A stretch of DNA of 64,000 nt from an uncultured Erysipelotrichaceae bacterium (GTDB lineage: Bacteria; Bacillota_I; Bacilli_A; RF39; UBA660): NCBI GenBank assembly GCA_902793375.1, contig CADBDE010000004.1, positions 20,799 to 84,798 on the forward strand, in the 5' to 3' direction. A program made the position numbers and the translations under genes. Below the pieces are notes generated by a model, which was not told where the DNA came from, ran no database searches, and saw nothing but the letters and a program-made list of their open reading frames with translations. Positions 1-64,000 of this stretch are shown here, in pieces (positions within the stretch are counted from its first letter, which is position 1; the number at the start of each line of letters is the position of its first letter).

Positions 1-2210
1 TAAAATTTTACTCCTTTAGCTCTTGCTTCTCTAATTATCATTGAAGTTTTACTATCTTTTCCTATAGTCATAGATAAAATATTTAAATAAAAGTATTTTG
101 AAAAATGTACTTTTAAATAAGCCATTTTATATGCAAGAATTGAATATGCAACAGCATGTGATTTATTAAATCCATACTCTGCAAAAGCCAAAATATCTTC
201 ATAATACTTTTTTGCAACTTTAAAATCATATCCATTGTTAATTGATCCTTCAATAAACTTTTTTTCTTGAACACTAAGTAACTCTTTTTTCTTTTTAGAC
301 ATTGCTCTTCTTAATAAATCAGCTTCAGATAAAGTAAATCCAGCCATAACATTAGCAATTTGCATTATTTGTTCTTGATATACTAAAACTCCATAAGTTG
401 GATCTAATATTCTTTTTAAATCTTTATTAGGGTATTCTATCTTGATATTCTTTTCTTTTCTTTCTATATAAGTTTTTGTATCAGGACCAGGTCTTACTAA
501 GGCATTAGCAGCTACAATATCATCAAACTTTGTTACTTTAAGCCCCTTTAAAAGATTCTTCATTGTATCACTTTCAAATTGGAATATTCCATTAGTATCA
601 ACATTATAAAAAAGTCTTAAAGTATCTTTATCATCTAAAGGAATATTTAAAAAATTAATATCAATATTTTCCTTTTCTTTTATATTTTTTAAAATATCCA
701 TTATTGTAGTTAAATTAGCATTTCCTAAAAAATCCATTTTTAATAATCCAAGTTCTTCTAGAAATCCCATTTCATAAGAACAAATATAATTCCCATCTTG
801 TTTAATAAGAGGTACCACTTCATCAAGTTCTTTTTCTGATATAACTATACCTGATGCATGAACTGTAGTATTTTTTGGAAAATCTTCAAATACTAAAGAA
901 AGATCATATAGTTTTTTTAATCTATCATCATTATCAACAATATTTCTAAACTCATCATTCGTTTCATAGACATCTTTAAGTTTTGATTTTAATTCAATAA
1001 ATCTTTTTAATCTATCAGTTTTTTCTTGTTCAATTTTTAGTATTCTTGAAACATCATCTAAACAAGCTTTTGCTTTTAAAGTACCAATTGCTACAATACC
1101 AGCAACACATTTATTTCCATATTTTTCTCTTGCATAATCAATTACCTGATCTCTATAAATATCTGGAAAGTCAATATCAATATCGGGCATAGTTACTCTT
1201 CCAGGATTTAAGAAACGCTCAAAAAGCAAGTCATACTTAATTGGATCAACATCAATAATTCCTAAAGCATATGCTACTAAACTACCACCTGCACTACCTC
1301 TTCCAGGGCCTACTAAAATACCATTTTTTTTGGCATATTTAACATAGTCATATACTATTAAAAAATAATCAGGAAATCCCATTTTATTAATTATATCAAG
1401 TTCATATAATAATCTTTTTTTATAAACTTCACTTATATTTCCATCAAGTCTAATCTCTAATCCTTTAATACTTAATTTTTTTAAGTATTCATCACTTGAT
1501 ATATTTAAATTATTCTTAAAATGTGGAATCATGTTTTCACTTTTTGGAAATTCTACTAAACAAGAATCTGCTATTTTATTTGTTAAATCAAGTGCCTTTT
1601 TACTAACAAGTTCTAATGCTTCTTTATCATTTAATAAATAATTATAGTTATCAGAGTATTCTATATTATCAAAGACATTTTTTTTATCTTTCATCATAAT
1701 AAGATATTTAAAATACTCTTCTTCTTGTTTATTTAAATATAATACTTTATTCAAAAATACTACATTTTTTGTTTTTTTATTCGATTCTAATTCTTCATTT
1801 TTATTAAGAGCTCCGATATAAGACTTAACAAAAACAGAATTAATATTCTCGAATATTTCAATAGATGTATAAGGAATTATACAAACAACGTTTTTGTTAT
1901 ATTTCTTTAGAATATCAATGTTTAATTCATCTTTTAAAGTTACTATTTTTAAAAGATTTTGATAACCAATAAAATCTTTAGCATATAATAATAAACTATT
2001 ATTATCTATATTTATTTCTAATCCAACAATTGGTTTAATATCATTTTTAATACATTCTTTATAAAAATACATAGTTGCAATCATATTATCATCACATAAT
2101 GCAACTTGTTTTATGTTTTTTTCTTTACATTTTTTTATCAATTCATCTATTTTAACTAAACTAGATAAAAAAGTATAATTACTCTTTACATATAGTGGTG
2201 TATACATAAT
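1..2210 (-). CDS. dnaE: DNA polymerase III alpha subunit DnaE, N-terminal part only; the gene runs off the left edge of the window
   Basis: My own reverse translation from the ATG at 2208-2210 gives MYTPLYVKSNYTFLSSLV... with a PHP domain and the polymerase core motif GPGRGSAGGSLVAYALGI. A GGGAGG ribosome-binding site sits upstream on the minus strand. It is absent from the ORF track only because it is truncated. Confidence 0.85.
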   Translation of the reverse strand, partial: MMYTPLYVKSNYTFLSSLVKIDELIKKCKEKNIKQVALCDDNMIATMYFYKECIKNDIKPIVGLEINIDNNSLLLYAKDFIGYQNLLKIVTLKDELNIDILKKYNKNVVCIIPYTSIEIFENINSVFVKSYIGALNKNEELESNKKTKNVVFLNKVLYLNKQEEEYFKYLIMMKDKKNVFDNIEYSDNYNYLLNDKEALELVSKKALDLTNKIADSCLVEFPKSENMIPHFKNNLNISSDEYLKKLSIKGLEIRLDGNISEVYKKRLLYELDIINKMGFPDYFLIVYDYVKYAKKNGILVGPGRGSAGGSLVAYALGIIDVDPIKYDLLFERFLNPGRVTMPDIDIDFPDIYRDQVIDYAREKYGNKCVAGIVAIGTLKAKACLDDVSRILKIEQEKTDRLKRFIELKSKLKDVYETNDEFRNIVDNDDRLKKLYDLSLVFEDFPKNTTVHASGIVISEKELDEVVPLIKQDGNYICSYEMGFLEELGLLKMDFLGNANLTTIMDILKNIKEKENIDINFLNIPLDDKDTLRLFYNVDTNGIFQFESDTMKNLLKGLKVTKFDDIVAANALVRPGPDTKTYIERKEKNIKIEYPNKDLKRILDPTYGVLVYQEQIMQIANVMAGFTLSEADLLRRAMSKKKKELLSVQEKKFIEGSINNGYDFKVAKKYYEDILAFAEYGFNKSHAVAYSILAYKMAYLKVHFSKYFYLNILSMTIGKDSKTSMIIREARAKGVKF

Positions 2211-2321
2211 TACAACCTCCCTCACTTGTATTATAACACAAATAATCAATAAAATATTTGACTATTATCAAATTTTATGGTAAAGTTAACTAGCAAGTGA
2301 TTTTAAGAGGAGGTCTTATTT

Positions 2322-2510
2322 ATGGCTATAAATATATCAAGTAGAAAACCTAATAAAAATAAAAGAATTCGTTCTCATGCATTAAATACTACTAATAGTA
2401 CTCAAGCTTTAAACTTACAAGTTGTAAGACTTGAAGACGGTACAAGAGTTAGAGTTAGTGCTAAAGAAGCAAGAACTTTAAGAAAAGCTGAAAAAGTAGA
2501 TGCAGAATAA
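2322..2510 (+). CDS. rpmB: 50S ribosomal protein L28
   Basis: The 62-aa product contains RSHALNTTNSTQALNLQVVRLEDGTRVRVSAKEARTL, matching the L28 core (RSHAMNAxKRTWxxNLQKVRI...VSARAL). An AGAGGAGG ribosome-binding site lies 8 nt upstream. Confidence 0.8.
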   Translation: MAINISSRKPNKNKRIRSHALNTTNSTQALNLQVVRLEDGTRVRVSAKEARTLRKAEKVDAE

Positions 2511-2512
2511 TA

Positions 2513-2538
2513 ACACTTAATTGTAAGTGTTTTTTTAT
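2513..2538 (+). terminator. Rho-independent terminator after rpmB
   Basis: Hairpin acactta-ttg-taagtgt followed by a T7 run, directly after the rpmB TAA stop. Confidence 0.5.
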
Positions 2539-2554
2539 TATAAAAAAAAAGTAA

Positions 2555-3481
2555 CTATTTTGTTACTGTTTTTCTTTTTCCTATTTTTTTATTTTCATTT
2601 TTAATATTATCGATATTATTTAACATTTCTTCATTTTGTTTTGCTTTTTCTATAATTCTCTTTACATTCATTAAATCAAGTGAATAATCATTTTCTTGTT
2701 TTTTTACATTTTCCAAATAATCTATAACATTAGAAAAAGTATCTAAATTATATTTATGTTTCACTTCTATATCAATACTATTAAATATTTTACTAAGAAT
2801 ATCACTATCTTCTGAATAATATTCTAAATATAAATCTTTAATGTTTTGCTCATCAAGATTAATCTTATCATTTATTCTTTTAGAATAAATACCATTCAAT
2901 ATATAAAATAAACTAGGATGAGTATAACTATATTCTGGAATTTTAAAAGTATCATTTATATTTACTAGTGGTAAATTATACATATCTAATAAAACAGGAC
3001 TTTCAATAAACTCTTTTAATGATACTTTATTAAATTGAGAATCTTTTTCTTTTTCTCTAAAAAAAACTTCTCTTATTGCATCTTTTATAGTATCTTTATT
3101 AACAAATACATTAATATTTAATATTTCATTATCTTTTAAAGTATAAATAGTTTCTGGAATAATAGGAACTTCTATTTTATCTCTTTCCCACTTTAATTTT
3201 ACATCGTTTATTATTGTAATTGGTAAATATATCCCTGTATTAAAGAAATAAACACTCTTTTTTTTGGAATCTAGAAATTCTACTAGTTCTGGATGATCTA
3301 GAATTTGTTTTTCTTCTTCTACAACAGAATTATTATATGTTATTACATGAAAAATAGAATCTTCTTTTATTACAATTATTTTATTACTATCATTTACTAA
3401 ATTATCATAATTTCTTCCAACATATGGCTTTGTATATTCATCTTTATTATAAATAGAATAAAAATATTTCATTTTTCTCAC
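2555..3481 (-). CDS. hypothetical protein (308 aa, K/N/E-rich, no recognisable motif)
   Basis: Long intact ORF lying between divIVA and rpmB. I recognise no family signature. Confidence 0.45.
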   Translation of the reverse strand: MRKMKYFYSIYNKDEYTKPYVGRNYDNLVNDSNKIIVIKEDSIFHVITYNNSVVEEEKQILDHPELVEFLDSKKKSVYFFNTGIYLPITIINDVKLKWERDKIEVPIIPETIYTLKDNEILNINVFVNKDTIKDAIREVFFREKEKDSQFNKVSLKEFIESPVLLDMYNLPLVNINDTFKIPEYSYTHPSLFYILNGIYSKRINDKINLDEQNIKDLYLEYYSEDSDILSKIFNSIDIEVKHKYNLDTFSNVIDYLENVKKQENDYSLDLMNVKRIIEKAKQNEEMLNNIDNIKNENKKIGKRKTVTK

Positions 3482-3510
3482 CTCAAGTTATTAATATAAC
3501 AAAAAAAGAG

Positions 3511-3945
3511 TTAGTTCTCAATCTTTAACTCTTCTATTTCATCAATAACCGCTAATTGTTGTTCAACAACTAACTTTAATTTTTTCTTAAATATTTTCAT
3601 ATTTCTTTCTAAGGTATCAGCTTTAAGTTCTATTTTCTCTGCTCTTAATAAAGCATCATTTACAATTCTAGATGCATTCTTTTTTGCATCTTCAATAATA
3701 GTGTTTTTTTCAACAAGTGCCTGTTTCATAATATCATCTTTTGAATGTTCTGCACGAACTAAAGCACTTTTAAGTTCATTTTCTAACTTTTGATAACTCT
3801 CAATCTGCTTTTGTAAAAATATAACATCTTTTTGCTGTTTTTTCATTTTTTCAAGCATAGACTCAGTTTGAGTTATAACATTATCAATGAAATTATTTAC
3901 TTCTGTAACACTATAACCTTTTTCAGTAATTGTAAATTTATCCAT
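3511..3945 (-). CDS. divIVA: DivIVA-domain cell-division protein
   Basis: The N-terminal FTITEKGYSVTEVNNFIDNV matches the DivIVA N-terminal motif (F..GY...EVD.FLD). The rest is predicted coiled coil. It is adjacent to sepF. Confidence 0.7.
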   Translation of the reverse strand: MDKFTITEKGYSVTEVNNFIDNVITQTESMLEKMKKQQKDVIFLQKQIESYQKLENELKSALVRAEHSKDDIMKQALVEKNTIIEDAKKNASRIVNDALLRAEKIELKADTLERNMKIFKKKLKLVVEQQLAVIDEIEELKIEN

Positions 3946-3977
3946 GATACCACCCTCTTTTTAGAGTTTATGAAATA

Positions 3978-4418
3978 CTACCAATTATATTCGTCTTCCT
4001 CTTTTGCTTCTTCTGTTTGTCCTTTTACTTTAGTTGTTTGTCCTTTACCATTCTTTTCTTTGCCTTCATCAGATATTTTTCCTTCAACATTTACTGAATT
4101 AGGAGTACAAAGGAATATTCCTCCACCTAATTTTTGTAAATCTCCACTAATTGCATAAATAGTTCCACTTAAAAAATCTACTATTCTTTTAGCTTGATCA
4201 GGTGTTACTCTTCTTAAATTAACAACAACTGAAGAATTATTCTTTAAATAATCTGCAATTTGTTGAGATTCAGAATATGCACGTGGTTCTAAAAGAATCA
4301 TTGTATTTCCTTTTTTTGTTATTGTATTTATAGCAGATTCTCCACTTTCATCATCGAAAGTTTCTTCTTCCTCTGTCTCATCTGATTTTAACTTTTTAAA
4401 AAAATTATTAAAAGCCAT
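3978..4418 (-). CDS. sepF: cell division protein SepF (DUF552)
   Basis: The core region MILLEPRAYSESQQIADYLKNNSSVVVNLRRVTPDQAKRIVDFLSGTIYAISGDLQKLGGGIFLCTP matches the SepF/YlmF core. It has an acidic N-terminus and sits beside divIVA. Confidence 0.75.
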   Translation of the reverse strand: MAFNNFFKKLKSDETEEEETFDDESGESAINTITKKGNTMILLEPRAYSESQQIADYLKNNSSVVVNLRRVTPDQAKRIVDFLSGTIYAISGDLQKLGGGIFLCTPNSVNVEGKISDEGKEKNGKGQTTKVKGQTEEAKEEDEYNW

Positions 4419-4479
4419 ATTTTATATCCTCCATAATCTATATTATTATTTTATCATATCTTATTTTTTTTTTAAAGTA

Positions 4480-6258
4480 CTAATTTAACGCATACCATAT
4501 TTTTGCAATATCACTATTTTGACTATAAGGTTCTGGATCTGGCTTGTCCATCTTAACAGACACAGGAACCTTAAATGCACTACCAAATGCAATTGCATTA
4601 CCTGGTTGAAGTGTTTTTAGAATTGCCAAAACTTCATCAGTAACATTTGGAACCATATCCTTTATATATTGTAAATCTCTTGGATGTAGTGTTCTTAATA
4701 CCATAAAGTTTGAACATTGCGAAATACTTGTTTCACTTAGTTCACTCGGCCTTTGTGTAATAAGTCCTAAAATAACACCATATTTTCTTCCTTCTTTTGT
4801 AATTCTATCAAAAATATTATACCCAAGTAGATCTTGATCTATATCTTTTTGAACATATCTATGTGCTTCTTCAATTATTATATGAAATGGATATTTTCCT
4901 CTTGAACTAGCACTCGTTGAAACATCAAATAACAATTTAGATATTATTTTTGTAATTGCTTTTGCTGTTCTATCATCTATATAATTAATGTTAAATCCAA
5001 TTAATTGAGCTTTTTTATTATCATGAGTTGTTAATAAATCTCTAACATATCCTCCTTTATTTACCATTTTAGGATATGAGAAATATTCATTATATTCACT
5101 ATTTGCTAATGAATGAAGTCTTACTGAAAGAACATTTGCATAATCAAACACTTTGTCACTTTTTAATACTCCTTCTGATATTAATGAAAACTCCAATGCT
5201 TGCTCCAAATCAGAAAGATTATACATTATGTCTCCAGTTGGTGTTGGAATTTCAAATCCATCTATTAGAAATGTTTGAATATAACTAACAACTAATTCCA
5301 TTTCTTGCATTTTTCCTGAATTATCTACATAAATACATTGTTTTAGTGTTCTTATATAACCTGGTTGTACTATTTCGCTTTCAAGATTTAATAAATCTGT
5401 ATTAAATGTTGTTAATACTGCTGTTATTTGATCTCGTATTTTTATTGAATCTTTTCCACTTTGCAATATATCTAATAATGCTCTTGCAATAATATCATTT
5501 TTACATTTTATGGCTTCTTCATCAGTTCCTTTTAATATTGGAACAAGTTTCAAAGCCTTTTCTATTATAGGTAATTGACTTGGATCATTAGCATTTAATA
5601 AAAGTGCAATATCATCAACACCTAATAACCATAAAGGAATTCTTAATAAGTCTGTATCTGTCGACTCAACATTTGTTGTATAGGCTTTATAATTTAATTC
5701 TGGATTGAAATCATGTAAAAATGAAAAAGCATTTTTATATTCTCCATATGCATCAAACACAAATATACTTGCATTTACTGGTAAATACTTTGATCCTTTA
5801 AATATGTTTTGTACAATTCTTGCAAAAGTACTACTTTTACCACTACCAGTATTACCTAATATTGCAAAATGATTACTAAAAAAATCATTAACATTAACAT
5901 TAATTTTATAGCCATTATATATTGAAGATTTTCCAAGATAAATGTGATTACTATCATCTACTTCCTGAGGTCCCAAAACTTGAGTTAATTCTTCTTGATT
6001 TATTATTCTAACTTGTGAAGCAAAAGATGGTTTAATTCCTATACCTGGTATAAAAACATTATTAAGTATTTCACCAACTATTCCTATCGTTATAGCAGAT
6101 ACTGTAACCTTTAATATTTCACCAACTATTCTTTTATTTCCATCATCAAAAACGACATGAACATTCATTAAATTTCCATATTTTGATACATCAAAGTTTA
6201 TTTGAACAACGACATAATTTCCACTAATATCAATAATTTTGCCTATATTCCCTATCAT
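4480..6258 (-). CDS. HerA-like (DUF87) P-loop ATPase
   Basis: Walker A motif AILGNTGSGKSST and Walker B motif PFHIIIEEAHRYV. The N-terminus looks like a HAS-barrel (IGKIIDISGNYVVVQI...). These are HerA/FtsK-superfamily features. Confidence 0.6.
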   Translation of the reverse strand: MIGNIGKIIDISGNYVVVQINFDVSKYGNLMNVHVVFDDGNKRIVGEILKVTVSAITIGIVGEILNNVFIPGIGIKPSFASQVRIINQEELTQVLGPQEVDDSNHIYLGKSSIYNGYKINVNVNDFFSNHFAILGNTGSGKSSTFARIVQNIFKGSKYLPVNASIFVFDAYGEYKNAFSFLHDFNPELNYKAYTTNVESTDTDLLRIPLWLLGVDDIALLLNANDPSQLPIIEKALKLVPILKGTDEEAIKCKNDIIARALLDILQSGKDSIKIRDQITAVLTTFNTDLLNLESEIVQPGYIRTLKQCIYVDNSGKMQEMELVVSYIQTFLIDGFEIPTPTGDIMYNLSDLEQALEFSLISEGVLKSDKVFDYANVLSVRLHSLANSEYNEYFSYPKMVNKGGYVRDLLTTHDNKKAQLIGFNINYIDDRTAKAITKIISKLLFDVSTSASSRGKYPFHIIIEEAHRYVQKDIDQDLLGYNIFDRITKEGRKYGVILGLITQRPSELSETSISQCSNFMVLRTLHPRDLQYIKDMVPNVTDEVLAILKTLQPGNAIAFGSAFKVPVSVKMDKPDPEPYSQNSDIAKIWYALN

Positions 6259-6323
6259 ATTCTCACCTATTCTACTTAATTATACCATAAAATAAAAAAA
6301 ATATATATAAATATATACTTTTT

Positions 6324-7598
6324 CTATTTAGAAATGCCAATTACATATGAATAATTGTCAAATAAAATATCTTTTCTAACTTTTTCAATATCTTTTAAAT
6401 CTAAACTTCTTATTAATTCAATTTTATTATATAATACATCATCATAGTCAATTAAATCTTTTACTATAGAATTTAAAACTTTATATGGCTTATCTGAATC
6501 CATTACCTCTAAAGATATTTTTACTTTTTTTACTCTTTCAACATCTTCTTTGGTTATTTTTGTATTTTTCAAACAATTTATAATCTCATTTTTTATTTCT
6601 TTTGGATTTTTTGTTTCCATTAAAAACTCTATTATAACAATGTTATCAATAATAGAACTAGAACTATAGAATAATGTACATAATTCTTTTTTATATACAT
6701 TTTCTCTAAATTCAGAGGATATTCCAAACAAAACATACAATAATATATTTAATGATACTTCATATTTAAACTTTTTTATAATATCAGATTCATCAATTTT
6801 ATATTTAAAAGACAATACGGTTTTGGTTATCATTAAGTTCTTTATTTTTACTTCTTTTTCCTTTGTTTTTACTTCAAGAGGTTCATTAATAATAACTGGA
6901 TTCTTTTTTATTGATTTTTTTCTTGAATTTAATTTTTTGTTATTTTTTATTACTTCGATAAGTTTATTACAATCTATATTACCAGAAGCAATTAAAAACA
7001 TATTACTTGGCTGATAAAATGTATTATAGCAGTCATATAAAACTTCTTTAGTTATTTTTCTTACACTACTAGGGGTACCACCAATATCTATTCTCATTGG
7101 ATGCCTTACAAATACTGCTTTATTACTTTCATCATATAACCTGTTTTCTGGTTGATCTTTATACATATTTAATTCTTCTATAATAATGTCTTTCTCTTTT
7201 TCTACATTTTCATCAGTAAAATATGGACTATTTACATAATTTAATAAGAAATCCATATTTTTTTCAATGTCTTTTATTCCTTCAACCGTATATGAAGTAA
7301 AATCATAGCTTGTTGAAGCATTAGCATCACTTCCAGATTCTGAAAAGAAAGAAAAAGGATCTTTTTCATCTTCTTGCTCAAACATTTTATGTTCAAGAAA
7401 ATGAGCTGTTCCATATGGAATTTTAATTTTCTTATTATCATCAGATTTAAACTCTAATACTTTTGCACCATATTTAACACCATATTCAATATAATAATTC
7501 TTTCTATTAGAAAATGGTATTAAAAAAACTTCTAAACCATTTTCGAGTTTTTCATAAAAAACATCTACATCTATTCCTTTTATTTCTTTTTTTATCAT
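6324..7598 (-). CDS. M16-family zinc peptidase (insulinase-like), active-type subunit
   Basis: Carries the inverted zinc-binding motif HFLEHKMFE (HxxEH) near the N-terminus. It forms a pair with the next ORF, overlapping it by 4 nt. Confidence 0.7.
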   Translation of the reverse strand: MIKKEIKGIDVDVFYEKLENGLEVFLIPFSNRKNYYIEYGVKYGAKVLEFKSDDNKKIKIPYGTAHFLEHKMFEQEDEKDPFSFFSESGSDANASTSYDFTSYTVEGIKDIEKNMDFLLNYVNSPYFTDENVEKEKDIIIEELNMYKDQPENRLYDESNKAVFVRHPMRIDIGGTPSSVRKITKEVLYDCYNTFYQPSNMFLIASGNIDCNKLIEVIKNNKKLNSRKKSIKKNPVIINEPLEVKTKEKEVKIKNLMITKTVLSFKYKIDESDIIKKFKYEVSLNILLYVLFGISSEFRENVYKKELCTLFYSSSSIIDNIVIIEFLMETKNPKEIKNEIINCLKNTKITKEDVERVKKVKISLEVMDSDKPYKVLNSIVKDLIDYDDVLYNKIELIRSLDLKDIEKVRKDILFDNYSYVIGISK

Positions 7599-8857
7599 TT
7601 TTTATCACCCCCTAATAAATAAACTGTATCTATAAAAATTTTATTAGCTAGTGACATTATATCTTTTTTTGTTACTTTTTCTATTTTCTTTTTTCTTTCT
7701 TCTAATGTATCTATTCCTAATTTATCAATTGCATAGTAAGAAGCAATTATTTGACTTGGATTATCTTCTATTTCATCTAATGCAGAAATATAATATTTTT
7801 TGGCTTTATCAATATCTTCTTCATTAAAATTACCATTTTTCATATCTGCCATTTCTTTTTCAATCAAAATAAGCATTTTATTAAAATTTTCTTTATTAAT
7901 TCCAGATGAAATAATAATTAAATTATCAAGTTTATATGCACTAGAAACAACATAATAACATAAAGAAAATTTTTCTCTAATATTCTTAAAGAATTTTGAA
8001 TCTGCACTTCCACCAAGAATAATATTATAAATATTTAAAACATAATTTTTTTCATATTTTGTAAGATTCTCTAATGAACATGCAATAGACAATTTGGCTT
8101 GATTTGTATTATCACTTTCAACTATTTTTTGTATCTTTTTTCTATGAGGTTTGTAATCAACTACTAGATCATTAATTAAATCTTTTTTGTTATTAAATAC
8201 TAGCTTTTTACTAATTATTTTTTCTACATAATCAAAATCGATATCTCCAATTATAAAAATATCTATACTATTATTTTTTATAAAGTATTTATAATACTCA
8301 AAAAGTGTTTTAGGTGTAATCTTTTCTAAATCATCAAGATATCCCTTTAAGTTATATGAAAATGGAGCATCTTTATCATAGTATTCTAACAATTTCAAAG
8401 TACTATAACTTCTTTGATCTTCCTTAAATCTTTCAATTTGTGATTTTTCATTATTTTTTACAATAGAAAAACTTGTTAAGTCAAATTCATTATTTTTAAT
8501 ATTTGGATTAAATATTATTTCATATAAAAAATCGATAGCTTTTTCAAGTAATCCATTTTCTGTGTATTTATCATTCAATACTCTCATATTAAAATCAATA
8601 TTGTATTTTTTACCTAATCTATATCCATTAGCAAAAACACTTGTTGCATATAAGTCTTCTGCTTTCTTTGAAAAAGCAATTTTTGTATTATATTTCTTTG
8701 TTGAATAAGTTAACATTGTAGATAAAAAATTATTGAGAGTAATATACTCTTTTTTTATTGGACCACTAAATATTACTTCTATATTTATAGATTTAAATTT
8801 ATTCGTTTTAATCATATGAAGATTATAAGATGATAAGTCTTTTTTTATGTAATCCAT
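7595..8857 (-). CDS. M16-family peptidase-like partner subunit (no HxxEH motif, probably non-catalytic)
   Basis: Similar size and tandem arrangement with the HxxEH-containing M16 protein, as in YmfF/YmfH-type pairs. It lacks the zinc-binding motif. Confidence 0.5.
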   Translation of the reverse strand: MDYIKKDLSSYNLHMIKTNKFKSINIEVIFSGPIKKEYITLNNFLSTMLTYSTKKYNTKIAFSKKAEDLYATSVFANGYRLGKKYNIDFNMRVLNDKYTENGLLEKAIDFLYEIIFNPNIKNNEFDLTSFSIVKNNEKSQIERFKEDQRSYSTLKLLEYYDKDAPFSYNLKGYLDDLEKITPKTLFEYYKYFIKNNSIDIFIIGDIDFDYVEKIISKKLVFNNKKDLINDLVVDYKPHRKKIQKIVESDNTNQAKLSIACSLENLTKYEKNYVLNIYNIILGGSADSKFFKNIREKFSLCYYVVSSAYKLDNLIIISSGINKENFNKMLILIEKEMADMKNGNFNEEDIDKAKKYYISALDEIEDNPSQIIASYYAIDKLGIDTLEERKKKIEKVTKKDIMSLANKIFIDTVYLLGGDKK

Positions 8858-8896
8858 TATATCACCTCTTTCTTATTATGTGCTTTATTATTAATT

Positions 8897-9607
8897 TTAT
8901 AAATCAATAGATGATTCTAAGGCTAATTTGATCATTGTAACAAAACTATTTTGTCTTTCTTCACTTGTAGTTTCTTCATGAGTTACTAAATTATCAGAAA
9001 TAGTTATAATAGCAGTCGCTTTTTTACCTGTAACATTTGCATTATGAAAAAGTGCAAATGTTTCCATTTCTACTGCTTGACAATCATATTTTTCTACTAA
9101 TTCTTTATAGTTTTCATTTTCCTTATAAAAAACATCACTACTATGTACAATTCCTTTATGTAAATTAATATTTAATTCATGAGCTTTATTTTCTATAACA
9201 TCATTTAGTTCTTTGTTTGAATATAGAATATTTCTTGATTCATTACCTTGAGTTTTAGCAAAAGTTGATTCCGAATATGCTCCCTCTACTAAAAAAACAT
9301 CATATAAATTTAATTTTTCAGTATAAGCACCTGCTGAACCTACTCTAATGATTTTATCAACATCATAAAATTTAAACAATTCATAAGAATAAAGTCCCAT
9401 ACTTGGCATTCCCATTCCTGAGGCAAAAACAGTTATTCTTTTTCCTTTATATGTTCCTGTGTATGCAAGCATATTTCTTACACTATTAATTTGTCTAGGA
9501 TTTTCTAAAAAATTTTCTGCTATAAATTTAGCTCTTAATGGATCTCCTGGCATAATTACAATTTTTGCAAGATCCTCTTGTTTTGATTCAATATGTGGCG
9601 TTGCCAT
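8897..9607 (-). CDS. deoD: purine nucleoside phosphorylase, DeoD-type
   Basis: Begins MATPHIESKQEDLAKIVIMPGDPLRAKFIAENFL and continues ...AYTGTYKGKRITVFASGMGMPS...RVGSAGAY..., followed by the EMETFAL motif of the PNP/UDP phosphorylase family. Confidence 0.75.
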   Translation of the reverse strand: MATPHIESKQEDLAKIVIMPGDPLRAKFIAENFLENPRQINSVRNMLAYTGTYKGKRITVFASGMGMPSMGLYSYELFKFYDVDKIIRVGSAGAYTEKLNLYDVFLVEGAYSESTFAKTQGNESRNILYSNKELNDVIENKAHELNINLHKGIVHSSDVFYKENENYKELVEKYDCQAVEMETFALFHNANVTGKKATAIITISDNLVTHEETTSEERQNSFVTMIKLALESSIDL

Positions 9608-9657
9608 AAATAATTCCTCCTTAATTTGAAAAAGGACTAATGTGTTTAGCCCATTTT

Positions 9658-11970
9658 TTACTCATCATTATTGTCATTTTCCATTGCAACAAGAACTTCT
9701 CTTGGTTTTGAACCATTTTGAGGGCCAATAATTCCTCTTTCTTCTAATAAATCAATTATTCTTGCTGCTCTATTATAGCCTAGTTTAAATCTTCTTTGAA
9801 GTAAAGAAGCACTTGCCTTTCCACTAGTTATAACAAATTCAACTATTTCATCATATAATGGATCATCATATTCTTCATCAGGTGATTCAACTCTACCTCC
9901 AGCATTTCCTTGTTCTTTTGCTGCATCAAGATTAGTATATCTTTCATCATATTGTGCTTTTTGCTGTTTTACAGCATGATCAACAAGTAATTCAAGTTCT
10001 TCATCTGAAACATAAGCTCCTTGAATTCTTTCTGGTGAAGATTCTCCCATTGGTAAAAATAACATATCTCCTTTACCAATTAATTTTTCAGCTCCAACTG
10101 TATCTAGAATAGTACGTGAATCTATTCCACTTGAAACTGCAAATGAAATACGTGATGGTATGTTTGCTTTAACAACACCAGTTATAACATCAGTAGATGG
10201 TCTTTGAGTTGCTACAATTAAATGAATTCCAGCAGCACGCGCTTTTTGAGTAATTCTTAAAATAGAATCTTCTACTTCTTTTCCTGCTACTACCATCAAG
10301 TCAGCTAACTCATCTACTATAACAACTATATATGGCATTTTAGCAATTTTATCCTCATCACTTCTAACTTTATTTTCTTTTTCTACCCATTCATTATATC
10401 CAGCAATATTTCTAACATTTTTTTCTTCAAGTTCATCATATCTACGTTCCATTTCATCAACCATTTTTTGAAGTGCAACGCTTGCTTTTTTAGAATCTGT
10501 AACTACAGGCATTAATAAATGTGGTATACCATTATACATTGACAATTCAACCTTTTTAGGATCTATTAATACAAGTTTTACTTCATCTGGTTTTGCTCTC
10601 ATAAGAATTGATGCAATAATACAGTTTACACAAACTGATTTTCCTGAACCTGTTGAACCTGCAACTAATAAGTGTGGAGTTTTATCAATTTCACAAAATC
10701 TTGGCTTACCCATTATATTTTTACCTAATGCAACTAATAATTTATTATTAACCTTGTTTTGAGGTATATTTTCTAAAATTTCTTTTAATGCAACAGGTGA
10801 TACTGAATCATTTGGAATTTCTACACCAACTGTACTTTTACCAGGAATTGGTGCTTCAATTCTTACATCCTTCTTTGCAAGAGCTAAAGATATTTCTTTA
10901 TTAATACTCAATAATTTACTTAATTTTGTTCCTGTTTGAAGTTCCATTTCATATTGAGTAACAGCTGGTCCAGCATTAACTTCTACTACTTTTCCAATAA
11001 TTCCAAAATCTCTTAATGTTTTTTCAAGTATTTGAATATTTTTCTCAATTAATGCTTGATTATTTGGATTTTTCTTTTTATCGATATCCTTTAAAAGAGA
11101 TAAAGTTGGTAATTTATAGTTTGAAGATATAACTGGCTTCTTTGGTTCTTCAACATATTCATCAGTTAAAAGAGATTCAATATTCTCTTCTTTTGCTTCT
11201 TTATCCATTCTTTTCAATTCATCAATACTAGATATGACAAGTTTTGGCTCTTCCATTTCTTGCTCTTTGTTTTCTTTTGGAGCGTTATTATCATTAATAA
11301 TAACAACGGAATTATCATCTTCCTCTGCCTCAATCTTGGATGTTTTTCCCTTTTTATTTTCTTTTTGTCTTGTAATTAAATCCTTTCCTTTTTCAGTCGC
11401 ATGATTTAAGAAATCTCTAATAGAGAATCCAGTAAACAAACAAGCTCCAATAATGATTAAAATTATAGAAATTATCTTTGTTCCTGAAATCGCAAATAAA
11501 GATTTGAATAAAATTGCAAATGAACAACCAATTAATCCTCCACCAGGAGATGAAAAATCCATTCCTTTTTGGATTAAATCAAAAGTATTTGATAAATCTT
11601 TAAATGTTTCTTCATATACTTTCATGAAGTCTCCTGTTATTTCAGTAATATAATTCATATGTGCAAATACTAAAATTCCGATAGAAACAAAGAACAAACC
11701 AATAAATTTTGTAGACCAAAAAGATGGTTTTTCTCCCTTAAATAACATATAAATTCCAACTAGTATTCCAACTATAAGAAATAACCAATCAAGAGAACCA
11801 AACAAAAAAACAGCTAAGCCTCTAAAAATTTTTCCAACTATTCCAAGTGGTTTACCAGGTCCAATTGCTAGCATTGATAAAAGAATTAAAACTAATCCAA
11901 TAATCCATGGTTTTGTTTCAAAACTCTTTGACTTTTTTCTTCTTCTTTTACTTTTTCCCAAGTTTATCAC
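9658..11970 (-). CDS. ftsK: DNA translocase FtsK/SpoIIIE
   Basis: N-terminal transmembrane segments, a linker, then a motor domain with Walker A LVAGSTGSGKSVCVN and Walker B IVVIVDELADLM. The C-terminal gamma domain reads SASLLQRRFKLGYNRAARIIDLLEERGIIG. Confidence 0.9.
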   Translation of the reverse strand: MINLGKSKRRRKKSKSFETKPWIIGLVLILLSMLAIGPGKPLGIVGKIFRGLAVFLFGSLDWLFLIVGILVGIYMLFKGEKPSFWSTKFIGLFFVSIGILVFAHMNYITEITGDFMKVYEETFKDLSNTFDLIQKGMDFSSPGGGLIGCSFAILFKSLFAISGTKIISIILIIIGACLFTGFSIRDFLNHATEKGKDLITRQKENKKGKTSKIEAEEDDNSVVIINDNNAPKENKEQEMEEPKLVISSIDELKRMDKEAKEENIESLLTDEYVEEPKKPVISSNYKLPTLSLLKDIDKKKNPNNQALIEKNIQILEKTLRDFGIIGKVVEVNAGPAVTQYEMELQTGTKLSKLLSINKEISLALAKKDVRIEAPIPGKSTVGVEIPNDSVSPVALKEILENIPQNKVNNKLLVALGKNIMGKPRFCEIDKTPHLLVAGSTGSGKSVCVNCIIASILMRAKPDEVKLVLIDPKKVELSMYNGIPHLLMPVVTDSKKASVALQKMVDEMERRYDELEEKNVRNIAGYNEWVEKENKVRSDEDKIAKMPYIVVIVDELADLMVVAGKEVEDSILRITQKARAAGIHLIVATQRPSTDVITGVVKANIPSRISFAVSSGIDSRTILDTVGAEKLIGKGDMLFLPMGESSPERIQGAYVSDEELELLVDHAVKQQKAQYDERYTNLDAAKEQGNAGGRVESPDEEYDDPLYDEIVEFVITSGKASASLLQRRFKLGYNRAARIIDLLEERGIIGPQNGSKPREVLVAMENDNNDE

Positions 11971-12054
11971 TCCACTCTATGTTTTAATTATAACACATAA
12001 ATACTTTTATACTAATAATTGACTAACCATTTAACACTTTTTTACATTTATTTA

Positions 12055-12083
12055 ACAAAAAAAAGGATTGAAATACAATCCTT
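12055..12083 (-). terminator. Rho-independent terminator downstream of ftsZ
   Basis: On the minus strand, an 8-bp stem AAGGATTG/CAATCCTT with a 5-nt loop is followed by a T8 run, 11 nt after the ftsZ stop. Confidence 0.5.
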
Positions 12084-12093
12084 AAATAACATA

Positions 12094-13233
12094 CTAAAAA
12101 TTAGGTCTTAAATATGGTGGAATATCATACATATCGTCACCATCATCAGAGTCATTATCTAATTTTTCAATTTTTTGAGGTGTTGGCTCAATAACTTCAC
12201 TTCTTACTCTTCTTGTTGGTTGTGAAACTTCTGGTTGTGGAGGAATTACACTAGGTCTTTCAACTCTTTTTGGAACTTCCTTTTCCTTATTATGTTTATC
12301 AAAACCAGTAGCAATAACTGTTACAATTACTTCATCAGTTAAATTTTCATTAATAACTGATCCAAAAATTGTATTAATATCTGTATTTGCTGCTGCTCTA
12401 ACAACTTCTGCTGCTTGTTCTGCCTCAAATAGTGTTAAATTCATTCCACCAGTTATATTGATTATTGCATCAGTAGCTCCAGAAATTGATGTTTCAAGAA
12501 GTGGAGATGACACTGCTTGTTTAGCAGCTTCAATAGCTCTTTCCTCTCCCATACCAATACCAATACCGATAATAGCATTTCCTGATTTTTCCATAACTGC
12601 TTTAACATCTGCAAAGTCTAGGTTAACAAGTCCAACTACAGCAATTAAATCTGTAATTGACTGAACACCACGACGAAGCACATTATCTACTTCTTTAAAC
12701 GCTTCAAGCATTGGTGTAGTTTTATCAATTATTTCTCTTAATCTATCATTTGGAATAACAATTAATGTATCAACATGCTTCTTTAGTTCATCAATAGATT
12801 CCATTGCATTTTGCATTCTTCTTTTACCTTCAAAAGTAAAAGGTTTAGTAACAATTGCAACAGTAAGTGCACCTAGTTCTTGAGAAATTTCTGCAACTAT
12901 TGGAGCAGCACCAGAACCAGTTCCACCACCCATTCCACATGTGATAAAAACCATATCTGCACCTTTTAGTGCATCTTCTATTTCTTTTTTTGCCTCAAGT
13001 GCAGCTTCCTTACCTATTTCTGGTTTAGCTCCAGCACCCAATCCAGATTTTCCTAACTGGATTTTTTTATCTGCTTTAGAAGTATTCAATACTTGTAAAT
13101 CTGTATTTGCGGCAATGAATTCAACACCTTTAACACCAGTTTCAACCATGCTGTTAATGGCATTTCCACCGCCACCTCCAATACCAATTACCTTAATTTT
13201 AGCTAATTGGTCCATTTCTAATCCACCAAACAT
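12094..13233 (-). CDS. ftsZ: cell division GTPase FtsZ
   Basis: Contains the tubulin signature [11 protein letters not shown] and the T7 region [16 protein letters not shown]. The C-terminal tail is variable. Confidence 0.95.
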
Positions 13234-13252
13234 TTATTTCCCTCCTTGCTTA

Positions 13253-14494
13253 TCAGGAAAAATAACCAAATATTTTACTGATAAATGTATCTTCTGTTAA
13301 GTCTAACATACTTTGCTTGTTTTCTTCTATTTCTTTTATTTTATCTTCATTTATTAGAGATATATTTTTTCCTCTTAGTTTCATTTTTTCATGAAAGTAC
13401 TTAATAATTCCTATTGCACTAGAATATTTGTTACTTCTTATACCCATAGTTTGAATATTTAATACACTTCCATCAAGTCCAAATACATCTTCTACGATAT
13501 TTCCAAAACCATTTAATTCCGAAATACCACCTGTAACAATTATATAACTAATTTTTCTATTTGTTAAGTCATTTATTTCTTTTTTAGCAAGTTTTAATAG
13601 TTCTGCTATTCTTGCTTCTACTACTTCTGTAATCTCATATTGATTGATTGTTTTCTTTTCGTTTTCATCAGTTTCATATTCAAGAACTTCATTTACATCA
13701 GCATATTTAACACATGCCTGGGCAAATTTTTCTTTTAATTCACGAGAAGTATTCGTATCAGTTCCAAATATATATGTAATATCATTATCTACATTTCTAC
13801 TTCCTAAATTAAATATTTTATTTTTTATCAAAATACCCTTATTAAATATAGAAACATCAGTTTTATCATTTCCTATATTTATTATTGCACCTATAGTTTC
13901 TTCAGTCTTTTTATTCTTTGCTTCATAATAATCACTTATACAATTAAAAGTAATATCTTCAACTTCAATATTAGCTTCACCAAAAATACTCAAATAATCG
14001 TATATTTGTTTTTTAGGTGCTGTTGCTAGTAATGCTTTTACAGTTAATTTATTTGATGCTATTCCAACAGGATCTTTAGTATATTTATCACCATCAGTAT
14101 TAAACATTATTGGGACAATAGAAACAAGTATATCCTCTTCACTAATTTGATTTTCTGATGCTGTTTGTAATACTGAAACAATGTCCTTCCCTGAAATAGC
14201 ACCATTAGTATCTATAGTACCAGATACTACTTTTATAACTCTATTATTAGAAGGCACTGTAACAAGTGCTTTATTAATTCTTATTCCTAATACTTTTTCA
14301 ATCTCATATATTGATTGATTCAAAGATCTTAATGCCATTTCATGATCAACAATAAGTCCTTTTTTTATCCCAAGTGATTTTACTGAAGAAGATGCTAAAA
14401 CTTGAAATTTACTCTCTACAAGTTCAGCAACAACTATTTTTATATTATCACTTCCAAGATCAATACCTGTATAAATATTTCTCATTTTATGCAC
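13253..14494 (-). CDS. ftsA: cell division protein FtsA
   Basis: The actin-like N-terminus [18 protein letters not shown] and the C-terminal [13 protein letters not shown], placed immediately upstream of ftsZ. Confidence 0.9.
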
Positions 14495-14510
14495 CCACTA
14501 TCCTAAATTT

Positions 14511-14539
14511 ATTATACTAGCAAAAAAAAGGAAATACAA
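14511..14539 (-). promoter_or_regulatory. candidate sigma-A promoter for ftsA (-35 TTGTAT, 17-nt spacer, -10 TATAAT)
   Basis: The minus strand reads TTGTAT-(17 nt)-TATAAT, ending about 17 nt upstream of the ftsA ATG. Confidence 0.4.
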
Positions 14540-14540
14540 G

Positions 14541-14575
14541 TTTATTTAAAACAAAAAAGAGCTTTCGCTCTTTAT
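14541..14575 (-). terminator. Rho-independent terminator ending the bacteriocin-like operon
   Basis: The minus strand reads AAAGAGC-GAAA-GCTCTTT followed by TTTGTTTT. It overlaps the stop codon of the 51-aa ORF. Confidence 0.5.
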
Positions 14576-14727
14576 AAATAAACTACAATGGTATATAAGT
14601 TTCTTAAAAAAGTTCCTAAATAAGTTCCTAAATTGAAAATACATATCGCTAAAATATTCAAAACATAAAGAATTATTGGAGAAATAAGTATTTTAAGTAT
14701 CGTCTTCTTATTATCTAAGACATACAT
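14572..14727 (-). CDS. 51-aa hydrophobic membrane peptide, candidate bacteriocin immunity protein (absent from ORF track)
   Basis: My translation is MYVLDNKKTILKILISPIILYVLNILAICIFNLGTYLGTFLRNLYTIVVYL. Its ATG overlaps the TAA stop of the upstream precursor peptide as TAATG (plus strand catta, 14725-14729). The ORF ends inside the terminator stem. Confidence 0.45.
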   Translation of the reverse strand: MYVLDNKKTILKILISPIILYVLNILAICIFNLGTYLGTFLRNLYTIVVYL

Positions 14728-14924
14728 TACTTTATTTCGCACAATTTATCTTCCTTTATTCTTCTAAATGAATTTCCTAAACTTCTTCCAAAATCATATA
14801 CTGTTTTTATGGCATCAGTAAAAGCATTTATTATAGTTCCTGTTATAGATATTCCACCATCTATTTCTCTTAGTTCATTTCTATTAATTTTATTCATTAC
14901 ATTTTTTTGGTCTAACATATCCAT
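14727..14924 (-). CDS. double-glycine-leader peptide 1 (bacteriocin-like precursor)
   Basis: The leader MDMLDQKNVMNKINRNELREIDGG fits the consensus ending EL..I.GG. The 41-aa core is ISITGTIINAFTDAIKTVYDFGRSLGNSFRRIKEDKLCEIK. An AGGAG ribosome-binding site lies 6 nt before the ATG at 14922-14924. The track's first codon at 14927 is TTG. Confidence 0.65.
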   Translation of the reverse strand: MDMLDQKNVMNKINRNELREIDGGISITGTIINAFTDAIKTVYDFGRSLGNSFRRIKEDKLCEIK

Positions 14925-15033
14925 CAATTACTCCTATTAAAAATACTGCTCCTGCAACTATTCCTGCCACTCCAAGCAAGCTTATTCCACCACCATCTAT
15001 TTTTTTTAATTCATCTTTGCTTATTTCTTTAAT
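14890..15033 (-). CDS. double-glycine-leader peptide 2 (bacteriocin-like precursor, no canonical start codon; absent from ORF track)
   Basis: My translation is (I)KEISKDELKKIDGG followed by GISLLGVAGIVAGAVFLIGVIDGYVRPKKCNE, ending in a TAA stop. The core is glycine-rich with GxxxG motifs. The frame opens directly after the TGA stop of the accessory gene (CAT ATT AAA...), so the only possible start is ATT at 15031-15033, preceded by AAAGGGGGAA. It overlaps peptide 1 by 35 nt. Confidence 0.45.
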   Translation of the reverse strand: MKEISKDELKKIDGGGISLLGVAGIVAGAVFLIGVIDGYVRPKKCNE

Positions 15034-15036
15034 ATG

Positions 15037-15462
15037 TCATTCCCCCTTTGCTATTTTAATTAAATATTCAAAGAATGTTGTTTTATTAGTAATTATTTTC
15101 ATATTAATAATATTGTTATTTATAAATAAATGCTTTGGAATTTTATCAAATTCTAATATTACTTCATTAAATGAAGAATTTATATCTTCTAATTCATTTA
15201 TTTTTAAAACTTTATAAGTAAATATGTTCCTTTCTATCATTGTTTTATTATTATCAATAATATTATTTAATTCTTCTTTATTGACAATTAAAGATACATT
15301 GTCATCAATTACTATTCCACTACAAATATAATAATCTTCCAATTTATTATAAAAAAATGAAATTACTAACATTATGATTATAAAAATAGATACCACTATT
15401 ATGTAAGGTCTTAAATTTATATCACGTATTTGAAAGTTTTTTTGAAATATTTCTATATTCAT
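15037..15462 (-). CDS. bacteriocin-export accessory protein (small, single transmembrane helix)
   Basis: About 141 aa with one transmembrane helix (PYIIVVSIFIIIMLVISFFY), placed between the C39 ABC transporter and the peptides. I chose the ATG at 15462 because of a GGAGGAG ribosome-binding site, although the spacing is short. The track's start at 15525 is TTG. The gene overlaps the ABC transporter's 3' end by 41 nt. Confidence 0.45.
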   Translation of the reverse strand: MNIEIFQKNFQIRDINLRPYIIVVSIFIIIMLVISFFYNKLEDYYICSGIVIDDNVSLIVNKEELNNIIDNNKTMIERNIFTYKVLKINELEDINSSFNEVILEFDKIPKHLFINNNIINMKIITNKTTFFEYLIKIAKGE

Positions 15463-17521
15463 ACTCCTCCAAATTATAAATTTTATCATATAAATCACTA
15501 TTATCAAATCTATGGGATATGACAATTATTGTCTTATCCTTATATTTTTCAAAAATGTTCTTTAGTATTACTCTTTCTTTTTCAATATTTATCTGACTAA
15601 ATGTTTCATCAAGTATGTATATGCTACTATTTTTTAAAAATGATCTAGCAAGAATAATTCTTTGCCTTTCACCTCCACTTATATTACTAGCATTTTCTTC
15701 AAGTAGCATATTATATCCATTCTTATTATTTTTGATTATTTCATCTATTAACATACATTTACAAATACTTGCTATTTTATTAATGTCACGTGTTTTTCGT
15801 AAATTAATATTTTCTAGTACTGTATTATTAAAAACATATTCATCTTGTGAAACATAAGTAATTTGTTCTCTTAGGTTCCATAAATTTATGTCATTTATAT
15901 CAGTTTGTCCAATAAATACTTTGTTTCTTTTTGTTTGTAAATAACCAGCTATAATTTTAGCGAATGTACTTTTTCCACATCCTGAATTTCCAGTAATCAA
16001 CACTTTATCTCCTTCCGTTATAGTCAAACTTAAATTGTTTATTACATAATTATCATTATACTTAAAGGATAAATCTTTAATAATAATATTTCCTTTTATA
16101 TTTTTTATTGGATTAATATCCAAAAACAGTTTTTCTTCTTTTATGTTTAATAATTCATTTATTCTTTCAATAATAATCTTTGTTTTCTTATATAATATAT
16201 CAAAATTTAAAATGTTTTTTAAAGAAGATATATTATAAAAAATAATTGCATTAAATGAAATTAAACTAGATAGTTTCATTTTTTCATTAATTACCAAACT
16301 TCCTCCAATAGTAAAAATAATTAATGAAATAATGCTTGTTGTCAAATTGTCTACTGTTCTTTTATTATTTAGTTTCTTTGTAAAATTGTAACTTATATTT
16401 AGATAATTATTATAAACAAACGAAAATTCTTCTTTAACTTTTCCCAGAATATTAAGTCCTTTTATTGTGTTTATTCCACTTATTAATTCAATAATTAATG
16501 AATTAATTTTTGAATTTTTTTCTTTTAGTTCTTTAATATCATAATAAATAATTCTATTAAATATTATTGTAAATATTGAATATAGAAATAGAATTAATAA
16601 TGATATAACAAATAGTGTTTTACTAATGGATAATAGTGCTATAACTGTTACAATTGTAATCATTAAATCGACAAATATTGTTAATATAAAATCACTCAAG
16701 ATTTCCTTTAATTCATCTAAATCTGATACTCTTGATAATACCTCACCAGTGGTTCTATTTTTAAAATATAAATGAGGAAGTGAAAGAATATGGTTAATTG
16801 AATCATTTATCAAAATATAATTCATTTTGTGTGTTAGAAATAATAATACCTTTTCTCTACTATATTCTAAATAATTTTTTAGAAAATATATAAACAAAAA
16901 TAAGAAAGAAATAAAATAAATATTATTAATTGATTTTATAGAAAGAGCCTTATCAATTATGATTTGAAAATTGAAAGAGATTAGAAGATTAGTTATTGTA
17001 AAAACTAATGAGAACAAAAGTAGCATGATTATTATATTTTTATTATTTAAAATGAATTCAATTATTTTTCTTTTTATAGTATTTTCATCTTTCATAATTG
17101 GAATCGATTTGTTGGGAATAAATAATAAATAATTATTTGTTGAAATTGACTTAAACTTATCAATATCAAGCTTTATTATCCCTCTTGAAGGATCTGCTAT
17201 AGTAATATAATTATTTTTTCTATCTATTTTGTGAATAACAATAAAATGCTTATACTTTTTATCAATTATCACATGTGCTATACAAGGAAGATATTTGTCA
17301 TCAAGTTTTAAAATATCTCCTTTTACACCTTCAGTGTAAAAACCAAGTTTTTTTCCTGCGTCTAATAGTGATAAAGCATTAACACCATCAAAATTAGTAT
17401 TAGTTATATTTCTTAAATACTCTTTAGAAACCACTCCTCCGTATGATTTTATAATCGTAAGTAAAGAACATATACCGCAATCTTTTGGTCCATCTTGTAA
17501 AACACATTCATATTTTTTCAT
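15422..17521 (-). CDS. peptidase-C39-domain ABC transporter (bacteriocin/peptide processing and export, LagD/ComA type)
   Basis: The N-terminal C39 domain carries the catalytic cysteine in QDGPKDCGICSL. Six transmembrane helices follow, then Walker A GNSGCGKST, the ABC signature LSGGERQRI and Walker B IYILDE. Confidence 0.85.
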   Translation of the reverse strand: MKKYECVLQDGPKDCGICSLLTIIKSYGGVVSKEYLRNITNTNFDGVNALSLLDAGKKLGFYTEGVKGDILKLDDKYLPCIAHVIIDKKYKHFIVIHKIDRKNNYITIADPSRGIIKLDIDKFKSISTNNYLLFIPNKSIPIMKDENTIKRKIIEFILNNKNIIIMLLLFSLVFTITNLLISFNFQIIIDKALSIKSINNIYFISFLFLFIYFLKNYLEYSREKVLLFLTHKMNYILINDSINHILSLPHLYFKNRTTGEVLSRVSDLDELKEILSDFILTIFVDLMITIVTVIALLSISKTLFVISLLILFLYSIFTIIFNRIIYYDIKELKEKNSKINSLIIELISGINTIKGLNILGKVKEEFSFVYNNYLNISYNFTKKLNNKRTVDNLTTSIISLIIFTIGGSLVINEKMKLSSLISFNAIIFYNISSLKNILNFDILYKKTKIIIERINELLNIKEEKLFLDINPIKNIKGNIIIKDLSFKYNDNYVINNLSLTITEGDKVLITGNSGCGKSTFAKIIAGYLQTKRNKVFIGQTDINDINLWNLREQITYVSQDEYVFNNTVLENINLRKTRDINKIASICKCMLIDEIIKNNKNGYNMLLEENASNISGGERQRIILARSFLKNSSIYILDETFSQINIEKERVILKNIFEKYKDKTIIVISHRFDNSDLYDKIYNLEEYEYRNISKKLSNT

Positions 17522-17626
17522 CTTTCACCTCCTCAATTAGATTATTATTCTTTTCTTATCAAATTTCCCCAATTTTTTGAATATTTTTTTATTTTTTTAT
17601 GTTATAGTATTATTCGAGGTGTAAAT

Positions 17627-18307
17627 ATGAAGTGCCCAAAATGTAATAAAGTAATTAAAAAAACTGATAAAAATTGTAGATTTTGTGGAGTAGAATTTGA
17701 GAATAATAAAGAAAAGACTATCATAAAAACACAAATAATATACAAAACTATTGAAAATAAAGCTAATAAGTGGTTAATTCTTATTATTGGAGTTCTATCA
17801 TTTTTAATTATTTTAGAATCATCATTTATGATATGGTACTTTTTTATTAATAAACCTATAATAGATAATAAAAAAATAATTGAAGATTATAATTATAAAG
17901 AAATTCTTCCATATGAAATATATAATACTAATGAACAATTTGAATTTGATAATTTAAAAATATCAATTTTAGATAAATTTGAGATATTTAAACTTGATAA
18001 TACATATTCTATTTATAATGGAAAAAACATCATTAAAATCCCAATTAGTATTACAAATATAAGTGATACAAATCATGGATTAAACTTATTCTATTATGAT
18101 ATTTTTGATGATACAGGAAATAGTATTGATGAGGTTGCTGGTTATTATGAAGAATCATTGTACTATGCCGAAGATTTAAAAAAGGATTCATCATATACCA
18201 AATACATCTATGCATTATACTTTGGAAATGATTCTTATATAATTAGATTAAAGAACAAAGAAAAAGAAATATTTGTTAAATATAATATAAAAAACTTGAC
18301 TAACTAA
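17627..18307 (+). CDS. zinc-ribbon membrane protein with an extracellular domain
   Basis: N-terminal CPKCN...CRFCG zinc ribbon, one transmembrane helix (WLILIIGVLSFLIILESSFMIWYFF), then a beta-rich extracytoplasmic domain. Confidence 0.45.
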   Translation: MKCPKCNKVIKKTDKNCRFCGVEFENNKEKTIIKTQIIYKTIENKANKWLILIIGVLSFLIILESSFMIWYFFINKPIIDNKKIIEDYNYKEILPYEIYNTNEQFEFDNLKISILDKFEIFKLDNTYSIYNGKNIIKIPISITNISDTNHGLNLFYYDIFDDTGNSIDEVAGYYEESLYYAEDLKKDSSYTKYIYALYFGNDSYIIRLKNKEKEIFVKYNIKNLTN

Positions 18308-18356
18308 AATACTTTAAATATAATATTCTATTGTATTATTCAAGGGGGATAATGAA

Positions 18357-18818
18357 ATGTATACAAAAGAAAAACTAGAATCAAAAGAAAGTTTAAGACT
18401 ATATAGATATATTGGTAATTATGGATTAAAAACTTTAATAAAAATTGAAGAAACTCTTGCAAAAAGCAGTGTTAATAGAGATTTAAATATAAATCTTAAT
18501 AAAGAATCATTTGTTACTAGAGATAATTCAATGCATTATACAAATACTGTTTATCTAAACAATGATGGAACATATTTAATTTCCAACATAACAAAAACTA
18601 AGGGAATAAATCTATTAGATATTTCTTTAGAACTTGGAAAAGAAGGATATGATTATTCTACAGGAGAAAGATATCAAAGAAGACAAGCAAAAGTAGAATA
18701 TATTTATGAAAATGATAAAATTGAATTAAAAAATATTGAAGATGAATTATTCTATAATGAATTAGAAGAAAAAAAGAAGAATGAAATAAACAAAAGAGTT
18801 ATTTCTTTAAAAAAATAA
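18357..18818 (+). CDS. hypothetical protein (153 aa)
   Basis: Intact ORF with a GGGG ribosome-binding site, followed by a strong terminator. No motif recognised. Confidence 0.4.
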   Translation: MYTKEKLESKESLRLYRYIGNYGLKTLIKIEETLAKSSVNRDLNINLNKESFVTRDNSMHYTNTVYLNNDGTYLISNITKTKGINLLDISLELGKEGYDYSTGERYQRRQAKVEYIYENDKIELKNIEDELFYNELEEKKKNEINKRVISLKK

Positions 18819-18821
18819 AAC

Positions 18822-18868
18822 AAGTTATGAGGTTAGACCTACTTAGGAAACTCATAACTTATTTTTTT
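18822..18868 (+). terminator. Rho-independent terminator
   Basis: A 10-bp stem aagttatgag/ctcataactt followed by a T7 run, directly after the stop of the 153-aa ORF. Confidence 0.55.
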
Positions 18869-18929
18869 ATATTCAAAGTATATTATGTATAATAAAAAAA
18901 CTAGCCTTTCGACTAGTTATATATCTATA

Positions 18930-19003
18930 TGGAGCGGACAAGGGGAATCGGACCCCCACACTAACCTTGGCAAGGTCATATTCTACCATTAAATCATGTC
19001 CGC
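18930..19003 (-). tRNA. tRNA-Gly (GCC)
   Basis: The minus strand reads GCGGACATGATTTAATGGTAGAATATGACCTTGCCAAGGTTAGTGTGGGGGTCCGATTCCCCTTGTCCGCTCCA. It has a 7-bp acceptor stem, anticodon loop TTGCCAA, a T-loop GGTCCGATTCC and a CCA end. Confidence 0.85.
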
Positions 19004-19012
19004 AAAAAAAAA

Positions 19013-19086
19013 TGGAGGGCCTAGTCGGATTTGAACCAACGCTCGGGGAGTTGCAGTCCCATGCCTTACCACTTGGCTATAGACCC
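19013..19086 (-). tRNA. tRNA-Cys (GCA)
   Basis: The minus strand reads GGGTCTATAGCCAAGTGGTAAGGCATGGGACTGCAACTCCCCGAGCGTTGGTTCAAATCCGACTAGGCCCTCCA. The anticodon loop is CTGCAAC, there is a TTCAAAT T-loop, and the acceptor stem pairs. Confidence 0.85.
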
Positions 19087-19100
19087 ATCGCTACTAATAA

Positions 19101-19128
19101 TTTTATAATACATTTATATTTATGTCAA
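19101..19128 (-). promoter_or_regulatory. candidate sigma-A promoter for the tRNA-Cys/tRNA-Gly pair (-35 TTGACA, 16-nt spacer, -10 TATAAA)
   Basis: The minus strand reads TTGACA (plus 19123-19128), a 16-nt spacer, then TATAAA (plus 19101-19106), about 15 nt upstream of the tRNA-Cys 5' end. Confidence 0.4.
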
Positions 19129-19154
19129 TAAAATATATGCATAAAAAAAGAGGA

Positions 19155-20810
19155 TTACTCCCCTTCTTTTTCATCATCTTTAACTGTATTATCTTTAATA
19201 ACATAAGTAAATACTTTATCTCTAATAACAAAATCTAAATATATTTTATCTGCTAATTTTAGTTTGTCTCTAACTTGAATTAACGCATAATCATTAGTGT
19301 AATATGGGGTAACATCATCAAGTTCTAATCTATTATTATATTCTTTTCCTTTAACTTCAAATCTAATTGATCCAAATTTTGAAATAAATTCATCATTTGT
19401 ATATTTCTTTCCTAACACATCATAATCAAAATCAATCTTATAATTTAATCTTAGTAATGTTAAATCAAATTTTTCAGTTGTTTTAGCAGTAATTGTTTTT
19501 TTAGAATTAATGCATGAAGAATTACTACACTTAATAACATTATAGGAAAAATTATCATTCAAACTTATATCATTTATTGTTATTTTTGTATTTCCTAATA
19601 TACTACCATCAAAAGATAATTCTTTTCCAAGTGTTTGTGTTGTAACATAATCTAATTTATCGTTAAATGTAGTTGGAGATAATCTAACTTTTTTATATTT
19701 GTACTTTAATTCATTTTTTTCATAATACATATCATATAGATATTTTAAAGTAAAATTCTCATCATAATATTCTACTGGTATTTCATATATAAAATTAAAT
19801 ATTCTAGATTCATATGGTTTTATAATTTGACTAAAATAATTAACACCAAATTCAGTGAATTTAGAATTTTCACTGGTAATTGGAGATATTAATTCATAAT
19901 CTCCATAACTAAGTCTTATTTCATTTTTGTCAATTGTATAATCATATGATTGATTATTATTTATTTCAATTTTGGTAATTAAATAAAAATAATCTGAGTT
20001 AAGTTTATTTCCAAAATTATTAGTCTTTGTTTTGTAACTATCTAATACTTTTACCTTTAAAGAATTTGCTTCAAAATATTGATTTTGCTTATAAACTTTT
20101 TCAATACCTGTTACTACTTTTGCTAAAGATAATACTATTACACATCCAACTATTATTTCTAATGTTGTAAAAATATATTTGTTTTCTTTATAAAAATATT
20201 TTGTATATCTTAATCCTTTTCTAATCTTTGCTTTTATTTTATCTTTATCAATTTTTAATTCAAATTCATATTCTTCATTATCTTTTTGTTCAACACCTAA
20301 ATCAAGCAAATCTTTTTTAAAATCAAATTTTGTTACATCAAATCCAAATGCCCTTACAAAGCACATTATCATAACAATAACATTTAATACCATTGTTGAT
20401 CTAAATAAATCTCTTATAATACTGATAAATCTTATACTTTGAGAAGTATATGCTAAGTCTGGTAAAAATGAAGTCATCCATATAATTAATATAGTCAAAA
20501 CTATATAGAAGATTAACATAAAAGTATATAATCTATCTTTTTTCTTTTTATAGTTTAATAAGTAAATAATTGCCCCCGTTAATAATGTCATAAGTAATGA
20601 TACAAGTAAGAATGAAATAGAAGCATATTTAGGTCCTACAGAAGAAGCTTCTTCCATAGTTATTCCATTTTTTATATATGAACCAAAAAATGATACTAAA
20701 GAATTAGTTTTAAGCATTAAGAAAAGAGCACCCATTAATAGTAATGCGTGAATAATTCTAAAATGTTTTACTAAAAAGGCATATGGTCTTCTAAGTATCA
20801 TCACAATCAC
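19155..20810 (-). CDS. polytopic membrane protein with a large extracytoplasmic C-terminal domain
   Basis: About 5 N-terminal transmembrane helices followed by a roughly 330-aa Tyr/Asn/Lys-rich extracellular domain. No family assignment. Confidence 0.45.
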   Translation of the reverse strand: MIVMILRRPYAFLVKHFRIIHALLLMGALFLMLKTNSLVSFFGSYIKNGITMEEASSVGPKYASISFLLVSLLMTLLTGAIIYLLNYKKKKDRLYTFMLIFYIVLTILIIWMTSFLPDLAYTSQSIRFISIIRDLFRSTMVLNVIVMIMCFVRAFGFDVTKFDFKKDLLDLGVEQKDNEEYEFELKIDKDKIKAKIRKGLRYTKYFYKENKYIFTTLEIIVGCVIVLSLAKVVTGIEKVYKQNQYFEANSLKVKVLDSYKTKTNNFGNKLNSDYFYLITKIEINNNQSYDYTIDKNEIRLSYGDYELISPITSENSKFTEFGVNYFSQIIKPYESRIFNFIYEIPVEYYDENFTLKYLYDMYYEKNELKYKYKKVRLSPTTFNDKLDYVTTQTLGKELSFDGSILGNTKITINDISLNDNFSYNVIKCSNSSCINSKKTITAKTTEKFDLTLLRLNYKIDFDYDVLGKKYTNDEFISKFGSIRFEVKGKEYNNRLELDDVTPYYTNDYALIQVRDKLKLADKIYLDFVIRDKVFTYVIKDNTVKDDEKEGE

Positions 20811-20894
20811 CCTACTATAATATAGTATACAATATTTTTGAAAATGAATAAAGATAAAATAAAAAAAAGTAAATGCTTTTTACATTTACATTTT

Positions 20895-22121
20895 TTATTT
20901 TAAATATACATCAAAAATATTTTCATAATTATATATAAATTCATTTCCAGAAATCATTTCAATATTACCATAATTATTATATTTGTAAATAGATTTTTCT
21001 TTAACAAAGTATATATTATCTCCTTTTATTACAATATTATGAATATCTAAATTGCTAAATAATAGTATAGATATATCTGGAAAATCTTTATATACTAAAT
21101 AATAATTATTATCTTTTAAATAAACAGAATAATAATCTCCTAATATTATTGAATCATATTCTATTTCAGAATAAGCATCTTTATTATCTTCAAATTTTAC
21201 TTCTGTTTTTTCTAAATCATATACTGATATAGATTTTTTTTCACCATTAATATAAGTAATTCCTTCTTCATTTACTGTACCTATAATATTTACTTCATCA
21301 TTAAATGGATCTATTTCAAGTTGTCTTTTATTACTTATATCAAAAATATACATTTTATTGTCATGAACTCCATTTACATATGATTGCTTTGATACTTCAA
21401 CAGGTAACGGAATTTCTTTTTTAATACCATCAATTACATCATATTTAATTATTTTATTATAAGTAGGAAGAGATGTTAATCTTGGAATAACATAATAATT
21501 TCCTACTAAAGAACCATAAATATTTTTATAATTATCTAAACTAGAAAATGCAAAGTTTCGTGAAAAACTAGAATAATGAAGTGACATTTGTTTATATCCA
21601 TAAACCATTATTATTTCGTTTTTATCAAAATAATCTCTATTAATAAGTAAATCTCCAACTATACTTTTTGAACTATCTTTACTATATCTCTCAATATTAT
21701 TATCCTTCATTTTACCAATATAATCACTAAAATCTAAATCATTTTTTAAATTATTATATGAGTAAATAACTCCATCTTTTTCACATTCAGGAAATGAATA
21801 ATTTCCAGTTCCAACTAAATTTAATCCAATACAATAATAACCATTTTGTTCAATTATTTCTAAATCTTCTACAATATTCTTTTGTTTATTATAATTATTA
21901 TCTATTTTATAAACAAATCTTTTATCGTCATTTGATACTTTTATTAAATAATAATCTTTTCCATTTTCCTTAATATATTTTTCATCAATAGTAAAAGACT
22001 CTTCTCCACTATTAATATAATATGTAATTTCATGCTTACTCTTCATCATTGTTATTACATATTGATATACTAAAAACACTATTAACAATATTAATGTAAA
22101 AGAAATTGTTCTTTTTAACAT
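20895..22121 (-). CDS. hypothetical secreted or membrane-anchored protein (408 aa)
   Basis: N-terminal signal or anchor (ISFTLILLIVFLVYQYVI). The mature part is Tyr/Asn-rich. Confidence 0.4.
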   Translation of the reverse strand: MLKRTISFTLILLIVFLVYQYVITMMKSKHEITYYINSGEESFTIDEKYIKENGKDYYLIKVSNDDKRFVYKIDNNYNKQKNIVEDLEIIEQNGYYCIGLNLVGTGNYSFPECEKDGVIYSYNNLKNDLDFSDYIGKMKDNNIERYSKDSSKSIVGDLLINRDYFDKNEIIMVYGYKQMSLHYSSFSRNFAFSSLDNYKNIYGSLVGNYYVIPRLTSLPTYNKIIKYDVIDGIKKEIPLPVEVSKQSYVNGVHDNKMYIFDISNKRQLEIDPFNDEVNIIGTVNEEGITYINGEKKSISVYDLEKTEVKFEDNKDAYSEIEYDSIILGDYYSVYLKDNNYYLVYKDFPDISILLFSNLDIHNIVIKGDNIYFVKEKSIYKYNNYGNIEMISGNEFIYNYENIFDVYLK

Positions 22122-22136
22122 TTACATCACACCTCT

Positions 22137-23060
22137 TTATAAACTTAATAAAAATATTTCAAACAATAAATTGGAATCACCATTACCACTTTTAATTCTA
22201 TAATCAATTTCAGCAAGTGAATCTATTAACGATAGCAATTTCTTTGAACTATAATTATTACAATTTTCCATTGCTATTGAAACAGCATATGGTTTAATAC
22301 CTAATATTTCAGATATTTCAATTTGTTTATACTTCTTTTCAATCAATACTTTAACACTATATAGATTTCTAATACTTCCTGCTACACTTGCAATAATATT
22401 AACAGAATCCTTTTCTTTTTGAATTAATCTATGATATAATTCAAACATTTTATTTTTATTATTTCTTATAATAGCATTTACTAAATCAAAAATATCATCA
22501 TTATAATCTCTAACTACTATATTATTAATATCTTCAATGCTTACATTTTTATTCTCTTCATCATATTTATAATTCTTTATTTTTTCTAATTCATTTAATA
22601 TTTTTTCATTGTTATTTAAACAATAATTACAAAAATATTTAATTGTATTATTATCCATCTTCAAAAAGTCTAAATTATTTAATACTATTTTATCTGATTC
22701 CATCCTATTATTAATAATTGTAACATTTTCTTTTAACAATTCTTTAATATCTTTTTTTTCACTTATAGAATCATTAATCATAATAAAATAGTTATCACTT
22801 GGATTAATTAAATATTTTTTTAATTCTTTTATACTTTTATCAACTTCTTTATTTAAAAAAGAACAATCTTCATAAATAATTAATTTACAATTTGATAATA
22901 GATTATAAGTGTTTAAATCTTCTAAAACATTATTAATTGTAATATCAGGATAATTATATCTAACAATCTCTAAATCTTTTATATTTATTTTTTTAATAAT
23001 ACTTTTAATACTTAAATCAATGGTTACTTTATCATCAGAAATAATTACATAATTATTCAT
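22137..23060 (-). CDS. holA: DNA polymerase III delta subunit (HolA)-like
   Basis: CKLIIYEDCSFLNKEV...YLINPSDNYFIMI...KKDIKELLKENVTII parallels the HolA/YqeN N-terminal pattern (LYGxEpFLl...YLxNPSxxthLVl...RKKltKllK). The C-terminal region IFDLVNAII...NIIASVAGSIRNLYSVK...EIDYRIKSG resembles delta domain III. Confidence 0.6.
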   Translation of the reverse strand: MNNYVIISDDKVTIDLSIKSIIKKINIKDLEIVRYNYPDITINNVLEDLNTYNLLSNCKLIIYEDCSFLNKEVDKSIKELKKYLINPSDNYFIMINDSISEKKDIKELLKENVTIINNRMESDKIVLNNLDFLKMDNNTIKYFCNYCLNNNEKILNELEKIKNYKYDEENKNVSIEDINNIVVRDYNDDIFDLVNAIIRNNKNKMFELYHRLIQKEKDSVNIIASVAGSIRNLYSVKVLIEKKYKQIEISEILGIKPYAVSIAMENCNNYSSKKLLSLIDSLAEIDYRIKSGNGDSNLLFEIFLLSL

Positions 23061-23493
23061 TTTTTTCTTCTTTTGGATATTTCTTTTTTAATGCAATCAT
23101 TGATTCACTTATATTTGTTTCTATTTCATTTAGAGCTGCTTTATCGACATTCGAAAAAATAATTTCTTCCTTAATAGTATCAATAACTACTTTACCCCAG
23201 ATTAATCCTGCTCTGATATTTAAATCATTATACATATATGGCATAACAGAATCGAGCATATATCCAAAAACCACTCTTTTTCTTCCTATTAAAATTCTTT
23301 TATTAGTAATAGCAACAATACCAGTAGAAAAGAAATCATAAAATTTATTATTCTTTTGTCCAGTAAAAACATATTTTACTTCTTCATCTGGATTCAAATG
23401 CATCTCAACAACTTTAGCATTTGCTTTTAATCTCCATGCTACAGTTAATGGATACTTTTTCTTAAATCTTTTTACATTTTGAAGAATACTCAT
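23053..23493 (-). CDS. bacterial PH-domain (YdbS/YdbT-like) protein
   Basis: 146 aa with a GIVAITNKRILIG core typical of bPH_2 domains. It overlaps holA by 8 nt and is probably co-transcribed. Confidence 0.4.
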   Translation of the reverse strand: MSILQNVKRFKKKYPLTVAWRLKANAKVVEMHLNPDEEVKYVFTGQKNNKFYDFFSTGIVAITNKRILIGRKRVVFGYMLDSVMPYMYNDLNIRAGLIWGKVVIDTIKEEIIFSNVDKAALNEIETNISESMIALKKKYPKEEKNE

Positions 23494-23506
23494 CTTATCA
23501 CCTCAT

Positions 23507-24124
23507 TTATAAAATACTATTAATTATGCCATCAACAAACTCTTTAATTTTTCTAAAAATAGATGCAAAGAAATCAATAATCATATCAATTAGACTCTTA
23601 GATTTACTTTCTTCATCTTCTTTTATTTCTTCTTTTTCTTCTTTAATATCATCTTTCCAAATACCATTTTTTCTATCTTTTGCAAATTGCTGTGCATCTT
23701 TTATTGTTTTAGCATATATATAATTATCTTCAATATACATTGCTCTAGCATAGCCATTTTTAACTAAATCTTCTTGTAATAATAAATCATCTACAAAAAC
23801 CCATGCCTGAATTCGACCAAACTTATCTTCCTTTTCTATATTTGGTTCATATTGAATCTTAATTTGTTTTGCATTTGTTAATGCACTACAAACATATTCA
23901 CTAACAAAGCTTCCATTTATTTCATCATTTTCATTATCAATTATTTTTTCTTCTAATTGAATACCAATAAATTTAACTTTTATTTCACTAACTCCAAGAA
24001 TAAATCTCGCTGACTCAGAATTAACACAACCACTAAGTCTAACGATATCTTCCTGTTCACTAGCATTTGTTTTTATAGGAAGTATTAATACTAAAATAAT
24101 TATTATTAAAAATAATTTTTTCAT
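23507..24124 (-). CDS. secreted SNase (thermonuclease)-like protein with degenerate catalytic and Ca-binding residues
   Basis: Signal peptide MKKLFLIIIILVLILPIKTNA. The C-terminal half KFGRIQAWVFVDDLLLQEDLVKNGYARAMY...AKDRKNGIWK matches the SNase fold signature. The DGDT and RLxGIDxPE motifs are replaced by SGCV and KVKFIGIQLEE, and there is an acidic tail. Confidence 0.55.
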   Translation of the reverse strand: MKKLFLIIIILVLILPIKTNASEQEDIVRLSGCVNSESARFILGVSEIKVKFIGIQLEEKIIDNENDEINGSFVSEYVCSALTNAKQIKIQYEPNIEKEDKFGRIQAWVFVDDLLLQEDLVKNGYARAMYIEDNYIYAKTIKDAQQFAKDRKNGIWKDDIKEEKEEIKEDEESKSKSLIDMIIDFFASIFRKIKEFVDGIINSIL

Positions 24125-24144
24125 AATACATCCTTTCTAAATTA

Positions 24145-26595
24145 TTAATCATCAAAGAAATCATCAAAAAATTTATCTTCATCTGAAACATCATCTAATT
24201 TAATAGTTGGTGTTGGTTTCATTGTATTATTTTTTGGTTCTTCTTTTGTTTCTTTATATTGATGTAAGTCATATTCAAGAGACTTAAGAAGTTCTTCATC
24301 TTCTTTAGAATCTTTATATGGTTCAAATCTTTCATCATTATTCTTTGTTTCTTTAATTTCTTTATCTTCGTTTTTAATATCTTCATCAAAGTCTAAATTA
24401 TTTAATTTATCATTTATTTTCTTTTCTAACTCTTCATTCGAAATAATAAAATCGTCATCAATATTGTCATCAAAATCATCATCATCTAGTTTTTCTATTT
24501 TTTCTACTTTATTATAATCTGAAACAGTCTTAGGAGAATACTCTACTCTTTCCTTAATAGACTTATCTTCATTATGATTATAATTATTGATAGTGATATT
24601 ATTAATCTCTTTAGGTTCAGATTTCTTTTCTTCAACAACAGCTTCCTTAGTTTTTGCTGCCTCTTTCTTTTTCTTAGCTTCTTGTTCTTCTTTTTCTATT
24701 TCAGCTAATTTTTCATCAATCTTTCTTACCAAATCATTAACTGATAATTCTGGTTTCTTTCTATCCATCATAGAAGATGGTCCAAATGGTAAATCCATTC
24801 CCCTTTCAAATGGTGAAGGAATAGCTGGTCCACCACTATGATTATCTTCTCCAAGACTTGCCATCATTTCATTTATTTTTTTATTTTTTTGTTCTTTTAC
24901 AAACTCTCTTATATCAAAAATTGCAACTGGTTTTTTTTCTCTTACTGGATAATCAATTTTTGGAGATTTACAAGCACCCCAATCAATTTTAAAATCAGGA
25001 ACAAATGATGTTTTAAAAGGATTCTTTCTCATTCTTAATAAGATATGATCAAATTGTTTCATTCTTTGTAAGTCACTAACAGTAACAAGTGGAGTTGATG
25101 CTGTTTTATCATCTTTTTTAGATTTCTTTTCTCCACACAACTTACTTATTTCTTCAAGAGCTGCAAGCTCAGTTGAAATTAAATATATAATATTTCCACA
25201 GTTTCCTTTTATTGTTTCAGCATCATCTTTACCATAAACTTTATTTAACTGAGCGAAGTTCTGAATAATCATTGTAAATCTTATTTGTCTTGAACGAGCT
25301 GCAGTTATCATTGTAGTAACGTCTTTTAAAGGTGGCATATTTGCAAACTCATCAAGTAAGAAATTAGTTCTTACGGGAAGTGCTCCGCCATTTGTTTGAG
25401 CAACATCAATTAAAGTTTCATAAATTTGCTTAATTAGAATTGTTGCAAGTGAGTGATATGTCTTCTTTTCATCTTGAATTATTATGAAAAGTGCTGTTGG
25501 TTGTTTTCCAATTGAATCCATTTGGAAATCACTATAACTTAGCATTTCAGATAGATTTTCACGAGATGCAAACAATTTAACTTTTTGTTTAAATACAGAA
25601 ATAATTCCACCCTTAGTTTCACTTGGAGCCATAACAGTACCACTAGCATTTACGTAAGCAGCGCTTGCAGGATCTTTCATATTAAAATATTCTTTAATAT
25701 AAGTAGATCCACCAAATTTATCTTCTCCAACTGTTGCTGTCATATTAATACTATTGATATTAATTTTATCTTCAGTAGTATCTTCAAACATAGCAAGTGC
25801 AATACCTGAAAAATAGTCAGCAGCTGTTTTTTCCCAGAATGGATCATTATTTGCACTTGTTTCATCATACAAAATATTTAACGCAAGGTCATCAAGCAAC
25901 TCAATTGCTTTATCTTGATTACCATTTTTATATAATCTATAAGGAAGTTCTAGTGGATTCCAACTATTACCATTTTGTGGGTTACGGAAGTTTAATAAGA
26001 TAATATTATAACCATTTTTCTTAAGTAATCCACCTGCTTTTTCATATATTTCACCCTTTGGGTCAGTTACTACAACTGATTCACCTTTTTTTGCAAGAAC
26101 TTTGATGGTTGGTAAAATTGTATCTTGAGTTTTACCACTACCAGTAGCACCAATAACTAAAGTATGATAAGAACCATCATCTACCCATAATTCATTTCCA
26201 TCACTAATTAAAGGTACACCAGCATACTCTGATTTTAAAGCACCTGCTTCTACTCTTTTTACATCTTTATCCAATTTTATTTCTTTTGCTTTTGCCCAGT
26301 GACTATATCCTCCACCAGACTTTTCTCCGATGTTAATTCCAACGCCTTCCTCAAATTCAAAGAAATATGAATTTACACTCATAATCAATCCACCTAAAGC
26401 AATTAGATAAAATACAATTGTATAATATATATACTCAGGAGAAAAAGCTTCTAATGGATTTAATCCATAGAACACCCCTTCGCTTGCTAATTTTGGAATA
26501 TTTAATACTCCTAAAGCAATAACATACAATAAAAATGCTGCAAAAATTAAAAATATAATTACATCTCTTGTAGTTGCAACAAACTTGAATTTCAT
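24145..26595 (-). CDS. type IV secretion coupling protein (VirD4/TraG/TcpA-like T4CP)
   Basis: Two N-terminal transmembrane helices, Walker A VIGATGSGKTQDTILP and Walker B NFLLDEFANMPP. The last ~200 residues are acidic, low-complexity and D/E/K-rich. Confidence 0.8.
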   Translation of the reverse strand: MKFKFVATTRDVIIFLIFAAFLLYVIALGVLNIPKLASEGVFYGLNPLEAFSPEYIYYTIVFYLIALGGLIMSVNSYFFEFEEGVGINIGEKSGGGYSHWAKAKEIKLDKDVKRVEAGALKSEYAGVPLISDGNELWVDDGSYHTLVIGATGSGKTQDTILPTIKVLAKKGESVVVTDPKGEIYEKAGGLLKKNGYNIILLNFRNPQNGNSWNPLELPYRLYKNGNQDKAIELLDDLALNILYDETSANNDPFWEKTAADYFSGIALAMFEDTTEDKININSINMTATVGEDKFGGSTYIKEYFNMKDPASAAYVNASGTVMAPSETKGGIISVFKQKVKLFASRENLSEMLSYSDFQMDSIGKQPTALFIIIQDEKKTYHSLATILIKQIYETLIDVAQTNGGALPVRTNFLLDEFANMPPLKDVTTMITAARSRQIRFTMIIQNFAQLNKVYGKDDAETIKGNCGNIIYLISTELAALEEISKLCGEKKSKKDDKTASTPLVTVSDLQRMKQFDHILLRMRKNPFKTSFVPDFKIDWGACKSPKIDYPVREKKPVAIFDIREFVKEQKNKKINEMMASLGEDNHSGGPAIPSPFERGMDLPFGPSSMMDRKKPELSVNDLVRKIDEKLAEIEKEEQEAKKKKEAAKTKEAVVEEKKSEPKEINNITINNYNHNEDKSIKERVEYSPKTVSDYNKVEKIEKLDDDDFDDNIDDDFIISNEELEKKINDKLNNLDFDEDIKNEDKEIKETKNNDERFEPYKDSKEDEELLKSLEYDLHQYKETKEEPKNNTMKPTPTIKLDDVSDEDKFFDDFFDD

Positions 26596-26673
26596 AATAA
26601 ATTCACTTCCTTAAACTTATTTAAAATAATATCATATTAACCCCATTTTTTCAATAATTATAACGTTTTATCA

Positions 26674-27384
26674 TTAATTTCTTCTTGTTGTAATAATGAA
26701 TCCAATTATAAAGATTAAAAAGCATCCTAAAGCAATTAATAATATAACTGGGTTAATGTTTTTTTTCTCAACTTTATCTAAAACAGTTTGAGTATCTAAC
26801 GTAATATACAATTCTTCTTTACTACTTTTATCATCTTTAGATATTTCCCAGATATATTTTCCATCATCTTTCTTTTTTAAATTTGTAGATAAAACTTTAT
26901 AATTTGTATTTATATTTAGTTCTATATCATTTAATACTTCATAATCATTAAAATAATTCTTAGGAGATTTTCCACTTATTTTTAATACTTTTCCACTATA
27001 TTGAACAGAAAAAGCAGGAATTAACTCGTTTGCAATTGTTGAAAAAGTCATTTCACTAAAATCAAATTCATGACTAAGTTTAAATCCTACTTTCCCATCT
27101 TCATTAATATACTTTTTATCATAATATACACAATTATTAGTACATTCATTTTGTGAATGATATCCATTATAGTCAATATTTATATCTTGTTCTTCTCCAT
27201 ATAGTTTTGCATAATCATAAAAACTTTTTCCTGTTTCATCTTTAATATCTAAATTGTTAGAATTATTTTCTATAATTGACAATTCTTCTGTAATTTTCTC
27301 ATTTTCAATTGTTAAAGAATACTTTGCATTACATCCAGTTAAAACAATTGTTAATAATAAACTTATAATTAAAAATCTAGTCTT
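26674..27384 (-). CDS. lipoprotein with a C-terminal transmembrane anchor (possible T4SS accessory protein)
   Basis: Lipobox LLLTIVLTGC after MKTRFLIIS, and a C-terminal helix ILLIALGCFLIFIIGFII. The start is taken at MKTRF, with a GGA-rich region upstream. The track's longer start at 27444 would overlap the upstream gene. Confidence 0.45.
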   Translation of the reverse strand, partial: KTRFLIISLLLTIVLTGCNAKYSLTIENEKITEELSIIENNSNNLDIKDETGKSFYDYAKLYGEEQDINIDYNGYHSQNECTNNCVYYDKKYINEDGKVGFKLSHEFDFSEMTFSTIANELIPAFSVQYSGKVLKISGKSPKNYFNDYEVLNDIELNINTNYKVLSTNLKKKDDGKYIWEISKDDKSSKEELYITLDTQTVLDKVEKKNINPVILLIALGCFLIFIIGFIITTRRN

Positions 27385-27397
27385 CATAATTATCTCC

Positions 27398-30300
27398 TTA
27401 CCAAGATAACGAATTTCTATTTGATTCATTTGCATAATAATCATCTAAAAGCATTACTTCATATGTTTTTTGGCTTGAACCTAATAATTCTGACTTTGAA
27501 ATATTTCTTGTTTTACTGCCGTTTTCTGCAATATTAATGGCATTATCTGTTTTTCCAACGATCAACATAATATGATCAGCTCCACCTCTTAAATTATCAG
27601 AAAACAATAAATCTCCAGGTTTTATTGAATCAAATGCTTCTTCTGCAGAAGATATTGAAGTACTTCCTGCTGTTACTCTAAAATTAGGATATAGAGTTAT
27701 CCTAACACTACCAGGGTACAAACTTGCATCAAACATACCAACAGCATATGTAGAACCTTTTGTGCACCAGTCCATTCCACCATTACATAAGGCCCATCTA
27801 ACAGATGTTGCACAGTTAAGTCCGCTTCCTGCGCCTCCCCAGGCACCATTAACACCAAGCTTTCCATTTATATCTGGATTTCTTCCTCCATCTACTCTTC
27901 CACCTTGATGATCATATGGATATGTGTATCCACCAGTCATATCTGAAGTACATTTTAATAGTTGGAAACCTGCTTCTACTACTGCTTCTCTAGTTCCCAT
28001 TCCAGCATTTGAAACTTGTTCACCAATACAGTTATTTAAATCTCCAATAGTATGACCTGTTTTACTTACAGCATTTCCTATTGTTGCTCTTATAGGGGTA
28101 CCACCAACTATTTCCATATGATTATGTTCTTCATTAAATTCTCCTGAAGAACTGCCACTATTTCCGCTTCCTTTTCCACTTTCATTATCTCGTTTATAAA
28201 TGGCATAATTTGGACATTCTCCTTCTTTGATACTATCTTCTAGTCTTTTAAAGCTAACACCATAACTAACATTTCCTCTTTCAAGGAATAATTTAATTAA
28301 TGCGTGAGCATCATAACCAAATTTTGAGAAATATGCCATTCCATGTTGACTAACTCCTCTTCCATGTCCTCCAGTTGCATGATATTTATATCCGTATAAC
28401 ACGTTTCCATCTTCATCTGTTTTGCTACTTCCAGTTGGAGTCCAACAAGTTTCAGTTGTTGTTTGAGCTGGTTTTCCAACTTTCTTTCTTAATAAATTTT
28501 CTAAAGTATCTGAATACTGTGTACCCGGCATATCGTTATTACTTTGGAAACAAGGGCATTCTGCTCTTTTTCTTGAACTATCTGTAAGATATGAATCCTT
28601 TATAGGTAAATTTCTTTGTCCATCTGGTAAGTAATAGAATCCATTTATTGGTTTACTAGTTGTTGGACAAAAAGCATCATATTCTGTTTCTAAAACATTA
28701 TCTTTATCATATGGTGTTACAACGATTCCTCTAGTTTCTGTAACTGCTTTATATATTTCAGGATAATGTATTTTAGGATAATCAGGATCATAATTTGGAT
28801 TATCTTTCTGATCTTCATAACTTGGATCATATGTTGGATTATATTTCCACCACCAACATCCCATTGTTTGAGTACCAGTTATAACATCTGCACCACGTTC
28901 AACAATATTATAATAAGCTTCACTTCTTGTAAGTATAGCTTGTGCTTTTGCTACTTCTCCTGAAGTATTAAATGTTGCTAAAACTGATCCACCCACAAAA
29001 ATATCTTCAAAGTCTAATGTATAAATTGGGGAGTTTGGATCTTCTCTAAATTTAATTTTATCAAGTCCTCCCTTAATTACTGGATATCCATTACAATCTT
29101 TTCTAATTGATTCATAATAAGAATATATATCATTTGTAACTTCAATTATTGTTTTCTTATTAATCTCATAGTTTTTATCTAAATCATTGTCCCCTTCACT
29201 ACTTAAATAATCTTTTAAATATTTATGAATAAATCCATTTTTATTTAATAAATTCCAAAAATATACTCCACCACTATCAGGATCTTTTACATATTCATAT
29301 TCATTATCTTTATTATTAGTTAAGTAATTTTTTCCTTGTTTTGTTGATAAAACTCTAACGGTAGGTACTATAGATAATTCTCCATTTGGAGCATCAGTAC
29401 ATTTTGCATTTACTTCTGCACCTACAGCATCTCTAAATCCTTTAAACCAGTTAACTGGGTTTAACCATCCATACCATGGAAATTCATTTGTTTCTAAATC
29501 ATTTTGAGCATACTGTTCCATTGTTTGTTTTGAACCACAATTCACTTTTATTTCATTTTGATTATTTATATAAGTTAAAAGTTGCATTTTAGAAAGAAGC
29601 TCCGCTTGATCTCCCCATGAAGATAAAAATTCTTTCCAAGTTACTATTTTTCCATTAAAAGAATAACATTTATCTTCACCACATGATGATTCATTTTCAA
29701 TTGGTTGTATTATTTCATTATTTATTGGAGTTATTAAAGTAGCAATAATAAGATATCTATCAATTTCAACTTTATATTGATCACTAACTTTATTAACTTT
29801 ATCAACTATTTTTTCATATAATCCTGGATAATTTGCAAAAATATTTACAATTTTGTCATCTTCTATATAACTTTCAGATTGTACTGTCCCACCATTTTCA
29901 TTACTATAAATCTGACTATCAGCAGTTTTTGCTAGCATGATTACTAAGAAAAACACTAATAATATAGGTAAACAAAATCCAAAGAAAAATAATAATGCAG
30001 TTATTTTTCTCTTATCTTTTTGTATTTCACGTTTAACATTTCTTATCCCTTCAGATTCAGTATCAGCTTTGGTATAAGCATCTAAATACTTTTGTCCTTT
30101 AGGTGTATTCAAGGCAGCTTTTGTTGCTAATTCAGCAACAGGACCTGCTGTGCTTGCAGCTTTTGTTATTGCTTTTTTTGCTGATTCTTTCTTTTGTTTT
30201 TGTTTTACTTGCTCCATTTTGGATTTCATTGCACCAGTTTGATCTATTCCATTTTTGTAATTATTAGAAGCATTATATCCATTGTTGCTATAAAGTGGCT

Positions 30301-30403
30301 TTTTTTGTTCAATTTGACTATTCATTTTTAAATCTTGATTAAATACCCTATTACCGTTATTTTGTTGATTGCTATTTTTATGATTATTTGCAAAATAAGC
30401 CAT
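27398..30403 (-). CDS. T4SS-associated bifunctional cell-wall hydrolase (VirB1/CwlT-like: central glycoside-hydrolase-like region plus C-terminal NlpC/P60-CHAP peptidase)
   Basis: N/Q-rich N-terminus, a transmembrane anchor (ALLFFFGFCLPILLVFFLVIMLA) and a large extracellular region. The C-terminal peptidase motifs are CATSVRWALC...PGDLLFSDNLRGGADHIMLIVG, an NlpC/P60-type Cys...His arrangement. Confidence 0.6.
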   Translation of the reverse strand: MAYFANNHKNSNQQNNGNRVFNQDLKMNSQIEQKKPLYSNNGYNASNNYKNGIDQTGAMKSKMEQVKQKQKKESAKKAITKAASTAGPVAELATKAALNTPKGQKYLDAYTKADTESEGIRNVKREIQKDKRKITALLFFFGFCLPILLVFFLVIMLAKTADSQIYSNENGGTVQSESYIEDDKIVNIFANYPGLYEKIVDKVNKVSDQYKVEIDRYLIIATLITPINNEIIQPIENESSCGEDKCYSFNGKIVTWKEFLSSWGDQAELLSKMQLLTYINNQNEIKVNCGSKQTMEQYAQNDLETNEFPWYGWLNPVNWFKGFRDAVGAEVNAKCTDAPNGELSIVPTVRVLSTKQGKNYLTNNKDNEYEYVKDPDSGGVYFWNLLNKNGFIHKYLKDYLSSEGDNDLDKNYEINKKTIIEVTNDIYSYYESIRKDCNGYPVIKGGLDKIKFREDPNSPIYTLDFEDIFVGGSVLATFNTSGEVAKAQAILTRSEAYYNIVERGADVITGTQTMGCWWWKYNPTYDPSYEDQKDNPNYDPDYPKIHYPEIYKAVTETRGIVVTPYDKDNVLETEYDAFCPTTSKPINGFYYLPDGQRNLPIKDSYLTDSSRKRAECPCFQSNNDMPGTQYSDTLENLLRKKVGKPAQTTTETCWTPTGSSKTDEDGNVLYGYKYHATGGHGRGVSQHGMAYFSKFGYDAHALIKLFLERGNVSYGVSFKRLEDSIKEGECPNYAIYKRDNESGKGSGNSGSSSGEFNEEHNHMEIVGGTPIRATIGNAVSKTGHTIGDLNNCIGEQVSNAGMGTREAVVEAGFQLLKCTSDMTGGYTYPYDHQGGRVDGGRNPDINGKLGVNGAWGGAGSGLNCATSVRWALCNGGMDWCTKGSTYAVGMFDASLYPGSVRITLYPNFRVTAGSTSISSAEEAFDSIKPGDLLFSDNLRGGADHIMLIVGKTDNAINIAENGSKTRNISKSELLGSSQKTYEVMLLDDYYANESNRNSLSW

Positions 30404-30478
30404 ATTATCACCACCTTATTATAAATATCAACCTATTTTAATTATAACACTTATAGAGTAAAAATCATAGAAAAAGAC

Positions 30479-30507
30479 ACAAAAAAAAGACTACTTTTGT
30501 AGTCTTA
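30479..30507 (-). terminator. intrinsic terminator-like hairpin between virB4 and the hydrolase gene
   Basis: The minus strand reads AAGACTAC-AAAA-GTAGTCTT followed by a T8-9 run, 5 nt after the VirB4 C-terminal part's stop. Confidence 0.4.
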
Positions 30508-30511
30508 ATTT

Positions 30512-32299
30512 CTATAATCCTCCGCCACTTCCAAATGCAGATAATTCTTCTGGAGTAACGACAACATTTATTCTCATTCTCTTGCTTCCACAAACAAACA
30601 AAGCTTCACCTTGATTATACTGTTTAATACTTTCTTTTTCATTATCATTTAAGTCAATTAATAAACCTAAATCTTCAGCTGCTTGTTTTTTAAGTCCCAT
30701 TACTATGTAATAAGAAGCATTATCAAATATTGCTTTTCCTTGCATCAATACGCCAGGTGCAGCAAAGTCACTTGGCTGTTGAGTAATAATAATTGTTCCA
30801 GTATTATACTTTCTTGCACGACGTTGAACTTGTGCTAAGAAATCAGCTCCTAAACTATTGTTATCACCAAGCAATACGTGAGCTTCATCAACCATTAATA
30901 CTGTATCAACTTCTTTATCTAAACATAATCCCCAAGCATATTTTAATATATTAAAGAACAAAGCATTTTTAATATTTTCTTCTGCATTCATTAATTCTTT
31001 TATATTAAATACAATAAAATCACTATCAGTTTCTATTGTTGTTTTTCCATCAAAGAAATATTTTAAATCTTTTGTAAGTGGTCTTATTTTAAGTTCAAGT
31101 CTTTCCATAATATCACGTTCTTGAGTGTGATCAGTCATAGAAAGAAGTATTGCTTTTATTGTCTCATATACATCAGAAAATGTTGGATAATCTTCTGGTT
31201 TAAAGTTATAAAAATCCTTATCAAAATCTATTCCAAATCTCTTATAAGTATCTTGAACTACTTCACTAAATAACGCCAAAACATCTTCTTCAATTGATGG
31301 ATCATAATACTTCATAAATGCTTTTAAAAATTGTAAAGTTCTAGTAAGTACTGTATATCCTAATCCTTGTTTTATTTCCTCTTCATCAGCATCAATAGTA
31401 ATTTGTAAAGGGTTTATCATACCAAATTCTCCACCTTTACCTAAATCTATTGTATCTCCACCAAAGTTTTTAGTCATTTCAGCAAGTTCGTTTTCTGGAT
31501 CAATTGCTACAATTTGACAACCATTTCTAATATGGTTTCTAAGTAGTAATTTTGCAGTAGTAGATTTACCACTTCCAGAAGTACCTAATAAAATTAAGTT
31601 TGCATTATTTCTATTATTTTCTTTTTTAGTTTTATATAAGAATTGATTAAATAGTATTACTCCTCCTGAGAAATCTACTCCAAGAAGTACACTTAATCCA
31701 GGATCCTTAACACTATCAAAAATAAATGGATACATAGCTGCAATTGTTGGAGATGGAATAGGAGTTCCTACTCTATCCTCAATATCTTGTTTAGGGAAGA
31801 TTGGAAGCATTGATTTTAAAGCTTTTTCTTGTTCAAATCTTAATGCTACTCCTCTCATTTCCATTGCTTCTAAGTAACTTTTAACATTTACTTTTCTAAG
31901 TTCTAATTCTTCTTTTGTATCAGCAGTTATCATTATATGCATTTGAAAATCAAATATTTTAGATTGATTTGCTGCAATCATTGTTACAAATGATTCCAAA
32001 GACTCATAATCAAGTCTTATTCTCTCTTGCATAGTTCTATCTCTTTCATCCTGATACTTTTGTTTCAAATCAGCTATTTGTTTATTAAGCATCTTTGACA
32101 CTGTAGAGAATGGTACTGGAATATGCTTAATAACAATTTTAATTCCAGGCATACTAGTTAAATTTGATAAATAACCAGGTGAAATATATTTAGGAAATGA
32201 TACAACTGTCAAAATTGTTGCATATTTATCACTAATAAATAATTCACTTGGATAGAATTGAAGCCCCTTTGGAGCGATTTCAGATTTTATACTAACCAT
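30512..32299 (-). CDS. VirB4-family T4SS ATPase, C-terminal ATPase portion
   Basis: Walker A LILLGTSGSGKSTTAK, Walker B TVLMVDEAHVLL and the QQPSDF motif. It overlaps the upstream VirB4 N-domain ORF by 8 nt (ATGGTTAG). Confidence 0.8.
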   Translation of the reverse strand: MVSIKSEIAPKGLQFYPSELFISDKYATILTVVSFPKYISPGYLSNLTSMPGIKIVIKHIPVPFSTVSKMLNKQIADLKQKYQDERDRTMQERIRLDYESLESFVTMIAANQSKIFDFQMHIMITADTKEELELRKVNVKSYLEAMEMRGVALRFEQEKALKSMLPIFPKQDIEDRVGTPIPSPTIAAMYPFIFDSVKDPGLSVLLGVDFSGGVILFNQFLYKTKKENNRNNANLILLGTSGSGKSTTAKLLLRNHIRNGCQIVAIDPENELAEMTKNFGGDTIDLGKGGEFGMINPLQITIDADEEEIKQGLGYTVLTRTLQFLKAFMKYYDPSIEEDVLALFSEVVQDTYKRFGIDFDKDFYNFKPEDYPTFSDVYETIKAILLSMTDHTQERDIMERLELKIRPLTKDLKYFFDGKTTIETDSDFIVFNIKELMNAEENIKNALFFNILKYAWGLCLDKEVDTVLMVDEAHVLLGDNNSLGADFLAQVQRRARKYNTGTIIITQQPSDFAAPGVLMQGKAIFDNASYYIVMGLKKQAAEDLGLLIDLNDNEKESIKQYNQGEALFVCGSKRMRINVVVTPEELSAFGSGGGL

Positions 32300-32843
32300 T
32301 GTTGCTCACCACCGTTCCAAATTCAGTTTTTTTGCCACCATTTAAGAAGTTATCTAATATTACTCTTAAATCTTCATTTGAAGTTTGCTGTGCAGAAAGT
32401 CCTGCTGTTGCAAAAGAATTTATTAGATTTCTAATCTTCTTTTGAATTAAATCAGGATCCTTTTCTTTAAACAACAAATAGTATTCTGTATCAACAACAT
32501 TATTATTAATAAATGATGTTCCTTTATTAATATCTTCAGCAATTAGTTTTCTTATTGCAGGAGATTGCTCTTGATTATATAAAAGTTGAAGTTGTGACAT
32601 ATAAACAGATATATCTACAGGTCTATCTGCAACAACTAACCAAAACTCATAATCTATTTGATTATATAAATTTCTTAAATTAACTAAAGTAGCTTGTTGA
32701 GATTCATAATCTAGAATAAAGATATTTTTAGGTTCTATTTTAACTCCAGTAACCTTATCTTTATTATTCAAGATTATTGCTCCACCATTTATTCCTCTAA
32801 TTGGTAACCAATCTTCTGTAGATCTACTTCCTGATTTCGCCAT
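32292..32843 (-). CDS. VirB4 N-terminal domain encoded as a separate ORF
   Basis: STEDWLPIRGINGGAIILNNKDKVTGVKIEPKNIFIL resembles the N-terminal domain of PrgJ/Orf16/TcpF-type VirB4 (DW[IL]PI...G.I.L.dG......ei.p.N..L). The ORF stops 8 nt inside the start of the ATPase ORF. The start is taken at MAKSG; the track's longer start at 32888 overlaps the upstream gene. Confidence 0.55.
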   Translation of the reverse strand: MAKSGSRSTEDWLPIRGINGGAIILNNKDKVTGVKIEPKNIFILDYESQQATLVNLRNLYNQIDYEFWLVVADRPVDISVYMSQLQLLYNQEQSPAIRKLIAEDINKGTSFINNNVVDTEYYLLFKEKDPDLIQKKIRNLINSFATAGLSAQQTSNEDLRVILDNFLNGGKKTEFGTVVSNNG

Positions 32844-33150
32844 CTTTAAAACACCAACCTCTCCATTTATACTTTTGTTGATTAACAAAGTAAAAATTAT
32901 ATATTGCTTGTAATAATACTAATACATTATGTTGATAAGGAATAGGTAGTACTAAAAGTAAACATATTCCAACAGGGATCAACGTTGCTACTGCAATCCA
33001 AGTATTATCCATTTCATCTTGAAATATAATTAATAGAATAAATGATACTAATACGCCAAAAAGGAAAATAAATAAATCAATTCCTCTAAAATAGCCAAGT
33101 ATCAATCTACCTCTATTGGCATTCGCAGGTATCAAATAATTACCATCCAC
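32824..33150 (-). CDS. VirB3/PrgI-like small membrane protein
   Basis: 108 aa with two hydrophobic helices, directly upstream of VirB4, as in Tn916 orf17 / PrgI / TcpE. The call rests on position and topology only. Confidence 0.4.
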   Translation of the reverse strand: MDGNYLIPANANRGRLILGYFRGIDLFIFLFGVLVSFILLIIFQDEMDNTWIAVATLIPVGICLLLVLPIPYQHNVLVLLQAIYNFYFVNQQKYKWRGWCFKDGEIRK

Positions 33151-33168
33151 TAGCTATCACATCCCTTT

Positions 33169-35256
33169 CTATTTTTTACTAGCACTATATTTATCATTAG
33201 CTTTTTTTCTTGATTGTTCAAGTTTTTTCGTTGCATTTTCACGTCCTAAGCGTTCTTGACTCTTCTTCAATTGTCCTCTACTTCTAACATCAATTTTTTC
33301 TCCAGAATCATTTTTAATTCCAGCTTTATTTACATTATTCATATGTGTTTCAATAGTCATATCTTCTATATCGTAAACAGTATTACCATTAGCATCAGTA
33401 TGAGCATAATTTGGATTATTAGCTTTTAATAAATAGTCTTCCTCATTTTCCTTTAATAAATTTCCTTTACCAAAAGCAATATCTTCAAGATTAATATCAT
33501 GAATCGTTCCAGTTTCATCAGCAATTCTAACAGTAGTAGCTCCAGAAGATGCTGCAGCATCATATGCAGCCATTGTCTCTTTATAATTGAATTTTACTCC
33601 ATCTAAAGAGTTTCCCACTCTATCAACAAAACTACTTCCATCACGTTTTTTACCCAAAGAACCAAACGTTGAATTTGACTTAACCATTTCACTAGATGCT
33701 CTATCAGTAACAGCTTTAAGAAGCGCTTGAGCATTTTCATTTTGTTGGATCTCTCTCCCAACTCTAGCTGCTGCAGTTTCACCAGTAAAAGTCCTACTTG
33801 CACCAGAACCAATTCTACCAAATAAAGTTCCACCATTTCTTCTATAATCAAAACTTGCAGCATTTCTATCTTGTTGCTTTTTAAGAACTGATTTTAACCC
33901 TGCATCTTTTCCAGTTAATCCACTAGCCATGGCAGCTGTTCCTCCAGCTAAACCAGATAGTCCAGCTCCAATATTTCTTAAAGAATTTCTAACATGTTGT
34001 CCTTTAAAATAGTCTTGATTTCCTTCATGTTGAGCTTTAATGTTACCAACCGTTGATCCAACTACTCCAGCAGTTCCAACTGCAGCACCTGCAACAAGGC
34101 CTGCTGCTTTTCCAACAGATTTAACATCATCAAATAATCCTTTACCATCACTCTTAAGTCCCATAGCATCCTTAATAAACTTAGGCGCCTCTTTAGCAAA
34201 GAATATTAAACCAAGTATCAAAAGAATCGTTAAATAAGTTCCTCTAAATCCTGTATCTTTAGGGAAATTAGAGAACAATCCTCCAGATTCTCTAGAATTA
34301 ACAATTAAATGAATAAATACCACAATTATATATACAAGTCCTAGTTTAAAGAATATATCTAAGAATGTACTAGTTAAACTTTTAACCCACTTACTAAATG
34401 CCCCATCCTTACTACCCTTAGGGTCAATAAGTGACATTATAGGAACTGGTGCTATAGCTTCAAGAATCATTAATTTAAATATACGTTTTGCAAGATCTAA
34501 TGTAATTCCTAATAAAAGCAACGCTACTAAAACTCCAACAACAGTTGATATAAATGGCATATAGCTATATTTATAATATACTGCTGCAGTATGTCCTAAA
34601 ATTCCCGCATCTATATTAATTCCCTTATTACAATGTAAATTAATATTATTTGAAAAATCATCAAGAGTTTCAATTTGTGGTGTATTTTCGTAAGTACCAT
34701 CACCACATACACTATCTAAGTCTGGCGATGGTGCAAAGAAGCCTCTGAGAGTATTAATCGTAATATCATTCGCCGACTGCTCGATCGAATCGGTAAATTT
34801 CTGATTAGAATTATCACCAGCAGAAAGTCCTCCAACACTATTAACTCCAAATATTACTTTTGGAAGTGATGGAAGGAAAGCTGTTTGCGCTCTAGATAAT
34901 AATCCTTGTCCACCATTTTGACCAAATAAAATTGTAGGTAAGAATACTAAAGCACTTATCATCACAAAAGTTCTTATTAAAAGTTTAGAAAGGCTTTTGT
35001 CACTTTTTCCAGTCATTGATTCTGGATCAATTATATATTGAAAGAAAGCAAATGATAGTTTAAAGGCCATAAAAATTCCTAAAATAACATAGATTCGACT
35101 ATATATTCCACTGAACACTTCTGAATTAGTAGATAGATTTGCTAAATCAAATATTCCAAAAAGAATCCATCTAATTAATCCATAAACAAGTTTATCTAAA
35201 AAGCCAAAAAACTCTCTAACACGGTCCATAAACCAGCCTTGTTCCTGTAATCCCAT
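33169..35256 (-). CDS. VirB6-like polytopic membrane protein (TcpH/Orf15-like)
   Basis: At least 6 transmembrane helices spread over about 450 aa, followed by a hydrophilic G/A/K-rich tail. The size and topology are typical of Gram-positive VirB6 analogues, and it sits between VirB3-like and VirB8-like genes. Confidence 0.5.
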   Translation of the reverse strand: MGLQEQGWFMDRVREFFGFLDKLVYGLIRWILFGIFDLANLSTNSEVFSGIYSRIYVILGIFMAFKLSFAFFQYIIDPESMTGKSDKSLSKLLIRTFVMISALVFLPTILFGQNGGQGLLSRAQTAFLPSLPKVIFGVNSVGGLSAGDNSNQKFTDSIEQSANDITINTLRGFFAPSPDLDSVCGDGTYENTPQIETLDDFSNNINLHCNKGINIDAGILGHTAAVYYKYSYMPFISTVVGVLVALLLLGITLDLAKRIFKLMILEAIAPVPIMSLIDPKGSKDGAFSKWVKSLTSTFLDIFFKLGLVYIIVVFIHLIVNSRESGGLFSNFPKDTGFRGTYLTILLILGLIFFAKEAPKFIKDAMGLKSDGKGLFDDVKSVGKAAGLVAGAAVGTAGVVGSTVGNIKAQHEGNQDYFKGQHVRNSLRNIGAGLSGLAGGTAAMASGLTGKDAGLKSVLKKQQDRNAASFDYRRNGGTLFGRIGSGASRTFTGETAAARVGREIQQNENAQALLKAVTDRASSEMVKSNSTFGSLGKKRDGSSFVDRVGNSLDGVKFNYKETMAAYDAAASSGATTVRIADETGTIHDINLEDIAFGKGNLLKENEEDYLLKANNPNYAHTDANGNTVYDIEDMTIETHMNNVNKAGIKNDSGEKIDVRSRGQLKKSQERLGRENATKKLEQSRKKANDKYSASKK

Positions 35257-35345
35257 ATAATCACCTACTTTCTCATTCTACATATAATTTATTATAGCAT
35301 AAAAAAAAATAATAATAAACAAATTATTATTATTTTTAATATTTT

Positions 35346-36560
35346 TTATTCACTAAAAAATTTTATTTGATAAGGATTATCTATAGTCCCATTTCCTTCT
35401 TGATAAATAGCTCTTCCACCAATTTTTATTGTTGGTCTAATATCAGCTTTATAGTTACATAAACTTAAATCTACATACTTTTTAGATACAGAATAAGCTT
35501 CGTTTGTATTTTCACTATTTGCAGTTAATAACCACCAAAAATCATCAAAACTTGACATATAATTAAAGTTTCCGCAACTTTTTGAAACAATAGTATCGCA
35601 CCCTGGATCAAGTGAAGCACTCATATAGTAATATGCAGGAAGAAGTCCAACATATTGATCTTCAAGAATAACTTTACATTCTGTTTTTCCACTGTTATCT
35701 TTATCCTCTGTACTTCTCTTACCAATACATAAATTCATTGGAACAGTTAAATAATTTGTCTTTTCACTAAATTTTTCTTTATCTTTTAAAACTAGTGTAC
35801 CATTATAGAATTCTTTAATTGCCTTATACGCTGAACTTTCTAGTCCATTTGATTCAAATGTATTAACACCTTGATATTTAGCTACTTCTTCATTATATTT
35901 ATCGTCCCATGCAATAGCTCTTTGAGAATGTTCATTATAAATAAGTAACATATCATTATTATTGTCAATTGACACAATTCTATATAAGTTGTCATCAATT
36001 TTTATAAAATTATTTACTTCATCTCCTCTAAACACATACTCAAAATCATCACTAGTTCCCATATTTAAATCACTATCATCTAAAATAAATTTACCATCTA
36101 CTCTTTGATATAGTCCAGATCCATGTGTAACTCCACTATCATTATCTTCTATAACTTTATCAACAAGTTTTACAGTTTGATGATATGATCCACATGTCAA
36201 ATCAGGAACGTAATCAAATTTATCATTTCCTGCATTATAAATATTTACTCCACCTACACAAGTTGTCTCATCTTTTGCATACTCTGAAATATCTTTAATA
36301 TATTCTTCTTGCTCTAAAATATCTGCTGATAGATAATAAGGATCAGAAAGTGGTGATTCTGGAAGAACATCTATACCTTGCTTTTTCTTATCTCCAACAT
36401 ATTTTTTAGCAGCATCTACTAATTTAGTTTCTATTTTATCATATGTATATTTTACTCCACCAGTTGTAGAATTAAAAATAATAGCAAAAATTATTATAAC
36501 AACTAAAACACAACCTAGAATAATACCATATTTAATCAATTTCTTATCCATTAAAAACAC
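35346..36560 (-). CDS. N-terminally membrane-anchored extracytoplasmic protein (possible VirB8/TcpC-like)
   Basis: A single N-terminal transmembrane helix (IILGCVLVVIIIFAIIF) and a ~370-aa extracellular part with 8 cysteines. The assignment rests on topology and context only. Confidence 0.35.
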   Translation of the reverse strand: MFLMDKKLIKYGIILGCVLVVIIIFAIIFNSTTGGVKYTYDKIETKLVDAAKKYVGDKKKQGIDVLPESPLSDPYYLSADILEQEEYIKDISEYAKDETTCVGGVNIYNAGNDKFDYVPDLTCGSYHQTVKLVDKVIEDNDSGVTHGSGLYQRVDGKFILDDSDLNMGTSDDFEYVFRGDEVNNFIKIDDNLYRIVSIDNNNDMLLIYNEHSQRAIAWDDKYNEEVAKYQGVNTFESNGLESSAYKAIKEFYNGTLVLKDKEKFSEKTNYLTVPMNLCIGKRSTEDKDNSGKTECKVILEDQYVGLLPAYYYMSASLDPGCDTIVSKSCGNFNYMSSFDDFWWLLTANSENTNEAYSVSKKYVDLSLCNYKADIRPTIKIGGRAIYQEGNGTIDNPYQIKFFSE

Positions 36561-36633
36561 CTCTAATTATATTTTATCAAAGTAATTGAAAAATACAAGA
36601 AAAAAGGAAGTTTTTAAACTTCCTTTACATCCA

Positions 36634-36966
36634 TTATCTACTTCTCCAACAAGCTGACCAACTAGTTGAATTAGTTCCTCCATCGCTTTCTTCACCTTTA
36701 CCAACTAATCCCATTACAGCATCAACTAATGTAACAGCAAAGAATACAGCTACAGCAGCAATAGCACGTTTAATAAACTTACTTGTTGCTCCTTTAATTT
36801 CTTTATCATCACTAGCCATAACAGCTTTTGCTAAATCTAATACACCAAAAATTAACAATGCAATAGGAACAAAAATTTTGATAATGTTAAATAAAGCTTT
36901 AATAACTGATACTATTGGTCCTAATCCACCACAAACATCATCAGCTGCAATTAAAAATAAATCCAT
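36634..36966 (-). CDS. small two-transmembrane-helix protein (VirB2/TrbC-like or TcpD-like)
   Basis: 110 aa with two hydrophobic helices, IFVPIALLIFGVLDLAKAV and AIAAVAVFFAVTLVDAVMGLV, separated by a charged loop. Confidence 0.35.
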   Translation of the reverse strand: MDLFLIAADDVCGGLGPIVSVIKALFNIIKIFVPIALLIFGVLDLAKAVMASDDKEIKGATSKFIKRAIAAVAVFFAVTLVDAVMGLVGKGEESDGGTNSTSWSACWRSR

Positions 36967-37031
36967 AATAACTCCTCCAATTTACATATAGTAATAATAC
37001 TATAAGTTTTACTTTTTGTCAATAATTCTTA

Positions 37032-38021
37032 TTATCTTGTAAGACCTAAATGTCTCAATAAATCAGCAATTATATTAGATCTTTCTCTATCATTCAAAGG
37101 TGGTATAACATAGAAAATATCAATACCAGCCTCAGATGCAAATTCTCTTATGTCAGCTTCACTCAAAGTTGATCTATTAATAATTACTTTTTTTCCTTTT
37201 AATTTAGAAAAAATAGTTCTATCTCTTAACATCAACTTATTTAACTTAATAACAGAAGGTTCTAACAAATATATCGTATCTTCACATACTGGATCGTCAT
37301 ATTCATTTAAATCAACTAAAACACAACTATATCCAACAGCTTTCATTATTTCTCTAGCTAAAGAACTTTTAGTTGTTGAAATCATGTTTTCTTCTCTAAA
37401 GAATGCAAAATCTCTTTTATCCACTTCAATAGCTAAAACAGACATCCCAAATGTTTCTTCAAGTTCTTTTTTCATCATATAAATCAATGAGCTTGCACCA
37501 GAACTATTTGTTACATTAACTACTCCTAATGATTTTACATTTGTATTATAACCACTATTGTTGTTTTGCATCATACTTCCACTAAAATCATTTTGACCTT
37601 GAACATTTTGATCAAAACCTGGTGGTTGATCAGGCATTGCTCCAATTTGATGCAAATGAGCAACTTCTTTATAAGTATTTGGAGTATTTAACAAATACAT
37701 TATTCCATCGCCATTTGTTGTAAAATTGTAATATCCCATAGATATCAATTTAGATAAAAAATAATTATTAGCCACAAGTGATGTTGGTGGTATTAATAAA
37801 ATTATCTTATCTATAGGAAGCCCAATAGATAATTTTTGATAAGTTACAATATCTTCATAATTTTGAAGAGCTGTAATATCAATTATCATTCTTGCAAAAA
37901 AGAAATTTGTAAAAGTACTAATTAATTCATCAGGAGAGAATGTTCCTCTAAGTGTTTTAATAACCTCAACATTAAGAGGGGTTATAACACTTTCTTGTTG
38001 ATTAACCACTAATACATTCAT
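37032..38021 (-). CDS. TadZ/CpaE-like protein (receiver-like N-terminus plus degenerate ParA/MinD-like domain)
   Basis: The N-terminal MNVLVVNQQESVITPLNVEVIK resembles a receiver domain. The C-terminal VVNVTNSSGASSLIY...VLVDLNEY...LLEPSVIKLNKL...VIINRS keeps the spacing of a ParA/MinD P-loop ATPase, but with the KGGxGK[ST]T motif replaced. It lies at the end of the tad block. Confidence 0.4.
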   Translation of the reverse strand: MNVLVVNQQESVITPLNVEVIKTLRGTFSPDELISTFTNFFFARMIIDITALQNYEDIVTYQKLSIGLPIDKIILLIPPTSLVANNYFLSKLISMGYYNFTTNGDGIMYLLNTPNTYKEVAHLHQIGAMPDQPPGFDQNVQGQNDFSGSMMQNNNSGYNTNVKSLGVVNVTNSSGASSLIYMMKKELEETFGMSVLAIEVDKRDFAFFREENMISTTKSSLAREIMKAVGYSCVLVDLNEYDDPVCEDTIYLLEPSVIKLNKLMLRDRTIFSKLKGKKVIINRSTLSEADIREFASEAGIDIFYVIPPLNDRERSNIIADLLRHLGLTR

Positions 38022-38040
38022 ATTCTAACCTTCTCCCATT

Positions 38041-38532
38041 TTATTCAACTGTTGTTTTTTTACACTTACTGCCAGCTCCTACGCCATTTTCAAAAACACA
38101 TAAATAGCATTGATCTTCAGTTCCATAGAACCAGTCTCCGGCACCTTCTTGATCAACAATATTTGTATTTTTATCATCTAATTTAATATTTCTTGTTTCA
38201 CCTTTAATAGTTGCTCTCATAGAAAGCCAGCTCCCAATAATAGGTAATCCTGTTACTGAGTATAATTCAACATAATAATATTCTCCCAATTTTGTTGGAA
38301 AAAATCTACATATTTTATAACTTCCATCTTCTTGATAACCCATTTCTTTTAATTGATCATCAATTTTATTATGAGTTATAACACCATTTTTTTTAATTAT
38401 ATAGTTTATAATTGTATTCTTCATTTTATATACACGAGCATATTTTATAATAAATGCACTAAATGTAATAAAAATGCTAAATAGGAACAAAACAATCCAA
38501 AAGATCATTGTTCCACCAATTGACTCACGCAT
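38041..38532 (-). CDS. TadE/pseudopilin-like membrane-anchored protein, paralog B
   Basis: MRESIGGTMIFWIVLFLFSIF..ARVYKMKN... has an N-terminus like TadE (R.E.G....). The C-terminal domain has a Cys pattern, C..(~45 aa)..CYLC..(10)..C. It shares the first ~40 aa (about 80% identical) and the overall architecture with the adjacent gene. Confidence 0.4.
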   Translation of the reverse strand: MRESIGGTMIFWIVLFLFSIFITFSAFIIKYARVYKMKNTIINYIIKKNGVITHNKIDDQLKEMGYQEDGSYKICRFFPTKLGEYYYVELYSVTGLPIIGSWLSMRATIKGETRNIKLDDKNTNIVDQEGAGDWFYGTEDQCYLCVFENGVGAGSKCKKTTVE

Positions 38533-38569
38533 TTATTATCAACTCCTTCTATTAAAACAAAGAAAATAA

Positions 38570-39058
38570 TTAATATTCGTCAGGCACTTCATATGATTCA
38601 CAATTTTCAACACCAATAGTGCAGAATTTGCATTCATTTTTTGGACTTAAAAACCAATTATTTTCTGCAGCATTACCAGGTTTAGTATTTTTAATTCTAG
38701 TACCAGTTTCTATAAGTCTTGTTTCTCCTTTAATTTTAATATTTAAAGAAAGAAAATTACCAACAATAGGGAACTCTGTCCTTGAAAATAATTCAACATA
38801 AAAATAGCCACCTTTTTCTTGCATTATATAACGGCATAATTTATATTGACCTTTCTCTGGATAACCAAGAAACAATAATTCATAGTCAAAATCTTCCTTT
38901 GAAGTTACACCCTCACTTCTTTCTATATAATTAATTATAGAGTTTTTTATTTTATAAACACGTGCGTATTTTACTATAAATGACATAAAAATTAGAAACA
39001 TACTTAATAAAAACAAAACTATCCAAAATAGCATTGTTCCACCAATGGATTCACGCAT
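38570..39058 (-). CDS. TadE/pseudopilin-like membrane-anchored protein, paralog A
   Basis: MRESIGGTMLFWIVLFLLSMF..ARVYKIKN.. with C-terminal cysteines (CRY...CKFC...C). It is a tandem paralog of 38041-38532. Confidence 0.4.
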   Translation of the reverse strand: MRESIGGTMLFWIVLFLLSMFLIFMSFIVKYARVYKIKNSIINYIERSEGVTSKEDFDYELLFLGYPEKGQYKLCRYIMQEKGGYFYVELFSRTEFPIVGNFLSLNIKIKGETRLIETGTRIKNTKPGNAAENNWFLSPKNECKFCTIGVENCESYEVPDEY

Positions 39059-39100
39059 TTATATCAACTCCTTATAACTATTATAAATATTAATTGCTAT

Positions 39101-39298
39101 CTAGCCAATTTTTTCGTCGCCTCTATAACAAACTGTTTTTCCACCTTCTTGATGACATTCTGTTGCTTCTGCATCATTCCATTTGTCTCCAACTGTATTT
39201 AGTATTTGAGGTAAGAAAAATGTAACAAACGCTAATACAGCAGCTATAGCTATAATAGTAACTAATGTCATATTTAATTCTCCAGTCGCTTCTTTCAT
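39101..39298 (-). CDS. Flp/type-IV-pilin-like small protein (candidate major pilin)
   Basis: 65 aa: MKEATG|ELNMTLVTIIAIAAVLAFVTFFLPQ then a hydrophilic tail with 2 Cys. A short charged leader ends in G, followed by a ~22-aa hydrophobic helix, and the gene sits between tadC and the tadE-like genes. It lacks a canonical GxxxxEY or GFTLIE motif. Confidence 0.4.
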   Translation of the reverse strand: MKEATGELNMTLVTIIAIAAVLAFVTFFLPQILNTVGDKWNDAEATECHQEGGKTVCYRGDEKIG

Positions 39299-39363
39299 AT
39301 AATACTATCTCCTTTCTACTATATATATTTTATTATATACTTTTTTTTATTTAATATCAATAA

Positions 39364-40167
39364 TTATATACCAAACATCATTAACATTGACAGTAAAAGT
39401 ACTCCCATTGTACCTCCACCTGTAACAACAAGCATGACCATTGTTTTCTTTTCCATGGCATCAAGTCTTTGTTTATATTTAACTTCACGTGCTTTATTTT
39501 GAAGTGATGAAACTGATTTAGAAAATATCAATAATTGTTTATATTTATTTTCTTGAGCACCTAATCCAAGTCTATATAAAAGTCTCATCATTCTCATTGA
39601 ATCACGTACTGGATATTCTATAGCAAAATCCATATATGGTTGTATTGTTGAATCTCCTGCATCTATCTTTGCAATCATTTTTTTAAGTCCAGGTCTAAAT
39701 ACTTCTGGAGCTTGTTCAATTGATCTTGCAAGTGCTACAGGAACTGTATAGTTCTGACACAATATTTCCAAGTTCTTTAAGTAATATGGTAATAACAAAT
39801 CAATTTGAGCCATATATTTTTTATAATATGACTTTAGATTAGTATAACCTGACTTAAATATTAAATAAGAAAGAACAAGTACTATAATTGCATTCAAGAA
39901 TGATAAATTACCAGAAATTGTCATTAATGCTAAAAATAACAATCCTGAATAAAAAGCATTCTTCACCCTAGTCATAAATATTTTATTAATATCTATATTT
40001 TCACCATATTTAGCCATTAATAAAAAGTCATAATCTTTTTCTTTTAATGATAAGAAATATCCATCATTAGTATTAAAGAATTTTTTAGTATCAATTGTTT
40101 CAGTATAGAATAGTCCAATTCCTAATAATATTATAATAATAATCGTTTCTGTCATACTATTCTGCAC
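39364..40167 (-). CDS. TadC-like inner-membrane platform protein (T2SS-F domain)
   Basis: Membrane protein with a soluble domain containing LLPYYLKNLEIL...ALARSIEQAPE...MIAKIDAGDS, a GspF/TadC-type pattern. It overlaps the tadB-like gene by 11 nt. Confidence 0.5.
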   Translation of the reverse strand: MQNSMTETIIIIILLGIGLFYTETIDTKKFFNTNDGYFLSLKEKDYDFLLMAKYGENIDINKIFMTRVKNAFYSGLLFLALMTISGNLSFLNAIIVLVLSYLIFKSGYTNLKSYYKKYMAQIDLLLPYYLKNLEILCQNYTVPVALARSIEQAPEVFRPGLKKMIAKIDAGDSTIQPYMDFAIEYPVRDSMRMMRLLYRLGLGAQENKYKQLLIFSKSVSSLQNKAREVKYKQRLDAMEKKTMVMLVVTGGGTMGVLLLSMLMMFGI

Positions 40168-41056
40168 CTACATTCTCGTTATAATATTTTTCTCCATTCA
40201 GAAGAAAATAACTATTAAATATTACTATTCCATGAAGCATTAAACTAACTATTGGTTCTTCCAGCATTTTAAGATAGTTTTCAATACCTAACAAGTATTG
40301 TACTAATGCAACCATTGCATATAGTAATAATCCATATTGAATAAACTGTCTATGGAAGTTTTGTCTATCAATTCTATCACGATAAACACCTTCTACTAGT
40401 ACGTCTATATCTAGAAGCATATTTTCAAGTACTTCATTTGATTCTCTTGCACCTTCTCTTGTTATTTGTAAAAACAATTGATGCATATTTTTAGTCATAT
40501 GATATTCATATTTTTTATTCATGAACTCAATAGATTCATTTATATCACCATTTTTATATGCTAAATCAATCATATATTTAACATCATCTTTTACTGGATT
40601 TTCTAGTACTCCAGAATTCCATACCCCTTCAACAGCTTTTACAAAGTTTTGGGTAGTTTGGAATTCCATTATAGTATTTGTAGTATAAACTTGAATTTGT
40701 TCAAATAAAAATTCTGAATAAATTCTTTTACATCTTAAATATGTTAAATAAGGTATTATACATATAACAATTACTACATATATAATAGAAACAATCATAT
40801 TATAAAAATATAAGTAAGAAATACCAAAAGCAACTCCTGCAAATATTGCTACTTGTACTGCATATTCTTTTTTGGTATATTCTTGTCCCATATCTTTAAC
40901 CTTTTGTCTTATTTGTTTAAAAGAATATGGTGCATATCTATCATATACAGTATTTATTTTACCAGTTACAAATTCATGCATTGATGCATCGCCTTGTTTA
41001 AAGTAAAATAATACTCCAAATGCAATTATTCCTAATGCAATAATAGATTCTAGCAT
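40157..41056 (-). CDS. TadB-like inner-membrane platform protein (T2SS-F domain)
   Basis: About 300 aa with an N-terminal helix, a central soluble domain and C-terminal helices. It is paired with the tadC-like gene downstream of the CpaF-type ATPase. Confidence 0.5.
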   Translation of the reverse strand: MLESIIALGIIAFGVLFYFKQGDASMHEFVTGKINTVYDRYAPYSFKQIRQKVKDMGQEYTKKEYAVQVAIFAGVAFGISYLYFYNMIVSIIYVVIVICIIPYLTYLRCKRIYSEFLFEQIQVYTTNTIMEFQTTQNFVKAVEGVWNSGVLENPVKDDVKYMIDLAYKNGDINESIEFMNKKYEYHMTKNMHQLFLQITREGARESNEVLENMLLDIDVLVEGVYRDRIDRQNFHRQFIQYGLLLYAMVALVQYLLGIENYLKMLEEPIVSLMLHGIVIFNSYFLLNGEKYYNENVGAE

Positions 41057-41085
41057 GTAAACACCTACTTTCTATTCATTAATAA

Positions 41086-43092
41086 TTAAAGCAATCCTGA
41101 AAAAAACTTTGATTCATTTTTCATTGGTTGTGCTTGAACTTGTGTTTGTTCTTGTGGTTGTGATGCTGCAGCAGGTTGTATTGTGATTGGTTGCGGTGCA
41201 GCTTGTGATTGCAAATTAGTTTGTACATCAACTTGTGGCATAATTGCCGGTATATTAATTTTTTGTGGAATAATTTGTTGTTGTACAGGCATTTCTTGAA
41301 TTCCTGCTTGTTGTTCAATTTGTTGCTGTGGTATAGCAGGTTGAGCACTAACTTGCTCTATTTGTTGCGGCATAATCGTCGGTATATTAATCTGTTGTGG
41401 GGCAATTTGTTGTTGTGGCATAGCAGGTTGAGCACTAACTTGCTCTATTTGTTGTGGCATAATTGCCGGTATATTAATCTCTTGTGGAACAATATCTTCA
41501 TGTACTATAGTTTGATTTGGATTAACTTCTACAGGAGTATCAGTTGGTAGATTTGCTGGGCCCTGTGACATACCTTGAACTTCACTAGCAGGGTTATTAA
41601 TTTGTTCTTGTTTTTTCATTGAATTAGTATCAACTTGTTCAACTTTATTCTCTTCCACTTTATCTTTTTGTTCTGCACTAGGTGATTGTGTTTTTCCTGG
41701 AATATGAACAGTTTCACCATTTGATTCCTTAACATCACTTTCAATTCCATTTGCTTCATTAGCAGCAGCAAGTGAAGATAATTTCTCTCCAAACAAGTTA
41801 GTGATATCAACACCTTGACCTTCAAGATAATTTTTAATATATTTTGTTGGTTCTTGATATGATTCTTCACCACCAACAGTTTTTAAATATATATTATTAA
41901 ACTTTGGTTCATTTGTATCGTCAGTAACAAAGAATTCACACACTCCAGCTATCTCACGAACAAATCTTTGTTCTTCAGCTTTATAACGACCACGTACAAA
42001 TACACCAATTTGTACATAACGATAAATTGTTTTTAAGAATTGTTCTACATCGATATTAGATTCAAGTAATGAGTACATACGATGTGGGATACTTTCTGCT
42101 TTATCAGCATGGATTGTTGATAAGATGTAGTGTCCTGATGAAATAGAGTTACGAACGGCAGTAACTGCTTCTGCACTACGAACCTCGGAAAGTAATATCC
42201 ATATTGGGTTTTGTCTCATACATGTAACTAAAACGTCAGAATATGATGCAATATTATTTGTTTTCATAGCAACAATATCTCTATGAGGGAAAATTCTATC
42301 CAAGTGCAACTCCAAAGTATCTTCTATTGTTATTATTTTTTCATTCTCTGCAGTATGACTTGCTAGATATTTAACAAGTTCAGTTTTACCTGAACCTGTT
42401 TCTCCACATACAATGATATTGCAGTGTCCTTTTACACAATTTATTAAAAAGTCATGGATACTTAATTGAATGTATCTTTCATTTAATAATTTTTGCTTTT
42501 CTAGTCTTATTTTAGCAGGTGTTTTACGAAAAACTACAGCTATACCATTTCTTGCAATTGAATCGTGAACAAAGTTCATACGAAGTTCAGCACTTTCAGA
42601 GTCCAAGAACGGATGAGCCATATTAAATGTTTTACCCATAATATTTGAACATTGAAATGCTATTTTTTCTATTAAAGCATTGTCAACATCTTGTTGATCT
42701 GCTCTATAAACACCTCTACTTAAAGATTTAAGCCACAATTGTCCATTATTACTATATGAAATATCTGTTACATCATCATCATCTAAATATTTCTTTAAAG
42801 GACCAAAATCAATTTGAGAAAAGTTATCTGCATCTTGTTCCTCATGCGTTTTTTTCACAGTAGTATTTTTAAAATCTTTAATTGCTTCTTGTTCTTCTTT
42901 AGCTTTTGCTTCTTGTGCTTCTTTAACTCCTGCCATTAAATCTGGTTTTTGTAGTGTTTGTTGTTGAGGTTGCTGTGGTTGTACATCAGTATTTTGAGTC
43001 ACTGAAGTAACACTACTATCTCTATTTTCTACAACACTACTACTAGAAACATTTGCAAAGCCAAGATTACCTATATTCATTGACTCACTCAT
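41086..43092 (-). CDS. CpaF/TadA-family pilus assembly ATPase with long Q/P-rich N- and C-terminal extensions
   Basis: Walker A VCGETGSGKTELVKY, the Asp/His boxes (ITIEDTLEL, LSTIHAD) and SEVRSAEA, typical of the VirB11/CpaF family. The roughly 230-aa C-terminal tail is P/Q-rich and built from 29-aa repeats. Confidence 0.8.
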   Translation of the reverse strand: MSESMNIGNLGFANVSSSSVVENRDSSVTSVTQNTDVQPQQPQQQTLQKPDLMAGVKEAQEAKAKEEQEAIKDFKNTTVKKTHEEQDADNFSQIDFGPLKKYLDDDDVTDISYSNNGQLWLKSLSRGVYRADQQDVDNALIEKIAFQCSNIMGKTFNMAHPFLDSESAELRMNFVHDSIARNGIAVVFRKTPAKIRLEKQKLLNERYIQLSIHDFLINCVKGHCNIIVCGETGSGKTELVKYLASHTAENEKIITIEDTLELHLDRIFPHRDIVAMKTNNIASYSDVLVTCMRQNPIWILLSEVRSAEAVTAVRNSISSGHYILSTIHADKAESIPHRMYSLLESNIDVEQFLKTIYRYVQIGVFVRGRYKAEEQRFVREIAGVCEFFVTDDTNEPKFNNIYLKTVGGEESYQEPTKYIKNYLEGQGVDITNLFGEKLSSLAAANEANGIESDVKESNGETVHIPGKTQSPSAEQKDKVEENKVEQVDTNSMKKQEQINNPASEVQGMSQGPANLPTDTPVEVNPNQTIVHEDIVPQEINIPAIMPQQIEQVSAQPAMPQQQIAPQQINIPTIMPQQIEQVSAQPAIPQQQIEQQAGIQEMPVQQQIIPQKINIPAIMPQVDVQTNLQSQAAPQPITIQPAAASQPQEQTQVQAQPMKNESKFFSGLL
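41225..41500. repeat. 87-bp tandem repeat (~2.7 copies) encoding the 29-aa P/Q repeats in the ATPase tail
   Basis: The unit gcaggttgagcactaacttgctctatttgttg(c/t)ggcataat(c/t)g(t/c)cggtatattaatct... recurs at about 41336 and 41423, a period of 87 bp, with a partial copy upstream. It encodes IPAIMPQQIEQVSAQPAMPQQQIAPQQIN. Confidence 0.7.
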
Positions 43093-43115
43093 ATATACCC
43101 CTTCTTTACTTTTTT

Positions 43116-44054
43116 CTATTGAATTTGTGTACCATCTATTATAGTGTTATTAGTTGGCACTTTAACGTCTTCTGGAATAACAGCTGATAAATTTAAAATA
43201 TAATCTTTTAAATATTGACTAGATACTGTAGATTGTATTTCTTTATCTCCGTCTTTGAAATATGCAGTTGTTGGAATAGGAATAACATCAATTCTGGCAA
43301 ATCCACTATTTCCAGATGAAATTGAATAGTTATTTATTGCTGTAATATCTCTCATTAATAAATGTTGTTCTTCAGGTAAAGAGAACATAATTACATATGG
43401 AACTCTTGAACTTTCTGAATCATCAAAAACGTTTTGTCCATCTGCAGTTTTAACTTGTAAAACTTTAATATTTTCTAAGAATTTACCAACAAGTGCTTTA
43501 TTGTCTTCTTTAGTTGAAAGATAAATATCTATATACCTACCTGGTAAAATTGAATTTGTAAAACTTGAAAGCATATTAACAGTTAAATAATATAAAGTTT
43601 CACCTTCAGGCACACTTAATAAAGCTTCATCAGGTAAAGCATCTTTGGAAACTATTGATCCACTATAAAACAAACTACCCTCTTGAATTGTAGTATCATA
43701 ATTAACATACTTTCCAATTACATATTCAAGTCTAGAATAATAATCTCCAGAAAGTGCCCCTTGTGGAACTTCTACATATCTAATATCTTCTTCTGTAATT
43801 AAATGTCTTGCAGTAAGTCTTCTTGTTGCAACTGGAACTCTAACAGGTTGTGTAGCAGATCTAATTCTCATGTTATATCCAATAATTAAAACTAATACGA
43901 CACCTATTGCACATAGAGTTGTAACAAAACTTTTACTTTTCATCATTCTCTTTAACTTTGATACATTCGCATTACTACCTTTAGTATTACCAATATTAGT
44001 AACATTGTTATTCATATTCATATTACCATTATTCATATAATTCACCCTTTCCAT
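43116..44054 (-). CDS. CpaB/RcpC-like Flp pilus assembly protein (SAF domain)
   Basis: An N-terminal transmembrane helix, then VPVATRRLTARHLITEEDIRYVEVP and ILPGRYIDIYLS, matching the CpaB pattern (VpVlvAardl..G..lt..dl..v..p...LPGDRVDVLlT). Confidence 0.6.
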   Translation of the reverse strand: MERVNYMNNGNMNMNNNVTNIGNTKGSNANVSKLKRMMKSKSFVTTLCAIGVVLVLIIGYNMRIRSATQPVRVPVATRRLTARHLITEEDIRYVEVPQGALSGDYYSRLEYVIGKYVNYDTTIQEGSLFYSGSIVSKDALPDEALLSVPEGETLYYLTVNMLSSFTNSILPGRYIDIYLSTKEDNKALVGKFLENIKVLQVKTADGQNVFDDSESSRVPYVIMFSLPEEQHLLMRDITAINNYSISSGNSGFARIDVIPIPTTAYFKDGDKEIQSTVSSQYLKDYILNLSAVIPEDVKVPTNNTIIDGTQIQ

Positions 44055-44179
44055 TCTAGTAACATAAGCCCTCTAGTCTATCATCTATTATATATATTAG
44101 TATAGCTTAATTAAAATAAAAAGGCAATACAAGAAATAATTATTATTAAATAAAATTGTTCAAAAAATATCAACTTGTG

Positions 44180-44208
44180 TAAAAAAAATGAAAGAGTAAT
44201 CTTTCATT
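44180..44208 (-). terminator. Rho-independent terminator separating the giant-protein transcription unit from the tad/T4SS unit
   Basis: The minus strand reads ATGAAAGA-TTAC-TCTTTCAT followed by a T8 run, 54 nt after the stop of the 177-aa ORF. Confidence 0.5.
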
Positions 44209-44261
44209 CTTTTTAATTGACATAAACTTAATAATTATTTCAAATATAGTACAAATAATTA

Positions 44262-44795
44262 TTATGATTTTTTAAAATCTACATAATTATCTGGTGTTGG
44301 CGTCTCTAATATTCCTGTAATTGAATTTACTATATCTGATGGAATATTTGTTTCTCCATTACTAAAATCTATTTTTAAAAATGTTGCAAAATCAAAATTA
44401 GTTGTTGATATCAAAGATAACGATACTTTAGGAGGGCATTCATCTATGTCATGTATAACAACTCTATAATTTCTATTTAGTTCCGCATTCTCTGCAAACC
44501 TTCTTATAAAACTTTCCACGAATTTTTCTCTTATTATTCTTATTGTTCCAGGTTCTCCTGCTATACAATGCATAGAATCTTCTTCTCCATCTTCACCTTT
44601 TGTAATACCATCATATCCTACCCCAATTCGGTATGCAGTCAAATCTACAGCATCATACATAGCTGCTTCAGTTACTTCCTTTAACAAATAGTAATTTTGT
44701 TCATTACTTACTACAATATGTCCAAAGAAATTTATTAGCACTATTCCACCCATTCCTAGAACAGCAAATAAATACATCCACATTGACTCTTTCAT
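44262..44795 (-). CDS. N-terminally anchored hypothetical protein (177 aa)
   Basis: A transmembrane helix YLFAVLGMGGIVLINFF followed by a soluble domain with 2 Cys. It lies immediately downstream of the giant exoprotein. Confidence 0.4.
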   Translation of the reverse strand: MKESMWMYLFAVLGMGGIVLINFFGHIVVSNEQNYYLLKEVTEAAMYDAVDLTAYRIGVGYDGITKGEDGEEDSMHCIAGEPGTIRIIREKFVESFIRRFAENAELNRNYRVVIHDIDECPPKVSLSLISTTNFDFATFLKIDFSNGETNIPSDIVNSITGILETPTPDNYVDFKKS

Positions 44796-44814
44796 TTCTT
44801 ATACACCCTCTTTT

Positions 44815-47800
44815 TTATTTAGAATTAGGATATGTCGCATGAATAGTTCTTGATCCTATTCCATGACTATTCTTAAATAATGTTGAGAACTTCGATTCTC
44901 TTATAAAACTACTCTTATATTCTTGTACTTTATCCGTACTTCCTGTTGTTATTCTATCTAGTCTTGCATACACTCTTCTTTTATTTTTATATCCTTCTCC
45001 ACTTTTTTCTGTATCTTCTCTTATCTGTCTTATATCTTCTGCTGTCATATCTATTATATACTCTACTGCTTTATTTGAATTTGGTCCCGTTACACTCGTT
45101 TTATCATTTTCATCATTTGTTATATAATGTGACAATCCTCTCCAGTTTGTTCCTACTATTCTTTTACCTTTCTCATATGGCTCTTCTGTCTCTTCTGAAT
45201 TTGGAAATGGATTTGCTACATTTATCGATCTAAATATATATGGTTCATCTGATATATCATCTTCTATTGGTTTATAACATTTATTTATGCAGCTTGCTTT
45301 ATCTGAGAATCCATATAATACATATCCATCACAATAATAATTTACTGTATTATAATCGCTTGTCTTCTGTGGACATGGTACTCTACATTTCTTAAAACAA
45401 TCTTCTTCATCTTTAAATCCATTTATGTCATTTGCCCACTTTGTCTTACAATATTCTTTTATCATTACTTGATTTAAATTTTTTTCTTTTGCATAACAAT
45501 CTTTTTCTGTATTATCACCTGATGGTGTTGTATCCGGTTCTTCTTTATCATTTGATTTATAACAATATGCATTACATTTCTTGTTTTCTAATTTTGTTAC
45601 ATACCCTACTATAAGTTCTCCTTTTTCTAATGGTTTATCTAATCTTATTTCCAATTCATTCGTTGTATTTGTTACTGATTTTTTTATATTCTTCATATAT
45701 AAATATGGTTCACTATCCATCTTTCTTGAATTAAATTCTGTTAATGTTGGTATATCATGATATGTTGTGTATGTATAATATAAATTTGCATTATATGTTT
45801 TCATGTTATATAGTTTTCCACTCGTGTCTCCTGGTGCTGGTTCTATAATACAACGTGCTTCACATACTGGTCCACTATATAAATCTACATTATCTGGACA
45901 AGTTACTGTTTCCCCATTGATTAATGTTATTATTCCTGTTACATTATGTGTTTCTACTGATCTACTATTATGATTTACTATTGTTATTTTATTGCCATTT
46001 ACTTCTTGAATATTTCCTGTATCATCTATTTCTACTTTTGCTATTTGAGAACTTGGTATATCATATACGACTGTTGCTGTTACACTACTTGATTCATATT
46101 GCTTATTTCCTAGTTTTGTTCCATTTGAATCAAACTTTATTCTACACGTATAATCACTTTGTGGTACTTTATATGTACATGTTTCATCTACATTATAGTA
46201 TGTTTGCCCATCTCCTGCTTTTGCTTCTACACTTGCTTTGATTTGATTTTCTACATCTGGTTTTATTTCAAAGCTTGTATAATGCGTACTACTTCCATGT
46301 ATCATTTCTCCTACTCCTGCTTTGTAACATTCATTATTCCCCGGTGCTTCATACACTTCCGCTGTTCCATCTGTTCTTAGACATACTTTCTTTAATGTAT
46401 ATGTTAATCTTCCTCCTGATTGCGATGTATATTGGTTTATTGCTATTGTTGATATATTTCTATCTGCTACCATTGTTACCTGATCTACATCATCTGTTTG
46501 TAATACCACTGTTGCTTTCATACTACTTCCCGCTGAATTCTTCTCTACTACTAACTCTGTTGTTTTTGTTTCTGGATTCAACGCTTCTAATTTATATTCA
46601 TTTGTTGTCGTTTTTAGTGTTGATTTTGAAAAATCAAATCCTTTTTCTTCAAAATTTGTTTTCCCTTCTCCATCTAAATTACCTTCTGCTTTCAATGCTT
46701 GTGTTCCTGCTGTCATATTTGAATTATCTGGATTTACTTTTGATACTTCATCATTATAATTTTTTAATATTAATAACATTCTATCTCTTTGATATTTTGT
46801 GTTTCTTGCTGGTATTGTTGCATAGTCAAATTTCCACTGTTCTTTATTTATAAAATATGTACAATACTCATATCCTCCATGTACTATTGGATATGTAAAT
46901 CCTAACCCTGCTGCTAATTTTATTTTTGTTGTATCTGTAAACTCTGAATCTACTACTAATTTACATATTGAATTTATATATGTTCTTTGGTCAAATGTCT
47001 TATCATCTGAATCATTTCCATTAAAGTCTGTTATATAATCTCCTTCACATGGTGTTACATGTTTTCCTTTTATATATTGAGTTGGAACGTAATGTCCTGT
47101 ATTATCCGACGCCACATTACACTTTGAATCAAATACCTTTAATTCTGTTTTTCCATATCTTGATGCTATTCCATCTATTACTGAATTTGTACATCCATCT
47201 ATTGATTGAAGATTTGTATTATTACTTGATGTTGATTTCGTATCTGGATCTCTTCCATATCTGTATTTACAGTTATTTACTAAACAATTCTTTTTTCTTT
47301 TCCTTGCATTTCCTCTTAAATCATAGTCTACTTTATGTTCGCAATAGTTTTCTGCACACTTCAAATATTCATCGGATCTATCTCCATAGTTTGCTAAAAC
47401 ATTTTCACATCCTGTTGGACAATCTATCATATTTTCTAGATAAAAATGTCTTATTCCTTCATATGATGGATTTGAAGAATTACAACTTCCAAATAGTTGA
47501 TATTTATAACTACTTCCTGGTCCTACTAGTGCTCTATCTTTATCTGGTCCTATATAATATTCATATACATGGTTTCCAGTATTTGGATCTACATATGGTT
47601 TTGTTTCATCCTCTGGATCCATTACTTGGTGTTTTCCTTCATCTGATCCACATGTATTGACTGCTCTTCTTAAAAATGAAGAATTAGTTGAGCTTTGATT
47701 CCTTGAAACTACAATTTTAGAAGTACCATCACATTCTGTTCCTATTATATTATATGTTTCTTTTGACCCCTTATATCCTGCTTGTTGATCTATTTCATAT

Positions 47801-48876
47801 CCATAATAACTACATTTATCACCAGTACCACCAGTACATGTGCTTTTTTTTGTTTTCTTACCATTTTCATCTACATCATAAGTTGTAGTCCATTTTTTAC
47901 ATACATTTTTTTCTACTACCGTTTTATTGTAGTTACTTCCTATATTGTCACACCAATCTTTTCCTCCACCTTCTGGTACTTTTTCCCAAGCAGATTTAGG
48001 ATAAATATCACCTTTTGATTCGACAGGTCCAATTGTAGCAAGATGTATGCTATGACAATTTTCTTTTCCTGTTTTTATTCTTTGTACAACTTCTACCTGT
48101 ATATAGTATTGATTAATTTTATCATCATCAAGTTTTACTTTAAACTGTGTTTCAATATCTTTTCTACTTCCAAAATAATTATCTTTTAATACTTTTATAT
48201 AATTATTGTGTTCTACTGAATATTCTGTAATTCCATCATCAGTATATATCCTATCAGATGGATAATTTGAATCATATGTTATAAGTGACTTTTTATAGTG
48301 AATTATTGTATGTGGTGATTTCATATCAAACTTATATTTATTAAATCCAGCATGACAATTATATCCTTTTTGTTTTATTGTACCATCTGCTGGGCATCCA
48401 CCTTCTTCATCATCTTGCTGTTCACATATTATTTCATCTTGAGATATACCTTCAATACCAATTGCACCTTCTGGTCCAGAACCTGTATCACCAAGATCAC
48501 CCCAGTTTGTTGATAAATCTCCAGAATCCATTGTTTCAACTGGGAACATAGTTCCTGATTCTGGAGGTGGTAAAATTTGAGTTAATCCATAACCACCTTT
48601 TTGTAACTGTCCATAAGTAGTAGGATAAGCTCCTCCCTCAGTACTATCAAAATTATCAAACATACTTGAATGTGCAATCAAAATTGGAACAGAATTTTTA
48701 ACTTGTTGCGGAGCTCCACTTCCACTATACATTACTAAAGTAAATTTATAACCATAAGCATTTAATGCTGTTGATTCTGTTGTATCAGCTAGCGTATCTA
48801 TAATTCTTGTATTAATTGCTAATACTAAAAGTATTATAAATATCATTATTAATCCAAGATATTTAATTCTTTTCAT
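44815..48876 (-). CDS. giant secreted cysteine-rich protein (1353 aa), candidate adhesin or pilus-associated exoprotein
   Basis: Signal peptide MKRIKYLGLIMIFIILLVLAIN. More than 70 cysteines in recurring CxxC / C..C patterns, G/T/N/Y-rich, with no LPXTG motif and no further transmembrane segment. Confidence 0.6.
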   Translation of the reverse strand: MKRIKYLGLIMIFIILLVLAINTRIIDTLADTTESTALNAYGYKFTLVMYSGSGAPQQVKNSVPILIAHSSMFDNFDSTEGGAYPTTYGQLQKGGYGLTQILPPPESGTMFPVETMDSGDLSTNWGDLGDTGSGPEGAIGIEGISQDEIICEQQDDEEGGCPADGTIKQKGYNCHAGFNKYKFDMKSPHTIIHYKKSLITYDSNYPSDRIYTDDGITEYSVEHNNYIKVLKDNYFGSRKDIETQFKVKLDDDKINQYYIQVEVVQRIKTGKENCHSIHLATIGPVESKGDIYPKSAWEKVPEGGGKDWCDNIGSNYNKTVVEKNVCKKWTTTYDVDENGKKTKKSTCTGGTGDKCSYYGYEIDQQAGYKGSKETYNIIGTECDGTSKIVVSRNQSSTNSSFLRRAVNTCGSDEGKHQVMDPEDETKPYVDPNTGNHVYEYYIGPDKDRALVGPGSSYKYQLFGSCNSSNPSYEGIRHFYLENMIDCPTGCENVLANYGDRSDEYLKCAENYCEHKVDYDLRGNARKRKKNCLVNNCKYRYGRDPDTKSTSSNNTNLQSIDGCTNSVIDGIASRYGKTELKVFDSKCNVASDNTGHYVPTQYIKGKHVTPCEGDYITDFNGNDSDDKTFDQRTYINSICKLVVDSEFTDTTKIKLAAGLGFTYPIVHGGYEYCTYFINKEQWKFDYATIPARNTKYQRDRMLLILKNYNDEVSKVNPDNSNMTAGTQALKAEGNLDGEGKTNFEEKGFDFSKSTLKTTTNEYKLEALNPETKTTELVVEKNSAGSSMKATVVLQTDDVDQVTMVADRNISTIAINQYTSQSGGRLTYTLKKVCLRTDGTAEVYEAPGNNECYKAGVGEMIHGSSTHYTSFEIKPDVENQIKASVEAKAGDGQTYYNVDETCTYKVPQSDYTCRIKFDSNGTKLGNKQYESSSVTATVVYDIPSSQIAKVEIDDTGNIQEVNGNKITIVNHNSRSVETHNVTGIITLINGETVTCPDNVDLYSGPVCEARCIIEPAPGDTSGKLYNMKTYNANLYYTYTTYHDIPTLTEFNSRKMDSEPYLYMKNIKKSVTNTTNELEIRLDKPLEKGELIVGYVTKLENKKCNAYCYKSNDKEEPDTTPSGDNTEKDCYAKEKNLNQVMIKEYCKTKWANDINGFKDEEDCFKKCRVPCPQKTSDYNTVNYYCDGYVLYGFSDKASCINKCYKPIEDDISDEPYIFRSINVANPFPNSEETEEPYEKGKRIVGTNWRGLSHYITNDENDKTSVTGPNSNKAVEYIIDMTAEDIRQIREDTEKSGEGYKNKRRVYARLDRITTGSTDKVQEYKSSFIRESKFSTLFKNSHGIGSRTIHATYPNSK

Positions 48877-48979
48877 TATTGTACCTCCTTTCGATTATCA
48901 TTATATTTCCTTAGACTATCTACTATATAAATTATATATCTTTTTTTTCATTTATAAAAGACTAGTTTTATAATATTTT

Positions 48980-49669
48980 TTATTCGTCTAACTTAATTCT
49001 ATTCTTTCTTCTTATTATACTTATTACTACTTTGTATAATATGAATCCTACTATTATTACTGTTATTGGTATTGTTATTATTTTATTATTTGTATAAAAA
49101 TCTATTATTTTTTCTATTATATTCTTTTTTGTTTCTTCTTTTTCTTCTGGTTCTTTTTCTACTAATGATGATTTATATTTATTTAACTCTTCTTCAAATA
49201 CTTCATCATTTGCTATTTCTCCTGCATACCATTTATTACACATATAGAATTCTTCATATTCTATACATTCATCTCTTTCACTATATCTATTATATTTTGG
49301 TAATGATATTTTCTTTGTATATAAATACTCTTCTACACAATCAGTTTCGTATCCGCCATATAATTTTACATCATATGTAGTCCCTCCTGTTACAATCGCT
49401 GGTATTTCTATTGTTCCTGTAGTTGTTTCATAAAAATCACCATTAAACATTACTAAAATATTAGGATCTACATTATTTACCGTTAATACATAATAGTAAT
49501 TATGATTACTATCAAATTTTAATTCATAACTTACTTCTGCTTTATATGCTATCATTTTTAAATTACTAAATTTTCTTGATGTACATAATGCATCAACTTT
49601 TATTGTTACTCCAAATACTAAAACTAATAATATAATCACAAGTAAAGATTTTTTTATTTTATTATTCAT
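48980..49669 (-). CDS. secreted protein with a C-terminal membrane anchor (229 aa)
   Basis: Signal peptide SLLVIILLVLVFGVTIKVDA, 4 cysteines, and a C-terminal helix IITIPITVIIVGFILYKVVISII followed by RRKNR. Confidence 0.4.
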   Translation of the reverse strand: MNNKIKKSLLVIILLVLVFGVTIKVDALCTSRKFSNLKMIAYKAEVSYELKFDSNHNYYYVLTVNNVDPNILVMFNGDFYETTTGTIEIPAIVTGGTTYDVKLYGGYETDCVEEYLYTKKISLPKYNRYSERDECIEYEEFYMCNKWYAGEIANDEVFEEELNKYKSSLVEKEPEEKEETKKNIIEKIIDFYTNNKIITIPITVIIVGFILYKVVISIIRRKNRIKLDE

Positions 49670-49797
49670 TTATTTACCTTCTTTCTTCTACCATCCTATT
49701 TTGTATCATAACTATGTTAATTGTACTATATTTAACAATAAAAGAAAAGAGTTTTAAATTATATTTGAATAAAATAAAATAATATGTTATTATTTCT

Positions 49798-50223
49798 TTG
49801 AGGTATTTTTATATGAAAAAAATTAAAAGTGTTTTATTATTAATATTACTTGTTTTTTTATGTTCATCTTGTGGATCAAATAATTTTAAAGATATAAGTT
49901 ATTCTGAATTAAATAAAAAGTTAGAAAATAAAGAAACATTTTTCTTTGTAGTAGTTAGAGATGGTTGTCAACACTGTGAAGCTTTTATTCCTAAAGTTGA
50001 AGAAGTCTTAAAAGAATATGATATTAAAGGTTATAAATTAAACTACTCTGATTTATCTGAAAAAGATGAAGAAGATTTTACAAACAAGTATGGTATTAGT
50101 AGTACTCCTACTACAGTATTTATAAAAGATGGTAATGAAACATCAATTTTACAAAGAATAGAAGGAAACGTTTCTAAAGAAAAATTAATAGATAAGCTAA
50201 AGAAAAATGATTATATTAAATAA
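49798..50223 (+). CDS. thioredoxin-fold lipoprotein (thiol-disulfide oxidoreductase, CxxC)
   Basis: Lipobox LLVFLCSSCG. It carries a CQHCEAF CxxC motif with a FFFVVVRDG...TPTTVF thioredoxin-like context. Confidence 0.6.
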   Translation: MRYFYMKKIKSVLLLILLVFLCSSCGSNNFKDISYSELNKKLENKETFFFVVVRDGCQHCEAFIPKVEEVLKEYDIKGYKLNYSDLSEKDEEDFTNKYGISSTPTTVFIKDGNETSILQRIEGNVSKEKLIDKLKKNDYIK

Positions 50224-50247
50224 AGATAGGATTTAAATATTCTATCT

Positions 50248-51168
50248 TTATTTTTTTATAAATAATTCATCTATATTCTTTTTAGGTAACATTATTTTTG
50301 TATCTGAATCTATTTTTATTTCAATTTCATTATCATCTAAATCAAACTTTTCTCCATCTAAACACCATGGAAGATTTTTTTCTTTATTAACTGCTATTTT
50401 TAAGTGATTTGTTTTATGAAAATAAAAGCCAGGAACATGAGTAATATCTGTTTTTCTTAATCTAATTAAAGATTTAATAATATCCTTCCTTTTCTTTATG
50501 TTACAAAAAAGTATTTCAAATCTATCATCATCTAATTTAATATCATCATATATTTTAACTCCTGCAATTCTAGTTGCATTAGTAATCACTAAAAATGAAT
50601 ATAACCCACTATATGACTCTCCATTTATTTCATAAGTAATATCATACATATTAGTAAATTTAAAAAATGATTTTACACCATTTAATACATATGCTAAATA
50701 ACCAAATCTTTTTTTGGACTTTCTTTTTGTTTCATAAGGAATATTCATAAATTTTCCAAATCCTGCAACATAAATAAATGGAATATTATTTATTGTACAA
50801 ATATCTATCTTTTTTACAACTCCATCCATTAATGAATTTATATTGTTGATTGGATCTTTACCATATCCAAACATTTTACCAACATCATTTGTTGTTCCCA
50901 TTGGAATATGTGCAAGAACCAATCTTTTTTTTCTCTGAAAGTTTCCTCTCATTGCTTCATTAAAAGTTCCATCCCCTCCAACAGAAATAACAAGATCTAT
51001 ATCGTCATTTAGTTCTTTAACTATATCTACTATATGTGCTTTATATTTTGATTCAATTAATTCAACATCATAGTTATGATCAATTAATATTTTTTTAAAT
51101 GATTCTATATAATTATATTTATTCTTTTTTCCACTATGATTGTTATATAATACAACACACTTCTTCAT
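50248..51168 (-). CDS. diacylglycerol-kinase-family lipid kinase (DagK/YegS-like)
   Basis: Contains LVISVGGDGTFNE (the GGDG motif) and a C-terminal domain of conserved length. Confidence 0.7.
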   Translation of the reverse strand: MKKCVVLYNNHSGKKNKYNYIESFKKILIDHNYDVELIESKYKAHIVDIVKELNDDIDLVISVGGDGTFNEAMRGNFQRKKRLVLAHIPMGTTNDVGKMFGYGKDPINNINSLMDGVVKKIDICTINNIPFIYVAGFGKFMNIPYETKRKSKKRFGYLAYVLNGVKSFFKFTNMYDITYEINGESYSGLYSFLVITNATRIAGVKIYDDIKLDDDRFEILFCNIKKRKDIIKSLIRLRKTDITHVPGFYFHKTNHLKIAVNKEKNLPWCLDGEKFDLDDNEIEIKIDSDTKIMLPKKNIDELFIKK

Positions 51169-51175
51169 ACTTCAC

Positions 51176-52486
51176 CTACATTTTTGCTGCTTTGAATATT
51201 TTACTCCACATCTTATCTGTTGAATAATTTAAGATTCCTATCTTATATATTTTTAACCCATATTTCGTTAATACTAATATTAATAATAATAAAGCAGACA
51301 CTGATATTAATATATCTATTACTCCTATTTGTCCAATTACTAATAATGCTGGTGATAATAAGCATGATATTAATGGAATGTAACTTAGTATTCTAATTAA
51401 TAAACTTCCATTAAACATTCCTGCCATTATTGATAAATAGTATCCTATAAAACATATTATCATAATTGGTGTTTGTATATGTTGATAATCTTCAGTATTA
51501 ACAGTCATACTTGCAAGTATTCCTGCAATTAATGAATAAGCAACAAATGATAAAATCATTAGAATAACAGTAACAGGTATTATATAGTATAGTTTATCAA
51601 GTATACCTGAATTTCCTAAAGATGATAAAGTATTACTTATCTCATTAGATATTTCAGAATTAATTCCTGTTCCTAGAATATTTCTAATTAAAAATCCAAT
51701 AGCTCCATAAGTAAATAATAATACAGCTTGAGTAATAATAAATAAATTATTTGAAACCATTTTTGAAAAGAAATGAACTTTAGCAGGAACATTAGATATA
51801 ATTACTTCCATACTTCTTGTTGTCTTTTCTTCATTTATTTCTCCTCCAATTAATTGAACGAGTAATATTATTAACATACAAAATGGAAGAATAACAGTAG
51901 GAAATACTATAGACATTACTGTATTCATATTTTCCTCTTCAGTGTTTTTTGTCTCATCAAGTATTATTCTTTCAATATTAACTGCTTGTGATATTTTATT
52001 TAATTCATTTATATCTATATTACTATTTCTTAATGCTATTTCACTTTTAGTATTATTAATAGCTTGTATCAATGTTTGATATGTAAATGGATCTATATAG
52101 TTTTCAGTAATAATACTTGCAGTAATATAATTATCTTCATCTTTATTTATTTCAACAATTATATCTGTTGTTCCTTTTAAATCATCTTCTATTTTTTCTT
52201 TATCCTCTCCAGTAGAATTATATAATTTTGTTTTACTCCCATTATCAAAAACTTTTTTTACATTTATATAATTGTTTTCAAAAACTTCATAGTTATTATT
52301 AGTGTTATCAAGTACATAAATACCAACTTCCCTATTAAAATCTCCTCCAAAAAAAGAAATAATTGTATCTATATTTAGAAGTCCAATAAGAAGAATAAAT
52401 AGTATTATATTTGATATAATAAATGCTTTAGATTTAAATTTTTTCTTTAGACCATATTTTGTTAAATACCAGAATTTGCTTGACAT
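51176..52486 (-). CDS. ABC-2-type transporter permease
   Basis: One N-terminal transmembrane helix, a large extracytoplasmic loop and ~5 C-terminal helices. It overlaps the upstream ABC ATPase by 25 nt. Confidence 0.6.
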   Translation of the reverse strand: MSSKFWYLTKYGLKKKFKSKAFIISNIILFILLIGLLNIDTIISFFGGDFNREVGIYVLDNTNNNYEVFENNYINVKKVFDNGSKTKLYNSTGEDKEKIEDDLKGTTDIIVEINKDEDNYITASIITENYIDPFTYQTLIQAINNTKSEIALRNSNIDINELNKISQAVNIERIILDETKNTEEENMNTVMSIVFPTVILPFCMLIILLVQLIGGEINEEKTTRSMEVIISNVPAKVHFFSKMVSNNLFIITQAVLLFTYGAIGFLIRNILGTGINSEISNEISNTLSSLGNSGILDKLYYIIPVTVILMILSFVAYSLIAGILASMTVNTEDYQHIQTPIMIICFIGYYLSIMAGMFNGSLLIRILSYIPLISCLLSPALLVIGQIGVIDILISVSALLLLILVLTKYGLKIYKIGILNYSTDKMWSKIFKAAKM

Positions 52487-53373
52487 TTTAATTCACCTAC
52501 TTTATCTATAAATATTTCATTAAGAGTTGCTTCTTCAACTACAAACTTAGATATACTCTTATTAGAAATCTTCTTAAAAACTTTATCTACAACATCATAG
52601 TCTTCTATTTTAACTACATATTCATCTTCTTTTTTATCTATTTCTAAAACGCCCTTAATCTTTTTAATATCATCAATACTTATATCACCTTTTATAAATA
52701 TATTATGTTTTCTATATTCTTTTTTAATATCTTTTATATATCCTTCTAGAATACTTTTTCCTTTTACTAGTATAACCATTTTTTCACAAAATTCTTCAAT
52801 ATGTTCCATTTGATGTGATGAAAAAATAATAGAACATCCTCTCTTTTGTAATTTCCTAATATATTTTTTAAATAATTCAACATTTATTGGATCAAGTCCA
52901 GTAAAAGGTTCATCTAAAATTAAAAGTATTGGATCATTAATAATTGAAGAAATAAATTGAATTTTTTGTTGATTTCCTTTAGATAATTCTTTTATTTTTC
53001 TATTTTTATAATCTAATATATCAAATTCTTTTAAAAGGTTATCTATTTTACTTAATACTTCTTTTTCTGTTAATCCTTTTAATACTCCATAATATATTAA
53101 TTGTTCTTTTACTGTTAATTTAGTAAGCAAACTTCTATCTTCTGTAACATACCCTATTTTATCAGTAATACTATAATCTATTTTTTTATCATTTAATGAT
53201 ACACTTCCAGAATCAGCATCTAATAATCCTAGAATAATTCTAAATGTTGTAGTTTTTCCTGCACCATTTTCTCCAAGAAGTCCAAAAATTTCCCCATCTT
53301 TTACTTCAAAAGAAAGATTATTTACTGCACAAATTTTCCCATAATATTTAACTATATTTTTTACTTGTAGCAT
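52462..53373 (-). CDS. ABC transporter ATP-binding protein
   Basis: Walker A GENGAGKTT, the signature LSKGNQQKIQ and Walker B LLILDEP. Confidence 0.85.
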   Translation of the reverse strand: MLQVKNIVKYYGKICAVNNLSFEVKDGEIFGLLGENGAGKTTTFRIILGLLDADSGSVSLNDKKIDYSITDKIGYVTEDRSLLTKLTVKEQLIYYGVLKGLTEKEVLSKIDNLLKEFDILDYKNRKIKELSKGNQQKIQFISSIINDPILLILDEPFTGLDPINVELFKKYIRKLQKRGCSIIFSSHQMEHIEEFCEKMVILVKGKSILEGYIKDIKKEYRKHNIFIKGDISIDDIKKIKGVLEIDKKEDEYVVKIEDYDVVDKVFKKISNKSISKFVVEEATLNEIFIDKVGELKCQANSGI

Positions 53374-53388
53374 TTTATCACCTCAATA

Positions 53389-54732
53389 TTATAAATTAAT
53401 TTCACAACTGATTGGATAATGATCACTCATAAATCCAAAATCATTAGAATCTGTATGAACTTCTGCATTTTTATATTTAAACTTTTTATCTAAAAAGATA
53501 TGATCAATTGCTCTCATATCAGGATCACTAGGAAATGTAGTTCCTAGATAATCTTTAAAAGGATCTAGATATTTTTCTGAATACTTTACTAAATTATTGT
53601 TATTTAAAGACATGTTAAAATCTCCCATAATTATAATATATTCTTCTTCTTTTTTATATTTTTTATTAATTGAATCAAATATTCCCAACATTCTTTTTTT
53701 ATTGTCACTACTACTATTATCTAAATGAGTATTAGAAATAAAATATTTAATATTTTCTTTTTGAATATGAGCAACTGTACATATTCTTGGAAAGTTATCA
53801 GATTTTGCTTTTCTTCCTAATCTATTTATTTTATCTGATAACGAAAATGTTTTATGCCAAGTAATTTTAATATCTTTTTTAATTAATAAACAATTATATT
53901 CATTAGTAAAAATAATACTATGTCTTTTTTTACCAATAATATCATATTTCTTTAAATTTCTTTTCAAATATCTTTTACCTTTTCTAGTTAATTCCTGAAC
54001 TCCTACAATATCAGGATCCTGACTTTGAATAAAATCTACAATTCTACTATATCTATTTTTCCATAATCCAAAAAATTCTTCTTTAATAATATGTCTTAAA
54101 TTAAAAGACATTACTTTTAATTCGGATTTTATTTCATCTATATCAGTTAATTCATTTTTACTATTAAATGTTAATTTAAATGAAGTACATGGTTTCCATT
54201 CACCATTAAAGAATACTTTATTATTATAAACATACTCTCCTAATTCATTTATTTTACACCATTTTAAAAGTAAAAATGTTATTGCAGTACTATGAGATAT
54301 AATAGCAACTTTTTTTCCTTTATGAGAATCTAAAACATCTTGTAAAGCGTGATACATCCTACTTCTTACTTCTTTTTGACTTTCTCCATATCCTATTTTA
54401 TAATTCTCATCACTAAGTTGTTTTTTTTCAAAATCTTTTGGTAGTTCACTAAAGTTATTTACACCATGTATTCTTTCACCAAACATAGAATTAATTTGAT
54501 ATATTTTATGTTTTTTTGAAAAGAATAAAGCCGTTTCAATAGCTCTTTTATAATCACTAGATATCAAAACATCAAAGTCTTGTAAATACTTATTTTTACT
54601 AAAATCTCTTGCAATGACTTTTCCTTCTTTTGTTAATTTTGTATTTTTATTACAATCTAGTAATGTATGCCTTCTCTTTAATTTAATTTCTTTTGAATTA
54701 GAATGTCTGATAAGATATATTGTTGTAGTCAT
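53389..54732 (-). CDS. fusion protein: histidine-phosphatase (PGAM-like) N-domain plus endonuclease/exonuclease/phosphatase (EEP) C-domain
   Basis: The N-terminus IYLIRHSNS (RHG-type motif) continues to ...SHSTAITF. The C-terminal half has EEP motifs: MSFNLRH, GDFNMS and SDHYPISCEINL. Confidence 0.55.
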   Translation of the reverse strand: MTTTIYLIRHSNSKEIKLKRRHTLLDCNKNTKLTKEGKVIARDFSKNKYLQDFDVLISSDYKRAIETALFFSKKHKIYQINSMFGERIHGVNNFSELPKDFEKKQLSDENYKIGYGESQKEVRSRMYHALQDVLDSHKGKKVAIISHSTAITFLLLKWCKINELGEYVYNNKVFFNGEWKPCTSFKLTFNSKNELTDIDEIKSELKVMSFNLRHIIKEEFFGLWKNRYSRIVDFIQSQDPDIVGVQELTRKGKRYLKRNLKKYDIIGKKRHSIIFTNEYNCLLIKKDIKITWHKTFSLSDKINRLGRKAKSDNFPRICTVAHIQKENIKYFISNTHLDNSSSDNKKRMLGIFDSINKKYKKEEEYIIIMGDFNMSLNNNNLVKYSEKYLDPFKDYLGTTFPSDPDMRAIDHIFLDKKFKYKNAEVHTDSNDFGFMSDHYPISCEINL

Positions 54733-54867
54733 AATATCACCATAATAATTATATCACGTATAATGATTTTTATTTAATATTATTTACAGTTAACTATTTT
54801 TTTAATATTTTATTGTTTATTAATATAGTATTTTGAATTATAATGTTTTTATAGTAGGAGTTTTAAT

Positions 54868-56010
54868 ATGAACGATAATAATGGAAATAATTTTAATATA
54901 AACAATCCATTTCTAGCAATGGGAAATAATTCAAATAATAATGCTAATATGAATGCACCGGTAAATTATAATAATACAAATAATAATTATCCAGTAAATA
55001 ATGTTTTACCTTCTAATGGTTCAAATCAAAATAGTCTGCAAATAAATGATTATAATAGTTTAGATAAAGCATTACAAATTAATCAATTTAGTAAACCAGT
55101 TGATTCTCCATCACCAGAACAACTTGATTCTATTTTAGGAGTTGGGAATTCAGTTAATACTTCAAACAATAATCCTGTTCAAAATAATACGATTGAGCAA
55201 AATCAAAATATCAATAGTGAAAACAATAGTAATCCCATGAATAATATGACTAATAATGAAGTTAATAGTATCCCAACAAATACCATGATGAATAATGAAA
55301 CTCCTGAAGATAAGAATTTAGATAATATTTTAGGTCTAAATGGAATAAATATAGATACTGTTGAGAATCAAAATAATGAGAACAATACTATTAATTATAT
55401 AAATGATCAAAGTACAATAAATAATTCAAATAGTAATTTAGGCGTTGCATTAATAATACTTAATATATTATCTTTTATTGCGCTTTGGGTAAATTCTTTA
55501 CTTGGAATAATTGGAGTTGGAATTTCAACAATATGCTTTGTTGTTTCAATAATAAATATAAAGAAAAAAGTTAAATATACTAAAATATCTGCTGTTCTTT
55601 CTTTAATAGTAATAGCTACATTTATTTTTATGATTACAGTATCAACAAAAACGGTTAATGACTATTTATCTAACACAAAAATTGCAGCATTTAAGGATGA
55701 TGCTCAAAATTATATTGATGCAGCTAGGAAACATGTTAATAATAATGGACTTAATTGTAGTGAAGGAAAAGAAAAAGATTTACCATTAGAACTATTATTA
55801 AATGAAAGTGCTTATTTAAGGGATACTAGTATATTTAATAATAAATTTGATTTAAAGAATTCATTTGTAAGAGCCACCGCAACTGATGAAACATGTTTAA
55901 AATTCGATTATTCAATATATATTACTGATGGAGAATATTCAATTGGAAAATCAAATGAACCAGTTTCATCAGAAGTATTTCAGAATAATAATTATGAAAT
56001 AAAAAAATAA
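54868..56010 (+). CDS. N/Q-rich low-complexity membrane protein
   Basis: About 190 aa of N/Q/S-rich sequence, then two transmembrane helices (LGVALIILNILSFIALWV... and ISTICFVVSIINI...LSLIVIATFIFMITV), then a ~130-aa C-terminal domain. Confidence 0.4.
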   Translation: MNDNNGNNFNINNPFLAMGNNSNNNANMNAPVNYNNTNNNYPVNNVLPSNGSNQNSLQINDYNSLDKALQINQFSKPVDSPSPEQLDSILGVGNSVNTSNNNPVQNNTIEQNQNINSENNSNPMNNMTNNEVNSIPTNTMMNNETPEDKNLDNILGLNGINIDTVENQNNENNTINYINDQSTINNSNSNLGVALIILNILSFIALWVNSLLGIIGVGISTICFVVSIINIKKKVKYTKISAVLSLIVIATFIFMITVSTKTVNDYLSNTKIAAFKDDAQNYIDAARKHVNNNGLNCSEGKEKDLPLELLLNESAYLRDTSIFNNKFDLKNSFVRATATDETCLKFDYSIYITDGEYSIGKSNEPVSSEVFQNNNYEIKK

Positions 56011-56012
56011 AC

Positions 56013-56040
56013 GATTAATAATCGTTTTTTTATAAAAAAA
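56013..56040 (+). terminator. Rho-independent terminator
   Basis: An 8-bp stem aaacgatt/aatcgttt followed by a T7 run, directly after the stop codon. Confidence 0.5.
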
Positions 56041-56070
56041 AGAACTATACAATAGTTCTTTATTACTATA

Positions 56071-56146
56071 TGGTGGAGCATAGCGGGATCGAACCGCTGA
56101 CCTCCACGGTGCAAACGTGGCGCTCTCCCAGCTGAGCTAATGCCCC
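56071..56146 (-). tRNA. tRNA-Ala (TGC)
   Basis: The minus strand reads GGGGCATTAGCTCAGCTGGGAGAGCGCCACGTTTGCACCGTGGAGGTCAGCGGTTCGATCCCGCTATGCTCCACCA. The anticodon loop is TTTGCAC and the identity pair G3:U70 is present. Confidence 0.85.
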
Positions 56147-56209
56147 AAATAAGCAACAAATAAATATTAACATAAAATACATTTAAATGTCAACATTTTT
56201 TGATACTTT

Positions 56210-56737
56210 TTAACCTTCATTATTATCAATTCCATTTATTATAAAATCTTTATCTTTATGTGGTTCTTCAAATAAAAGGTCTCGATAGTTTTGTTGCCTT
56301 AAAACCTCATATAAAACAATAGCACAACAATTACTTAAATTAAGTGCTCTTACATTAGAAGTCATTGGTATTCTCATGCACCTATCTAAATGATCTTTTA
56401 ATAATTCTCTCGGAATGCCAGTTGACTCTTTTCCAAAAATTAAATATATTTCTTTTTCCTGATCACTATAATCAAAACTTGTATGAGGTTTATGACCATA
56501 TCTTGTAAAATAATAATACTCTCCTGGGTTTTTGCTAGCAAAATCATTGAAATTTTCATAAACATAATACTCAAGTTTATCTATATAATTAACACCACTC
56601 CTTTTTAAATGAGCATCATCTAATTTAAATCCTAATGGTTTTATTAAATGAAGTCTTGTACCCGTAGCAACACATGTCCTCATTATATTACCGGTATTTT
56701 GTGGTATTTCTGGTTCAAATAATACAATATTAAGCAT
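56210..56737 (-). CDS. trmL: tRNA (cytidine/uridine-2'-O)-methyltransferase TrmL (SpoU family)
   Basis: LNIVLFEPEIPQNTGNIMRTCVATGTRLHLIKPLGF...LIFGKESTGIP...ALNLSNCCAIVLYE is the TrmL/YibK signature. The start is taken at MLNIV; the track's longer start is at 56767. Confidence 0.7.
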   Translation of the reverse strand: MLNIVLFEPEIPQNTGNIMRTCVATGTRLHLIKPLGFKLDDAHLKRSGVNYIDKLEYYVYENFNDFASKNPGEYYYFTRYGHKPHTSFDYSDQEKEIYLIFGKESTGIPRELLKDHLDRCMRIPMTSNVRALNLSNCCAIVLYEVLRQQNYRDLLFEEPHKDKDFIINGIDNNEG

Positions 56738-57272
56738 TTTTTTCACCTTTAATTTCATTATTATCAATAAACATAGATACTTCTTCTATTTCTAAATATC
56801 TATCATCTCTTTGTATAACATCAATTATTTCTTTATTTTTTATATAAACAAATGCTGGATAATTATCAATTTTTTTACCAGTTGAATATTTATTATTAAA
56901 TGATTTAAAATAATCATTTTTATTTTTTAAATTAGTAATATTAACATAAACAAAGTCAATTTTTTCTTCATCAATCATTTTTATGATTTCTTTTTCTATT
57001 TTTTCTGAGTTTTCATCCTTAACTGATCCAAAATACAATAATACTACTTCATTTTCATCAATATAATTATCTACATCATCTATATTTATTTCTGACACTT
57101 TATTTCTAAGTAAAGGTAAATCATTTTCATATTTTTTATGATTATTATAAATAATAAATGTTATAGTACATAATACTATAGTAATTATTATAATAATTCC
57201 ATATTTAATATAATTTTTAAATGGAACATCTCTTAGTACCATATTATTCACATCCTTAATAGAATTATACAA
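56730..57272 (-). CDS. membrane-anchored hypothetical protein (180 aa), thioredoxin-like fold possible but no CxxC
   Basis: One transmembrane helix (YGIIIIITIVLCTITFIIY) and a soluble domain containing VVLLYFGSVKDE. Confidence 0.35.
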   Translation of the reverse strand: MYNSIKDVNNMVLRDVPFKNYIKYGIIIIITIVLCTITFIIYNNHKKYENDLPLLRNKVSEINIDDVDNYIDENEVVLLYFGSVKDENSEKIEKEIIKMIDEEKIDFVYVNITNLKNKNDYFKSFNNKYSTGKKIDNYPAFVYIKNKEIIDVIQRDDRYLEIEEVSMFIDNNEIKGEKNA

Positions 57273-57292
57273 TAGAAAAGAGAAAAAGAAAA

Positions 57293-64000: not shown

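Follow-up and report, generated by a model that had tools for sequence, protein, structure and literature searches.

A probable two-peptide (class IIb-like) bacteriocin operon beside ftsA in an uncultured low-GC gut/rumen member of the Bacilli

Analysis of a 64-kb stretch of DNA (hereafter the window) from an uncultured low-GC gut/rumen member of the Bacilli showed that five genes adjoining the cell-division gene ftsA probably form a stand-alone operon for making a two-peptide (class IIb-like) bacteriocin. The operon lies on the minus strand (17521-14546) and comprises, in order of transcription, genes for a C39-peptidase ABC exporter, a 141-aa accessory protein, two peptides with double-glycine leaders (peptide 2, then peptide 1) and a small membrane protein, followed by a terminator (Table 1). 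Systems of this type are already familiar; from the sequence we infer antibacterial activity, export, synergy, immunity and a disulfide. An initial annotation had proposed such a compact, regulator-free cassette, with GxxxG motifs and a hydrophobic ORF before the terminator, and family hits, conservation of the module in many genomes and purifying selection all bear it out. The 32-aa and 41-aa cores that it gave were both found on the minus strand as given.

Table 1. Features of the operon (window coordinates)
Feature	Position	Strand	Description
Upstream region	17522..17626	-	Strong GAGGAGGTGA ribosome-binding site right before the ABC gene ATG; conserved AATAATAAT (-10-like) block
Peptidase-containing ABC exporter (PCAT), 699 aa	15422..17521	-	C39 peptidase, six-helix membrane domain, ATPase
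Accessory protein, 141 aa	15037..15462	-	ATG 15462 to TGA 15039-15037; N-terminal membrane anchor and small beta-rich outer domain
Ribosome-binding site GGGGGA for peptide 2	15041..15046	-	Within the 3' end of the accessory gene, 7 nt before ATT
Peptide 2 precursor, 47 aa	14890..15033	-	Start ATT 15033-15031; leader (M/I)KEISKDELKKIDGG; core GISLLGVAGIVAGAVFLIGVIDGYVRPKKCNE
Peptide 1 precursor, 56 aa	14727..14897	-	ATG 14897 to TAA 14729-14727; leader MNKINRNELREIDGG; core ISITGTIINAFTDAIKTVYDFGRSLGNSFRRIKEDKLCEIK
Small membrane protein, 56 aa	14572..14742	-	GTG 14742 (or ATG 14727, 51 aa); putative immunity protein
Intrinsic terminator	14546..14573	-	AAAGAGC-GAAA-GCTCTTT, then T-run; terminator scan

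According to the mechanism that we propose, a single transcript would begin upstream of 17521 and end at the terminator (14573-14546). The cytoplasmic C39 domain of the exporter would recognise both 15-residue double-glycine leaders and cut after GG, and the exporter would pump out the hydrophobic 32-aa core of peptide 2 and the amphipathic, cationic 41-aa core of peptide 1. The 141-aa membrane-anchored protein would be translationally coupled to the exporter and is probably its partner on the outer face, a reduced analogue of HlyD-type accessory proteins. Outside the cell, the two peptides probably pack their helices together through GxxxG in a target membrane, possibly stapled by a disulfide between their conserved C-terminal cysteines, while the producer would be protected by the 56-aa membrane protein.

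Operon layout and export genes

Public gene calls for the same DNA contain the ABC, 141-aa and 65-aa genes only; peptide 2 and the small ORF, noted earlier as missing from the ORF list, are absent there too. A six-frame scan of the whole 64 kb showed that peptides 2 and 1 are the only double-glycine-leader peptides in the window, and an Rfam scan of the window returned tRNAs only. Family searches found no kinase or response-regulator domain in neighbouring ORFs, in agreement with the annotated absence of a sensor kinase and response regulator. The cassette had been placed between ftsA and a tRNA-Gly/Cys pair. It does adjoin ftsA, but two plus-strand ORFs (17627..18307 and 18357..18818) separate it from the tRNA pair at 18930..19086. 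Alignment of the upstream regions of seven orthologous loci showed that GAGGAGGTGA and the AATAAT block are both kept, and a promoter at the -10-like block upstream of the ABC gene is a consensus-level guess. The annotated terminator after the last gene was recovered as a hairpin (14573..14556; fold energy -8.5 kcal/mol, z = -2.5) with a T-run, and an equivalent hairpin lies 3' of the small ORF in all relatives. The GC content of the ABC gene is 17-21%, similarly low to that of other membrane-protein genes of the window.

The exporter matched Peptidase_C39 (4.7e-30), ABC_membrane (3.9e-29) and ABC_tran (1.2e-26) of Pfam. Its best solved relative is PCAT1 of Clostridium thermocellum (4ry2; E 5.5e-100, full length), and ComA of Streptococcus (8hf4) is likewise homologous over the full length (E 6.9e-95). 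Gln9, Cys15 (DCG), His92 (HF.VI) and the ADP motif align with PCAT1. The score against TIGR01193 (peptide cleavage/export ABC transporter) was 408.3 bits, below the curated cut-off of 523.85; nevertheless, its domain layout and catalytic residues are of the PCAT type.

The accessory ORF and the ABC gene share 41 nt, as annotated. Its 31 homologues are all unnamed and share an invariant Met1. The hydropathy peak of the protein covers residues 15-40, and in its AlphaFold model (pLDDT 76) an anchor at the N-terminus is accompanied by a single beta-rich domain. The closest PDB folds are the membrane-fusion proteins BesA, MacA and Spr0693, matched weakly (E 7e-3, 80 columns, rmsd 3.4). No Pfam HlyD match was found in the protein which, having 141 aa, is too short for the full architecture of HlyD-type proteins such as LcnD and ComB (membrane anchor with beta-barrel, lipoyl and coiled-coil parts). 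A metagenome scan with the accessory alignment returned three loci only. Pairwise BLAST gave no significant match between the window's accessory protein and that of the related locus L018 (22% identity, E 0.59), and the two are regarded as equivalent because of position and size only.

The start codon of peptide 2

Peptide 2 has a 32-aa core made up of a hydrophobic helix and a polar tail, with one Cys. The accessory gene and peptide 2 are joined in frame by TGA (15039-15037), CAT and ATT (15033-15031), followed by IKEISKDELKKIDGG and the core. No ATG, GTG or TTG occurs upstream of the GG site, and an ATG overlapping the TGA (ATGA) was rejected as the start, being out of frame and opening a 3-codon ORF. 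Peptide 2 must begin at ATT 15033, and gene finders skip it because this start is a rare codon. The same-frame stop/start junction reported earlier is therefore real, but the lack of a canonical start, and hence the ATT, had gone unnoticed. Initiation at ATT 15033 would be aided by GGGGGA 7 nt upstream, and probably also by ribosomes ending at the accessory TGA, 3 nt upstream. Literature searches found nothing on AUU starts in bacteriocin genes.

Comparison with related loci showed that AAGGGGGAA or AAAGGAGAA occupies the peptide 2 ribosome-binding site in all loci of the clade, with the 7-nt spacing kept. The codon at position -15 in 14 loci is ATG in five, ATT in five, TTG in two, ATC in one and ATA in one; L003, L004 and L025, three of those with ATT, begin instead with an ATG at -18 and carry the ATT as an ordinary Ile codon. 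Of the Leu codons in the leader, both at -15 are TTG, against TTA or CTA for 13 of the 14 at -7. Of 27 clusters of accessory proteins, at least 14 show an Ile codon at the start position, and ATT, ATC and ATA are each found there, in separate lineages. Relative to L008, an orthologue with an ATG start, the peptide 2 core shows 13 synonymous changes and one non-synonymous change (pN/pS 0.03), and its pN/pS against L012, another ATT-start orthologue, is 0.18. Purifying selection on the core is strong.

These data bear on the possibility that peptide 2 is decaying here, its start having mutated to ATT, so that the locus would be a one-peptide system or a cassette being lost. The missing canonical start and the omission of peptide 2 by gene callers would fit such decay. 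ATT is a poor initiator in E. coli and other model bacteria, and a weak start is to be expected here. Such weakness would also count against the two-peptide reading, as it would upset the balance between two chains that a class IIb system requires in about equal amounts. However, the recurrence of Ile start codons in separate lineages, the low ratio of non-synonymous to synonymous change, also against an ATT-start orthologue, and the conserved ribosome-binding site and spacing all argue against decay, which we regard as quite improbable.

Translation by readthrough of the accessory TGA, or with TGA read as Trp, would instead yield a 189-aa fusion from which C39 frees the core. In most of the clade the two frames run on through the TGA, TGA-C is a leaky context, and 'fusion' proteins of 186-190 aa exist in public databases. 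However, real genes of the window lack internal TGA, use TGG for Trp and in several cases end in TGA; genetic code 4 was rejected, the organism's genetic code is code 11, and TGA is a true stop. The absence of in-frame TGA from real genes implies that the database fusions are code 4 gene calls. Moreover, the junction of L010 carries TAA, the two genes of L003, L004 and L018 lie in different frames with an ATG, and the C-terminus of the accessory protein is predicted to lie on the far side of the membrane from the cytoplasmic peptidase. The fusion was rejected on these grounds and its likelihood is put at very low. Initiation at ATT 15033 is retained as the origin of peptide 2.

Peptide 2 scored 17.2 bits against TIGR01847, passing the cut-off of 15.7, and marginally exceeded the cut-off of TIGR03949 (lactobin A/cerein 7B; 21.6 against 21.5 bits). 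Some of its relatives carry the source-database name 'lactobin A/cerein 7B family class IIb bacteriocin'.

Peptide 1, the small membrane protein and conservation of the pair

Peptide 1, with a 15-aa leader, a 41-aa core and one Cys, has a conserved start at ATG 14897, from which it overlaps peptide 2 by 8 nt (ATGAATAA). From the alternative upstream ATG 14924 the leader would be 24 aa long, and the 35-nt overlap of the initial annotation holds only from there. In L003, L004 and L010 an in-frame stop lies upstream of the proximal Met. Peptide 1 has 44 close homologues, and this Met, GRSLG, RR and the Cys show no variation. A profile search found at least 366 clusters (50% identity), mostly of 52-57 aa and beginning at the proximal Met. 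Neither Pfam nor NCBIfam has a model for the core, and TIGR03949 gave no match beyond the leader. AlphaFold returned a helical-only model (pLDDT 61), which was not used as evidence because of its low confidence. Peptide 1, like peptide 2, is under purifying selection.

For the small ORF, GTG 14742 is the most likely start and gives an overlap of 16 nt with peptide 1. The letters of the previously described TAATG overlap are present (14729-14725), but the 51-aa start there is less likely than the 56-aa start at GTG. The small ORFs of L009, L011 and L013 lack ATG, and the conserved GTG/ATG is formed by the Leu-Cys codons of peptide 1. In all complete loci the ORF is conserved and follows peptide 1; it encodes 53-58 aa in related loci with the motif N.GTYLGTFLR, and has one hydrophobic segment (residues about 13-45). 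Searches of Pfam and NCBIfam gave no family match and no known immunity family.

Class IIb systems are defined by adjacent peptide genes together with immunity, ABC and accessory genes (PMC2850506). The two different peptide genes described here are adjacent in one operon and in every related locus examined. Both leaders have 15 aa, within the 15-30 residues of double-glycine leaders in this class and the commonest length in both peptide families, and fit the double-glycine consensus (hydrophobic at -4, -7, -12 and -15; Glu at -8). Peptide 2 carries the GxxxG motifs GIVAG and GVIDG and peptide 1 carries GRSLG; all three stay unchanged throughout the alignments. The same-operon C39-ABC gene, with its catalytic residues kept, would serve as the dedicated leader-cleaving transporter. 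The single Cys annotated in each peptide is present and proved to be nearly invariant near the C-terminus across both families, which fits a possible inter-peptide disulfide. To our knowledge, no class IIb system with chains joined by a disulfide has been reported, and literature searches found no intermolecular disulfides in two-peptide bacteriocins. They also returned nothing on the peptide motifs and no characterised homologue.

The initial annotation described the cassette as inserted and called for a check of its presence in related strains. The check showed the cassette upstream of ftsA also in relatives with 74-77% FtsA identity, and a remnant (peptide 1 and the small ORF) in the same place at 61%. 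In more distant Firmicutes the five-gene module adjoins rpsU, and its order and gene sizes are kept in both settings across many genomes. The shared position upstream of ftsA implies old synteny, and recent insertion or horizontal transfer was rejected on this basis. A tblastn search of both peptides against 72,556 plasmids gave no match. Identity is 57% and 44% for the peptides and 38% for the transporter. A stable core locus with peptides more conserved than their transporter is atypical of fast-diversifying bacteriocins.

This pattern raises the alternative that the exported pair has a non-killing role, as a self- or kin-directed membrane or signalling factor with a core function in these lineages; pheromones and other double-glycine peptides also leave cells through PCATs. 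The fixed position of the module beside ftsA and rpsU and the conservation of the peptides beyond that of the transporter would suit such a role, and PCATs export peptides of varied function (PMC7018657). On the other hand, no sensor kinase or regulator is present nearby, and 32- and 41-aa cores with one full hydrophobic helix, GxxxG and a dedicated small membrane protein resemble the pore-forming class II type rather than a pheromone. In addition, peptide 2 is dispensable, because a mobile element interrupts it in some strains. We therefore consider a non-killing role unlikely, and the two-peptide bacteriocin remains the preferred reading.

A more far-reaching proposal, which we put forward tentatively, is that the locus represents a widespread undescribed two-peptide bacteriocin family. 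Its chains would be disulfide-joined outside the cell through their single C-terminal cysteines, a PCAT would act with a membrane-fusion-like partner of 140-156 aa, the genes would occupy a stable core locus beside ftsA/rpsU, and in about half of the clade the hydrophobic chain would be made from AUU/AUC/AUA by termination-reinitiation at the accessory stop. The analysis adds an uncharacterised, widespread peptide pair of uncultured gut/rumen Firmicutes (at least 366 and at least 1540 database clusters for peptides 1 and 2, respectively), and exact predicted mature sequences and masses (about 3230 Da for the peptide 2 core and about 4635 Da for that of peptide 1) are now available for synthesis and testing. 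It also reveals an annotation trap: in many genomes the hydrophobic chain has an ATT/ATC/ATA start and is either overlooked or, under code 4 calling, joined to the accessory protein in a spurious product of 186-190 aa.

Comparison with known systems

The exporter has the three-domain layout and the aligned catalytic Cys/His/Asp and Gln in common with PCAT1 and ComA. ComA works with the large ComB; unlike ComA, the exporter described here is partnered by a mini accessory protein. It also aligns over its full length with the Mycoplasma Mbov_0121 family (NF045998; 300.6 bits, cut-off 500), and the accessory protein matches the 126-position MAG1140 model (MAG1140_fam, NF045999) end to end but weakly (17.7 bits, cut-off 35); both scores are far below the cut-offs. 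Of 27 accessory homologues, 9 also match MAG1140 weakly (best E 3e-4). These alignments suggest that an "exporter plus mini accessory" module may be common to low-GC Bacilli and Mollicutes. Literature searches found no published function for the Mbov_0121/MAG1140 pair.

Compared with lactobin A/cerein 7B, peptide 2 aligns across both leader and core, and a relative, P0081, scores 26.3 bits; the conserved C-terminal motif GVIDG[YF]V.P.KC marks out a distinct subfamily of 1540 clusters, mostly unnamed.

The near-invariant single Cys per chain and the miniature accessory protein depart from textbook class IIb systems. Class IIb operons such as that of lactococcin G (PMC2850506) likewise have adjacent double-glycine peptide genes with GxxxG in both products and a small membrane protein at the immunity position; they, too, encode a dedicated C39-ABC exporter together with an accessory protein. 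Unlike in those operons, the transport genes lead here, the accessory protein has 141 aa instead of roughly 450 aa of HlyD type, peptide 1 falls outside any described family, each peptide carries one near-invariant C-terminal Cys, there is no pheromone or two-component regulation, and the locus keeps a stable, syntenic place in the chromosome.

Operon layout and host DNA

The window has a GC content of 26% and derives from an uncultured member of Bacilli. DNA identical to it was found in ENA metagenome assemblies, and the closest GTDB genomes are MAGs of rumen, caecum and human gut titled 'Bacilli bacterium' or 'uncultured Clostridium sp.'. The genetic code is the standard bacterial one: real genes contain no in-frame TGA, Trp is encoded by TGG, and TGA is the terminal stop of several window genes, including ftsA and the ABC gene.

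The initial annotation had correctly read the operon as an exporter, an accessory protein, two double-glycine peptides and a small ORF followed by a terminator. A candidate ftsA promoter lies directly past this terminator, and relatives keep the block cttgt.ttt...ctagtataat at the putative promoter. This conserved promoter-like block suggests that ftsA probably has its own promoter just downstream of the terminator and would not be fed by the bacteriocin operon. On the other side, the neighbouring genes are transcribed divergently from the operon, followed by a minus-strand gene for a membrane protein. In the related locus L013, cassette-adjoining ORFs of 223 and 158 aa match the window neighbours in size and position.

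Coordinates of features in the window and in loci of relatives (L numbers)
Sequence	Feature	Position	Strand	Details
Window	five closely packed genes and terminator	17521-14546	minus	
Window	candidate ftsA promoter	14511-14539	minus	TTGTAT, 17 nt, TATAAT
Window	226-aa protein	17627-18307	plus	zinc ribbon, membrane segment, weak DUF5067-like domain
Window	153-aa protein	18357-18818	plus	no family match found
Window	551-aa membrane protein	19155-20810	minus	DUF4352 match, weak
L014	interruption of peptide 2	about 1610-1640		compare L013 6328-6474, L017 1962-2108
L016	interruption of peptide 2	about 668-693		compare L013 6328-6474, L017 1962-2108
L007	peptide 1 ATG within A7 run	7540-7600		one base out of frame
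L005	large serine recombinase	3488-5185		Resolvase, Recombinase, Zn_ribbon_recom
L005	722-aa protein	5624-7792		prepilin-type N-terminal methylation motif, DUF285 repeats

Translation starts of the peptides and the small ORF

The accessory gene ends in TGA (15039-15037) and the same frame continues with CAT ATT AAA ..., encoding IKEISKDELKKIDGG and then GISLLGVAGIVAGAVFLIGVIDGYVRPKKCNE, with no ATG, GTG or TTG upstream of the double-glycine site of peptide 2. The codon two positions past the stop is ATT in the window and L012, ATG in L008, L010 and L017, TTG in L011 and L013, ATC in L007 and ATA in L009, and translation table 11 permits initiation at all of these. In the orthologous loci, the peptide 2 start codon is always preceded, at 7 nt, by a AAGGGGGAA or AAAGGAGAA site. 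Leu is encoded by TTG in 2/2 cases at the start position and by TTA or CTA in 13/14 at leader position −7, and an Ile codon occupies the start position in at least 14 of 27 accessory-protein clusters. Comparison of the peptide 2 core with that of the ATG-start orthologue L008 showed 13 synonymous changes and one non-synonymous change (pN/pS 0.03), and the value for the ATT-start L012 was 0.18; at the level of codon changes, the gene is under selection. From the orthologue DNA we conclude that ATT 15033 is the predicted translation start of peptide 2, a start that makes gene finders miss the gene. The same-frame stop/start junction noted in the initial annotation stands; its start-site detail for peptide 2 was not right. 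Initiation would most likely be helped by the ribosome-binding site and coupled to termination 3 nt upstream.

Stop-codon readthrough was ruled out as a conserved mechanism, because the peptide 2 ATG in L003, L004 and L018 lies in another frame, overlapping the accessory stop, and the junction stop in L010 is TAA. Databases do hold 186-190-aa 'accessory plus W plus peptide' proteins (among P0002-P0030), one of them from the window's own sequence. These were rejected as real fusions: they are code 4 gene calls in which the TGA (15037-15039 in the window) was read as Trp, an annotation artefact that arose when callers adopted code 4 for short contigs of low GC.

Gene callers report peptide 1 as a 65-aa ORF from ATG 14924 that overlaps peptide 2 by 35 nt, the start also adopted initially. 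Conservation of this ATG is uninformative, since it lies in codons forced by the conserved IDGY of peptide 2. The invariant start is the proximal Met (ATG 14897, overlap ATGAATAA), upstream of which an in-frame stop is present in L003, L004 and L010. Among 1.84 billion representatives, a profile search recovered 366 peptide 1 matches, most of them 52-57 aa long and beginning at the proximal Met. The 41-aa core left after cleavage is identical for either start. In L007, where the peptide 2 start is ATC, peptide 1 has ATA as its in-frame codon at leader position −15; either both peptides have non-AUG starts there, or the A7 run was misassembled or is a site of slippage.

In every complete locus, the gene after peptide 1 encodes a membrane protein of 53-58 aa that carries the motif N.GTYLGTFLR, and the small ORF had no match to any known family. 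Several orthologues lack an ATG and a GTG or ATG formed by the peptide 1 Leu-Cys codons is conserved, suggesting that the window ORF, previously given as 51 aa, probably starts at GTG 14742 and encodes 56 aa. By position only, it is a putative immunity protein.

Exporter and accessory protein

The exporter (699 aa) contains Peptidase_C39, ABC_membrane and ABC_tran domains. PCAT1, a solved bacteriocin exporter, aligned over the whole length of this protein (E 5.5e-100), as did ComA; the peptidase motifs Gln9, Cys15, His92 and Asp are in register, and Walker A, signature and Walker B are all intact. The exporter scored below the cut-offs of TIGR01193 (408 vs 524 bits) and the Mycoplasma Mbov_0121 family (300 vs 500 bits), so by sequence architecture it is a PCAT outside both curated subfamilies.

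The 141-aa accessory ORF begins 41 nt ahead of the ABC stop codon, an overlap kept in orthologues, and its product has a single N-terminal hydrophobic anchor. Its AlphaFold model (pLDDT 76) has a beta-rich domain whose best PDB matches, all weak (E 7e-3, 80 columns), were the membrane-fusion proteins BesA, MacA and Spr0693. The Mycoplasma MAG1140 family matched the protein and 8 of 26 homologues end to end, far under its cut-off. The accessory protein may be a cut-down partner of the exporter at the outer face.

Family, age of the locus and class IIb features

Relatives of both peptides were found, with 1540 clusters for peptide 2, a few of them labelled lactobin A/cerein 7B class IIb in their source databases. 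Peptide 2 itself barely reaches that model (21.6 vs cut-off 21.5 bits), and no curated model covers the peptide 1 core. Elsewhere the five-gene module consists of an exporter, a 140-156-aa accessory protein and products of 47, 55 and 53-58 aa. Relatives whose FtsA is 74-77% identical carry it upstream of ftsA, and in L005 (61%) peptide 1 and the small ORF alone remain at the site. The module also lies upstream of rpsU in Firmicutes at a greater distance, one case being a 913-kb contig that has sporulation genes. Judged from these neighbourhoods, the locus is old and stable, not inserted as first proposed.

Compared with L023 (1946-4990), the window (14572-17521) shows 57% and 44% identity in the two peptides, against 38% in the exporter and 34% in the accessory protein. 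The peptides are thus the best-conserved parts of the module, contrary to the rapid diversification that bacteriocins usually show.

Directly past its GVIDG codons, peptide 2 is broken by identical foreign DNA in two host backgrounds and in the database protein P0006. Encoded on the inserted stretch are a helix-turn-helix protein, ParA, ParB and a SpaA-domain surface protein, which points to a mobile element that would integrate site-specifically into the bacteriocin gene. The serine recombinase directly upstream of the L005 peptide 1 homologue may be the opposite boundary of an element of this kind. Between the L005 cassette remnant and ftsA lies a 722-aa protein with DUF285 repeats, which are typical of Mycoplasma.

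A Cys within the last eight residues was present in 131 of 134 sampled relatives of peptide 1 and 113 of 116 of peptide 2, and most sampled relatives of both have exactly one core Cys. This pattern fits an inter-peptide disulfide, and the thiol may have other roles. The calculated masses are 3229.8 Da (average) for the peptide 2 core and 4635.3 Da for that of peptide 1; a disulfide-linked pair would have 7863.1 Da. Literature searches returned no report of an inter-peptide disulfide in class IIb, and to our knowledge none is known.

The system fits the definition of class IIb on all features that sequence allows to be compared, with antibacterial activity, peptide synergy and immunity as putative roles. 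Non-AUG initiation, a miniature accessory protein and paired cysteines are experimentally testable features of what is probably a class IIb system, a known kind.

Follow-up and report, generated by a model that had tools for sequence, protein, structure and literature searches.

A stretch of 64 kb (64,000 nucleotides, hereafter the window), from an uncultured, genome-reduced gut member of the Bacilli that presumably belongs to the GTDB order RF39, carries genes resembling a Gram-positive-type type IV secretion system (T4SS) next to genes resembling a Tad pilus. The locus raises the question of whether these are one machine or two, whether it is mobile or fixed, and what it may transport. We consider it probable that the locus is a domesticated, vertically inherited monoderm (MPF_FATA-like) T4SS with an integral type-IV-filament module. 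A relative is encoded by 526 species-representative genomes, and the VirB4 conservation and gene-order figures given below refer to the best 80 of these.

Layout of the block and its T4SS genes

Across the whole window, the genes of the locus were found to run unbroken on the minus strand from 49669 down to 23507. The earlier note had placed 23 consecutive genes here; the continuity holds, but we count 21 ORFs. All are intact, and gene calls on identical contigs match ours over the stretch those contigs cover, from the Cys-rich protein exo1353 to the lipoprotein. Nearly the whole window is encoded on the minus strand, so that co-direction by itself is no sign of an operon. The Tad-like genes, described earlier as interleaved with the T4SS genes, form a single contiguous block at 37.0-44.1 kb. 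Three terminator-like hairpins split the locus:

44160..44230, minus strand, hairpin between the surface-protein and filament blocks (-19.6 kcal/mol, z = -5.0, then a U run)
36590..36640, minus strand, hairpin directly 3' of the VirB2-like gene (10-bp stem, then a T run; z = -3.5)
30460..30520, minus strand, hairpin after VirB4 (8-bp stem, then a T run; z = -5.15)

The two named earlier are both real (z = -5.0 and about -5.2), and the one after the VirB2-like gene is a third. Promoter-like matches (11/12) lie at 37022-36994, by the VirB2-like gene, and at 39360-39332, just upstream of the gene for a 65-aa protein, the latter among the best in the set. The T4SS genes are as follows:

24145..26595, minus strand, VirD4 type IV coupling protein of 816 aa whose C-terminal tail is long and charged
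26674..27387, minus strand, lipoprotein of 237 aa as called, with an LTGC lipobox and a TM segment at the C-terminus
27398..30403, minus strand, membrane-anchored cell-wall hydrolase candidate, 1001 aa
30512..32299, minus strand, VirB4 ATPase domain, 595 aa
32292..32843, minus strand, TrsD/TraC-like protein of 183 aa as called, the VirB4 N-terminal domain encoded separately
32824..33150, minus strand, VirB3-like protein, 108 aa
33169..35256, minus strand, VirB6-like polytopic channel protein, 695 aa
35346..36560, minus strand, membrane-anchored extracellular protein, 404 aa, 8 Cys
36634..36966, minus strand, VirB2-like T4SS pilin candidate, 110 aa

VirD4 matched Pfam T4SS-DNA_transf (4.8e-60) and TraG-D_C (3.1e-25) and passed the cut-off of the NCBIfam CD1115 family (297.7 bits against 250). 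VirB4 was recognised by AAA_10 (5.1e-13), P-loop_TraG (1.4e-11), the Mycoplasma-ICE profile VirB4_plasma (1.5e-106) and CD1110 (2.3e-53). Its separate N-terminal protein matched positions 98-281 of VirB4_plasma (1.1e-16), with a weak PF26593 TraC-like match on record, and the VirB3-like protein weakly matched positions 4-95 of the fused Mycoplasma-ICE VirB3-VirB4 profile (0.0051); the VirB3-like family profile also detected the DUF5592 protein of a C. perfringens plasmid (4.4e-4). The VirB3, VirB4 N-terminal and VirB4 C-terminal ORFs cover successive parts of the fused profile; whereas VirB3 and VirB4 are joined in the Mycoplasma ICE profile, here they are three separate ORFs. VirB4 had been described as split in two. 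It is indeed two genes, but this is its normal state, as gene calls on the related contigs examined also give the N-terminal part a gene of its own.

The VirB6-like protein matched Pfam TrbL_4 (1.1e-5) and, each below its cut-off, Mbov_0396 (4.7e-8), MMCAP2_0566 (1.1e-7) and pLS20_p028 (2.7e-4); its family profile detected the pLS20_p028 protein of Paraclostridium (3e-5). The VirB2-like candidate matched PF18895 T4SS_pilin (3.4e-5) with 24.3 bits, under the cut-off of 26.6, and a "TrbC/VirB2 family" gene is similarly placed, between filament block and T4SS core, on a C. perfringens plasmid. Thus, of the core proposed earlier, VirD4, VirB4 and the VirB6-like protein are borne out by profiles and the VirB3-like protein weakly so, but the VirB8-like assignment found no database support in profile searches. 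The hydrolase, proposed as a CwlT-like two-domain enzyme, gave a weak SpoIID match only (0.0031) and no match in a PDB sequence search; two orthologues (L089, L090) have a precomputed SpoIID match, and the protein at this position in a third locus (L031) has a CHAP domain (1.6e-15). Neither the lipoprotein nor the 404-aa protein matched a Pfam or NCBIfam family; the former is kept in about 22 loci and the latter in 58, in many of them downstream of VirD4. We conclude that the block is predicted to encode a Gram-positive-type T4SS.

The filament module and the surface proteins

The Tad-like block comprises the following genes:

43116..44054, minus strand, CpaB/RcpC-like protein, 312 aa
41086..43092, minus strand, ATPase of the PilT/VirB11/CpaF superfamily, 668 aa, its C-terminal tail repetitive and Q/P-rich
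40157..41056, minus strand, single-domain GspF/PilC/TadB-type platform protein, 299 aa
39364..40167, minus strand, second platform-like polytopic protein (TadC-like), 267 aa
39101..39298, minus strand, candidate major subunit, 65 aa, six-residue leader MKEATG, then a hydrophobic helix
38041..39058, minus strand, two tandem paralogues (162 and 163 aa), candidate minor subunits, MRESIGG leader and hydrophobic helix
37032..38021, minus strand, cytoplasmic two-domain protein, 329 aa, the "TadZ" of the earlier note

The CpaB-like protein matched Pfam SAF (5.6e-6) and RcpC (7.9e-5) and, under its cut-off, TIGR03177 (1.4e-10); its family profile detected the CpaB-position protein of a genuine Alkaliphilus Tad locus (hmmsearch 1.3e-6, hhalign 91.9%). 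The ATPase (Pfam T2SSE, 7.9e-26) is equally far from the VirB11, TadA and TrbB profiles and from the CpaF, HP0525 and FlaI structures; profile and structure comparison thus do not allow it to be assigned to CpaF rather than VirB11. Among plasmid genes it comes closest to T4SS-linked "CpaF/VirB11" ones (E 1e-32 to 2e-35, as against 9e-18 for a genuine CpaF). The C-terminal tail holds 87-bp repeats and is shorter or missing in relatives.

The 299- and 267-aa proteins had no Pfam match and were recognised by structure and profile searches only. The platform profile was used to rank every ORF of 50 aa or more from four plasmid loci; the top six places went to the proteins that follow the ATPase on pBS72, Paraclostridium and C. 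perfringens plasmids and to genuine TadB/TadC, and the platform proteins here are nearer their plasmid counterparts than genuine TadB/TadC. On the Paraclostridium plasmid, the 267-aa family profile detected the second protein after the ATPase (7.3e-6); it also detected Alkaliphilus TadC (1.5e-3). Support for a platform role is weaker for the 267-aa protein than for the 299-aa one.

The small membrane proteins of the module share a six-residue M[KR]E[AS]xG leader, which across the paralogue family reads M[KR][ED][AS]xG. Across 25 species, the 65-aa protein always has G6, E7 and L8. The paralogue pair is duplicated DNA (76% identity over 156 nt), and in related loci both match one position, present there in single copy. 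None of the small proteins matched a pilin family or carries the G/xxxxE(Y/F) motif; profile comparison showed no likeness of the 65-aa protein to Flp pilins or plasmid peptides, and the paralogues had no TadE match in Pfam or by profile comparison. The 329-aa protein had no Pfam, NCBIfam or PDB match, and hhalign scored it at 0.8-1.1% with Alkaliphilus TadZ and at 10.8% with the Walker A region of a ParA. Its alignment contains a conserved GxKNVTxxAGATTLIY motif and VLVDLN, and it is kept in L031, a locus without ATPase, platform or pilin genes. Since no prepilin peptidase was found in the window, the Tad set is incomplete. Of the full set reported earlier, the CpaB-like protein, the ATPase and, via structure and profile searches, TadB/TadC stand; TadZ, the pilin and the TadE-like proteins gained no database support.

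The earlier note knew of no described system with both gene sets in one block. The same architecture is, however, found on pLS20-family plasmids, pBS72, pAW63/pXO2 and C. perfringens and Paraclostridium plasmids, with a common order of adhesin, ATPase, two platform-like membrane proteins, small TM proteins and VirB2/VirB6/VirB3/VirB4/hydrolase (gene tables of pLS20, with the Tie adhesin, PMC8557374, and pAW63, PMC1196294). There the ATPase is labelled "VirB11" and the platform proteins "unknown", and a fusion of T4SS and pilus motor is thus present, unrecognised, on well-known Bacillus conjugative plasmids. The plasmid systems lack the CpaB-like and putative TadZ-like genes, both present here. 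Neither a Flp-type pilin nor a prepilin peptidase was found in this locus or window. The locus appears to be a relaxase-less variant of a known T4SS class, related to the pLS20-type plasmid and Mycoplasma ICE systems. By the same comparisons, its "Tad" genes are best described as a type-IV-filament module of this T4SS class and not a separate adhesion operon, made up of one PilT/VirB11/CpaF-superfamily ATPase, two single-domain GspF/TadB-type platform proteins and small membrane proteins, with the CpaB-like protein as a further part here.

Upstream lie genes for surface proteins and a divergent neighbour:

48980..49669, minus strand, signal-peptide protein with a C-terminal TM anchor, 229 aa, first of the variable surface-protein block
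44815..48876, minus strand, Cys-rich secreted protein (exo1353), 1353 aa, candidate adhesin
44262..44795, minus strand, DUF5411 protein (Pfam DUF5411, 5.2e-36), 177 aa, with an N-terminal TM segment
49798..50223, plus strand, thioredoxin-fold lipoprotein (Thioredoxin_2 2.8e-9, TraF 6.7e-6)

The 229-aa protein matched no Pfam or NCBIfam family and has homologues in a single related locus out of 80 (L009), where the gene has moved. The giant Cys-rich exoprotein noted earlier is confirmed (39 Cys, 2.9%); it had no Pfam match, and counterparts of 968 and 1099 aa in relatives show Flg_new and faint TNFR/ephrin-like Cys-rich matches. Its position is occupied by the Tie adhesin in pLS20, a 1416-aa surface protein in pAW63 and a thioester-domain protein in Paraclostridium. 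The DUF5411 gene is kept upstream of CpaB in L039, L051, L074 and L084. The thioredoxin-fold gene adjoins the locus, at differing positions, in L013, L024 and L031; possibly, its product is an accessory disulfide oxidoreductase of the system.

What the system may move

We favour contact-dependent transfer, with DNA the most likely cargo. The ATPase and platform would assemble a short filament or piston from small proteins, for which the 65-aa protein and the tandem paralogues are candidates. This filament would cross the wall where the hydrolase has opened it and show a target cell the variable Cys-rich protein; a channel of VirB3, VirB4 and VirB6, supplied by VirD4, may then move a macromolecule. 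Nothing in the locus sequence points to the cargo. By analogy with Mycoplasma chromosomal transfer, DNA moved without a canonical relaxase has close to an even chance; proteins, the next option, seem somewhat less likely.

It is rather unlikely that the locus encodes the T4SS of a symbiont dependent on other cells, used for effectors or for acquiring nutrients; such a machine would attach the genome-reduced bacterium to another cell and move proteins or other molecules, not DNA. Such a system would have the same architecture and conservation, and there is a precedent in the chromosomal, mostly relaxase-less, MPF_FATA-related T4SS of Patescibacteria, which includes VirB2-like pilins and, as a protein of its own, a TrsD resembling the VirB4 N-terminus, and which epibiotic growth requires (PMC12102498). 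Genome reduction and numerous auxotrophies are on record for RF39 (PMC6784871), which reportedly also lacks de novo nucleotide synthesis (PMC13155120), and the exo1353 counterparts, the candidate adhesins, differ between strains. However, no effector genes or translocation signals were found, the VirD4 family is defined on conjugative elements, the close homologues with known function are all conjugative, and there is no evidence of RF39 cells attaching to other cells.

One further gene lies at the end of the locus:

23507..24124, minus strand, secreted staphylococcal-nuclease-like protein, 205 aa

The nuclease, correctly identified before (SNase 3.3e-10; Thermonuclease NucI 1.6e-17, under its cut-off), is what might suggest a competence-like machine in which filament and nuclease capture and process outside DNA that enters via the T4SS channel, to serve genetically or to supply nucleotides. 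The reported lack of nucleotide synthesis would fit, as would T4SS-type uptake by H. pylori ComB (review, PMC12857230), Tad/Flp-dependent transformation of Micrococcus (PMC4322843) and Tad-dependent DNA uptake by nucleotide-auxotrophic Liberibacter (PMC8513845). We nevertheless regard DNA uptake as improbable: ComB has no VirD4 (PMC12857230), whereas VirD4 is kept in nearly all relatives here; the SNase gene adjoins VirD4 in a minority only (L007, L008, L011, L013, L014, L027, L038); and ComEC and ComEA are absent from the window.

Linkage of the two parts and fixation on the chromosome

More doubtful still is the coincidence of two independent neighbours, a stand-alone Tad-type adhesion pilus with which the cell would colonise the gut, beside an unconnected T4SS. 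Hairpins do lie between the blocks, the CpaB-like and putative TadZ-like genes are Tad features missing from the plasmid systems, and in about 10-15 related genomes no filament module adjoins the T4SS core, which shows that the two parts are separable. The co-occurrence raised in the earlier note is thus not universal, but in 56 of the 80 loci the blocks stay adjacent with their gene order unchanged. Moreover, the linkage recurs on unrelated plasmid families, the platform proteins and ATPase are nearer T4SS-linked plasmid versions than genuine Tad ones, and Flp-type pilin and prepilin peptidase are missing. The same nearness of the platform proteins contradicts a Tad insertion nested in an ordinary ICE. 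Because VirB4 and TadB co-diverge (Spearman 0.83 over 56 genomes), the comparison supports T4SS and Tad-like genes as one evolutionary unit.

As to mobility, the window has, as stated in the earlier note, no relaxase, recombinase or replication gene: no relaxase, recombinase, integrase or Rep family matched any of its ORFs of at least 90 aa, the absence of a relaxase extending to a few flanks. The housekeeping genes that the earlier note saw around the locus are confirmed, over 23 kb on one side and 14 kb on the other. Gene order is common to the best 80 related loci, and the bPH/holA flank to many of them, in several species. A repeat search found no att-like repeats, GC3 is host-like (0.130 in the locus, 0.105 in the flanks), and no PLSDB plasmid has a VirB4 of at least 60% identity. 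The pairwise identities of VirB4, VirD4 and TadB track that of the neighbouring bPH gene (Pearson 0.83-0.88). The locus is thus, to judge from these comparisons, chromosomally fixed, as the earlier note held, and vertically inherited in hundreds of uncultured, RF39-like Bacilli MAG species. That it is an ordinary ICE or plasmid remnant, decaying or with relaxase and integrase just outside the window, is very improbable and largely refuted, for although all its closest characterised relatives are mobile elements, the flanks, GC3 and missing att repeats speak against it, and the decayed ICE suggested earlier is contradicted by intact ORFs and by a VirB4 that is 77-93% identical across the best 80 of the 526 genomes and more conserved than holA (mean pairwise identity 0.83-0.89, against 0.60 for bPH and 0.61 for holA).

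Organization of the locus and its T4SS core

The window is very AT-rich, with a GC content of 20-33%, and nearly all of the ORFs listed in it are on the minus strand, only a handful being on the plus strand. The locus consists of 21 consecutive minus-strand ORFs running from 49669 down to 23507. The earlier note had counted 23 genes, a number that we revise to 21: over the stretch from the gene for exo1353, a Cys-rich secreted protein of 1353 aa, to the lipoprotein gene, which is the part covered by public contigs coding for identical proteins, the gene calls on those contigs are concordant with ours. In the order of transcription, the genes code for:

Genes 1-4, minus strand: anchored protein of 229 aa; secreted protein of 1353 aa with 39 cysteines (exo1353); DUF5411 protein; CpaB-like protein
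Genes 5-8, minus strand: T2SSE-family ATPase; polytopic protein of 299 aa; polytopic protein of 267 aa; 65-aa peptide
Genes 9-13, minus strand: paralogues of 162 and 163 aa; cytoplasmic protein of 329 aa; VirB2-like protein; anchored protein of 404 aa
Genes 14-17, minus strand: VirB6-like protein; VirB3-like protein; separate VirB4 N-terminal domain; VirB4 ATPase
Genes 18-21, minus strand: hydrolase candidate of 1001 aa; lipoprotein; VirD4; secreted SNase-like nuclease

Three terminator-like hairpins, located 3' of the DUF5411 gene (44.2 kb), of the gene for the VirB2-like protein (36.6 kb) and of virB4 (30.5 kb), suggest that the locus is organized in at least four transcription units. Promoter-like matches were sought at 22.5-40 kb; of the best three, two are directly upstream of the genes for the 65-aa peptide and the VirB2-like protein, a placement that we regard as anecdotal because the total number of matches in that region was no higher than in shuffled sequence. 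The mechanical ORFs of two genes are probably too long. The lipoprotein (26674-27444) probably starts at MKTRF, giving a protein of 237 aa with an LTGC lipobox, and the gene for the VirB4 N-terminal domain (32292-32888) is called as 183 aa on the contigs with identical proteins. With the shorter forms, the apparent overlaps with the neighbouring genes shrink.

HMM searches bore out the T4SS components recognized earlier, namely VirB4, VirD4 and, through weak matches, the VirB6- and VirB3-like proteins. VirD4 matched the Pfam family T4SS-DNA_transf (4.8e-60) and scored 297.7 bits with NF045973 (conju_CD1115), above the curated cut-off of 250; the prediction of a VirD4/TcpA-type coupling protein is solid. 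VirB4 has the Pfam domains AAA_10 and P-loop_TraG, and in NCBIfam it matched VirB4_plasma (1.5e-106), CD1110 (2.3e-53) and TIGR00929 (4.3e-27). Its nearest named family is thus that of the Mycoplasma ICEs, ahead of the clostridial CD1110, and the Mycoplasma ICE families (Mbov_0396/0397) are the best NCBIfam matches for both VirB4 and the VirB6-like protein. The scores fall below the family cut-offs (357 vs. 590 bits). At family level the VirB4 assignment is solid; since all of its scores are below the equivalog cut-offs, the protein is placed outside the named subfamilies.

The VirB3 and VirB4 proteins are fused in the Mycoplasma ICEs but split in the locus, where three ORFs cover positions 4-95, 98-281 and 295-893 of the fused profile. 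The same split of VirB4 is found in the gene calls of the related contigs examined and of plasmid systems. Thus, VirB4 is indeed split, as observed earlier, but the split is not damage, because the three ORFs match consecutive stretches of the profile and because it recurs in relatives and on plasmids.

The VirB6-like protein matched TrbL_4 (1.1e-5) and Mbov_0396 (4.7e-8), and its family profile matched a pLS20_p028 protein (3e-5). The VirB3-like protein matched DUF5592 (4.4e-4) and, over positions 4-95, the fused profile (0.0051). For the VirB2-like family, no match to the TrbC/VirB2 protein annotated on the C. perfringens plasmid was obtained. The VirB6-, VirB3- and VirB2-like assignments are based on matches that are weak but consistent in position. 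The 1001-aa hydrolase candidate matched SpoIID (0.0031) at most and no PDB sequence; evidence for a hydrolase comes mainly from its orthologues, for which a SpoIID match is precomputed or which have a CHAP domain in the corresponding place. We did not recover the VirB8-like protein of the earlier note, as neither the 404-aa protein, a 256-aa protein nor the other proteins of the locus gave a family match.

A predicted filament module shared with pLS20-type conjugation operons

The T2SSE-family ATPase (7.9e-26) belongs to the PilT/VirB11/CpaF superfamily, within which it is equidistant from VirB11, TadA and TrbB in searches against profiles (VirB11, 5.5e-31; TadA-type TIGR03819, 4.6e-29) and from CpaF, HP0525 and FlaI in searches against structures (CpaF, 1e-17; HP0525, 6.5e-17). 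Two 87-bp tandem repeats and a third, diverged and partial copy (41316-41510) code for its Q/P-rich C-terminus. In relatives the ATPase varies between 426 and 626 aa, indicating that this tail is lineage-specific and variable.

The two polytopic proteins following the ATPase, of 299 and 267 aa, had been named TadB and TadC. Neither matched Pfam at E values up to 10, NCBIfam or, in profile searches, PDB sequences, and hhalign probabilities stayed below 45%, whether the two were compared with each other or either of them with single plasmid proteins. With 204 cluster representatives among 1.84 billion, the family of the 299-aa protein is narrow. An AlphaFold (AF2) model made from a shallow alignment had a pLDDT of 57, and one made with distant relatives added a pLDDT of 80.8; in a Foldseek search of the model against the PDB, the highest-probability matches were GspF domains, at E values (1.9-4.8) that are not significant alone. 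Independently, we searched the ORFs of four plasmid loci with a profile of the 299-aa family. Its top six matches comprised the membrane proteins encoded after the ATPase in pBS72 (1.8e-18), Paraclostridium (7.6e-12) and C. perfringens, as well as the two proteins annotated as T2SS-F family (TadB/TadC) in a genuine Tad locus from Alkaliphilus. The 267-aa family profile matched the second plasmid protein and TadC, more weakly. On the strength of these matches, we accept both proteins as predicted single-domain platform proteins with the T2SSF fold. Their identity as platform proteins thus stands through the profile search, although neither is matched by Pfam or NCBIfam families even at permissive thresholds.

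The CpaB assignment was confirmed, as the protein has SAF and RcpC domains (Pfam) and aligned with the protein at the CpaB position of the Alkaliphilus Tad locus with an hhalign probability of 91.9%; its match to TIGR03177 (1.4e-10) is below the cut-off. The 329-aa protein, by contrast with its earlier designation as TadZ, had no relative outside the lineage in Pfam (E up to 10), NCBIfam or profile searches against the PDB, and hhalign gave 0.8-1.1% to the Alkaliphilus TadZ and 10.8% to the Walker A region of ParA. The pattern of its motifs is merely suggestive of a degenerate ParA-like fold.

The small proteins (the 65-aa peptide and the families of 130-160 aa) share a 6-residue leader, M[KR][ED][AS]xG, with an invariant Gly at its end, and a hydrophobic helix thereafter. 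In the 65-aa family, the motif MK(E/A)A(T/S)G-ELN is invariant and there is no Glu at +5. No similarity of the small proteins to Flp, TadE or the plasmid peptides was detected. They are therefore candidate pilin-like proteins in form only, by virtue of the short Gly-ending leader and the hydrophobic helix; they lack the G/xxxxE(Y/F) motif, and the earlier view of TadE-like pseudopilins was not sustained. The genes for the 162- and 163-aa proteins (38041-39058) arose by tandem duplication, and recently, their DNA being 76% identical over 156 nt. Both paralogues match a single position in related loci, pointing to one copy there.

No prepilin peptidase (TadV/CpaA, A24 family) was found among the window ORFs scanned. 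With no Flp motif and, in the window, no peptidase, the module is not the complete Tad set that had been described, nor a canonical Tad system. Rather, we take it to comprise a genuine motor and platform of the type-IV-filament kind, together with small proteins that are candidates for the subunits. The Tad pili of the Alkaliphilus pB6464 locus and of Caulobacter (Cpa) resemble it in having a bifunctional-type ATPase, two single-domain platform proteins, CpaB, a candidate major subunit of ~50-65 aa and candidate minor subunits of ~130-160 aa in a Tad-like order. They differ from it in the Flp motif, the TadV/CpaA peptidase, and recognizable TadZ and TadE proteins, whereas the module of the locus is embedded in a T4SS and its ATPase is no closer to the Tad CpaF than to VirB11.

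Firmicutes plasmids that share the layout of the locus were reached by tblastn of the ATPase and VirB4 against PLSDB. Systems with this layout are those of pBS72, the pLS20 family and pAW63/pXO2/pBT9727 (all Bacillus), and of the plasmids NZ_CP073071.1 (C. perfringens) and NZ_CP079739.1 (Paraclostridium). Their layout begins with a large surface protein or adhesin, small proteins, a 'CpaF/VirB11' ATPase and one or two membrane proteins of ~250-280 aa; continues with TM proteins of ~120 and ~50-70 aa, a TrbC/VirB2-like protein, VirD4 (CD1115) and VirB6 (pLS20_p028); and ends with a VirB3-like DUF5592 protein, a VirB4 N-terminal-like protein of ~200 aa, VirB4, a lytic transglycosylase/C40 hydrolase and a MobP2 relaxase. 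Genes 34-54 of pLS20 (PMC8557374) and CDS 26-6 of pAW63/pXO2 (PMC1196294) are in the same order, and in both descriptions the ATPase is VirB11 and the next proteins are unknown or hypothetical. The locus thus shares synteny and homologous platform proteins with the pLS20-type operons, at protein identities of about 23-32%. The MobP2 relaxase, the replication/partition genes and mobility are features of the plasmids, whereas the locus is chromosomal, has no relaxase in the window and is inherited vertically; conversely, the CpaB-like and 329-aa proteins are in the locus and were not seen on the plasmids.

The ATPase of the locus matches those of the plasmids at E values of 1e-32 to 2e-35 and a genuine CpaF at 9e-18, and is thus much closer to the former; the platform proteins are likewise nearer to the plasmid versions than to genuine TadB/TadC. 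Together with the shared layout, this leads us to conclude that the filament module is, as judged from sequence, an integral part of a monoderm T4SS class. That a Tad operon landed in an ICE was rejected, since the ATPase and platform proteins are closer to the T4SS-linked plasmid ones. The combination of T4SS and Tad genes, thought earlier to be unprecedented, has the same gene order on Firmicutes plasmids, pLS20, pAW63 and pXO2 included.

Because the same profile matches the plasmid proteins and genuine TadB/TadC, conjugation operons of the pLS20/pXO2 type appear to contain GspF-type platform proteins annotated as unknown. The hypothetical membrane proteins in question, coded for after the 'CpaF/VirB11' gene by L088:19461-20282 (B. 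subtilis pBS72), L006:21001-22538 (Paraclostridium) and L005:21041-22661 (C. perfringens), score from 1.8e-18 to 5.4e-6 with the platform profile; their positional counterparts are genes 38/39 of pLS20 and CDS 20/21 of pAW63. We had considered the C. perfringens locus to be 'pCP13-like', a label now withdrawn since the Pcp locus of pCP13 has no CpaF-like gene (PMC8941779); the filament module is absent from pCP13. The hidden platform proteins suggest a type-IV-filament module in Gram-positive systems described as lacking a pilus and VirB11; a 2025 review holds that VirB11 is universally absent from Gram-positive T4SSs (PMC12857230). If so, conjugation systems like those of pLS20 and pXO2, which make up an entire Gram-positive class, would contain a type-IV-filament motor whose existence reviews deny. 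No relevant paper on pLS20 with Tad or a platform protein was found in the open-access literature.

Chromosomal setting and distribution

No relaxase, recombinase (integrase or DDE) or replication families were found among the ORFs of at least 90 aa scanned across the 64-kb window, in agreement with the earlier reading, and no relaxase families in the flanks of four related loci (L031, L041, L089 and L090). The att-like repeats were AT-rich chance matches only, and the GC3 of the locus (0.130; flanks, 0.105) matches that of the host. A foreign origin suggested by GC content was rejected, since only codon positions 1 and 2 show the excess, which ftsZ, ftsK and BipA have as well. With no relaxase, integrase or att sites in the window, the locus does not qualify as an ICE or a plasmid. 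Its neighbours are divIVA, sepF, ftsK, ftsZ, ftsA, holA, dagK, bipA and similar genes. The cell-division neighbourhood also harbours, at an unusual place, a HerA/DUF87-type ATPase of 592 aa (4480-6258), flanked by sepF/divIVA and by M16 peptidases and ftsK.

Relatives of VirB4 are encoded by 526 genomes (one genome per species, GTDB r232). In the best 80 of the 526, all of them MAGs of uncultured bacteria, VirB4 is 77-93% identical. The labels of these MAGs are Bacilli, Tenericutes, Erysipelotrichaceae, Clostridium sp. CAG:710 or Candidatus Onthousia, and two of them are closed chromosomes (1.31 and 1.52 Mb). No plasmid in PLSDB had a VirB4 at least 60% identical. We take CAG-710 and Onthousia to be placed in the GTDB order RF39. 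Because of this placement, and because RF39 is known to be mislabelled as Tenericutes with UGA as a stop codon (PMC8629427), we believe that the lineage carrying the locus is the order RF39, whose members are uncultured, genome-reduced and multiply auxotrophic (PMC6784871; PMC13155120).

The T4SS and filament halves stay together, with gene order kept across both, in 56 of the 80 related loci, which upholds their earlier pairing, and the bPH/holA flank is present in at least 11 species. In pairwise identity, VirB4, VirD4 and TadB co-vary with the product of the neighbouring bPH gene (Pearson 0.83-0.88), as VirB4 does with TadB (Spearman 0.83, 56 genomes), the pairs being non-independent in each case. 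Mean pairwise identity is 0.83-0.89 for VirB4 vs. about 0.60 for bPH/holA.

In about 10-15 related genomes, no filament block adjoins the T4SS core; the flanks of the two examined consist of housekeeping genes and contain no relaxase. The ATPase, platform and pilin genes are missing next to the core in L031 (Clostridium sp. CAG:710), L040-L042, L046, L055 and others. L031 keeps the gene for the 329-aa 'TadZ-like' protein directly beside trx and dagK; its retention without the motor genes suggests that this protein works with the T4SS core and not with the filament motor. The size of the surface-protein block differs from strain to strain. In L009 (12557-17300), the homologues of exo1353 and of the 229-aa protein are downstream of VirB4 and not upstream of the filament block, indicating that the surface-protein cassette is mobile within the locus.

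The locus is a variant of a known T4SS class, and its combination of genes is not in itself new; the unusual part is its chromosomal fixation in a genome-reduced lineage. Two points are of specialist interest, the platform proteins hidden in Gram-positive T4SS operons and the T4SS-filament hybrid highly conserved throughout the RF39-like lineage. No open-access paper mentioning such a hybrid in RF39-like bacteria was found, and in the literature searched no paper mentioning both RF39 and type IV secretion connects them in its title or abstract.

Possible function and related systems

The RF39-like Bacilli, a never-cultured group with strongly reduced genomes, are common inhabitants of human and animal guts. 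A machine of 26 kb that hundreds of species retain, and that is better conserved than a replication gene, is probably central to their lifestyle. We envisage that the ATPase and platform proteins would assemble the small proteins with the leader into a short filament or piston, that the filament would cross the wall at an opening made by the hydrolase, and that it would show the variable Cys-rich surface protein, the positional analogue of the pLS20 adhesin Tie, to a target cell. The VirB3/VirB4/VirB6 channel and VirD4 would then translocate a cargo.

We favour DNA as the cargo, if by a judgement that falls somewhat short of even, because VirD4 and all characterized relatives are conjugative, and because the closest VirB4 family is that of the Mycoplasma ICEs. 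These are not known to have a recognizable relaxase, a wall hydrolase or a filament module; their T4SS mobilizes chromosomal DNA, and they carry a DDE recombinase and excise. A protein or effector cargo, as proposed for the Patescibacteria, is by analogy a serious if somewhat less probable alternative. Uptake of DNA through the machinery seems improbable. We consider it rather unlikely that the hybrid is a lineage-defining organelle of the RF39-like group, in which many biosynthetic pathways have been lost, serving either for docking onto other cells to obtain DNA, nucleotides or other macromolecules or for relaxase-free exchange of chromosomal DNA. Were it so, this abundant gut group would be contact-dependent symbionts or parasites of other microbes, in parallel to Saccharibacteria.

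In gene architecture, the closest system is the pLS20/pBS72/pXO2-type conjugation operon; in biological situation, it is the chromosomal, relaxase-less T4SS of the Patescibacteria (PMC12102498). The latter is MPF_FATA-related, chromosomal, mostly relaxase-less and widespread in a genome-reduced lineage, and its components include VirB2-like pilins (PF18895) and TrsD, a separate protein resembling the VirB4 N-terminus (PMC12102498). It differs in belonging to another phylum, in that VirD4 is usually unlinked to virB4 there but inside the locus here, and in that no integrated ATPase/platform module has been described for it (PMC12102498). In the thin pilus of IncI R64/TP114, in PAPI-1 and in the Kil Tad and needleless T3SS of Myxococcus, a type IV filament machine cooperates with a second machine, for secretion or transfer, in a contact-dependent manner (PMC12857230, PMC9045228, PMC12075869), as we envisage for the locus, but these are diderm systems with canonical pilins, prepilin peptidases and separate gene clusters.

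Next to the locus, a thioredoxin-fold lipoprotein (49798-50223, plus strand) matched the Pfam family TraF of the F plasmid (6.7e-6); it is also beside the T4SS locus in L013, L024 and L031, at shifting positions. Possibly, it serves the many extracellular cysteines. A second thioredoxin-fold protein (56730-57272, minus strand) carries DUF6568. The two thioredoxin-fold proteins, together with the Cys-laden exported proteins of the locus, hint at extracellular disulfide chemistry in a gut anaerobe.

Elsewhere in the window, a C39-peptidase ABC exporter of the bacteriocin type (15422-18818 group) is followed by plus-strand ORFs of 226 and 153 aa that gave no family match, and the group adjoins tRNA-Gly and tRNA-Cys (18930-19086). 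It may be a small bacteriocin or immunity island. Two clostripain-family (C11) peptidases, of 671 and 655 aa, form a tandem pair at 59225-63229.
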